A stretch of 62,601 nt of DNA, the filler included, from Kipferlia bialata (lineage: Eukaryota), in assembly GCA_003568945.1 (NCBI GenBank). It is 2 parts of 2 records of this genome, joined end to end, with 100 filler letters (N's around TTAATTAATTAA, not from the genome) between each part and the next. Parts side by side here need not be neighbours in the genome. Positions count along the whole stretch, not along the records: positions 1 to 31,271 come from BDIP01000109.1; 1 more part is not named here. One strand, written 5' to 3'. The position numbers were made by a program, and so were the translations under genes. This document shows positions 1 to 62,601 of this stretch, one piece after another. The first letter of the stretch is position 1; every line of letters begins with the position of its first letter. Below the pieces are notes generated by a model. That model searched no databases and was not told where the DNA came from. It saw only the letters and a program-made list of their open reading frames with translations.

Positions 1-63
<63 letters not shown>

Positions 64-73
64 CTACCCCCAG

Positions 74-157
74 GTGTGTCTCTGCCATGACCTCTGCCAT
101 GCAGTCCACACCGGTCAAGGGCATAGGGGTGGGAAAGAAGTTAGAGGTATATATACA

Positions 158-194
<37 letters not shown>

Positions 195-640
195 AAGTGT
201 ATATATAGTGGTGTATTTATATAGTCTATGTCATGCAGTCCACCCCGGTCAAGGGCATTGGGGTCGGGAAGAAGCTGGAGGTACGCATACTCTTGATGTG
301 TCAACATATTATGTGTGTGTGTATATTCTCTTTGGCTTAACTATATTTGTTCTCACCTTCCAGGTCGTCCCTCCCAACGTCTCCTTTGCAACAACCCTGG
401 ACGCCATGCAGGTATGAACACCAATTGCTACTCGATACAAGATACGCGGAGGTGTCATTGTTTCCATGCACTCCTCACATAGTGTATGATGAGATATTAC
501 AAAATGTCTTTCCCACTCACCCTCTAGCAGCGTCTGCGCCCCACCGTTGACCTCATGTCTCTATTGTGCTGTGCATCTCTACAGCACAGGCACTTGGATG
601 TGCTGGAGAGTGAGACAGGACTGCCAGTGTTAAGGTACAT

Positions 641-671
<31 letters not shown>

Positions 672-1615
672 ATATGTATATATATGTATGCACCTGGATG
701 TGCTGGAGAGTGAGACAGGACTGCCGGTGTTAAGGTATCTATATATAATAATAGATACTATATAGATATATGTGAGAAGAACATTTACCTTGATGTGCTG
801 GAGAGTGAGACTGGGCTACCAGTGCTGAGTATATACATGTACTAACGTACATACTAGATGAGGTGACCCCCACCCAGATGGTCCATTAGGGATATGTATA
901 TTCTTATATATTCACTACGTCATACATCACGTATACATATATATATATATATGAATATACTAGTATTCCTTACTTCAGGCTTGATGAGGTGACCCCCACC
1001 CAGATGGTCCATGAGGGAGGCCTGGACCACTTGGAGGCCATCAGGGAGTCAGTGGCAACAGCCAACGAGGAGGCAGAGGTATATACACGGCCTAGTAGTA
1101 TATACATATATACTTATATATATATGTGTGTATATGACTGTCTGAAGGCCATCAGGGAGTCAGTGGCCACAGCTAACGAGGAGGCAGAGGTACAGTATAT
1201 GTCTATATATATTATAGTATACATACATAGTGTGTGCATATTATTAGAAGGCTATTGGAGAGTCAGTGGCCACAGCCAACGAGGAGGCAGAGGTATATAC
1301 TATACACTTGTATATATGTATGTACTATTTTCTATCCCTGTCACTCACTCTAGGTCGAGACTAGACTTGATGCCTGTGAGAAGGCCATGAACTCATGGAC
1401 CAGTGACATATGCACAGACAGGTGTGTGTAAATAATAGTAATACACACACATATAAATTTGTATACCTGTATATATGCATACTAGTATATATGTATATAT
1501 CTCTGTTAAGGCCATGAACTCATGGACCAGTGACATATGTACAGACAGGTATGTGTATATATACATTGGTATATATATATGCATACATATATAATTATAT
1601 TCATTTGAGTATAAC

Positions 1616-1646
<31 letters not shown>

Positions 1647-3190
1647 CTATATATTATGGTCATGAACTCATGGACCAGTGACATATGCACAGACAGGTGT
1701 GTATGTTTACACTTGTATATATATGTATATATGCATTCTCACCCTCTAGGATAGTTGACATTGCCGCCAGAGGCTTTGGCCCATGGGACCTCAGTGATGG
1801 AGGGTTTGCTCTACCTGCACACTTCTTTGAGACACTCAGGTACATTGACCCACATATATACCATATGTACATATATCCTCAACCACATCTATTGTAACAT
1901 TTATGGACACGTATACTAATTCACATTCTGTCAACCTTTCTTTCTAATCTCCCAGGTCCATTGCCCTGTATGTCCAGAGGGACGTGGGGTCCAAGTATGC
2001 CGCACCCATCACCACAAGGTACGTGTGTATCTACACATGTATAGCCAATTTGATTAGTTAGTATATTGTTTTAAATCAGTATTGCAGGAGTATTCATTGT
2101 AGTATATATAGGTATCTATTCATTCAATCTCTATATTATATACATATCTCACTACTAATTCATATCTCACTAATTTGTAATAAGACTTACCCCCCAGGGC
2201 CAGGGCCGTTGAGAACACCATGCTCTGGGCCATGCACTCAGGGTCACTACTGAAGTGAGTATTCTACTCTATGTGGTAGTGTATACTACGCGATTAGTAT
2301 GTACTATACATATACATACATATATGTCTATGCTCTGGGCCATGCACTCAGGGTCACTGCTGAAGTGCGTAGGTGTAATATATAGTATCTGTATTGTATA
2401 ATACATTGCATATATGTACATATATGTCTAGAACACCATGCTCTGGGCCATGCACTCAGGGTCACTTCTGAAGTGAGTATACTACGCGATAGGGCATCAT
2501 CTATATCTTACGTGATTGCTATTGACCTTACTCCCAGGTGTGCCCAGCAGTATATCTCAGTGGGCAGCATCTTAATGACTAGCTCCAGTGCACACAGGGC
2601 AGTGTACTCTGGCGCTATCAACAAGGTGCCTACATGTATTCATATCGCCTATATTCTCTCTGGTACTTCTTGAGTAAGAGTATCAATATATACCCGTCGC
2701 GTAGTATCTCACCCCCAGTGGTACTCTCTGCGCAAGAGTGTGAAGCGGCTTGCCAAGAGCAGACTGCTGGACGTGCTGATGGACACGGACTTCAGCGAGA
2801 ACGTGCATGCCATTGTGGCATCACTCTCACCTACAATTCAGGTCTCAGTGTTCATATTCATGTTTGTCTCCCCCTATTGGTATTCCTATCCTCCAGTGTA
2901 TCTGTCTCTCTCTCTCTGTCTCTCTAACCATAGACCCTTAGCCACCGTAGCATGCACGACACCCTCCTAGCCTCCAGTGGAGATGGCACCGAGACATCAC
3001 TGAGGGGACTCATGACTATACCAGCCAAGGCTACCTATATTCAGGTACTCTCTCTCTCTCTCTCTATCACTACGTGCATATCATTCTTACCCACTAGGCC
3101 ATTCAAATGCGCCATGTCCCCAAGACCATTCTCTCTCTCTCTCTCTCTCTCTCATGTATAGGCGCCTCAAATGCGCCCTGTCTCCAAGAC

Positions 3191-3235
<45 letters not shown>

Positions 3236-3272
3236 ATGTATAGGCCCCCCAGATGCGCCCTGTCCCCAAGAC

Positions 3273-3305
<33 letters not shown>

Positions 3306-3517
3306 ATGTATAGGCCCCTCAAATGCGCCCTGTCCCCAAGACCCTTCTCTCTCTCTCTCCCCCTCTCTCTAATGTATAGCCCCCCCAGATGCGCCCTGTC
3401 GCAACGGCCCTAGTTTTTGAATATATGTATATATTTATATATATATATGTGTGTGTGTGTGTAATCATCTAACCTCTAGGCCCCCCAGATGCACCCTGTC
3501 CCCAAGACCCTAGTTTC

Positions 3518-3549
<32 letters not shown>

Positions 3550-6500
3550 GAATGTGTACTCTTACCTCTAGGCGCCTCAAATGCGCCCTGTCCCCAAGAC
3601 CCTGGTCTCTCAGTGCAAGGAGGGGGAGATGTATGTCCCCTATGCCCCAGTCACACTCTTCAACGTGGATGGGTTCATAGTCGCTAAGGTGCACACTATA
3701 TGTTGACTATATATACAGATATACCGTATATGTAAGGTTGTATTCTAGGTATTTAACACCACGTCCCTGGTCAGAAGAAGTCCTCCACCTCCCACTGGTA
3801 TCTGTCCTATTAGAAGTCTATATTAGTATACTCTATCTATAACACTAGATCCCAGGCCATAAGTCCCCGACCACCCTAACAATCACTCTCTCTCCATCTA
3901 TAATAGACATATATATGGTTTGTAATTCTTTGTATCTAACACCAGGTTCCCGGTGTAAAGAAGAAGAAGTCCCCCACAACCCTTGATGATACCCATATAT
4001 ATATGTTATCTAACTATGCTATAAGATCAATGGTAATACTTACACCAGGTTCCTGGCATTAAGAAGAAGAAGTCCCCTACAACCTAATAGCATCTATATA
4101 TGTCTAAGCACTCCATTGGATCTATATACTGTAAGTACTCTGTTACTGATTACAGGTCCCAGGCCAGAAGAAGAAGAAGTCCCCCACCACCCTGGAGGAG
4201 GGAGATGAGGAGGAGGAGGATGTGTGGGAGATCACGGGTGTGACATCAACAACGCGCATAGCGGCGCAGGTACCTACTCTTTGCCATTCTCTCAATGTAT
4301 ATATTGATATGCATACACATCCCACCCCAGGCTGACCTTCTGCGACTGAGGGACAAGGTGCCTCTGTCAGAGGTCAGAGGCCTCATTCCAAGGTATACAT
4401 GTGTATACATATATATATCTACAGTATGTAATACATGTAAACTGATACATATACTCTATATATACATATATATACCATATGTAATGTACTATGTGTATAT
4501 GGACAAGGTGCCCCTGTCAGAGGTCAGGGGCCTGATTCCAAGGTATTCATATAAATATATATATATATACATACAGTATGTAATATACCATATGTATACT
4601 GTTTGGTGCCTCTGTCAGAGGTCAGGGGCCTTATTCCTAGGTACAATAGTGTATACATATACTATTTAGAGCCTCCCTGTGTGACACAGTAGCACACGAC
4701 AATGATAGTACCATGTATTCACTTTCTCACAACTACTGAATTTCTATATACTCTCTACTTCTTACACTTAGGGATGTGCGTGCATCCATGCGTGACTCAG
4801 TTATACATACCACTGGCTCTGTTATTCACATATACTTACTACATATACATATATATATACTAATCCCTAGGGACGTGCGTCAGTCCATTCGCGACTCTGC
4901 CATCTCCGACCTATATGTATATATATATACTTGTACACTATACTAGTATACTAATCTCCAGAGATGTGCGTCAATCCATGCGCGAGGCAGTAGTGCATGA
5001 CACCGACTCTGCCATCTCTGACCTGGAGGCAGATGAGATGGATGCATTCTGGACAGGACACACCTATCACGCTAAGCATACAGGTATATATACACTATGT
5101 ATATAGTGTATATAGTATATATAGTGAATATATATGTATGTATATAGGATGACCTAGGGGCATATGAGATGGAGGGGTTCTGGACAGGGCATACCTATCA
5201 CGCAAAGCATATAGGTATATGTATATAGTGTGTATAGTATATATACTCTGTATGAGATGGAGGCAGATGAGACGGAGGCATTCTGGACAGGACATACATA
5301 CCATGCAAAGCATACAGGTATATGTATATAGTAATGTCTGTACCAGTTGCTGTACAAAAGTATCTGGTACTGACCCCAGCCCTCAACGTGTATGTGCATG
5401 ACCTGCTGAGGAGGGCCACAGTGTATATAATATATACATATAAATATATACATTACATATATATATACAGCATATTAACCCCAGCTCTGAATGTGTATGT
5501 GCATGACCTGCTGAGGAGGGCCACAGTGTCACCAGAGGGGGTTGCATCATTGAGACACGCTGTGAAGGCAAGTATTATGTGTATAGTGTATACTATAGTA
5601 TATGTGTATAGCACTATATACATGGTGTCACCTGAGGGGGTGGCATCACTCAGACACGCTGTGAAGGTATATATATATACATGATATAGTGTACAATAGT
5701 ATATATATATATGGGTATATTAGGATGTAGAGTGTCACCTGAGGGGGTGGCATCACTCAGACACGCAGTGAAGGTATATATATATATATATATACACTAT
5801 ATATATACTATATATATTCTAAGTATATACTATATATTGTCAGAAGTGTATAATTAGATGTACAGTGTCACTCGAGGGGGTGGCATCACTCAGACACGCA
5901 GTGAAGGTATATATATACATATTAGTATGCAAGTAAATTTAACTCTCGTTATGTATATATACATTTGTATGTATTTACTGACCCCCAGGACATCCTTGCC
6001 CAGATACAGCTACCCGAGTACAGACAGGACAGGGCAGACGACAGGTATATAGAAATACATGATATGTATTACTATTTGTATTGCAGTGTATAGTATGGTG
6101 TGGTATATAGGATATTGTATCAACTGCCCGAGTACAGACAGGACAGGGCAGATGACAGGTATATATATAGTATATGTTTAGTATATATATAGTATAGGAT
6201 AGTATGTATGTATGTTATACAATGGTAACAGGGCAGATGACTTGTGAGATACATGTAAATATGTCCCGTATCTTGGACATACTATATATACATACACGCC
6301 ACTAATACTATATGTACTAAAATTGTCCGAGTGCACTACTCGTGCCCTAGTATATACCCATCGATATATATATATACACTAACAATAGATACCTCTGCGA
6401 GGTCCTTGTACCCGAGTGGACTACTCATGCTCTCTCTTTCTTTCTCTCTCTCTCTCTCCAGATTCAAAACCTCTTCTCACCTTAGGTATCTCTGCGAGGT

Positions 6501-7231
6501 CCTTGTACCCGAGTGGACCACCCGTGTACTTGGCAGGGTACAGGGTGACACGGTGCATGTGCCTGTGCTCAGTGTGCCATGTGTCTCTAGATACATGTTC
6601 CAGTCAAAGGTAAACCGCGTAACTATAGGATCGCGTAACAATCTTTGTGGAGTAGTGAGTATATTTTCAGTGTGCCATGTATGTCAAGATACATGTTCCA
6701 GTCAAAGGTAAACCGCGTATTATGTGTAATCGTGTAGTTTCATATAAGAAATAGTATATATACTATATATACTGTACACTAACTGTAGGCCCTCTGCTAT
6801 TCCTCTATGGGTGTGCACCACAGACACATTGTCAATGACTGGCTGGGGGCTGTCAATGCGGCAGACTTAGGGTCAGGTATACATACATACATACATACAG
6901 TATATACAATACATAGAGAGAGAGTGTGTATATTCATATATATTAGACACATAGTCAATGACTGGCTGGGGGCAGTGAATGCTGCTGACCTGGGATCAGG
7001 TACATGTATTGGGGATGTGTTTTCCAGCCATGCTGGTATATTCAGTGTGTGTCTCACATCCAGACGCGTATATGAGTATACGTGTGAGTTTACAGTTAGA
7101 GATTATATATCTAACCTCAGCTGCTGACACCGACCAAGCATCATCCCTCCTCGAGAGTGACAGAAGTACAGACCAGTTTGGAGCATTATTGGCAAAGGGG
7201 GTCACGCTAGGTATGATAGTAATGTGTATAT

Positions 7232-7269
<38 letters not shown>

Positions 7270-7330
7270 GAGCACAGATCAGTTTGGGGCATTGTTGGCC
7301 AAGGGAGTGACACTAGGTATGATAGTAATG

Positions 7331-7371
<41 letters not shown>

Positions 7372-10300
7372 TGACAGAAGCACAGACCAGTTCGGGGCAT
7401 TGCTGGCAAAGGGGGTGACATTAGGTATGTGTATATAGATAACATGGTAAGTGTCTATATCGTATTACTTATACAGACAATGTAGCTGAAGAGTATTCTC
7501 CTGTGCACCTCTCACCCCCAGGTGTCTGTAGTATATTGTATATTATATAATGTATATTGTATATTGTATTGTATATAGTTCCAATGTTTATCAGTATACT
7601 GTAGTATATATGTATATATGTGTATATGTCCACTCACCCAGGTGTCTGCAATGCAGTGGGTGCAGGGATAGGCAGCACGGGCAGATACATGCAGCAGGTA
7701 CAGCATACTCTATATACACACACATACTTATGTATTAGTGTATATATATACATCTATATACTGGGATAAGCAGCACGGCAGATACATGCAGCAGGTACCA
7801 TAAACAGGATACTTATTTACCCATGTATATGTTGATTGATTAATGTATGTATATATATATATGTATATTGTTATACTGAGAGGCAGCACAGGCAGATATA
7901 TGCAGCAGGTACAGCATATGATACGATATACTTTACAATACATATGCGTGTGTATTGTTATAATGGCTTAGGCAGATACATGCAGCGGGTGCCACATACC
8001 CTTTAATATATATGTATTTAATATATATGTAATAGTGTACTAATTATTCATATGCATGGCCCTTTGTCATTGATTATATCCTCTCTATCTCTCTCTCTCT
8101 CCCCCCCCCCCTCCCATCCCCCATCCCAACTCCCCATCTATTACTATCCAATATCAGCTTTGTCATGAGTTAGGCATGGCCCCCTTTGTCATGAGTGCCA
8201 ACCAGCACCCAGACCCAAGGTGTGTATATACACATATACATGCATATATGCATATATACCTAGTGTGATAGTATCAATGGTATATATACATGGCCCCCTT
8301 TGTCATGATATCCAACCAGCACCCAGACCCAAGGTGCGTATGTATGGATATATATGTAAATACATGATTGCTGTGAAGTTTGTGTTTGTATATGCATATG
8401 TCCTGACGCACCAGAATGATGGCTTGCACCATCTCCGACCTCCTAATGTGTACTGCATAAGTATATATACTACTTATGCTATACCTTACGATACTATATA
8501 CGATCTGTCCTGTAACTTTAACCCCAGAATGATGGCCTGCACCATCTCCAACCTCATACTGGAGGGGCACCTGGTCTACCTGATAGGGGTGGAGGTGAGT
8601 ATAAATATGGATACTCCATCATACAGCCTAGCAATTCTAGGCTAGCGTCCTAGCGAATATATATATGAACCATATATTAAATGTATGGTCCTACGTATAT
8701 GCATGTATACATGAATATATCACTTGTCTCACCTCCAAAAAGCCTTCCCTCCTTGCACTTCTGATATATGTATATATATATATACATATCAATTATAGTA
8801 TTGACTATGTACTATACACATCTCGTGTCTAACCCCCAGAATGCTTCTCCCGAACTCTTGGCCCTCCTCGTTGACATCACCAACACACTCAGGCTGGGTG
8901 GGGAGTTCCCATACGCCAAGGGACCAACCATACCACACGGGGAGGTACATACATATACACTTACATCTATATATTCATACTTGTGGTATACTTTGATTCT
9001 ATATATCATTGGAATTCCCATGCGCCAAGGGACCCACGGTGCCACATGGAGAGGTATACTTCTATTCTTATACTCTCTTGCTCTCTTTACCAATTGTAAT
9101 TGTACTGACTCCTCACCCCCCAGTCCCCTGACTCTGATCTGTGTGTTGTCAGGAACCCCCTTGGTAAGAGTGCCCCCCACCCATCAGAGCACACAGTGGG
9201 GGCACTGGCATTCTACTTGCCAGGTAACAATATATAATATATAGTATATATATAGTATATATATATTGTATAAATAGTATATTAATGTACATATATACAT
9301 ATGTGAGTGCACCCCACCCATCAGAGCACACGGTGGGGGCACTGGCACTCTATCTGCCGGGTATGATATATGTTCATCTAGTTCATTACTATTGTTCCTA
9401 CGTTTCCATATCGTTTCTTACCCTCAGTCCTGGTGCCTGGTCCCTTTGTGATACCCGACCACCTGCCCAAGGACTGTGCCATCAGGTATTTATATACATA
9501 CACACATTCTAATGGGTATATGTTTCATATTAGAATGATATTTAGACACACATGTATACAAGCATATATATGTAGAGAGAGAGTAGTGGTATTAACCCCA
9601 GATACATTGATGTGCGTCGCCCCCCCGAGAAGCTGAGGTTCATACCCAAGTGCACTGGAAGGCCATGCCTGGCACTGAGGTATCAATATATATATATATG
9701 TATATATATATTGATACTATGTACACATATATACAATGTACATATGTACTATATACTGGGGGTTCATACCCAAGTGCACTGGAAGGCCATGCCTGGCACT
9801 GAGGTAGAGATACCTAGTATATGTAGAGTATAGAGCACATATATGTGTATATATACGTTCGTATCTCACTTCAGGACCACCTGTGCAGCAGCCAAGCCCC
9901 AGATATATATAAATATGTCTAGAAATAGTATTCATATGTATAGTCTATCCATATATATATATATATACATGTATACATATACCTTACTCTCCAGGACCAC
10001 TTATGGTAGTATACATATATATATATATGTGTATACATACGTTCGTATCTCATTTTAGGACCACCTATGCAGCAGCCAAGCCCCAGATATTCCTGGACCC
10101 CTCTGACGTGGCCATAGCAATGCGGATTAGGTATATGACAGCAGCAACCTTGTACTCACATTTTGTTATGGGTTCAGATACTCTATATCTACCAGTGTGG
10201 ATATCTGCATTGTCTGAGTCCTAGGGACGAGGGTGACTATGAGTTAGGAAGTGACGCTAATGCTGACTCATATATATATATATATACATATGCTGCAGTA

Positions 10301-13163
10301 TATGTATATATATGTGCATAGTCTATGTCTAACAAGTAGGGATGAGGGTGACTACCTTGGTGGGAGTGATGCCGATGCTGACTCTGAGGCAGAGGCAGAG
10401 GGCGACAGCCCAGAGACTGCAGTGTACAAGTACCTGTCCATGTCATTCAGACCCAGTGACAGGTGTGTATGGTATAGTATATACATATATATCATATGTG
10501 TGAGACATATATAGTGAGTCTACAAGTACCTGTCGATGTCATTCAGACCCAGTGACAGGTAATAGTAGAGTGTATTACAGTATTAATATATATATATAGC
10601 ATATGTGTGAGAAATATATAGTGTACACAAGTATCTGTCAATGTCATTCAGACCCAGTGACAGGTATAGTGTGAATATATAGAATTTCATATATATATAT
10701 ATATTTACCTGTATATACCTGTCCATGTCATTCAGACCCAGTGACAGGTATAGTGTGAATATACATATATGTATGATATATATATATACATAGAGAGATT
10801 CATGACACATATCCACATACATTGAGAGGTGTTCATATTGCTGTGTAAATTCTCACTCTTCAGGGAAGGCCTGCTCTCTGCTGTGTCTGCTGCCTCTATC
10901 CTGATATATCACCTATACATATATAATATGTATATATATATATATCTTAATATAGTATATTACTACTTACTATCAGGGAAGGCCTGCTCTCTGCCGTGTC
11001 TGCTGCCTTTGGGTCATCCATAGACGGGGAGAGACAGGTATATATATACTAACATATATGTATACATGTATACATATATGTATATATGTATACAGTATCA
11101 GTTATGTACATGTATGGTGTCTGTAGCGTTTGGGTCATCCATAGACGGGGAGAGGCAGGTATGTATATACATATATATGTATGCATGTATTCAGTATCAG
11201 TAATGTATACATATATAGTGTCTGCTGCCTTTGGGTCATCCATAGACGGGAAGAGACAGGTATAAGCTCTAGACTCTAGTGTTTCAGTATACACTGCCCC
11301 CCCCCTGACACATGTTATATATTATATATAGTAGACTAATGCTAGGAACCTGTCCCTGACTATGGCCAGTCCCAGGGCATTCTGTCTGGAGAGGGTGTCT
11401 ATGCAGCCAAGTGGCTAAACGCACTGCTGGAGACACCGGATGCTAAGGTACCTCACTATCTATATATATATATACATATCAGTCTATGTGTCTCATACCT
11501 AGGTTCAGATTCAGCCTCCTGCATCACTGAGCTTGCCATATATCTACCTACATACATATCTATATATATATATATTTATGTGTATGTATAGTATATACTA
11601 ATCTCCAGGGCTGGATCCAGTCCCCCTGCATCAACACTGGCATTGTCATACACACACATATATATAAATAGTCTCTATTTCCCAATCCATATATCTATAT
11701 CTGCATTACACTCATCTCCAGGTCTGGATCCAGTCCCCTTGTATCAACACTGGTCTTGCCATTGTCCAACATGCAGCCAGGGAGAGTGGGGCATCTATTG
11801 ACTTCAGAAGGTGATTCACACAGATGACTTTATATCTATGTCTAAATGATTATGTATAAGATATATTAACTATTAGAGTATTTTTGTATATGTCAGGGAG
11901 ATTGAGGCCAGCATTGATTACTGGGATTACACATCTATCTCTATAAGTGTGTATCAATATCTCCATTCACTGACCCCAGACACCCCAATCACATTGTAGC
12001 TACATATGTAGCACATACCAGTACCACTATATCATATGCTATTATATATGTATCTATGTCACTGATTCTAGGCACCCCAGGTTGAGATGCCCAGAGAGAG
12101 ATGTTATATACATGTATAATCTAGTAATATACATGTATATATATATATATATATATATGAATATCTCTGATACTGACACCAGACACCCTAATGAGGTCGA
12201 GCTACCAGTATTGACTATAGGCGGCATGTGTATATGTAACTTCTATAATAGATTTGTAAATTTGGTGCCTAGTGTATTTACTGACCCCAGACACCCCAAC
12301 GAGGTCGAGCTACCACGCAGGGGACTCAAGTCAGCAGACTGGCAGGTACTGGTCTCTTACAGTACTTCTACACGATACATGACCAGCCACTTCTTAAAGC
12401 TTCACGATATGCATAGTCTCACCCCCTAGGTCATCGACATGAGGTTTGACACGAATGGCACCACCTGTGGATATGAGGCAGAGGAGCAGGTATAGATATG
12501 TACTATAGATACATAGTAGTATATACCCTATATATACAGTATATGTACTATTAATGTTTCTGTATCCCCTGTGGATATGAGGCAGAGGAGCAGGTATAGA
12601 TATTGATGTTTACCACATACAAATAGTATAATCTATAGATCTGTGCTTCTATAGATCTCTCACCTGTGGGTTCCAACTATATATAGTCGTCTACTCTTTG
12701 CTACTCACCCCCAGGTTGCACAGCTGTCCAGGATGTTCAGAGTGGCAGGGGGGCAGGTAGGATATATATATGATAGAGACCCTGTATATACCTGTGATAC
12801 CAATTCATACCATACTATATACTATATATACTCTATGTATGTCCAGGATGTTCAGAGTGGCAGGGGGGCAGGTAGGAAGAATACTTAGTATCTACAGTAG
12901 AGATACAGTATATAGTGTATGTATATATATACTATAATAACTATACTAAACATGTCCAGGATGTTCAGAGTGGCAGGGGGGCAGGTACTGATTGTGATGA
13001 TACGGTATCTCTAACATTTTTCGCCTTCAATTTCTTTAACTGCATATGTGTCCTTTTACAGGTTATGTGCCTAACATATCAGCGCAGCATCATGATCAGC
13101 CCGACCTTGCCTACCCACAACCAGTACATGGTGCACACACTCAGGTATGTATCGGCATACGTA

Positions 13164-13198
<35 letters not shown>

Positions 13199-43338: not shown

Positions 43339-46300
43339 TATATACCATGTAATAATAATAGTGACCTCCGGGAACATATGTATCCATCATATGATATGGT
43401 ACACACATACTATGCCAATCATGAATCCTCTGGATGGAATGCCCAGCTCCCATACACAACTGCACTTACTATCATATAACACATACTATGCCATTCATCC
43501 TATATAGTACCTCTGGATGGAATGCGGCCCAGCTCCTTCGGGCCACCTTCAAAAGCCACGAGAACCTGAGGACTAGGTCAAGGAGCATGTACACAGGGTA
43601 CACCCACTTCCTGGGGGGAGGGGGTAGGGATGGGTGGACATTTGTATGGAACTCACATCGCTGTGAAACATGAGGCCTCTCTAATACATACACACAAACG
43701 TATATATATACCCACGAACACTGACCGTGACACCTGATACACACTGATGCATTCACTGGCTAATACTCTGAGTATATTTGTACATCTACCAGTACATATA
43801 AATATATAGCATACCTGTGGAGCAGGGTGCCCTTGGCATCTGGGGATGCACACAGCAGCCCACAGTCTGTCATGTCCCACAGATAGCAGTACATGGACGC
43901 AGCAGACCTGGGGTGGATATCAAGTATAATCCCCTCAATATTCTGTAACTGTACAATTGTATATATACAATAGTGTTGATGGAAGCCATCGTGTCTCAAA
44001 TACACTTGAACCCACATGACACTCCGTATGGTACTAGAATATACATGTATACTACATATCTACCCACATCTACCCACCTCGCAAACAGCCAGAGGTAGTA
44101 GTACACGGGTGCCCCCTGGGTCTCAAAGAGCAGGAAGCAGACCCCAGCCAGCAGCAGCAGGGTGTACTTGCCCATAGAGGCCAGGTGGGGGAAGCACCTC
44201 TTGGTCTTGGCCAGTAGTGACATGCCCTGCAACAATCTGAACAGGGCAGGCAGCATCACAACCAACGATGTGGACCAGCGGGATATGCCTATGCACGCAT
44301 CACTCGGGTGGGTGGTGGGGCCGTAGAAGGGGTCCGTGTAGGTGCCCTGCGGGTTAGCAATATATATAGGCATCAGGGGTATGTCTCAGGTGTGTATGGT
44401 ATTGAAGATCAGTGTCACTGTCATCCTTGGCACAGCTTTTCGGCTCAACTGAACATATACAAATACAAATATCTATCCATATTAATATGCATATATATCA
44501 GGAAGCAGGTATTAAAAAAAGAATTCTGACGTATACCATAACTATAAAGGAAGAGCACAATGAATATTCAGATATACCTTCACTATCTCGCACACTGACC
44601 ACGTGATGTCACTCAGTGACTGTTGGTACGAGGTGAGGGTCCTAGGTTAGAGGGTCTAGGTGGAGGATGGATATGGACCATGCACTACCTGTACAACAAC
44701 CATGGGTACATCTCTGCATTGATACACATTAGTATGCATTCAGCACTGTACATACACTATGTACAAAAGGAGCACTCACTAATGTGTACTCCATCTGTGA
44801 CAACTGCTATAGTATGCACTCACTAATATATATATATTTATACATGCACTCACTCTGTGACAAAGAAGTCGAAGAACCTGACCCGGGAGAAGGGAAGGGT
44901 GGCCCATTTGGCACAGACCTGGGGTCAGATGGGGTAGATAGTGGGTGCATGTTACACACGATACATGACACGTGATACATCCCGGGTGACAAGGCATAGA
45001 CATGCACCATCAATCTCTGTGAAGCCACCCATTCTTGGTAGCAATGCAAGTGTCAGTAGCAATAGTGTCAATCGTTAGTGTCAATCGTTAATGTCAATCG
45101 ACATGCCAGTCACACATCAGTCTCTGTATACATAGACGGTACACCTTCTAGATGATACACTGTGTTCCTAGTATTTACTATTGAAATAAACATATATACA
45201 CGTATACCTCACATACCCACTACCCACCTTCCAGAATGATAGCCGGGCCCCCGAGTGGAATACATGTAGGGGCACTGTGAACAGGACTAGGAAGGACGCA
45301 AAGAGGACCAGGACAGGATAGCCAACAGGCCAGGGCTCCCTGGGAGGTGAGGGACAGATATACAAAGACAGATAGACGGATAGACAGAGAGAGAGACTCG
45401 CAATGCCTGCAGAGACGCTGGTAGTATACATGGATTATCACCTCTCCACCCATAAACCATTACACTATCCCTTTGTAGAAAGCACACTTGTGTTGACTCC
45501 AGTATAGCACTGCATCTATAGCTATATATATACAGACATATAGATATATATATATATATATATATATATCTGCACCTGAACTGGGTGTTGATGGCCTTGA
45601 GCAGGAGGGCTATGCCAAAGGCTGCCAGGCAGGAGAGATAGACCACACTGAGCATCCCGGCCATCTTGGACAGTTGGACCTGGGGGGTGGGGTATATGCA
45701 TATACAGGCAGAGGTACATGGACGGATGCAGGGTGGATAGAGAACGGCACAATGGACACAATAGAAACAACACCTTCATAGAGTGATCATTGCCACCTTG
45801 GAGGACCTGGTTAGATATATACTGATCTATGTACCAAGATATAGAGAGGGAAGGAGGGAGATATACCACTAAAAGATGGGCCGTACATGGGTGAGTGTCC
45901 TCTTCGGATGGAGTTCCATGACAAACACATGGTTGATCTCCTCCTTGGCAAAGATGTGCACATCTGGTGTCATATATATATGTATATGATATATGTAAGG
46001 TATATATGTGCACATCTGGTGTTATATATATGATATATATATGTGATATATATATATGTATGCACATCTAGTGTCATATGTATATGATACATATATGGTA
46101 TATATATATGTACATCTGGTGATATAAATACATATATGTATGTATATGTGCACATCTGGTGTTATCTCTATATATGTGATATGATAAATATGATATATAC
46201 GTGCACATCTGGTATCATGAGTGGACATCACGTACTCACTACACTGAATATATGAACCCACCTAGAAGGGACACTATCTGCTCTCTGCCGTATAGATGGA

Positions 46301-48307
46301 TATATGAACATCTACACAGCTACACATACACACCTAGTGCCACCCCAAACAGACCCAGAATGATGAGGCCTAGACCCCTAAATGGTATGGCTGCAGTAGT
46401 GAAGCCTGGTACAGACACAATGTTGTCACTCATACCAGCTATGGGTACGGCTGGGTGAGGAAAGGTGTGATGTGCATAGGTAATAGCACCCACATGAGTT
46501 CCCCATTTATCCATGTCACAAAGCTGAGAGAATGTACGTGCGTACCATACACACACACACATATATATATATAAACTTATATATATACGATACAACGCAC
46601 CCATCCTTTGAGCAAAACAGGACTGACCCAATATTCATATTCACCATATACGCCCTTGACCCACCTAGCACAAAGGCCACCACGAGAGATATGGGCAACA
46701 CCAGACCCAGCACCAGCCCAATCTTGAAGGAGTCCTTGGCACTCCACCGCAGCCTGTTCTGGCGCACCTTTCTGTTAGATACTGAGGCCGTTGTCACTCT
46801 CTATATTTACCTTGGAGTGGTACTCAGATAGGACTATCACGAATGTGTGTATGTGGATACCCATACACCCACCTGCAGCAGAATTGCTCTGTTTGCTCTG
46901 AAGTATGACGTGAAGAGCATCTGCAGGTTGGAGTCCAGTCGTGCAAAGGCAGGGCTGCATGCAAACTGCTGCTCTGCCAGCACCTCTGGGTTGAGGACAC
47001 TACCCTGGGGATGAGTAGGGAGAGATAGAGAGAGTAGTGGGGAATAATGACAGCGCATTCTCATGCTCTATGATTGGGGACAGTGAACGCAGAGCCTCAG
47101 AGTATAGTGTGTGCATGTGTATATAGTTGTTCCCTACCTCCTTGATCGGGTTATTGAGTCTGGTCAGAAACTGAGACTCGCTATCGTACTGGGACGTCTG
47201 GGGTTGGAGATGCGGCAGTCATGTAATACATAATAGACATATGGTGTAAAAGAGACAATGCCTGGTATTAACATACCCGACAGAGAGTGAGGAGGTGTGT
47301 GAGTGACACTCTGCCACAATGAATACATACATACATACATACATATACATACATACATATCTATACCTGACTGGGCTCTGGGCTGTGTCCCTCTGACTCC
47401 AGAGCCAGGGGCACATAAGACCCATCCCCCGAGTGGGACAGCATGTTGCCTAGAAAGGTCATCAGGTGGGGCCCCTTCCCACCCTCCCTCTCCCTCTCTC
47501 CCTCTCTCCCTAACCTAGACGACACATAGTCTTGGTCACCCCGGCACACACACTCCCCAGACCCCTCTGCCCCTAGTCCTGCCTCCTTCCGGTGGTCCAC
47601 CTAGCAGTCAGGGTGTGGGACTGGTACATATATATAATACATACATGTCACTGCCTCTGCCTCTGCTACCTGCATGTCGCTGGACACCCCACTGTCCGAG
47701 GGCTCCGAGGAGGGTATCTGCACGGGGGAGTGGTGGTAGGTCACAAACCGACTGGCGGCACTGGGGGTACCCCCCACCTCGGAGGGAGAGACCGACACAG
47801 CAGCTGGGTACACTCTGCACAAGTAAGTGAGTGAGTAAGTGAGTGAGTAAGTAAGTGAGTAAGTAAGTAAGTACTGGGTCATCCTACACAGGTGAGGATC
47901 AGGATACTGAGGGGGAGGGTGTCACAGGAGAGACAGGCAATAGGGGAGTGAGCACAGTGTACTCCTGTCGGTATCATAACCATTAATGAATCTATCCTCA
48001 CAAACACTTTCACCCCAATACCTAGTGTTTGCACAGAGGGCACACCTCCTGGGCTTTGCCACCACCTGGCCAATGTCGGCCAGGACCTGGGGGTCAGGCA
48101 GTGTCACACACTCATACTCTCTGGTGTATATGGTATGGCCACTGCACTCTGACTGAGTGGGGGCATGTCCGTCCATGCTATATATATAATGTATAATACC
48201 TTTGCAAACCCTGCGTAGTTGAGGTGGCTGAACTCCTGGTGACGCTGGATGTCATAGGCCAGCTGGAGGAACCTGGCGTCAAAGGGATGTTGGGGGGGAG
48301 GGGGGGA

Positions 48308-48339
<32 letters not shown>

Positions 48340-49399
48340 GGAAGATGAGGGAGACAAAGAGGCTATACTCACCCTTGCTTGAGGTTCTTCTTGGGCATCT
48401 GAGCAGTGATACCCTCCTGACATCAGATATACATATATCAGATATCAGATAGGCATGAGAATAGAACAAGAGAAGTGAACGAGAGAGATACACAGGAGAA
48501 AGGTACAGGAGACAACTGCTAGTCCTCCGGCTCCTGTCAGTATGGACCACATGCATATCCCACCTGGAGCTTGGCGAACTGGGCCTCGAGCACCTGCAGC
48601 CGTGACTCGAAGAAGGTGTTGACCCTGTTACACTCAATCTCCACACAGGCCTCGAGGTCCTGGATCAGGGCCCTGGGGGTGAGTAGGGGGCATATACATT
48701 ATACAACGTGCCAGGTTAAAAGAGAGACAAGGATTGAAGCATGATATGAAACCACCAAAGTGAGTCGGTACCGGTACCGGTATCGGTACAACATACATCA
48801 CTCCCCCACCTTGAGTCCACCGTACTGTCTCTGCTCTGCCACTCTGTGGCCATCTGCTCGACCCTCTCATTGAGAGCACTGGGGTCAGACAGATGCGGGG
48901 GGGGGGGGGGGGGGGGGGGGGATGAAGGGGAGAGAAGTCAGTGCAGCTCCAGTAATCTTCTGTATCCACAACAACGCAAGTCAGGATATATACTATCAAA
49001 CAACTACACACAATACTGCACTTCCGTATACACTCACCCCTCTATCTGGCTCTCCTCCCTCTCTCTCTCCTCATCCAGCTTGGTCAGACAGGAGAAGCGA
49101 GATGCCTCCAGCACGTACCTGAATTTGAGTGAAGGTGTGAACTCACATATAACCACATGAGACACCAAATAGTTGGATATATCGATACTTGACATATGTC
49201 AGGTACACCAATGACACTTCACAATAGAATCCCCTACACAATACTGAGATGAGAGCGTTACGTACATATAATGCTTTAGCACTTGGTAATAGGCGCGGAC
49301 TCGCCGGGAGCTTACACTACCGGGGTCCAGAGACAGGAGAAACTCCACACCTGAAGTGAGCTGGTCTATGTACGAGAAATATGTATAGACGGGTACAGC

Positions 49400-49437
<38 letters not shown>

Positions 49438-49986
49438 ACCAACCTCCTTCTTTNNNNNNNNNNNNNNNNNNNNNNNNNNNNNNNNNNNNNNNNNNNNNNN
49501 NNNNNNNNNNNNNNNNNNNNNNNNNNNNNNNNNNNNNNNNNNNNNNNNNNNNNNNNNNNNNNNNNNNNNNNNNNNNNNNNNNNNNNNNNNNNNNNNNNNN
49601 NNNNNNNNNNNNNNNNNNNNNNNNNNNNNNNNNNNNNNNNNNNNNNNNNNNNNNNNNNNNNNNNNNNNNNNNNNNNNNNNNNNNNNNNNNNNNNNNNNNN
49701 NNNNNNNNNNNNNNNNNNNNNNNNNNNNNNNNNNNNNNNNNNNNNNNNNNNNNNNNNNNNNNNNNNNNNNNNNNNNNNNNNNNNNNNNNNNNNNNNNNNN
49801 NNNNNNNNNNNNNNNNNNNNNNNNNNNNNNNNNNNNNNNNNNNNNNNNNNNNNNNNNNNNNNNNNNNNNNNNNNNNNNNNNNNNNNNNNNNNNNNNNNNN
49901 NNNNNNNNNNNNNNNNNNNNNNNNNNNNNNNNNNNNNNNNNNNNNNNNNNNNNNNNNNNNNNNNNNNNNNNNNNNNNNNNNNNNGG

Positions 49987-50033
<47 letters not shown>

Positions 50034-50580
50034 GACAGGGAGAGAGACAGAGAGAGAGGAAGAGAGAGTGAGGGAGAGAGTGGGTGGAGAAGAGAAGACA
50101 TAGAGAGCGAAATGGGGAGAGGACGAAGATGTGTCCTGGTACTTCAGAAGAGAGCACTGTAGTGAAGAGACAACATAATGCATGTACCTTGCCCATGCCT
50201 TCTTGCCCCTGCCACGAATGCTCTCCCTGGTGGGGAAGCCGGGTCCACCACCTGATCGTTAGGAGTCAGTAAGAGAGGACAGAACCGGGGATTAGAGGAT
50301 GACCGAATACATACCGATGGAGGGTGCGTGTGGGTTGGACCGCATGGCCCTCCTGTGCATGGGGGCAGACATCACGGGGGAGGGGGAGTACTCACTGCCA
50401 GATGAGGGGCAGGGGGAGGCAGTCACGGGGGTGTTGGGGGCTGGGGTGAGAGGATGAGGGACAGATAGTGATAGTGATGAGGACTCATGTCCTCTCACCC
50501 TGTAACCCAGTGGCGTCTGGGATAGGGGGCAGGCCACCAAAGTGGGACGGGCGCAGAGGCACGCTCTTTCTGTCACTCAT
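42793..50580 (-). CDS. SPX-EXS domain phosphate exporter, XPR1/SYG1/PHO1 family
   Basis: SPX end LNYAGFAK (48200-48272). EXS motifs INHVFVMELHP, LPFSRVRFFDFFVTETLTS, LPALFRLLQGMSLLAKTKRCFPHLASMGKY, YCYLWDM, DLVLRFSW and EICRRVIWSVFRIEYE...DFRA. Stop TAA at 42793-42795. The start at 50580 is tentative because an assembly gap lies in between. Confidence 0.9.
47821..47872. repeat. (AAGT/GAGT)n tetranucleotide microsatellite in an intron
   Basis: aagtaagtgagtgagtaagt... read directly. Confidence 0.9.
49454..49984. other. Assembly gap flanked by poly-C and poly-G runs
   Basis: Run of N with a long C run on the left and a long G run on the right. Confidence 0.99.
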
Positions 50581-50872
50581 CACTAATGTAGAGACGCAAG
50601 AGAGATGTGGAAGAGAGATGTGTTAGTATCTGATGGTCTAGGAAGAGCGTCACACAACAAACGGCCGTAGTACTTGTATACACTACGTTTGCGCTTACAC
50701 TACCATTTAGCACCCCAACACAATTCAATGAAGCCAATGATTTATATCAGGACCCCGCCGGCCTTGACCGATGTGGGGCCATTGTGGGGGTCGAGCCAAT
50801 GCTAGGACACATATGGTGTCCAAGTAAACAGCACGCCAGCCACTCCGTCACTCATACATAGGGTGTCAACAC

Positions 50873-50917
<45 letters not shown>

Positions 50918-50921
<4 letters not shown>

Positions 50922-53133
50922 GCCTCGGCCTGGACAAGGAGCTCTGCCAGGATGTCTGCGTATCTGGCCTGGAACAGCTTGATCTGCTTCTTGAAGGTGG
51001 GGGTCATCAGGTTGTCGGGGGTCCACTCCTCGGCCTCGAGGTGGATGCGCCTGGGCCTCTCGTAGCCCCACATGCTCAGGGCCTTGCCCTCCCTGGTGAT
51101 CTCGTCCAGCACCAGCTGCACGACAGCAGGGTCGGCACACAGGGCGGCGAAGTCGTCGTTGGCGGGAAGGCCGGCTGCGGCCACCCTAGCCTTGAGGACT
51201 GAGGGGTCAGGCACAATCACACCTACGGTGCAGGCGTTGGCCGGCTGGGCGTAGGTGAAGATCTGGGACACCACTGGGACAGCTCCCAGCCTATCCTCCA
51301 CAGACTCCAGGTTGACGTACTCGCCCTGCTGCAGCTTGATGATGCGGCCAGCCCTGGGGTGAGGGGTGTGGGTATGGGCCTATCATCTATATATCATAGA
51401 CACACGACTGACTATACACTGTGCCTCCGTACCTTCCGATGAGCTTGACGTCTCCCTCGGGGAACAGCTCTGCCATGTCTGATGTCCTGTACCAGCCCCC
51501 ATCGACAAGGGCCTCAGCGGTGGCCTCGGGGTTCTTGTAGTAGCCCTTCATCACGAAAGGTCCCTTGATCTGGAGCTCTCCCTGACATCAGAATACATAT
51601 GGGGCGGGAGAGAGAGATATGGGGTGCATGTACCTTGGGGTTGGATCCGTCGGTGGGGTTGGCCTCGTATCCGAGAGGGGGGTAGGACACAATCCTAGCC
51701 TCCACGTCCCTGAAGATGTGGCCCACACTGCGGTAGTCAGAGATCCAGGGCAGGGTGCCTGTGGAGAGGGCGCCTGTCTCAGAGGCTCCGTATCCGATGA
51801 AGAGCTCGGCACAGAAGGCAGCCCTGCAGAACTGACCGAGGTAGTTGGGCAGGAGGGCGGCACCGGCGGCAATCACAGTGACACGGCCACCAAGGAGGGC
51901 GGCGGTCTTGGAGAAGACGAGCTTGTCCCAGAACTTGTGCTGGCCCATGGCGATAGTGGAGCCGGGCTTGGCCTTGAGCATGGCCTTGACCTTGGACTTG
52001 AGGGCCATGTTGAACATCATCTGGGGGTAAGGGGGAGAGAGAGAGAGGCATATAAAAGGGGTAGTTCTCACCTTGGAGATGCCGCCCTTCTCGTTGATGC
52101 CGGTGGACACAGCGGCGTGGATCTTGGCAGCCACCCTGGGCACCATGCACATGAAGGTGGGCCTGAGGCACTGGGCGTCGGAGACCTGGGAGTGAGTGCG
52201 ATAAATGATACATAGATATATATGACAACATAGTAACACATCCACTCACCAGCCTGGAGGTGCTTCCGGTGAAGTATCCGATCCTGAATCCACACATGAT
52301 CATGGTCTGCTCAATGGCGTGGGAGAACACGTGACTAGGGGTGAGACATGCTAATAGAAGAGTGTGAGAACAGATGAGAGTGTACACAAGGGCACGTACG
52401 CTGTGGGCAGGTAGGACAGGAAGATGTGCTGGTGGGAGGGCACGTTCCTCTTGAGGGCCTCTGTGATGGGGAGTCTGCCGTGGAAGTTGTATGCGGCATA
52501 CAGGATGGAGCACTGCTTGAGCATGACGCCCTTGGGCACTCCGGTGGTGCCAGAGGTGTAGAAGATGGAGGCGTCGGTGTCAGAGGCAACGTCGGCATCG
52601 GCAGGGACGGGCAGGTTGGCTGTGGCCCTGATGATGTCATCAAGGGAGGACACGAGGATGGGGCCGTCCTGGTGCACGACTCCGGCTGCGGTCTCACCGT
52701 AGGGCATGAAGGCGGAGAGGTCGACCTCGAGGGCCTCCTCGTCCTCGGCCTCTGCCTCGGGGGAGGGGGACTTGGCCTTGGCCCTGGGCTCAGAGGCCAG
52801 GGTGTACAGGGACATGCGGGACTCAGAGACAGCGGGCATCACGGTGCCCTCGGGGAGGTCGGCAGGCACGTAGTACTCCTTGGCCTTGGCAAGCACCTGG
52901 GGTGAGACACTGCAATAGAAAGAGAGAGAGAAGAGGGGGGGGGGGGGCTATACACCCGCATACCTTGGCCTCGTCGAACTCCTGGAGGCAGATGACAGCC
53001 CTCAGGTTGGTGCAGAGGTGGGCGGATCCAAGGAGGCGGGGGAGGTAGTGCAGGTCACACAGCACAACCTGTGCGCCAGAGTGGTTGAGCACGTAGCGGA
53101 CGAGCTCGGGTCCGAGGGTGGAGTAGAGGGGGA
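50918..53133 (-). CDS. Long-chain fatty acyl-CoA ligase (ACSL/LACS-type, AMP-binding); N-terminus not found
   Basis: VPLYSTLGPELVRYVLNHS, P-loop IFYTSGTTGVPKGVML, LSYLPTAHVF, PTFMCMVPRV, IGYGASET, GELQIKGPFVMKGYYKNPEAT, KLQQGEYV and LMTPTFK. Seven exons with short introns. Confidence 0.92.
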
Positions 53134-53612
53134 CTGGGTGTCAGACAGAAGAGAGAGACAGGGAGAGAGAGAATGGGGAGAGAGGGGAGGGGGGGGGGGG
53201 GGGGGGGGAGGCTCAGGCAAGGGGGGGTATGTACATACATCGGGTGTGTGTATACAATACTACACCATACCTGGCAGCAGAGGTCTGACATGCACACTGT
53301 GAGTGTAACTCATGTCTGTCTCTATCTCTCTCTCTCTCTCACTTTCAAGCCTTCCCTATCCCTCCGTTACTCTTCAGTAGCCTTCTGGAGGTTTCAATCA
53401 CTACGTAGTAGCTTCCCCCTCTCTCACCCCGCGTATCAGAGGCCTTATGGGTGCTCGGAGGTAGGGCTAAGAGACAGGTGTCAAATTGTATGATTTTTCA
53501 GAATTGAACTTACAAAAAGTCTAAAAACACGACACCGAATCTATAAAACTGTATGTCTATTTATCCTTGAAAAGACACCTTCCTTGCAGTGTAGTGGAAG
53601 CACAGTAGATCT

Positions 53613-53734
53613 ATGGACGAAGTTGCTGCGGCACGTGCTGCAGCCAAGGCAGAGCACAAGAGGCTATGTGCCCAGGGGGATGAGCTGAAGATTGAGACAC
53701 CCACTGGGCTCATATCAGGCACCCTGGTAGACAG

Positions 53735-53776
<42 letters not shown>

Positions 53777-55156
53777 CCTTCTCCCCTTGCCTGCCTTGTC
53801 TATATTGCAAGTGGGCAGTATTTATAGGGTCAAGTCTTGTATCCACTCGCTCTTTTTCATTTTCTTTCTCTCTCTGCCCCCCCCACCTCAGTGTGTGCAT
53901 ATATATATATGAGTGTCAATATCTTGAATGGACTCCTCTCTCAACTCTCTCTCTCTCTCTCTGCCTGGCAAGGGTGCAGATACCAACCCCTCTCAACACA
54001 TCTATCTACATATATTTACATATACTTATGTATATCCTATGGATATTCATCACTCACAATAGGTCTGACAAGGGTACAGACACCGACAACACCCCAGGGT
54101 CCAGAGGAGACATTGCCATCATGATACACGGGCTGGTATGTGCAGGGTATTGTCCATAGAACAGTTCATTGTATATATAGTGTATATATGTATAGAGAGA
54201 GGGAGAGAGAGTCTTTCCACTCTACATCTCCTGGGGTTACCAAGATATATATTTGTTTTCCTCTGACCTCACAGGGCTCCCACAGCAACATGCGCTTCTT
54301 TCCTTCTTTCCATTATGTATGTATGTATATTATATTATAAACTAATGTACTATCTGCAATTATAGATTTTTCACCCTGGGCTCCCACCGCAACTTACGCT
54401 TCTTCCCATGAACATACTAATACCATATGCCACAGTCATGTATACACATGAATATACCCTGTGTGTTCTTATGCTTATCCCAGGGCTCCCACCGCAATAT
54501 GCGCTTCTTCCCCATGCTGGCAGACACCCTGCCGGCATCGTCATACAGGTGTGTATGTATATATGCATACTAATACTGTGTGTGTGTCTGATATACGGAA
54601 ATATGACCTATACTAACCCCAGGTTTGACATCCAGGGCCATGGCAAGAGCACAGGGGAATTCAGGTGAGATACATATAGATATATATGTATATATACATA
54701 CAGATATATATATATATATCTGTAGGTTTGCATATGTATCTATATATCCCTCTGTCAAGGATATGGCCAGAGCACAGGGGAGTTCAGGTGAAGCTAGCTA
54801 CTGTAACACCTCTTTCTCTCGCTCTCTGGACAGGAACGTTCAGAGGTTGCCGGGACTATAACGTATACCCCACCTTCTCTCTCTCTCTGTCTCTCTCTCT
54901 CTCTCTAGACCCTTACTGTCAGCCTCAGTTACAAGCGTGATGTGGAGACCATGGAGTACATCCATCCTCTATCTCTCTCTCTCTCTCTCTCTCCCCCTCT
55001 CTAGACCCTTAATATCAGCCTCAGTTACAAGCGTGATGTGCAGACCATGGAGTACATCCACACCTTCTCTCTCTCTCTCTCTCTCTCCCCCTCTCTAGAC
55101 CCTTATTGTCAGCCTCAGTTACAAGCGTGATGTGGAGACTATGGAGTACATCCATA

Positions 55157-55190
<34 letters not shown>

Positions 55191-55246
55191 AGACCCTTAT
55201 TGTCAGCCTTAGTTATAAGCGTGATGTGCAGGTCATGGAGTACATC

Positions 55247-55290
<44 letters not shown>

Positions 55291-57973
55291 AGACCCTTAT
55301 ATTCAGTCTTAGCTACAAGCGTGATGTGGAGACCTTGGAGTACATCATCACACACCTCGAGGGGATGGGGTTCAGTGTTACCGATCTCATAGGTATATGG
55401 TTCATATATACATATATACTATATACTAATGAGTATCATCACACACCTCGAGGGGATGGGGTTCAACGTGACTGATCTCATAGGTAAATATATATATACA
55501 CATACACACATATATACTAATTTATGTATTACATATATATCTACTATATGTACTATATATATATACTATATACATATGGTTACATCATCAGACACCTCGA
55601 GGGGATGGGGTTCAACGTGACTGATCTCATAGGTATATATAGTGTATATTCTGATATGTATATACTTACCTTCTATGGGTAAATTAATATATAGTGCATA
55701 TATATATATGTAGTTACTATCTCTATAGGTCATTCTAACGGTGCCAACATTGTGCTGAGCATGCACCAGTCGCCTAACCATATGTATAGATATAGATATA
55801 GATATAGATATAGATATAGATATAGATAGATAGATATACTGGTAAAGAGGATGTAGCTCTCATATTTACATATATACGGGTATATATGCTTACAGGTAGG
55901 CCACTCCAAGGGTGCCAACATTGTGCTGAGCATGCACCAGTCACCCCTGCCATCACTCAGACACCTGTTCATATGCTCAAGCAGGTACATAGGCACATAC
56001 ATAGTATATATACAAATATATATGAGTATAGGTACATATATGTATTAATATGTATATATAGTATCGCCCCTGCCCTCACTCAGACACTTGTTCATATGCC
56101 CCAGCAGGTACATAGACATATATATGCACATATAGATTGTGATCGATACTGCCCCCCTCCCCTCTCCCCTAATCCACACTGATATATCCCTGTCGTATTC
56201 CCGATATATGTACAAGTATCTTCTTAATTCCTCTCTCTCTCTCTATGTTCCTCTGTCTCTCCCTCTCACCCCTGTCCTCACCCTCCCAGGCACGACATGC
56301 TCGGCAGACCCAAAGGTATGTATATCAATATATATATATATATATAGGGAGAGACAAAGGTATGTGGATGTAAGTTGGGGCACTCTATCGCGTTTCTCTC
56401 TTTCCCTATTTGCGTCTCTCTTGATTCATCGCTAACAGTATATCGTGCCTTCTTTCAGTATACATATAGTATGAGAAATAGAATATTTCAGAATACATAT
56501 AGTACAATAACCTTGATATAGTATAAGTATTGTATAGTATCTCTCTCACTTTCCAGGCCGATACTCCGATGCCCAGCGCAAGACTCTGGCTGAGACTGGA
56601 TGCTTCAGACACACATTCAGCAAGTATGTATATATACTGTATAGTGTATACATATATATATATACAGTATATTCCAAATAGTAATTTCTTTGAGATTGAA
56701 AGCTTCACTGCAAGTACGCATGTATTGACTACAGTACTTCCTATACATATACCACTGATATCTTGACCCCCAGGTACACTGGAGAGGTCACTGTGCGTGG
56801 GTGTGACATGAAGGAGAGGGAGCAGGTATCCATATGCCATGCCCAATTCTATATACCACACTCTATTCAGAGCATATTATATAGTGTATGTGGGTGTGAC
56901 ATTGTCAGTGTCTGGACTCCTAGATTGACATGTATACTTCTTCTTGACTGGTCCTGACTGCTCTTGACTTCTATTGACCCCTTCCCAGATTGACATGGAC
57001 CGTGACCACCTTGCCAAGTGGGGGGAGAGAGAGGCCAGGAGGGCACAGGAGGGATACACTCCCTTAAAGGCCACAGTGGTCCATGGGAGGTATATATTCT
57101 TTAGTAATACTATTCATATATATGTATATCATATGACATATATATGTGAGAGAGAATATCAGTATCGCTTGAGGCCACTATCGTGCACGGGGAGGTACAC
57201 TCATACATTCACATACTCTCGTATGTATCCTATATAGTGTAGTCCATTCTTCTATATACTTGCTCCTTTGTATATTTCTATTTCCAGCTCTAGATACCTA
57301 TTTTCTGTATTACTTATACTTAGAGCTGATACACTCATCCTCTATGCAGATGCAGAGTATATCAGTATCAGTATCACTTTCTGTATACATACATTATTGA
57401 TATCCTTATATATATTTTACTCACATTAGGGCCGATACCGTCATCCCCTATGTGGATGCTGAGCGCATCAGAGACGGACTGGAGAGGGTGGGGGTGGCAT
57501 GTGCGCTCTTCCCACTAGGTACTTGTATACTACTCTATGCTATGCTATACAATACTATACTATACTATACTATACTATACTATGTATATACTGTATTCTA
57601 TGGAGAGGGTGGGGGGTGGCATGTGCCCTATATCCACTAGGTAAGGATTGCATATCGCATATATACTGGACAAATACTAGGAATATATGAAGTGTGTACA
57701 TTGTATATATGTCTTTATTGTATATATGTCTATACATCCGTAGATGGACATGTATATGTACTATATATGTATTTCCGAAGCAGTCTAACCACAGGCCCTC
57801 CCAAGGCAGATGGAGTGGAGGGGGAGAGGGAGGGAGAGATTGAGACCCCCCAGATAGGGGAGGTAGAGGGAGAGAGAGAGGAGGAGGAGGAGGAGAAGCC
57901 CTGTGACCACATGTTCGCAGGGTACGAGAAGGCAGTGGCTGACATTGTAATGGGGGTTATCAACGCTAGATAG
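53613..57973 (+). CDS. Alpha/beta-hydrolase fold protein (serine esterase-like)
   Basis: Spliced product has IMIHGLGSH, RFDIQGHGKSTGEF, nucleophile GHSKG (about 55900-55915), acid HGRADTVIP and His CDHMF. TAG at 57971-57973. Confidence 0.88.
54900..55306 (+). repeat. Four tandem units of about 95 bp: (CT)n + branch + AG + about 40 nt of the next exon
   Basis: Echo starts at 54923, 55019, 55113 and 55207. The full exon (SLSYKRDVETLEYIITHLEG...) starts at 55307. Confidence 0.92.
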
Positions 57974-58348
57974 GAAGCTAACGCGAAATACAATTGCTCA
58001 CGCGAGATTTATGGTTAGCAGTGGCTGACATAGTCATGGGGGTCATCAACGCGAGATAGATAGACAACGTGACATAGAGAGTTGATAACACACACGATGT
58101 ATGTGCCACTATTGACCTTGAATGTTAGCAATCACAACTGAACTGAACTGAACATGGTGACCAAGTATCTATTTCACAACTCTTCCAATCATGAGCAGTT
58201 GTCCTGCAAAGCCCTTGAAAGATAGTGCAACGCCTAGTCCCCCTAGTCTCTCTAGCGTAGGCCGAATCCCTCGCTGTCACTCTATCTTTGTCTAGCTAGA
58301 TATAACACTAGGGCCTAATAGTCCTTTGACATACAAGTGAGGAAACCT

Positions 58349-60334
58349 CTAACGGAGACCGAATCCCTCGCTGTTGCCAATGGCAATCAGAAGCTGCTCA
58401 CGAAGAACATCCTTGGAGCTGGGGTGAGTACATATAGACAGAAAGAGAGAGACAATGAGACCTGAGGCTAATACATATACGTGTATATATGGTGAGAGTG
58501 GAAGAGACAGACACACGCATACCTGTAGTCCGGTATCATGAGGGCACTGAAGCACACGTGGGAGGTGGGGAGTCTGGGATGAGAGGATGGTACCTAAAAC
58601 ACAGACAATATATATAGCTATACTACCATCTATAGCTGTAGGTCACATACATAGGTAGTAGACATGCATGTACATGGTACATATAACTTGTCAATGCCCA
58701 TACCTGTCATCCTCCACCCCGTTCCTGACAATGATGAACTGCTACATTAATATATAAATATATATATGTACATATATGTGATGGTATATTCTATGTCTAC
58801 TATACCTGTCATCCTCCACCCCGTTCCTGACAATGATGAACTGCTGCTTGGAGAGACCGCCTGACTGTCAGAATACAATATATATATATGGAAGATATAT
58901 ATATATATGGAAGAAAAGTGACTGTATGAACTGCCGCTCAGAGAGACCACCTGACTGTAAGAATACATAACCAAACTATATAGAGCGACAATACAAAGAC
59001 ATAAAACAATGGTGACTGTAAGAACTGATACACTATGTCATACCTACTGGTGCCCTGTCACTCCCGCACACACCAACCAACCAATCAATCAATAGACAAA
59101 TGAATCAATCAATCAATCAATCAATCAATCCATTAATGATGATTACTCACCTACTGGTGCCCTGTCACTACCACACACAAACTTGAGCAGTTGTTTCTGC
59201 TGCTCTGGGGTCATGTCATGCACAATCTCCCAGAACCACAGGACTGAGGTGAGTATATATTATATAGACATAATGATATACATTATATTATGAAAGATGT
59301 ATATATATGAATATGAATATATAGGTCATGTCATGCACAATCTCCCAGAACCACAGGACTGAGGTCAGTATATGCGGTTATATTATATATATATACTTAT
59401 AGGAGAAGTGGAGAAGTGAGGTTAAGTATATAGAAACAGATATATAGATATATATGTATCAAATGCTGTGGTCATGTCATGCACAATCTCCCAGAACCAC
59501 AGGACTGGAATGAGTATATATTACATATACATACAGATATATAATATAATGTGAAAGATGTATATACATGTATATGTATATGGGTCATGTACAATGTCAT
59601 GCACAAACTCCCAGAACCACAGGACTGGAATGAGTATATACGGCTATAATAAATAATTATAATCATATCAAGAGTGGAGAAGTGAGGAAAAGTATATAGA
59701 AACAGATCTATAGATAATGAATTCAGAGGTCATGCACAATCTCCCAGAACCACACGACTGAGGGTGAAAGTACGGTTAATCACCAAAACAATATAGAATT
59801 ACACAAAACATTCAATGTATTTCATTGTATGTAAAAGACAAGGACCATGCACATTCATACCATACCTATCTTGTGGCTGGCATATGTTTCTAGAGTATAC
59901 ATCTACTATATGTCATACCTATCTTGTGGCTGATGTGGTACCCACCATCAAATATAGTTATATATAGGTATACATACAGGTATATATAGTACATACAGTA
60001 CACACAATAGTATACAATACCTATCTTGTGGCTGATGTGGTACCCTCCATCAAATAACCATATATATGCATATATACATATGTATAGGTATACAGTACAT
60101 ATAGCATATGTATACCATGTATCCTACCTATCTTGTGGCTGATGTGGTACCCTCCATCATACTTGGTGACACGCTCCAGGGCCTGGGGAGTGAGACTACG
60201 AAATGAATATATTTATATATATAATGATAATGTGCTATTAAACACACATGAACATATAACCATACCTTGAAGTCGAGTGTCTGTTCTCCACACACTATCA
60301 GCTCCATCTCCTCGGGTCTGAAGAAGGGGGGGCC
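58349..60334 (-). CDS. HECT-domain E3 ubiquitin ligase, C-terminal part only (UBE3A/HERC-like)
   Basis: Exons splice to [106 protein letters not shown]. The catalytic Cys and terminal Phe are retained. Confidence 0.92.
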
Positions 60335-60430
60335 CTATGAGTTAGACATATATATATAGAATATATAGTGTATACACACATGTATATATATATATATATA
60401 TATCAGCTCCATCTCCTCGGGTCTGAAGAA

Positions 60431-60475
<45 letters not shown>

Positions 60476-60858
60476 TAGGGTAACACGAGGCAAAGAGATG
60501 GTGAACTGGCAACGACTATGCAGACGGGTGAGGAGTGATGCACAAATAGGTATAAATGCAGAGTGAGACTGACTAAATACTGCCAAATACAACTTGTAGT
60601 GTGAGAGTATAGCTGGGAAATATTGACTAATATCCCGGTAAAAATACTCTTATGCACAAAATTCACCACTTACAGAGCACGGTAGTTGAATACTTGACCG
60701 AGACAGCGGTAGAGACCAAAAGACACTATGTTGGGAAGACCACTTAACCATCACCCACTGCCACTGCAATACAACACCCATCCCGCTCTCACTCCCTCCT
60801 CTCTCTGTATATCCCCCTCCCCCTTCCACCCCCCTCTGTGACCGATAGCAGAACTCAC

Positions 60859-60996
60859 CTCCTGCCTTGCGGCTGTCTGCTCAATCTCTCTGTTGTAGTC
60901 TGGCTGCACTGCCTGGACCTGTCTCAGTCTCTGCCGCAGCTGGGCATTCCTGGCCTGCTGGTACTGCAGGTCTTCGTGGGAGCCAGACCCAGACAT
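60859..60996 (-). CDS. Probable first exon (MSGSGSHEDLQYQQARNAQLRQRL...ARQE); parent gene unclear
   Basis: ATG-initiated, coiled-coil-like and ends at a phase-0 GTGAG donor. It is in frame with the HECT exon at 60334 but separated from it by a long G run. Confidence 0.5.
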
Positions 60997-61137
60997 AGCT
61001 AGTAGTGCCTGGGGGTGGTAGAGAGGGGGAGAATGTTCAGCAATTCAGAGAGTCCGACGAGACTTTGATCGGAGAGAGAGTTGAATCTCGACCGGCGTTG
61101 AAACCATACCACTTCCCAAGGCCCACCTAGAGCTGAG

Positions 61138-62601
61138 ATGCTCGCTCTGATCGTACTTGCGGTGGCTGCTCTGGTGTATGGAGCCCCCATCCACATTCTG
61201 CACACCACAGATGGTGAGTGGGAGTGGGTATGGGTCCCTCTATGCTTGTCGTTGCCCTTTCCTCACCCCCAGTGCACTCCTGGGTGGACGCACACCCTCA
61301 CAACTCAACCCTGAACGCTGATCTTGGCTCCTTTGTGTCCTTCTCCGAGAGGTTCAGGACCATGGCCCTGGGAGACGGGGATGACGTGCTCATGTTTGAC
61401 ACAGGCGACTTCATCCAGGTATGCCTTCATACTCAGTAACCTACAGGGGTAGGGGGTGTTAGCGTAATATATGGGTAGGTATGGTGGTGGTGGAAGGGCA
61501 GGGTTGGATATGGTGCATGACAGACCACAACGTATACATAGTGTTCCTGACCACATCTGTTTGTCCAGTACCCCATGGCTCTCATGTGCCTCCCCCCCGC
61601 CCTCTCTCTCTCCCTCTCTTTCCCCTTACCCCCTAGGGCACTGGCTTCAGCGATGCCTCTGAGATTGTTGGTCAGTATGCCTATGATGTCACCACCAACC
61701 TGGCCTATGATGCACTGACAGCTGGGAACCACGACATATCGGTGAGTGGGGCGGATATACATGGGTAGATACTACTAACCAGTATGCTGGAAGATATGGG
61801 TCGTTAACAGTGAGCGTAGTTGGGTGGGTATCCGCCTAGTGGTTACGGTATGAGTACTGTCACCATCCCATTTCTGCCCCCCATGCATCTATCCTGTCAT
61901 ATGGATACTTACCACCTGGTTTATAGAGATATATATAGATTGTAAAAGTATATACCTACTATGCCGCTCTCCCTCACCCCCAAGTTGATGACAGTGTGGA
62001 CAACAAGGATATATACATATGCATAGTGTATATATTGCGTGTCTATATATAGTATACCGAATCATATGTATATACCCTTATACCAGGTTGATGACAGTGT
62101 GGACTACATGGTGGACACCTTCATCCCCCACTGGGGCAACACATTTGTCACAACAAACATCTACAAGGTATGATGCATGGATATATTGGATGTATGTACT
62201 AATGCATATATATCCAGGTTATCTATAGATTCTGACATTCGGCACAACAAACATCTACAAGGTACACTGAGTAGATAGATAGATAAGATATATATATGTA
62301 CTAATATAGTACATATATATATACATATGGTAGTGCCCATATGGCCCGGATATATGTACTGACATTCGTCAGATCAAACATCTACAAGGCACACTGAGTG
62401 GAAATGTGGGCTACATGTATTATTCACACTAATTCTACTTAATATATATGTCTCTACCCATCAGGATGGCGACTACCTGGGTGTGCCCTACCCAGACACA
62501 TATCTCTCCCTCTCTCTCTAATTTTTCTCTAATCTGCTACATATACATCCAACCATCAGGATGGCGACTACCTGGGTGTGCCCTACACTGTGATATTCTC
62601 T
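61138..62601 (+). CDS. Secreted calcineurin-like metallophosphoesterase / 5'-nucleotidase (YHR202W-like), 3' incomplete
   Basis: Signal-like MLALIVLAVAALVYGA, then ILHTTDVHSW, ADLGSFVSF, MFDTGDFIQGTGFSDA, YDALTAGNHDI and HWGNTFVTTNI. These contain the DxH, GD and GNHD metallophosphatase motifs. Confidence 0.85.

What the first reader, a model, noticed from the sequence alone, without database searches (positions are those of the whole stretch)
74..62601. 'Exon echoes': untranslatable half-exon copies in introns that diverge as if they were coding
SEEN: most exons of the dynein-like gene, and many in the hydrolase, HECT, XPR1-like and nucleotidase genes, are flanked by 1-6 partial copies of themselves. 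Polarity is consistent: downstream copies are exon 3' end + GT with the 5' part replaced by (TA)n-type sequence, and upstream copies are branch + AG + exon 5' start with no donor. Differences from the real exon are overwhelmingly silent in the cases I aligned: 6/6 at 232-280, 8/8 at 6945-6999, 7/7 at 24290-24340, 4/4 at 58018-58059. INFERENCE: after a plain tandem duplication the dead copy should mutate at all codon positions, so only about 40% of differences would be silent. These pieces therefore appear to have diverged while under protein-level selection. Candidate mechanisms: (a) recurrent capture of junction fragments from divergent alleles or haplotypes by unequal recombination; (b) exon-end turnover, where recombination between exon and echo swaps the echo in as the functional end; (c) programmed DNA deletion or RNA template jumping between the direct repeats. 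I know of no description of this architecture, but I cannot search the literature.
Basis: partly seen in the sequence, partly recalled or inferred. Interest (0 to 1): 0.95.

Follow-up and report, generated by a model that had tools for sequence, protein, structure and literature searches.

The report
Dead half-exon copies record divergent alleles
In the free-living protist Kipferlia bialata, many exons are flanked by short dead copies of their own ends that differ from the working exon mostly at silent positions, likely because they were left and refreshed by recombination with very different alleles, which would make each gene a record of hidden sex and extreme diversity.

Summary
Real. In 165 modelled exons I found 158 partial copies in adjacent introns (control: 4 in five times more intron DNA), none in the wrong polarity; 66 of 90 exons of the dynein-like gene carry them. 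The copies are dead: the RNA contig skips them, they hold stops and frameshifts, and their amino-acid changes hit invariant residues as often as variable ones. So the silent excess was most likely inherited from other working copies, not kept by present selection. Unalignable intron flanks, opposite silent/replacement gradients and simulations (within-haplotype exchange never went below omega 0.4) point to unequal crossover with strongly diverged alleles; no second allele was seen, so this step is inferred. The architecture is known as amphioxus 'mirages', and this scan noted it before in sea urchin DNA, where the silent share was the ordinary 40%. New here: a protist, very high density, unrelated flanks and the large silent excess. 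New variant of a known kind.

The parts
74..31009 (+). Divergent dynein-heavy-chain-like gene, 90 exons in the window (incomplete at both ends), 121 echo hits in its introns; 66 of 90 exons have at least one
   Evidence: 2,617 aa without a stop; 52.5% identical over 2,621 columns to K. bialata KIPB_000659 and 42.7% to KIPB_000784; DHC_N2 hit on the paralog is below Pfam's cut-off; 8 exon pieces confirmed in RNA contig
690..1292 (+). Five echoes (two downstream of exon 528-634, one upstream and two downstream of exon 979-1078) inside one DNA contig with no differences
   Evidence: (X1 record 2, 696-1410, depth 425)
3098..3518 (+). Six upstream echoes (branch+AG+35-40 nt) of exon 3572-3688, mosaic silent variants, shared far breakpoint
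   Evidence: RNA contig uses 3572-3688 with 0 other letters
3749..4084 (+). Four upstream echoes of exon 4156-4269, skipped in the mRNA
   Evidence: RNA contig joins 3686 to 4154 (record 3951 to 3952)
5625..5906 (+). Three downstream echoes ending in GT of exon 5485-5567, whose own donor is GC
9761..9803 (+). 43-nt echo identical to its exon end but with an unrelated intron flank after 3 nt
31272..31371 (.). N-linker joining two separate contigs; both contigs carry echoes
   Evidence: the protein record's contig length 31,230 equals 31372-62601
42828..49118 (-). XPR1/SYG1-like gene, echo-poor (2 of 21 exons; short acceptor copies at about 45954-46218 and a donor copy near 43430)
   Evidence: EXS domain
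50920..53133 (-). Long-chain acyl-CoA synthetase, short introns, no echoes (0 of 7 exons); names the organism
   Evidence: exon 100% identical to KIPB_000875, Kipferlia bialata; AMP-binding
53609..57973 (+). Alpha/beta-hydrolase-like gene (GHSKG motif, label recalled), 15 echoes incl. four upstream copies at 54923-55246
58018..58059 (+). Echo of the hydrolase's last 13 codons plus stop codon, 4 silent differences, likeness ends at the stop; no splice site involved
58349..60439 (-). 3' part of a HECT ubiquitin-ligase gene, 12 echo hits incl. four upstream copies at 59324-59757
   Evidence: HECT domain
61273..62601 (+).

Best explanation
The echoes are dead, unspliced copies of exon ends whose large silent excess was likely inherited from strongly diverged working alleles through unequal crossover. 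Steps: (1, shown) units of about 108 bp, half an exon plus an intron-sized spacer, sit in tandem at coding boundaries and are skipped in the mRNA. (2, inferred) A unit first arises by local duplication across one boundary; copies holding both splice sites would be purged, which gives the strict polarity, and the spliceosome would have to pair acceptor and donor across the exon (exon definition) to ignore intact single sites. (3, inferred) Alleles in the population are so diverged that introns do not align and exons and echoes are the only islands of homology; a crossover between an echo on one chromosome and the working exon on another gives the echo the splice-site-proximal part and the intron flank of a different allele. 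(4, shown) After that the copy mutates blindly, about 0.03 changes per site so far. The silent excess (about 0.22 per silent site above twice the replacement rate) would then measure how different the recombining alleles were.
For: Dead now: replacements per site 0.032 at residues invariant in two paralogs, 0.026 at variable ones (26/374 vs 27/447 codons, p 0.67); 8 of 11 indels shift the frame; 3-4 stops; splice dinucleotides kept in 125 of 137, as a 0.03-0.045 dead time predicts; RNA contig X2 record 9 has 0 other letters in 8 listed pieces, which cover 94 copy-versus-exon differences. Silent changes on the echo branches too: 58 silent to 38 replacement private changes, omega 0.22 where 1 is expected, 30 arrays. 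Two clocks: silent and replacement rates are uncorrelated across 107 dynein echoes (rho -0.09; single-clock simulations reach this in at most 1.7%). GC3 0.663 in exons, 0.664 in echoes, introns 36% GC. Gradient: near half pS 0.32, pN 0.025; far half 0.195, 0.040 (p 8e-7, 0.017), not produced by the detector. Flanks: about 0.5 identity over the first 10 nt against 0.33 for unrelated introns, no link to echo divergence (rho 0.04), unrelated even beside most of the 20 echoes with 0-1 differences; far breakpoints shared within arrays (37 of 62 pairs within 3 nt, 18% at random). Likeness stops at a stop codon as well as at splice sites. Simulation: within-haplotype exchange gives omega above 0.5 at any diversity; between-haplotype exchange lowers it as allelic silent diversity rises, 0.23 at 0.22. 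Precedent: in Schizophyllum commune silent diversity is 0.20 and crossovers fall preferentially in exons (abstracts of PMC4576712, PMC4209137). Metamonads lack NHEJ and lean on homologous recombination (passages of PMC8516963).
Against: No second allele was seen: over 200-5085 the X1 contigs show one other letter only, in a motif shared with paralogs (contigs drop variants and repeats were skipped). The species' published assembly size matches its k-mer size, so that isolate is not highly heterozygous (PMC5874029, section 11). No other strain was found. The diversity needed, 0.2 or more and near 0.39 in a two-part split of the gradient, equals or beats the eukaryote record. No simulation reached the observed omega 0.12 (lowest 0.20-0.23), and at equilibrium most runs with exchange between haplotypes gave more silent divergence at the far end, the reverse of the data. 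Outer echoes are not significantly more decayed than inner ones (p 0.28) and upstream and downstream breakpoints are not complementary (7 of 24, p 0.27-0.66). The narrow period (median 108, quartiles 98-126) and minimum spacer (24 nt; 5th percentile 43) are unexplained.
Confidence: 0.55

Rival explanations
1. One or a few past hybridisations (or a collapsed allopolyploid) brought together two or three diverged genomes; repair of breaks on the homeolog, with overshoot into its unalignable intron and end-joining, left the displaced half-exons, and heterozygosity was then lost. Same molecular logic, but no standing hyperdiversity or ongoing sex.
For: Explains a homozygous-looking isolate, similar dead time for most echoes (0.027-0.031 for single, first and second copies) and regional patchiness (1-31 kb and 54-62 kb rich, 32-53 kb poor).
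Against: Arrays of up to six different versions; 7 of 140 four-fold sites in arrays show three letters (my rough expectation for two haplotypes plus dead-time mutation is 2-3); echo-echo pS 0.22 is near echo-exon 0.27.
Confidence: 0.2
2. Echoes are used at a low rate or in another life stage (somatic deletion between direct repeats, template jumping, cryptic splicing), so selection acts on them as protein-coding sequence.
For: Omega 0.22 on echo branches; replacements slightly enriched for conservative changes (43 of 106 against 29.5%, p 0.01); contigs cannot show rare molecules; reads were laid on 4.9 kb only.
Against: Replacements hit invariant residues at full rate; frameshifts and stops; no partner splice site; RNA contig has exon letters only and DNA depth is even; single clock rejected.
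Confidence: 0.08
3. Exon-end turnover inside one lineage: deletions between exon and echo swap the echo in, and this filters it.
For: Direct repeats 100 bp apart are natural substrates; some echoes are identical to the exon over long tracts.
Against: Within-haplotype exchange erases silent and replacement differences alike: omega 0.53-0.72. A deletion removes the echo, so arrays that survive feel no selection (inference).
Confidence: 0.06
4. Ordinary mirages: neutral tandem duplicates whose silent share only reflects selection on the working exon.
For: Same architecture as amphioxus; the far tips of echoes come close to this pattern (omega about 0.36 in the two-part split); an earlier scan note reached this verdict for a sea urchin gene (43 of 107 silent, unchecked).
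Against: 71% silent against 36-41%; echo-private omega 0.22; flanks unrelated beside identical echoes.
Confidence: 0.03
5. Assembly or culture artefact: exons of different haplotypes or strains stitched in tandem through TA repeats.
For: Short-read, fragmented assembly with N gaps in the window; no long reads checked; X1 may be the source reads.
Against: A second assembly of X1 reproduces 715-nt and 241-nt paths through spacer-echo junctions with 0 differences at full depth; junctions of TA spacer to mid-exon cannot come from intact alleles; stops, frameshifts and strict polarity.
Confidence: 0.03

Closest known systems
Amphioxus 'mirages' (Adh3, globins BflGb6/9, troponin C, PGBD5): PMC3087553 and PMC3902484, passages read; the original Adh3 paper was not held
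   Same: Tandem partial copies of an exon-intron boundary, at 5' or 3' boundaries, often with AG/GT, 3-6 units, no effect on normal splicing, thought to change by unequal crossover.
   Different: Here a fornicate protist; 66 of 90 exons of one gene; the intron part of the unit is nearly unalignable (amphioxus units 81-100% identical); also at stop codons; 71% silent differences. The passages read mention no silent bias.
Exon-centred crossover in hypervariable Schizophyllum commune (PMC4209137, PMC4576712; abstracts)
   Same: Crossovers confined to conserved exons when alleles differ greatly; silent diversity 0.20.
   Different: No half-exon arrays mentioned in the abstracts; diversity there is measured, here inferred.
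Mutually exclusive duplicated exons (Dscam type; recalled)
   Same: Tandem exon-derived copies with low dN/dS.
   Different: Those have both splice sites and enter mRNA; echoes have one site, are skipped and carry frameshifts.
Silent cassettes and pseudogene donors (chicken pseudo-V, Borrelia vls) and ciliate pointers/paralogous MDSs (recalled)
   Same: Truncated copies beside a working gene that exchange sequence with it.
   Different: No sign of programmed use or diversification; replacements are blind to constraint; housekeeping genes.
Intron gain by tandem duplication of AG/GT sites (Rogers model, as cited in PMC3087553)
   Same: Local duplication across a splice site.
   Different: No new intron results in the exons checked against RNA; the copy stays inside the old intron.

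Membership tests
Mirage (exon-intron boundary minisatellite) | Tandem partial copies spanning one exon-intron boundary, at either boundary | tested here: met
   131 boundary-type hits, 0 reverse polarity
Mirage (exon-intron boundary minisatellite) | Copies keep AG or GT yet normal splicing is unaffected | tested here: met
   125 of 137 keep the site; RNA contig skips them in 200-5085
Mirage (exon-intron boundary minisatellite) | Whole unit, intron part included, is alike between copies (81-100% in BflGb6) | tested here: not met
   Flank identity about 0.5 for 10 nt, then near background; 21% of 125 flanks beat 95% of controls
Mirage (exon-intron boundary minisatellite) | Copy number varies between haplotypes or cells | not testable with these tools
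   One sample, contigs only
Neutral dead tandem duplicate | About 40% silent differences; omega 1 on the copy's branch; one clock | tested here: not met
   71%; 0.22; rho -0.09
Mutually exclusive / alternative exon | Both splice sites, open frame, presence in mRNA | tested here: not met
   Partner site in 5 of 137; 8 of 11 indels shift frame; absent from RNA contig
Programmed DNA deletion between direct repeats | Deleted forms in DNA and echo letters in mRNA | tested here: inconclusive
   Even depth and exon-only letters on 4.9 kb, but contigs drop rare forms and joints at repeats were skipped
Sequence under present protein-level selection | Replacements avoid conserved residues | tested here: not met
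   0.032 at invariant against 0.026 at variable columns
Allele-derived copy (concerted evolution in a hyperdiverse population) | Working alleles differ by 0.2 or more at silent sites and share variants with echoes | not testable with these tools
   No second strain or allele found
Recursive-splicing ratchet point | AG|GT with an upstream branch point, used stepwise | not tested
   83 of 90 exons end in AG, so downstream echoes end AG|GT; intermediates need raw RNA reads; would not explain codon bias

The most novel reading that the evidence does not exclude
Kipferlia bialata carries, gene after gene, a stacked fossil record of recombination between alleles that differ at 20-40% of silent sites: each echo is the end of another working allele plus its intron start. 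One genome would then prove cryptic sex and record-level diversity in a free-living fornicate, and show exon-definition splicing in a short-intron protist.
Probability: 0.4. Interest if true: 0.88.

Novelty: new variant of a known kind. Interest (0 to 1): 0.72.

Why it matters
The silent excess cannot come from duplication or exchange inside one lineage, so it points to recombination between very different haplotypes in a group where sex has been hard to show (recalled). If it holds genome-wide, thousands of echoes would let allele divergence, crossover position and time since capture be read from a single genome. Independently of mechanism, hundreds of intact but ignored donors and acceptors 100 bp from real ones make a natural test of exon definition in a metamonad with introns near 90 nt. 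Practically, echoes mislead gene finders: my own ab initio run gave 178 exons where 87 curated ones lie.

Tried and rejected
No whole genome was held, so no genome-wide count. Reads could be laid on 200-5085 only, contigs not raw reads; X2 is only guessed to be RNA by its record, though its contig is spliced. Metagenome scan with an acyl-CoA synthetase exon gave 2 weak unrelated loci, not used. Protein searches found only K. bialata paralogs and distant relatives, no second strain. Pfam, PDB and Atlas on single exons of the large gene found nothing useful; its label rests on paralogs. Rejected: complementary upstream and downstream breakpoints from one cut site (7 of 24, not significant), co-occurrence of the two kinds on one exon or intron (odds 1.0 and 1.1), age order within arrays; AT drift as a marker of dead-state change (25 vs 24, no power); echo residues matching paralogs (6 of 77, chance 9%); exon-only acceleration (exon-private 0.08, echo-private 0.10 silent changes per site). 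One search was a noisy 3-replicate run; (16 replicates) is the one relied on. One XPR1 exon start was off by 2 nt (found); XPR1 hits were not in the codon counts. Literature: 9 searches found no description of these copies in Kipferlia and none of a silent excess in mirages; PMC5874029 has no match for 'duplicat' and its 'repeat' passages concern other things. The original mirage paper and the Gao and Lynch internal-duplication paper were not held, and no supplements were read; either could mention silent bias.
Full report
Source and models. The window is two contigs joined by an N-linker at 31272-31371. An exon of the acyl-CoA synthetase gene is 100% identical to KIPB_000875 of Kipferlia bialata, on a contig of 31,230 bp, the length of 31372-62601. 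No whole genome was held. I built eight gene models, 165 exons, with a small trained gene finder and hand curation. The large gene has 90 exons, 89 GT and 1 GC donor, and reads 2,617 aa without a stop. It aligns over 2,621 columns at 52.5% to the 4,938-aa paralog KIPB_000659 and at 42.7% to the 5,100-aa KIPB_000784, which its source calls a dynein heavy chain linker protein; the DHC_N2 hit is under Pfam's cut-off. HECT, EXS and AMP-binding were confirmed on single exons; the hydrolase and nucleotidase labels were not.

The observation. Each exon was compared without gaps to both flanking introns: 158 hits in 79,461 bp against 4 in 387,632 bp of other introns; 79 downstream 3' ends, 52 upstream 5' ends, 27 internal pieces, none in the wrong polarity. 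Density is uneven: 66/90, 5/6, 6/12 and 2/4 exons in the dynein-like, HECT, hydrolase and nucleotidase genes, but 2/21, 3/17, 2/8 and 0/7 between 32 and 53 kb. Units repeat every 108 bp (quartiles 98-126), spacer median 72. Copies also occur at stop codons (58018-58059), where likeness ends at the stop, so the boundary that matters is coding versus non-coding.

Real DNA, skipped in RNA. Two runs hold the sequence, X1 (DNA) and X2 (guessed RNA), one sample. On 200-5085, X1 contigs cross spacer-echo junctions with no differences at depth 383-454, the same as unrelated contigs; X2 record 9 (7,769 nt) is spliced, has 0 other letters in the 8 pieces listed and joins 3686 to 4154 past four upstream echoes. 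Five of these pieces cover 94 echo-versus-exon differences. Limits: contigs, 4.9 kb, repeats partly skipped, most pieces not listed, and X1 may be the window's own source.

The silent excess. After leaving out 6 hits in three echo-poor genes and 15 unanchored pieces, 137 echoes give 344 silent of 485 differences, pS 0.27, pN 0.038, omega 0.12-0.14; a dead duplicate should give 38-44%, and simulated ones gave 36-40% through the same detector. Downstream copies are 80% silent, upstream 60%. In 30 arrays, changes private to one echo are 58 silent to 38 replacement (omega 0.22) and echo-echo omega is 0.34, so the excess is not only the exon's own drift.

Dead now. Replacements fall on residues invariant in both paralogs at 0.032 per site and on variable ones at 0.026. 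Eight of 11 indels shift the frame; there are 3-4 stops; splice dinucleotides survive at 91%, as that small load predicts. A mild excess of conservative changes (43 of 106, p 0.01) is the only sign the other way. The echoes therefore hold two kinds of change: a small blind load of about 0.03, and a silent load of 0.27 of which only about 0.06 is explained by that dead time. The two are uncorrelated across echoes, which single-clock simulations reproduce in at most 1.7% of runs, and echo GC3 equals exon GC3 (0.664, 0.663) although introns are 36% GC.

How the silent load got there. Intron flanks are barely related, even beside echoes identical to the exon over 30-43 nt, while far breakpoints are shared within arrays. 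Silent divergence is highest next to the splice site and replacement divergence highest at the far tip (0.32/0.025 against 0.195/0.040); single echoes show mosaic tracts. This is what a crossover between an echo and the working exon of another allele would leave: old far tip, fresh near part, foreign flank (inference). Forward simulation supports the need for other alleles: exchange within a haplotype kept omega at 0.53-0.72 whatever the diversity, exchange between haplotypes lowered it to 0.23 when allelic silent diversity was 0.22. It did not reach 0.12, and the equilibrium gradient was mostly reversed, so the arrays would have to be younger than the allelic split, and donors perhaps 0.39 apart. 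Such diversity matches or exceeds the record of 0.20 in Schizophyllum commune, where crossovers do prefer exons (abstracts). Metamonads lack NHEJ and rely on homologous recombination (passages of PMC8516963). Against: no second allele in X1, a published assembly size equal to the k-mer size (PMC5874029, sections 7 and 11), and no other strain to test. A past hybrid or collapsed polyploid is the main rival; three-letter sites (7 of 140) lean mildly to more than two haplotypes.

Splicing. Intact donors nearer to the next acceptor, and intact branch-plus-AG sites met first, are ignored in the mRNA. That is hard to get from intron definition or first-come scanning and likely needs exon definition (inference).

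What is known. The echoes work like mirages in layout, but fail the whole-unit-likeness feature and add a silent excess that the passages do not mention; the scan's sea urchin case sat at 43 of 107, the neutral level (unchecked note). Nine searches found no account in Kipferlia; the original mirage paper could not be read. Verdict: observation confirmed, new variant of a known kind, mechanism inferred at 0.55, interest 0.72.

Noticed in passing
window 5567-5569: The only GC donor of the large gene is followed by three echoes that end in canonical GT, yet the model needs the GC site; no RNA check here.
   Followed up: partly
window 1957-2012 and 2197-2237, X1 record 5 and X2: Paralogous DNA contigs match this motif at about 87%; one (depth 622) lacks the intron between the two exons.
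   Followed up: no
proteins P0006-P0008, P0010, P0011: K. bialata has a family of about 5,000-aa, very divergent dynein-heavy-chain-like proteins, 39-53% identical to the window's gene, with only a weak DHC_N2 hit.
   Followed up: partly
window 32500-53200 against 1-31200 and 53600-62601: Echo density is regional and follows intron TA content (0.09-0.14 in poor genes, 0.13-0.16 in rich ones).
   Followed up: partly
all arrays: Repeat period is narrow (median 108 bp) and independent of exon length (rho -0.09); spacers are never under 24 nt. Unexplained.
   Followed up: partly
window 31272-31371: N-linker with a 12-nt palindromic spacer joining two contigs; further N gaps at 29408-29603 and 49454-49984.
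   Followed up: yes
window 54868-55306 and 3048-3360: Upstream echo arrays with long (CT)n spacers in place of (TA)n; units here are alike over their whole length (87-89%), as in classical mirages.
   Followed up: no
window 31372-32450 and 37950-39200: Stretches without modelled genes or TA repeats, one with a short tandem repeat at 31440-31480; not examined.
   Followed up: no

What the first reader, a model, noticed from the sequence alone, without database searches (positions are those of the whole stretch)
4393..4961. Nested intron geometry with a divergence gradient toward the centre
Order within the intron: real donor 4393, echo donors after 4542 and 4640, echo starts at about 4668, 4772 and 4871, then the real acceptor at 4961. 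The real exon reads RDVRQSMREAVVHDTDSAISDL. The 4871 echo is RDVRQSIR-------DSAISDL (21-nt in-frame deletion), 4772 is RDVRASMRDSVIHTTGSVI, and 4668-4712 is RASLCDTVAHDNDST. Inner copies are more diverged yet stay in frame with several conservative replacements (E/D, V/I, A/S, M/L). INFERENCE: the intron grows from its edges and stores older versions of the exon, or inner donor/acceptor pairs are spliced first (nested splicing).
Basis: partly seen in the sequence, partly recalled or inferred. Interest (0 to 1): 0.8.

Follow-up and report, generated by a model that had tools for sequence, protein, structure and literature searches.

The report
Introns archiving other alleles' exon ends
Most introns of a giant gene in what is likely the free-living protist Kipferlia bialata hold copies of the neighbouring exon ends, splice signals included, that the main mRNA skips in the part tested, and these copies differ from the real exons mainly at silent positions, which suggests they were captured from other working alleles and would point to extreme genetic diversity and chromosome exchange in a group where sex has not been observed.

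Summary
The echoes at 4393-4961 are real (the 4668 one is too weak to stand alone) and are one case of a gene-wide pattern: 123 partial exon-end copies in 65 of 89 introns of a 90-exon dynein-heavy-chain-like gene, likely of Kipferlia bialata. A spliced RNA contig fits the outermost splice sites with zero slack over 12 introns, including this one. The proposed age gradient fails gene-wide (Spearman -0.03; paired 14:14). Nested or recursive splicing is unlikely: 46 of 65 echo-bearing introns have one-sided echoes, and donor echoes lack branch points. Exon-side site choice (exon definition or scanning) fits best. The surprise is the divergence: echo versus exon differs at 27.5% of four-fold sites but 4.2% of zero-fold sites (ratio 0.15; neutral copying gives about 0.5). 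The silent part is uniform across echoes and star-like; the replacement part looks like neutral decay. Best reading (about 0.55): tandem junction arrays are refreshed by misaligned recombination with diverged working alleles, implying silent diversity near 0.2. No population data could be obtained, and no annotated second allele was found. Verdict: new variant of junction-spanning repeats (human F7 type); interest 0.7.

The parts
74..31009 (+). Part of a giant gene (90 exons, 7851-nt open frame, 2617 aa), divergent dynein-heavy-chain-like family; 123 echoes in 65 of 89 introns
   Evidence: aligns over 2621 columns at 53% to KIPB_000659 and at 43% to KIPB_000784
4331..4392 (+). Real upstream exon (62 nt)
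   Evidence: length fixed by RNA contig offsets; paralogue alignment
4393..4961 (+). Focal GT-AG intron, 569 nt, absent as a whole from the main mRNA
4501..4544 (+). Donor echo 1: last 42 nt of the upstream exon plus GT; 3 silent, 0 replacement differences
4605..4642 (+). Donor echo 2: last 36 nt plus GT; 3 silent, 0 replacement differences
4668..4714 (+). Possible decayed third acceptor echo; below the significance threshold, no branch motif
4755..4821 (+). Acceptor echo: branch motif, AG 4770-4771, first 50 nt of the downstream exon, 26% diverged, mostly replacements
4855..4912 (+). Acceptor echo: branch motif, AG 4869-4870, exon start with a 21-nt deletion
4962..5083 (+). Real downstream exon (122 nt)
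   Evidence: RNA contig piece 4960-5083
5568..5988 (+). GC-AG intron whose weak GC donor (5.6 bits) is followed by three stronger GT echo donors (5667, 5774, 5907; 11.1 bits)
   Evidence: no insertion against the paralogue; not covered by RNA
3094..3518 (+). Six-copy acceptor-echo array separated by (CT)n/(TA)n
   Evidence: skipped in the RNA contig
54063..57960 (+). Unrelated gene on the second contig (hydrolase-like, label recalled from a GxSxG-type motif): 14 echoes, four-fold 20 of 70, zero-fold 18 of 327
58523..60334 (-). Unrelated gene on the second contig (HECT-like, label recalled): 10 echoes, four-fold 3 of 26, zero-fold 4 of 190

Best explanation
The intron holds partial tandem copies of the two flanking exon ends with their splice signals, which the main mRNA skips, likely because the spliceosome picks the donor and acceptor nearest across each exon, and the copies were likely taken from diverged working alleles of the same exons by misaligned recombination between homologous chromosomes. 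Steps: (1) shown: copies of about 40 exon bases plus splice site recur every 111 nt or so. (2) shown for 12 introns: the main mRNA uses the outermost sites. (3) inferred: sites are chosen from the exon side, so half-exon copies are harmless while whole-exon copies are purged. (4) inferred: one founding duplication per series sets the breakpoint; later unequal exchange or conversion, confined to the exon-derived part where alleles still match, brings in exon ends that were working on another haplotype until then. They arrive with about 0.19-0.26 silent differences and then decay neutrally by a few percent before being refreshed or lost.
For: RNA: record 9 of run X2 fits the outermost-site model with offset 0 at 8 of 8 listed pieces; its loose end at 5083 continues in the outer acceptor's exon at 5485, not in the echo at 5380. 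Exon-side choice: 0 of 80 series copy a whole exon against 14% expected by random placement (P about 6e-6); 22 of 71 echo donors and 16 of 44 echo acceptors score above their real site; GC donor 5568 precedes three stronger GT echoes. Origin: four-fold 224 of 814, zero-fold 124 of 2935, ratio 0.153, bootstrap 0.115-0.197, p about 1e-27 against 0.5; the pipeline run on simulated neutral echoes gives 0.42-0.56; five genes of the second contig give 26 of 112 and 25 of 600, p 2.6e-4. Echo-echo four-fold distance 0.282 equals echo-exon 0.275; three-way counts 88 one-echo, 39 exon-only, 19 all different, 233 same, a star. Four-fold differences are not overdispersed (chi2 126 on 122 df), which rejects spread ages (P at most 0.0007) and a two-class source (0 of 3000 runs); zero-fold differences are (214 on 122). 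Replacement changes look unselected: 49 of 884 at residues invariant in two paralogues against 48 of 1175 at variable ones, 4 stops in 121 changes (4.2% expected), GC to AT 67:26. Series share breakpoints (median 3 nt against 10, p 0.0004) and decay is higher far from the splice site (0.064 against 0.022). One 654-nt DNA contig at depth 435 matches bits of exons 5, 7 and 8 in order (45 of 48 at exon 7) with shorter spacing: a second diverged copy. Literature: k-mer peaks suggest a diploid (PMC5874029); metamonads lack NHEJ and fornicates have Dmc1 paralogues but no Rad51A (PMC8516963); crossovers concentrate in exons in hypervariable Schizophyllum (PMC4209137).
Against: No population sample exists here, so allelic diversity is inferred, not measured. 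All 7 K. bialata proteins seen have single-member 90% clusters, and searches with two exons of the gene found no annotated twin of up to 2000 aa (weak tests). Depth of X2 on 1-5085 fits one transcript. The second copy could be a paralogue fragment. The intron side of each echo is far more diverged (identity about 0.45-0.5 against 0.35 for unrelated sites) than four-fold sites, which needs fast slippage in these TA/CA-rich introns. Replacements are slightly conservative (mean BLOSUM -0.13 against -0.45, p 0.023). Echo splice signals are well kept (GT 66 of 71, AG 40 of 44, branch motif 84%), which a function in cis would also give. The distal decay gradient weakens with trimming (p 0.003, 0.049, 0.13). 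Contigs hide minor isoforms and intermediates.
Confidence: 0.55

Rival explanations
1. Same capture mechanism, but the donors are recent paralogues or long-separated homologues (homeologues, polyploid or asexual copies) inside one nucleus rather than alleles of a recombining population.
For: A second diverged genomic copy at equal depth in the same DNA run; the gene belongs to a family in this species; k-mer peaks suggest two chromosome sets (PMC5874029).
Against: The annotated paralogues seen are only 39-53% identical; an unrelated gene shows the same four-fold level (20 of 70); a two-class source is rejected and the star pattern needs three or more sources.
Confidence: 0.17
2. Echoes are under selection where they sit: they are translated in minor isoforms, or are recycled into the working exon often enough by pop-out or conversion that harmful changes are purged.
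For: Low replacement rate, also for changes private to one echo (ratio 0.24); slightly conservative replacements; well-kept splice signals.
Against: Using an echo site would keep an open frame in only 7 of 67 donor and 7 of 40 acceptor cases; periods are flat modulo 3 (41/39/35); replacements are not depleted at invariant residues; uniform four-fold distance contradicts spread ages. By my own reasoning (not simulated), recycling only works if 4Ne*mu is about 0.3, which is hyperdiversity again.
Confidence: 0.13
3. Nested or recursive splicing: inner donor-acceptor pairs, or AG|GT points at donor echoes, remove the intron in steps.
For: Geometry of this intron (two intact donors, then two intact acceptors); 57 donor echoes end in AG before the site; the final mRNA would look the same.
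Against: 46 of 65 echo-bearing introns are one-sided; a branch motif precedes about 10% of donor-echo ends against 90% of real acceptors, and 4 of 57 reach the real acceptors' 5th percentile; after an inner splice the exon-like halves would remain inside the intron with no need to keep amino acids; it does not explain the silent bias.
Confidence: 0.08
4. Ordinary tandem duplication on one chromosome followed by neutral decay, older copies pushed inward.
For: Shared breakpoints, regular period, some alignable spacers (donor side mean z 0.57, p 0.006); faint inward excess of weak remnants.
Against: Predicts a zero-fold to four-fold ratio of 0.4-0.55, observed 0.15; predicts ratio 1 between sister echoes, observed 0.26; no rank gradient. 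Base composition does not explain it: all four bases change 4 to 22 times more at four-fold sites.
Confidence: 0.04
5. Assembly artefact: two haplotypes merged in tandem.
For: Would give silent-biased copies; the focal intron itself is not spanned by any listed DNA piece.
Against: Separately assembled contigs of run X1 cross echo junctions with 0 differences at depth 352-453 (208-624, 696-1410, 2219-2459); series reach 7 versions; echoes carry stops and frameshifts. X1 may be the data behind the window, so this is a second assembly, not a second sample.
Confidence: 0.03

Closest known systems
Junction-spanning minisatellites of human F7 intron 7, CBS intron 13, LMNB2, PDGF and 6-16 (PMC1557585; abstract and passages read)
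   Same: First unit spans an exon-intron border, so the donor is reiterated in the intron; in F7, LMNB2 and PDGF only the most upstream donor is used.
   Different: There: single loci, donor side, pseudo-sites described as identical for F7. Here: 73% of the introns of a gene, both donor and acceptor sides, 1-6 copies with nearly unrelated spacers, and a strong silent-site bias.
Intron gain by tandem duplication of an AGGT site (Rogers model; PMC3265369, passages read)
   Same: Short intragenic duplication tolerated because the redundant part is spliced out.
   Different: That makes a new intron inside an exon; here existing junctions are copied into existing introns and intron number does not change.
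Recursive, nested and twin-intron (stwintron) splicing (PMC10156609, PMC4482092, PMC6616335; search listing only)
   Same: Splice-site-like sequences inside an intron.
   Different: Branch points are missing at the would-be recursive sites, most introns are one-sided, and the outer signals are not interrupted.
Tandem exon duplication with mutually exclusive splicing (PMC3228551, PMC9013439; search listing only)
   Same: Neighbouring exon-like copies with a purifying-selection signature.
   Different: No copy has both splice sites (0 of 80 series); frames are not kept.
Hypervariable species, Schizophyllum commune (PMC4576712, PMC4209137; abstracts read)
   Same: Silent diversity 0.20 and crossovers confined to conserved exons match the level and the geometry inferred here.
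   Different: There measured from many genomes; here inferred from echoes in one window.

Membership tests
Junction-spanning repeat (F7 IVS7 type) | Unit spans an exon-intron junction and reiterates the splice site | tested here: met
   71 of 74 donor and 44 of 49 acceptor echoes reach the site; GT kept in 66, AG in 40
Junction-spanning repeat (F7 IVS7 type) | Reiterated sites silent, exon-proximal site used | tested here: met
   RNA contig offsets over 12 introns, 7 of them with echoes; main isoform only
Junction-spanning repeat (F7 IVS7 type) | Homogeneous head-to-tail units | tested here: not met
   Exon part about 10% diverged, intron part near background; only some arrays are found by Tandem Repeats Finder
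Junction-spanning repeat (F7 IVS7 type) | Copy number varies among individuals | not testable with these tools
   One sample only; metagenome scans found no relative
Recursive splicing | AG|GT point inside the intron | tested here: met
   57 donor echoes end in AG because exon ends do
Recursive splicing | Branch point and acceptor context upstream of that AG | tested here: not met
   About 10% against 90%; 4 of 57 reach the 5th percentile of real acceptors
Nested splicing / stwintron | Matched inner donor-acceptor pair in each case | tested here: not met
   19 of 65 echo-bearing introns have both kinds; the focal intron does have two and two
Nested splicing / stwintron | Intermediates seen in RNA | not testable with these tools
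   Only contigs were available; none of the listed joints came from the RNA run, 18 rows not shown
Mutually exclusive duplicated exons | Whole exon with both splice sites and compatible frame | tested here: not met
   0 of 80 series against 14% expected; 0 of 40 echo acceptors followed by a strong donor (only 2-4 expected, weak)
Intron gain by AGGT duplication | New acceptor at the start of the second copy | tested here: not met
   Branch motif plus AG near the echo start in 3 of 71
Hyperdiverse recombining species | Silent diversity above about 0.05 measured among individuals | not testable with these tools
   Inferred 0.19-0.26 from echoes; no second isolate

The most novel reading that the evidence does not exclude
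Kipferlia introns are a genome-wide archive of other alleles: each echo is a snapshot of a working exon end from another haplotype, so one assembly records a population with silent diversity of 0.19-0.26, at or above the most diverse eukaryote measured, together with routine exchange between homologues. That would be sequence evidence of sex or parasex in a metamonad, and of strict exon-side splice-site choice by a reduced spliceosome.
Probability: 0.4. Interest if true: 0.85.

Novelty: new variant of a known kind. Interest (0 to 1): 0.7.

Why it matters
It gives thousands of natural tests of splice-site choice in a lineage with a reduced spliceosome (87 of 174 proteins and no snRNA candidates found; PMC6679479) and short introns, where pairing across the intron would be expected (my background knowledge). 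It identifies a route of intron growth: about 98 nt per echo, with exon-derived bases making up 20% of this gene's intron sequence. [quoted passage not shown] Echoes also mislead gene finders: my permissive model took many as exons.

Tried and rejected
No whole genome was held, so everything rests on this window. RNA and DNA contigs were laid on 1-5085 only; junctions further on, including the GC donor at 5568, rest on the open frame and the paralogue alignment. No run was on record as RNA; X2 is taken as RNA because its record lies in exon-only pieces with continuous coordinates. Low depth bins in the focal intron (186-219) were not interpreted, since records are filtered and most pieces are hidden. 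Pfam on 40 single exons gave nothing above a curated cut-off; the dynein-like label comes from a paralogue's UniRef name and a recalled P-loop resemblance. Protein searches with exons 4963-5082 and 2719-2841 found no protein of up to 2000 aa. Metagenome scans found no relative or only two 18-residue matches, L001 and L002, which were dropped. The first gene-finder run over-called echoes; the model was curated by hand (8 exons removed, 5 corrected). In the second contig one model had a wrong acceptor (fixed); an SPX/EXS-like model (label recalled) with frame errors and 1 echo was left out, and the acyl-CoA synthetase gene has 0 echoes in 6 introns. The pipeline split the 4871 echo at its deletion, so only its last 21 nt enter the pooled counts. 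Echo residues match paralogue residues no more than chance (8 of 117). Ten paper searches (top listings only) showed no description of this pattern in Kipferlia; the genome paper has no occurrence of 'duplicat' in its main text; its supplements were not read, and subscription journals are not searched.

Full report
Setting. An exon of the window's second half is 100% identical over 159 aa to a protein that NCBI names Kipferlia bialata KIPB_000875. The window joins two contigs at a linker near 31270-31370. For the first contig, which holds the finding, the species is inferred from the same intron style and from K. bialata paralogues. A self-trained gene finder, curated by hand (8 exons removed, 5 corrected), gives 90 exons from 74 to 31009 with a 7851-nt frame and no stop, 88 GT-AG introns and one GC-AG intron. 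The product aligns over 2621 columns at 53% to KIPB_000659 and at 43% to KIPB_000784, which UniRef names a dynein heavy chain linker domain protein. This checks the model independently.

The observation. The 21-nt deletion is real. The 4668 copy matches 20 of 28 bases, scores 16 against a null 95th percentile of 19, and has no branch motif; it is a plausible remnant only.

It is a gene-wide pattern. At a score reached by 1 of 2132 unrelated pairs, 123 echoes lie in 65 of 89 introns: 32 donor-only, 14 acceptor-only, 19 both, with donor echoes first in 19 of 19. Echoes copy the near end of the exon (median 40 nt) with its site, recur at a median of 111 nt, and add about 98 nt each to the intron (r 0.86; one intron with a gap left out). 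Separately assembled DNA contigs cross several echo junctions with no difference at depth 352-453, so they are not an assembly stutter, though no listed piece spans the focal intron.

What the mRNA does. One 7769-nt contig of run X2 lies on exons only. Its coordinates fit the outermost-site model with offset 0 at all 8 listed pieces, over 12 introns, 7 of which hold 23 echoes. Between pieces 4266 and 4960 it has 63 letters, exactly what joining 4392 to 4962 requires. Where exons between listed pieces are not shown, only the summed length is checked. Contigs cannot show minor forms.

How sites are chosen (inferred). Many echo sites are as strong as the real ones: 22 of 71 donors and 16 of 44 acceptors score higher. 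The GC donor at 5568 (5.6 bits) precedes three GT echoes of 11.1 bits, and the paralogue shows no insertion there. No series copies a whole exon (0 of 80; 14% expected under random placement). All this fits choice from the exon side: the first donor after an acceptor and the last acceptor before a donor. Recursive use is unlikely, since about 10% of donor-echo ends have a branch motif against 90% of real acceptors. Nested use cannot be general with 46 one-sided introns. Using an echo site would keep the frame open in only 14 of 107 cases.

The gradient. Not found: Spearman -0.03 (p 0.72); adjacent pairs 14 up, 14 down, 9 equal; replacement-only 14:11. It holds on the acceptor side of the focal intron. 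Weak remnants lean inward (7:2), a possible trace hidden by the detection threshold.

The unexpected part. Of 475 differences, 331 are at third codon positions. Four-fold sites differ at 224 of 814 and zero-fold sites at 124 of 2935: ratio 0.153 (0.115-0.197). A dead copy beside a constrained exon should give about 0.5; the same pipeline on simulated data gave 0.42-0.56. Five genes of the other contig agree (26 of 112; 25 of 600). Two components separate. The silent one is uniform across echoes (chi2 126 on 122 df; spread-age and two-class models rejected), symmetric in GC direction (79:67), equal between echoes (0.282) and between echo and exon (0.275), and star-like. The replacement one varies among echoes (chi2 214), runs GC to AT (67:26, predicting 29% GC; these introns have 32%), ignores conserved residues, includes stops at the neutral share, and doubles in echoes with lesions. 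So most of the divergence arose while both versions were coding, and a little arose afterwards as decay. Subtracting decay leaves 0.19 uncorrected or 0.26 corrected.

Mechanism (inferred). Copies within a series share their far breakpoint (median 3 nt against 10), so each series has one founding duplication. Sister echoes nonetheless differ mostly silently, similarity drops sharply at the splice junction, and decay is higher far from the site (0.064 against 0.022; weaker after trimming). Misaligned exchange or conversion between an echo and the working exon end of a diverged homologue, limited to the exon-derived part, gives all of these. One DNA contig shows a second copy of exons 5-8 at 45 of 48 identity with shorter spacing. 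The genome paper reports k-mer peaks suggesting diploidy (PMC5874029; parts 1-2 of 6 and term passages read). Metamonads lack NHEJ, and fornicates have two Dmc1 paralogues and no Rad51A (PMC8516963; passages); that Dmc1 tolerates mismatches is recalled, not checked. In Schizophyllum, silent diversity is 0.20 and crossovers favour exons (PMC4576712, PMC4209137; abstracts).

Against. No isolate comparison was possible. No annotated near-identical twin was seen for 7 of 7 K. bialata proteins or for two exons of this gene, and RNA depth fits one transcript. The intron side is more diverged than the four-fold sites. Replacements are slightly conservative (p 0.023). Close paralogues or homeologues as donors, and selection in place, remain open.

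Comparison and verdict. It works like the junction-spanning minisatellites of human F7, CBS and LMNB2 (PMC1557585; abstract and passages), but fails their homogeneity feature and differs in scale, in being two-sided and in the silent bias. It is not a set of mutually exclusive exons, an AGGT intron gain (PMC3265369; passages) or a recursive site. Ten searches showed no account of it in Kipferlia (top listings only). An earlier AI note describes similar junction copies in a sea-urchin gene (e1-7787398; not checked). New variant of a known kind; interest 0.7; best explanation 0.55; boldest reading 0.4.

Noticed in passing
5568-5569, with 5667, 5774, 5907: Weak GC donor apparently used ahead of three stronger GT echo donors; reading through to 5666 would also be in frame (33 extra codons), so a minor longer form is possible.
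   Followed up: partly
74-31009, exon ends: Very strong exon-side donor consensus: A at -2 in 83 of 89 and G at -1 in 88 of 89.
   Followed up: no
31900-53500 against 74-31009 and 53600-62600: Echo density is uneven: 0 of 6 introns in the acyl-CoA synthetase gene (median 65 nt) and 1-3 per gene in 32-48 kb, against 65 of 89 and 7 of 10 elsewhere.
   Followed up: partly
run X1 record 5, on 1383-1406, 1965-2012 and from 2208: A second, diverged genomic copy of exons 5-8 with shorter spacing at the same depth.
   Followed up: partly
31272-31371: N-flanked stop-codon linker joining two contigs; the giant gene is cut there.
   Followed up: yes
74-31009: K. bialata has a family of giant, very divergent dynein-heavy-chain-like proteins (4938 and 5100 aa paralogues, 43-53% identical); no Pfam hit above cut-off on 40 single exons.
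   Followed up: partly
45954-46220 (-): About seven short copies of an acceptor-side motif in TA-rich sequence, too short for the echo threshold.
   Followed up: no
57932-58060: A copy of the last codons and stop of the terminal exon lies just downstream of the gene end, so copying is not limited to splice junctions.
   Followed up: no
4871-4912: The 21-nt deletion lies between two copies of the same three bases in the real exon, as in microhomology-mediated deletion.
   Followed up: no

What the first reader, a model, noticed from the sequence alone, without database searches (positions are those of the whole stretch)
6822..6999. 55-nt echo with eight of eight substitutions silent
Exon end 6822-6876 and echo 6945-6999 both encode RHIVNDWLGAVNAADLGS. 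Changes are att/ata, gct/gca, gtc/gtg, gcg/gct, gca/gct, tta/ctg (two bases) and ggg/gga. At a 40% silent expectation, 8/8 has probability 0.4^8, about 0.0007. This example was picked by eye, so it needs a pooled test.
Basis: seen in the sequence. Interest (0 to 1): 0.75.

Follow-up and report, generated by a model that had tools for sequence, protein, structure and literature searches.

The report
Introns filled with borrowed exon ends
Most introns of a long gene in this protist hold 30-65-base copies of the neighbouring exon's end, splice site included, that differ from the exon mainly at silent positions; they are likely fragments captured from other working alleles by recombination, which would make one genome a record of extreme population diversity.

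Summary
Confirmed and far wider than reported. 6945-6999 repeats the last 55 bases of exon 6789-6876, and all 8 differences are silent. It is one of 122 echoes in a 90-exon, 2617-codon reading frame; 65 of 89 introns hold one. 3' exon ends with GT lie downstream, 5' ends with branch point and AG lie upstream. Pooled divergence is 214/820 at 4-fold against 116/3054 at 0-fold sites (ratio 0.15, null 0.5, p 2e-28), and echo-versus-echo differences are silent-biased too. A spliced contig skips all five echoes between exons 13 and 15 and carries the exon letters. The few replacements look like neutral decay (GC-to-AT bias, stops, frameshifts), while silent divergence is direction-neutral and does not track that decay. 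Best reading (0.55): echoes are born from, or overwritten by, working exon ends of other alleles in a hyperdiverse population, and then decay. Rival (0.17): low-level use by a non-canonical copy jump. A protein 100% identical to a window ORF is labelled Kipferlia bialata. No description was found in nine paper searches. RNA at the focal echo and a second strain were not available.

The parts
6789..6876 (+). Exon 19 of the long gene (ALCYSSMGVHHRHIVNDWLGAVNAADLGS); its last 55 nt (6822-6876) are the echoed part; GT donor at 6877-6878
   Evidence: AG/GT ends and phase fit the 90-exon frame
6877..6944 (+). Spacer: first part of the intron, TACA/AG/TA microsatellite-rich; no visible match to the intron behind the echo beyond GTA
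   Evidence: read by eye
6945..6999 (+). Focal 3' echo: 55-nt copy of the exon end, 8 of 8 differences silent
7000..7120 (+). Echo's own GT donor (7000-7001) and the rest of the intron with branch point and AG
7121..7210 (+). Exon 20; it has two 3' echoes at 7259-7316 and 7367-7424 (9 of 11 and 8 of 8 differences silent)
74..31009 (+). Long gene, 90 hand-curated exons, 7852 nt, 2617 codons without a stop, open at both ends; 122 echoes at score 30 or more (75 downstream, 47 upstream); no Pfam family at cut-off in 14 exons tested
4156..5083 (+). Exons 13, 14 and 15, joined at GT..AG in a 7769-nt contig of run X2 with 0 other letters, skipping two 3' echoes and three 5' echo pieces
53613..57973 (+). 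Alpha/beta-hydrolase-like gene (GHSKG motif; label from recall), 12 exons, 14 echoes, 4-fold 21/76 and 0-fold 24/360
58523..60334 (-). HECT-ligase-like gene end (label from recall), 5 exons, 9 echoes, mostly near-identical (4-fold 3/30, 0-fold 4/196)
61273..62388 (+). Phosphoesterase-like gene start (label from recall), 3 exons, 3 short echoes without silent bias (4-fold 0/10, 0-fold 5/54)

Best explanation
The echoes are half-exons with their splice site, laid head to tail inside introns and skipped in the mRNA where tested, and they were likely copied from working alleles on other chromosomes of a very diverse population. Shown: polarity, splice-site retention, silent excess in exon-echo and echo-echo pairs, decay-like replacements, and skipping at exons 13-15. 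Inferred step 1: a staggered exchange or one-ended repair between diverged homologues joins intron DNA of one to a point about 40 nt inside the exon of the other. This adds a unit of about 113 nt that spans one splice site. Inferred step 2: only such one-site units survive, because a half-exon lacks a partner site, and the first donor and last acceptor stay in use. Inferred step 3: echoes are the only long homology in these microsatellite introns, so unequal pairing and conversion with exon ends of other alleles multiply and refresh them. Silent differences are then allelic diversity that selection had already filtered, and replacements are decay since the last copying.
For: Pooled 4-fold 214/820 against 0-fold 116/3054: ratio 0.146 against 0.5, p 2e-28; nearest echo only, 151/564 against 73/2136, p 1e-23. 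Echo-echo ratio 0.22, and echo-unique changes 66 at 0-fold against 108 expected if neutral, p 1e-14. 0-fold changes run GC-to-AT 50:21, while 4-fold changes are even, 67:60 (Fisher p 0.016). Across 92 echoes the 4-fold dispersion is 1.13, the 0-fold dispersion 1.68 and rho 0.11; one-clock simulations matched to the 0-fold spread give rho 0.37-0.46, P 0.005 or less. Stops 4 against 6.2 expected; 7 of 7 internal gaps shift the frame. GT kept in 64/68, AG in 37/40; branch motif 35/40 against 79/89 at real acceptors and 128/1011 at other intronic AGs. Of 16 echoes with 0-1 differences, 3 have a flank in the top 1% of controls and 11 rank above 0.1. Toy simulation: cis conversion gives ratios 0.62-0.69; donors from other chromosomes with piS 0.18 give dS 0.22, dN 0.043, ratio 0.19, rho -0.02. 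Crossing-over favours exons in hypervariable Schizophyllum (PMC4209137, abstract). Fornicates lack NHEJ and Rad51A and have two Dmc1 (PMC8516963, passages).
Against: No second allele or strain was seen. The X2 contig over exons 13-15 is single, with 0 other letters at 82% likeness, and two metagenome scans gave no relative. The model needs silent diversity near 0.2, at the top of the known range (0.20 in S. commune, PMC9187340, passage), and sex or exchange between homologues, which was not tested. The simulation parameters were chosen by me to fit. A one-clock model with little age spread (gamma shape 4) is not rejected, P 0.22. Replacements lean slightly conservative (35% against 29%, p 0.08). 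The replicate genes are weaker: ratio 0.26, p 0.013 in 26 echoes, and one gene shows none. The length cap of 68 nt even in exons of 100 nt or more is unexplained.
Confidence: 0.55

Rival explanations
1. Echoes are used. A non-canonical jump between the two direct repeats, in the RNA or as DNA excision in some copies, puts the echo in place of the exon end in a share of products, so selection keeps its protein sequence and splice site.
For: Silent excess in all pair types; splice sites and branch motifs kept; narrow echo lengths and shared break points within arrays.
Against: The X2 contig carries only exon letters and skips five echoes (contigs drop rare forms). Only 6 of 107 echoes offer an in-register GT..AG jump, none with a branch motif. 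Stops and frameshifts are not purged. The fall in replacements near the splice site vanishes with stronger trimming, 20/847 against 21/828. Echoes with a dead site are no more decayed, 4/137 against 80/2238, with low power.
Confidence: 0.17
2. Donors were a few diverged lineages or gene copies (past hybridisation, homeologues or paralogues since lost), not a continuum of alleles; the echoes are scars of exchange between them.
For: Fairly even silent distance across echoes (dispersion 1.13) suits fixed donor distances; echo density is patchy along the window.
Against: No second copy at 82% likeness or more in X2 over exons 13-15. Echo-echo silent distance (0.27) equals exon-echo distance (0.26), and 18 of 345 4-fold pair sites show three states, which asks for more than two donors. 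The HECT-like gene has near-identical echoes.
Confidence: 0.15
3. Assembly artefact: haplotypes of a mixed culture were laid in tandem through microsatellites.
For: Draft scaffold with gaps and repeat-rich introns; laying X1 returned no genomic contig over the tested stretch, so order and copy number are unverified.
Against: X1 contigs hold 0.97 of 1001 sampled words of 4000-13900, while 8.3% of 31-mers there span the non-homologous end of an echo, so most such joins exist in that run, which may be the source sample. Stops, frameshifts and dead sites in echoes do not fit live haplotypes. RNA shows one version.
Confidence: 0.07
4. Plain tandem duplication in cis with neutral decay; the silent example is cherry-picked.
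For: Some arrays are near-identical units with shared spacers (exon 12 upstream; HECT-like gene); 7 of 68 and 5 of 38 flanks match their own exon's flank best of 87 controls.
Against: It predicts a ratio of 0.5 or more (0.62-0.69 with cis conversion); observed 0.146, and 0.22 between echoes. CpG context does not explain it (non-CpG 4-fold 148/623).
Confidence: 0.04

Closest known systems
Human F7 intron 7 37-bp VNTR (PMC1557585, abstract seen)
   Same: Tandem copies span an exon-intron boundary, so the true donor is followed by intact pseudo-donors that stay silent; the most upstream site is chosen.
   Different: That is one minisatellite at one junction with identical sites. Here 65 of 89 introns carry echoes at donors and acceptors, the spacers are mostly unlike, and differences are silent-biased.
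Intron gain by tandem genomic duplication or double-strand-break repair (PMC3296678, passages seen)
   Same: Local direct repeats at exon-intron joints, likely made by recombination or repair.
   Different: No new intron is made here: an existing intron grows by units of about 113 nt; the repeats are 30-65 nt, against the 5 bp or more searched there.
Mutually exclusive exons from tandem exon duplication, such as Dscam (recalled, no call)
   Same: Tandem exon-like copies with silent-biased divergence.
   Different: Echoes are half-exons with one splice site; the longest covers 84% of its exon; the focal echo is out of frame with both authentic donors.
Exon-biased crossing-over in hypervariable Schizophyllum commune (PMC4209137, abstract and outline seen)
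   Same: Conserved exons serve as the homology islands for exchange between diverged alleles.
   Different: The abstract describes ordinary crossovers, not retained duplicated exon ends.
Silent donor cassettes for gene conversion (pilS, vls, VSG and chicken V pseudogenes; recalled, no call)
   Same: Partial, unexpressed copies that keep coding character through exchange with an expressed copy.
   Different: Echoes sit inside introns of ordinary genes, keep the amino acids rather than vary them, and flow is inferred to run mainly from exon to echo.

Membership tests
Mutually exclusive or cassette alternative exons | Each copy has its own acceptor and donor | tested here: not met
   Branch motif plus YAG near the start in 1 of 67 3' echoes; the focal echo has only TTCAT, the nearest motif at 0 of 89 real acceptors
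Mutually exclusive or cassette alternative exons | Inclusion keeps the frame | tested here: not met
   Joining exon 18 or 19 to 6947 gives stops; only cryptic GTs inside exons give open routes; unit period mod 3 is 40/37/30
Mutually exclusive or cassette alternative exons | Copies appear in mRNA | tested here: inconclusive
Junction-spanning repeat with silent pseudo-sites (F7 IVS7 type) | Repeat unit spans an exon-intron boundary and keeps the splice site | tested here: met
   68 of 75 reach the exon end with GT in 64; 40 of 47 reach the exon start with AG in 37
Junction-spanning repeat with silent pseudo-sites (F7 IVS7 type) | Innermost site is used, outer sites are skipped | tested here: met
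   Shown for exons 13-15 only; inferred elsewhere from the open frame
Junction-spanning repeat with silent pseudo-sites (F7 IVS7 type) | Whole units are near-identical minisatellite repeats | tested here: not met
   Flanks rank in the top 5% of controls in only 17 of 68 and 12 of 38 echoes
Intron gain by tandem duplication | Donor in the first copy and acceptor in the second define a new in-register intron | tested here: not met
   6 of 107 echoes have an in-register GT..AG, 0 with a branch motif
Recursive splicing sites (recalled) | A branch point and AG directly before a regenerated GT, with saw-tooth intermediates | not testable with these tools
   No raw RNA reads were offered; it would not explain codon-level constraint
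Allele capture by recombination between homologues | Echo letters segregate as exon alleles in the population | not testable with these tools
   No second strain found

The most novel reading that the evidence does not exclude
Echoes are working spare exon ends: a repeat-guided jump outside the GT-AG rules, in RNA or in DNA, swaps them in for the exon end, giving each gene many silent-variant versions and keeping thousands of half-exons under protein-level selection.
Probability: 0.15. Interest if true: 0.93.

Novelty: new variant of a known kind. Interest (0 to 1): 0.76.

Why it matters
Junction-spanning duplications are known as single loci. Here they are the main way introns grow: median 308 nt with echoes, while 21 of 24 echo-free introns are 49-116 nt. 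If the best reading holds, one genome stores samples of other alleles next to each exon, so diversity, sex and recombination could be measured in a lineage with no population data and no NHEJ. The introns are also a natural test of splice-site choice: intact decoy donors and acceptors are skipped by a spliceosome reported to keep 87 of 174 studied proteins (PMC6679479, passage). Gene finders can be misled: my automatic model took echoes for exons.

Tried and rejected
No whole genome is held. No RNA holder was listed; X2 came as a same-sample addition whose RNA status is a guess, though its contig is spliced. X1 gave no genomic contig over 4000-5092, so the DNA check there is empty. Pfam: no family at cut-off in 14 exons. 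Homologue search with exon 80: none. Metagenome scans: no relative; one 20-base hit that is a chance match in GC-rich, intron-free DNA. A gradient of replacements away from the splice site (29/1156 against 54/1176) was rejected as an alignment-end artefact. Depletion of GTR behind 5' echoes (11 of 40) is confounded by G-poor intron ends; strong donors G|GTR do not differ, p 0.70. Searches used a wrong frame for the hydrolase-like gene (one search gave ratio 1.41) and for the HECT-like gene; corrected by open frame and recalled motifs. Rows dropped: 9 of 131 hits scoring 26-29, and one over-extended hit (31159) left out of echo-echo pairs and. Look-ups of earlier findings by place and by the first word set were empty.

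Full report
Observation. The finding is as written: 6822-6876 and 6945-6999 align over 55 nt with 8 differences, all silent, and both copies are followed by GT. The echoed part is the 3' end of an exon at 6789-6876.

Setting. The window is a eukaryotic draft sequence with gaps. Its introns are rich in TA and TC runs and have a branch motif close to the AG (79 of 89 acceptors). A database protein 100% identical over 95% of the ORF at 50918-51376 is labelled Kipferlia bialata. That ORF lies beyond the gap and spacer at about 31.3 kb; the first half is assigned to the same organism only by its like intron style. An automatic model took echoes for exons. Hand curation gave 90 exons from 74 to 31009 that read as 2617 codons without a stop, after one off-by-one fix. 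A 7769-nt contig of run X2 joins exons 13, 14 and 15 at the predicted GT..AG sites with 0 other letters, and its loose ends read as exons 12 and 16. X2's share of words, 0.14, matches the 0.137-0.150 expected from exons alone.

Anatomy. Aligning each exon to its two introns gave 131 hits at score 26 or more; 0.9% of 683 control alignments reached that score. I used the 122 at 30 or more. Of 75 downstream copies, 68 reach the exon end and 64 of these keep GT. Of 47 upstream copies, 40 reach the exon start, 37 keep AG and 35 have a branch motif, against 128 of 1011 other intronic AGs. 65 of 89 introns hold an echo. In 14 of 14 introns with both kinds, the 3' echoes come first. The site-to-site period has a median of 113 nt and no preference for multiples of 3. 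No echo exceeds 68 nt or 84% of its exon. Flanks beyond the site are only partly homologous, about 49% against 31-36% at positions 5-8 behind GT, and are often unrelated even when the echo has 0-1 differences. Three other genes show 26 more echoes, all with the same polarity. The 22 kb between them has few.

Pooled test. Differences by codon position are 77, 61 and 330. 4-fold sites differ at 214 of 820, 0-fold sites at 116 of 3054: ratio 0.146. A neutral copy beside a constrained exon gives 0.5; p is 2e-28. The result holds for both echo kinds, with ends trimmed, for nearest echoes only and without the focal echo. Echoes of one exon are not independent, so the p values are generous. Echo against echo gives 0.22, where a neutral history would give at least 0.5. 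The replicate genes give 0.26 (p 0.013), and one of them shows no bias in 3 short echoes.

What the pattern says. Each echo has spent most of its divergence as working code. Yet replacements look like decay: GC-to-AT 50:21 against 67:60 at silent sites, 4 stops against 6.2 expected, 7 of 7 gaps frameshifting, and splice dinucleotides lost in 7 of 108 echoes, close per base to the 0-fold rate. Silent divergence is even across echoes, decay is uneven, and the two are barely correlated; a single clock with matching spread is rejected at P 0.005 or less, but one with little spread is not. This points to birth from an already diverged working copy, then decay. No such second copy shows in X2 at exons 13-15, so the donors are most simply other alleles. 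In a toy simulation, conversion in cis gave 0.62-0.69, and overwriting from other chromosomes at high diversity gave 0.19 with dS 0.22 and dN 0.043 (parameters mine).

Mechanism, inferred. A staggered exchange between diverged homologues duplicates a stretch that spans one splice site. Units with two sites would be spliced in and removed by selection; half-exons are tolerated. Exon ends and echoes then pair out of register, which copies and refreshes echoes and uncouples them from their flanks. Fornicates lack NHEJ and Rad51A and keep two Dmc1 (PMC8516963, passages), and crossovers favour exons in a hypervariable fungus (PMC4209137, abstract). Both fit but do not test this. The needed diversity is at the known maximum (PMC9187340, passages).

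The focal AG. It is the AG of the Arg codon, out of frame with donors 18 and 19. A weak TTCAT precedes it; open routes need cryptic GTs and would delete or repeat peptide. Its use in RNA is untested.

Literature. Nine searches (listings only, except as named) found no account of such echoes in this lineage. The species' genome paper has 0 hits for 'duplicat' and reports only intron counts in its overview (PMC5874029, passages and section 12; supplements not opened). PMC6679479 has 0 hits for 'duplicat' or 'tandem'. The closest case is the F7 intron 7 minisatellite (abstract). The library lacks most subscription papers. An earlier AI note reports junction copies in a sea-urchin gene (unchecked).

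Verdict. Real, dense in two stretches of the window, and a new variant of a known kind of duplication. The silent signature is the surprising part. Allele capture 0.55, low-level use 0.17, lost diverged copies 0.15, artefact 0.07, plain cis duplication 0.04.

Noticed in passing
window 31273-31371: Run of N with a 12-base all-frame-stop spacer in its middle; it looks like an artificial join, so the two halves may be unlinked contigs.
   Followed up: no
window 31400-53500: Several intron-bearing genes with very few echoes, between two echo-dense stretches; echo density is regional or gene-specific.
   Followed up: partly
window 5568-5569: Exon 16 uses a GC donor (GCAAGT) while its three 3' echoes carry GT; the GC site is still the one that fits the frame.
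   Followed up: partly
window 22601-22637: Chimeric echo: a piece of exon 65 fused to a piece of exon 66, as if the intron between them were skipped.
   Followed up: no
window 4872-4912: 5' echo of exon 15 in two collinear pieces with an internal deletion.
   Followed up: no
window 54924-55246 and 24578-24754: All echoes of an array share an amino-acid difference from the exon (L>M in 4 of 4; D>E in 2 of 2), so the exon or a shared donor carries a replacement.
   Followed up: partly
window 50918-52947 (-): AMP-binding (PF00501) acyl-CoA synthetase-like gene; a database protein is 100% identical and a paralogue 72% identical.
   Followed up: partly
window 45947-46224: Six short tandem copies of a GTGCACATCTGGT-like core at about 50-base spacing in TA-rich DNA.
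   Followed up: no
window 74-31009: The 2617-residue partial protein has no Pfam family at cut-off in 14 exons tested and no homologue found with one exon; the X2 contig reaches about 2900 nt further upstream than the window.
   Followed up: partly

What the first reader, a model, noticed from the sequence alone, without database searches (positions are those of the whole stretch)
57932..58374. Two convergent genes each repeat their last codons and stop in the 3' region, all changes silent
Hydrolase end 57932-57973 (AVADIVMGVINAR*) is echoed at 58018-58059 with att/ata, gta/gtc, gtt/gtc, gct/gcg and the TAG kept. HECT end 58349-58374 (SEGFGLR*, minus strand) is echoed at 58252-58277 with ggt/ggc, ctc/cta, cgt/cgc and the TAG kept. 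These lie after stop codons, so decoy-splice or splicing-enhancer explanations are insufficient. The echoed unit is the coding/non-coding boundary, which favours a homology-driven DNA recombination mechanism (inference).
Basis: partly seen in the sequence, partly recalled or inferred. Interest (0 to 1): 0.85.

Follow-up and report, generated by a model that had tools for sequence, protein, structure and literature searches.

The report
Codon-preserving echoes of exon ends
In this intron-rich single-celled eukaryote, both genes in question, and most introns nearby, carry short unused copies of the neighbouring exon end that differ from it mainly by silent changes; they are likely leftover pieces of other working alleles pasted in during DNA repair, which would make one genome a record of hidden mating and extreme genetic diversity.

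Summary
Confirmed, and much larger than the finding. Both post-stop echoes are real: 7 of 7 differences are silent. One DNA contig at single-copy depth spans both. The HECT RNA-like contig reads through its stop and its echo. They are two of 147 echoes in the modelled genes; 76 of 115 introns hold one. Units repeat about every 110 nt, carry at most 68 nt of exon, and have strict polarity. Of 484 mismatches, 348 fall at third codon positions (pS 0.27, pN 0.03). Echoes also differ from each other mostly silently. A dead copy beside a selected exon allows at most 38% silent differences; 72% are seen. So the copies were protein-coding for most of their separate history, yet the main transcripts skip them. 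Best reading (0.5): fragments of diverged working alleles captured by offset inter-allelic repair and now decaying slowly. Against it: no second allele is seen here, no other isolate was found, and divergence is oddly uniform. Window proteins match Kipferlia bialata records. I found no description in the papers searched.

The parts
57932..57973 (+). Original A: last 13 codons and TAG of the alpha/beta-hydrolase gene
   Evidence: model identical to P0004
57974..58017 (+). Spacer after the hydrolase stop (44 nt; 3' UTR of the resident allele)
   Evidence: aligns weakly to 58060-58103, shuffle p 0.005
58018..58059 (+). Echo A': same peptide and stop, 4 silent differences, period 86 nt
   Evidence: on DNA contig X1 record 6
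58060..58251 (.). Middle of the intergenic region; inferred to be the donor allele's own intergenic DNA if A' to B' came in as one piece
   Evidence: Inference; echoes are nested in 23 of 23 introns with both types; paired divergence rho 0.49, n 23
58252..58277 (-). Echo B': same peptide and stop, 3 silent differences, period 97 nt; lies in the HECT 3' UTR
   Evidence: X2 contig runs 58418 to 58212 unbroken
58278..58348 (-). Spacer after the HECT stop (71 nt)
58349..58374 (-). Original B: last 7 codons and TAG of the HECT ligase gene
53613..57973 (+). Hydrolase gene, 12 exons; 6 of 11 introns hold echoes
   Evidence: exon sum of 383 nt matches the RNA contig
54665..55306 (+). Hydrolase intron with 1 donor echo and 4 acceptor echoes
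58349..60334 (-). HECT ligase gene, last 6 exons; 3 of 5 introns hold echoes
59244..60127 (-). 884-nt HECT intron with 3 donor echoes (one only 14 nt, not in the 147 kept) and 4 acceptor echoes, all skipped by the RNA contig
74..31009 (+). Large 90-exon gene (my model, 2610 codons open, incomplete at both ends, not RNA-checked); 65 of 89 introns hold echoes
50921..53133 (-). AMP-binding enzyme gene, internal contrast: 6 short introns (51-79 nt), no echoes

Best explanation
The echoes are short copies of a coding/non-coding boundary that the main transcripts skip, and they likely come from other, long-diverged working alleles of the same gene, likely pasted next to the resident copy when a DNA break in an intron or 3' region was repaired from the other allele but joined about 110 nt out of register. 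Shown: unit anatomy (up to 68 nt of exon end, then GT, AG or TAG, then a 42-110 nt spacer as a rule), strict polarity, silent bias, and skipping by the main RNA. Inferred step 1: a break falls in AT-rich non-coding DNA, where alleles no longer align, so pairing has to use the conserved exon. Inferred step 2: synthesis on the other allele runs across the boundary, and the old end is joined on without being trimmed, so the boundary is doubled with one copy from each allele. Inferred step 3: only products that leave splicing and the reading frame intact survive, which explains the polarity and the absence of whole-exon copies. Inferred step 4: captured copies decay at about 0.025 changes per site, roughly a tenth of the silent divergence, so gain and loss must be fast. 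Near-identical copies would be deleted first. The two post-stop echoes may be the two ends of one captured 260-nt piece (58018-58277).
For: Copies identical at birth cannot give this pattern. The silent share is 72% (326 silent differences against 126 changed codons); the ceiling is 38% if only the exon is selected. Echo against echo, both non-coding: 97 silent and 82 non-silent differences in 60 pairs, 23% silent expected (pairs not independent). Changes private to one echo: 64 silent, 41 not; private to the exon: 20 and 4. Ten codon swaps of two or more letters keep the residue. Amino-acid changes are milder than random (BLOSUM -0.07 against -0.50, p 0.002). GC at third positions is 0.661 in echoes and 0.667 in exons, with introns at 0.36. 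Decay is consistent: GT kept in 71 of 73 and AG in 46 of 50 (about 2.4% per site, my arithmetic), pN 0.032 exon-echo and 0.052 echo-echo. Transcripts use the originals. A seamless GT-AG swap is possible in only 9 of 147 echoes. The innermost donor and acceptor echoes of an intron share their divergence (rho 0.49, p 0.017, n 23). Context from papers: fornicates lack Ku-type end joining and Rad51A and have two Dmc1 genes (PMC8516963, section 8 read); Dmc1 stabilises mismatched joints (PMC6719624, abstract); crossovers in a 14%-diverged fungus concentrate in exons (PMC4209137, abstract); ends on homologues can be joined, and breaks on two chromatids give tandem duplications (10.1101/2020.06.23.168138, passages).
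Against: No diverged second allele shows at these exons in the DNA run (contigs drop variants and the 90% cut-off is near the expected divergence). Silent differences per echo fit one Poisson rate (lnL -239.6) far better than the geometric spread of a freely mixing population (-274.0). In Schizophyllum, linkage lasts hundreds of nt (PMC4576712, passage), so this uniformity needs structured donors or loss of near-identical copies, which is untested. The pS of 0.27 exceeds the 0.20 reported there. Flank similarity does not track pS (rho 0.003, n 94). There is no clear microhomology at junctions (AT 0.56 against 0.50 simulated). Donor and acceptor echoes do not co-occur more than by chance (p 0.43), so most events are not two-sided. 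Stop codons are not clearly depleted (4 of 126, 4.9% expected). No sexual or parasexual process has been observed directly in metamonads (PMC8516963, passage). Frames in the large gene rest on my own model.
Confidence: 0.5

Rival explanations
1. Same-chromosome tandem duplication makes an identical echo; afterwards the resident exon end is repeatedly overwritten by diverged alleles through ordinary gene conversion, so each echo is a snapshot of a past resident allele. It needs the same diverse, recombining population but no out-of-register joining between alleles.
For: Some units are duplicated with their spacers (87% over 116 nt and 84% over 123 nt in the 884-nt HECT intron). The HECT echoes other than B' have 4 silent and 5 non-silent changes. 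Echo-echo pS (0.21) is near exon-echo pS (0.27).
Against: The fitted class of near-identical echoes is under 2%. Third-position mismatch is flat right up to the splice site (0.19, 0.24, 0.19, 0.17, 0.19 per 10 nt from the donor). Paired donor and acceptor divergence is correlated.
Confidence: 0.2
2. The echoes are old and kept by selection because they are sometimes translated: a repeat-guided swap at RNA or DNA level removes the stretch between original and echo, so that the echo's codons replace the exon end.
For: It explains pN/pS 0.12, the uniform divergence and the lack of correlation with flanks. One search lists a 116-nt RNA contig laid at 57932-58047 with 3 other letters. 116 equals the 86-nt period plus 30, it starts at the first base of homology, and 3 is the number of A/A' differences in the first 30 nt. 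I infer a loop or circle; its letters were not shown.
Against: All listed pieces of the two long RNA contigs carry 0 other letters, so they use the originals. No X2 cover lies at 58048-58173. The loop is what template switching between close repeats gives in a library (PMC2923612, search listing only). Echo-private changes are three times richer in non-silent changes than exon-private ones (41/105 against 4/24), and splice dinucleotides are lost at about the same rate. No benefit is apparent. Heritable swaps frequent enough to be selected would erase the silent divergence (my population-genetic argument, not computed in a call).
Confidence: 0.13
3. The two post-stop echoes are alternative terminal exons.
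For: AG at 58017-58018, with a CTCAC 16 nt upstream, is in frame with the previous donor; two AGs at echo B' are in frame too.
Against: The products lose 46 residues of the hydrolase, including the DHMF motif (likely the catalytic His; recalled, not tested), or 14-16 residues of the HECT C-terminus. RNA contigs use the original last exons. The 7 listed plus 3 dropped joints equal the 10 canonical introns of the stretch (the match is my inference). It does not explain the 145 other echoes.
Confidence: 0.05
4. Assembly artefact: two haplotypes were written in tandem.
For: The window has N gaps, long G runs and a contig linker. X1 may be the sample the window was built from (the tool's own caveat), so it is not independent.
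Against: One 864-nt contig at depth 421 (other long pieces 313-480) covers 57904-58729 with 0 differences and 0 gaps. Original and echo share at most 14 and 16 exact letters, too few to link in a 31-mer graph. An RNA-like contig holds B and B' in genomic order. Families hold up to 6 different copies, and 12 of 176 variable sites have three alleles.
Confidence: 0.04
5. Ordinary tandem duplication followed by neutral decay, with silent bias only because the working exon is selected.
For: It explains position, polarity and unit size. An earlier scan note explained sea-urchin echoes this way (43 of 107 silent; e1-9861148, unchecked).
Against: The ceiling is 38% silent and 72% is observed (p 8e-50; with nearest echoes only, 255 of 349 mismatches are at third positions). 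Echo-echo differences are 54% silent where 23% is expected. There is no drift to AT at third positions (134 against 122).
Confidence: 0.03

Closest known systems
Tandem duplications across exon-intron junctions
   Same: Head-to-tail copies of an exon end with its splice site, lying in the neighbouring intron, skipped by splicing.
   Different: There the silent share (43 of 107) fits dead copies and about one exon end in six is copied. Here it is 72%, echo-echo differences are silent too, 76 of 115 introns are affected, and stop codons are copied.
Inter-homologue end joining and duplications at meiotic double cuts in mouse (10.1101/2020.06.23.168138; passages read)
   Same: Offset breaks on two chromatids give tandem duplications; ends from two homologues can join; inserts can come from the other homologue; microhomology is short.
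   Different: Those are rare events at hotspots, mostly seen without ATM and between close haplotypes. They have no tie to exon boundaries, no 110-nt unit, and do not form a standing genome architecture.
Recombination in hyperdiverse Schizophyllum commune (PMC4209137 abstract; PMC4576712 abstract and passages)
   Same: Very high silent diversity (0.20); crossovers prefer conserved exons.
   Different: No boundary duplications appear in what I read. Diversity there was measured in populations; here it is only inferred from one genome.
Intron gain by tandem genomic duplication of an AGGT-containing exon segment (PMC3443670; passages read)
   Same: A local duplication of exon sequence that leaves the protein unchanged.
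   Different: There the duplication creates a new intron and the copies start identical. Here existing boundaries are copied into existing introns or UTRs in the opposite arrangement, and a seamless GT-AG cut is possible in 9 of 147.
Silent gene-conversion cassettes (trypanosome VSG, Borrelia vls, chicken Ig pseudo-V; recalled, no call)
   Same: Unexpressed partial gene copies that keep coding character.
   Different: Those diversify one surface or immune protein. These sit at almost any housekeeping exon end and mostly encode the same peptide.

Membership tests
Dead tandem duplicate of a splice junction | Head-to-tail copy of a boundary lying in adjacent non-coding DNA | tested here: met
   147 echoes; 0 reversed in polarity; control 0 of 356 non-adjacent exon-intron pairs
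Dead tandem duplicate of a splice junction | Silent share no higher than exon-only selection allows (38% here); echo-echo differences random | tested here: not met
   72% exon-echo; 54% echo-echo against 23%
Inter-allelic repair or offset crossover product | The two copies differ as working alleles do (low pN/pS, same intron position, coding GC3) | tested here: met
   pN/pS 0.12; GT 71/73, AG 46/50; GC3 0.661 against 0.667
Inter-allelic repair or offset crossover product | Echo variants exist as working alleles in another haplotype or isolate | tested here: inconclusive
   No second allele listed at these exons in X1; no close relative in 18 metagenome loci; no whole genome held
Inter-allelic repair or offset crossover product | Junction signature of end joining (microhomology or filler) | tested here: inconclusive
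   First junction base AT 0.56 against 0.50 simulated, 147 junctions; donor alleles unknown
Inter-allelic repair or offset crossover product | New events arise in heterozygotes or crosses | not testable with these tools
   Needs cultures of more than one isolate
Intron gain by tandem genomic duplication (Rogers model) | A duplicated AGGT supplies both splice sites of a new intron between the copies | tested here: not met
   Seamless GT-AG cut in 3 of 147 near the junction, 9 of 147 anywhere; RNA uses the exon-adjacent sites
Alternative terminal exon | In-frame acceptor before or in the copy | tested here: met
   AG at 58017-58018 and two AGs at B' are in frame
Alternative terminal exon | Transcripts that use it | tested here: inconclusive
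   Not listed, and the main contigs use the originals; contigs drop rare variants and X2 is only guessed to be RNA
Mutually exclusive duplicated exons | Whole exon copied with both splice sites | tested here: not met
   Donor-side echoes start at least 10 nt inside the exon; none is anchored at the wrong end
Silent gene-conversion cassette | Donor sequence appears in the expressed locus or its mRNA | tested here: inconclusive
   0 other letters in the listed pieces of the two long RNA contigs; one 116-nt contig has 3

The most novel reading that the evidence does not exclude
The echoes are a working system: the cell swaps exon ends and stop codons through short direct repeats, at RNA or DNA level, cutting out the stretch between original and echo as a small circle so that the echo is translated. 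The 86-nt loop inferred at the hydrolase stop would be such a circle. Every echo-bearing gene would then carry spare, protein-conserving boundaries kept by selection.
Probability: 0.12. Interest if true: 0.95.

Novelty: new variant of a known kind. Interest (0 to 1): 0.76.

Why it matters
Non-coding copies that show protein-level conservation should not exist at this density under the usual picture of duplication and decay. If the best reading holds, one genome stores samples of many diverged alleles. At 1.3 echoes per intron here and 124,912 introns reported for K. bialata (PMC5874029), that would be on the order of 100,000 (my extrapolation from one window). They would be sequence evidence of outcrossing and very high diversity in a group where sex has not been observed directly (PMC8516963). 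They would also be a readout of how breaks are mended without Ku and Rad51A, and the main way introns grow here (104 nt per echo). A second isolate would test all this directly. In practice the echoes mislead gene finders: my unmasked model took many as extra exons.

Tried and rejected
No whole genome is held, so the genome-wide scan was not run; all counts come from 5 modelled genes in this window. Genes at 31.4-50.6 kb were not modelled. Of 153 segments, 2 beside an N gap or G run and 4 under 18 nt were dropped. One search listed no holder on record as RNA; X2 is a guess, although its contigs skip GT-AG introns. The metagenome scan gave 18 loci at 23-29% identity, none usable. One 45-aa exon of the large gene found no homologue (only proteins up to 2000 aa searched, weak). 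Pfam found nothing for 5 of 8 single exons. Start-codon echoes: none at the hydrolase, 61138 and HECT starts (only 140 nt searched for HECT). A two-haplotype hybrid model fits poorly: echoes differ from each other nearly as much as from the exon, and 12 sites have three alleles. A one-event pairing of donor and acceptor echoes is not the rule (p 0.43). The junction microhomology test was inconclusive. Selection on echoes through occasional back-conversion was rejected by argument only. Paper searches that found no description of this pattern: Kipferlia + intron; 25 of 33 listed; 5 of 5; 6 of 6; 15 of 5214; listings only. In the K. bialata genome paper 'duplicat' occurs 0 times in the main text (12 of 15 passages seen). 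No supplements were read; those of PMC5874029 and PMC8516963 may bear on ploidy and on which repair genes this species has. Two of three look-ups in earlier findings returned nothing.
Full report
Observation. Both echoes are exactly as described. The hydrolase end 57932-57973 recurs 86 nt later with 4 silent differences. The HECT end 58349-58374 (minus strand) recurs 97 nt later with 3. Nothing else in the window comes close (best other matches 25/42 and 17/26). The originals are the coding copies: the spliced hydrolase model equals protein P0004, and the minus-strand exons match Pfam HECT. The best hits for two window genes are named Kipferlia bialata at 99% and 100% identity, a free-living fornicate with 124,912 introns that is suggested to be diploid (PMC5874029, passages).

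Is it real DNA, and is it used? One contig of run X1 covers 57904-58729 with no difference and no gap, at the depth of other long contigs (421 against 313-480). X1 may be the source of the assembly, but original and echo share at most 14 and 16 exact letters, so a 31-mer graph cannot have fused two haplotypes here. Run X2, guessed to be RNA, gives GT-AG joints for both genes. Its HECT contig runs from 58418 to 58212 through the stop and echo B', and skips an 884-nt intron that holds 7 echoes. The hydrolase contig enters the original last exon at 57793. The AG at 58017-58018 is in frame with the previous donor, but the product would lose 46 residues, and no such joint is listed. Contigs drop rare variants, so minor use is not excluded.

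The wider pattern. I modelled five genes. The hydrolase and HECT models are checked against RNA joints; the 90-exon gene is my own model. Aligning each exon to its neighbouring non-coding DNA gave 153 segments, against 0 in 356 control pairs; 147 were kept. 76 of 115 introns hold at least one; the AMP-binding gene, with six introns of 51-79 nt, holds none. Exon ends with their GT are copied downstream, exon starts with their AG upstream, and never the reverse. In 23 of 23 introns with both types, donor echoes come first. The nearest echo lies a median 113 nt away (quartiles 100-126). The exon part has a median of 38 nt and never exceeds 68, although 16 of 40 in long exons should exceed 70 if breakpoints were uniform. 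The two post-stop echoes are the same kind of unit at a third kind of boundary.

The silent bias. Mismatches by codon position are 80, 56 and 348. The bias holds for nearest echoes only (52, 42, 255), after trimming junctions (67, 43, 310), in the two RNA-checked genes (18, 9, 46), and without any gene model (238 of 355 mismatch gaps divisible by three). pS is 0.27 and pN 0.032. If a copy is born identical and only the exon is selected, at most 38% of differences can be silent; 72% are. Echoes differ from each other in the same way (97 silent, 82 not). They keep exon-like GC at third positions, and they include swaps such as AGG/CGC and AGC/TCA. An earlier scan note explained sea-urchin echoes by exon-only selection at 43 of 107 silent; that null fails here.

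What follows. A copy made from the resident exon starts identical, so its own silent-biased changes mean one of two things: it came from a working sequence that was already diverged, or it is still translated. The data lean to the first. The main transcripts skip the echoes. A seamless splice swap is possible in only 9 of 147. Echoes carry a small extra load of non-silent changes (41 of 105 private changes, against 4 of 24 in exons). They have lost splice dinucleotides at about the same per-site rate (6 of 123). This is the picture of coding sequence that stopped being used recently, after about 0.025 changes per site, against a silent divergence of 0.2-0.27.

Mechanism (inferred). Alleles that align only in exons would be forced to pair there, as crossovers do in hyperdiverse Schizophyllum (PMC4209137, abstract). 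Fornicates lack Ku-type end joining and Rad51A and have two Dmc1 genes (PMC8516963, section 8), and Dmc1 stabilises mismatched joints (PMC6719624, abstract). A break in an AT-rich intron or UTR, repaired from the other allele and joined without trimming the old end, would double the boundary with one copy from each allele. Inter-homologue end joining and duplications of this general kind are seen in mouse meiosis (10.1101/2020.06.23.168138, passages). Selection would remove products that make a new exon or break the frame. For the finding itself, 58018-58277 may be a single captured piece holding both gene ends and the donor's intergenic DNA. A and B are both highly diverged (4 in 10 and 3 in 5.3 silent sites), while the other HECT echoes have 4 silent changes in all, and paired echoes within introns share their divergence (rho 0.49). 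Pairing is not the rule, though (p 0.43).

What does not fit. No second allele or close relative was seen. Silent differences per echo follow a single Poisson rate, and near-identical echoes are scarce. A freely mixing population would give a wide spread, since linkage in Schizophyllum lasts hundreds of nt (PMC4576712, passage). Rapid deletion of identical repeats plus my detection limit could narrow the spread, but I did not test that. Flank similarity is only slightly above control (0.62 against 0.58) and does not track pS. Junctions show no clear microhomology. One 116-nt contig in X2 has the length, start and number of differences of a loop made of original A plus spacer. I could not see its letters. 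Template switching in the library is the plain explanation, but it is also what a repeat-guided excision would leave, so I keep that reading at 0.12-0.13.

Comparison and verdict. It is built like a tandem duplicate of a splice junction but fails that family's test of random decay. It is not intron gain by AGGT duplication (PMC3443670, passages), and not duplicated whole exons. It works most like an offset inter-allelic repair product, membership unproven. Four searches of the paper library (listings only) showed no description. Observation confirmed; first reading partly supported; best explanation 0.5, or 0.7 together with the related rival that also needs diverged alleles; interest 0.76.

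Noticed in passing
window 57932-58047: A 116-nt contig of run X2 with 3 other letters fits an 86-nt loop (original A plus spacer, followed by original-type A). Inferred from the table; could be a library template switch or a small circle.
   Followed up: partly
window 5568-5569 and echoes at 5625-5666, 5731-5773, 5862-5906: In my model the working donor is GC (a GC-AG intron) while all three echoes have GT at the same place.
   Followed up: no
window 60431-60474: The G run probably hides an assembly gap in the HECT gene: position 60336 is letter 2052 of the RNA contig, yet only about 700 nt of window lie upstream before the first exon.
   Followed up: partly
window 31272-31371: N runs around a TTAATTAATTAA motif: the window joins at least two separate contigs here.
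   Followed up: no
window 50921-53133 and 50187-50607: Two genes with short introns (51-79 nt; 58-63 nt) and no echoes, beside genes whose introns are long, TA-rich and full of echoes. Two intron classes, possibly tied to expression; depth here cannot rank genes.
   Followed up: partly
window 41566-41599 against 41650-41683; 35541-35564 against 35749-35772: Echoes in unmodelled genes of the second contig; the first pair reads MSGEAAQTLGG against MNGDAAQTPGG. Not counted in the statistics.
   Followed up: no
window 17565-17594: A strongly diverged exon-end echo (AFMFSADQLI against AFMFNADQLI), below my score cut-off, with its own upstream AG; more such old echoes are probably missed.
   Followed up: no
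window 74-31009: A 90-exon gene of more than 2610 codons with no hit from one 45-aa exon; function not studied.
   Followed up: partly
window 51113-51128 and 51293-51301: Other letters in both runs or in X2 within the AMP-binding gene, probably from its paralogue (P0002, 67% identical over the exon searched).
   Followed up: no
window 45947-46218 and 42747-42833: Short TA-rich tandem repeats with a 52-104 nt period in unmodelled sequence.
   Followed up: no
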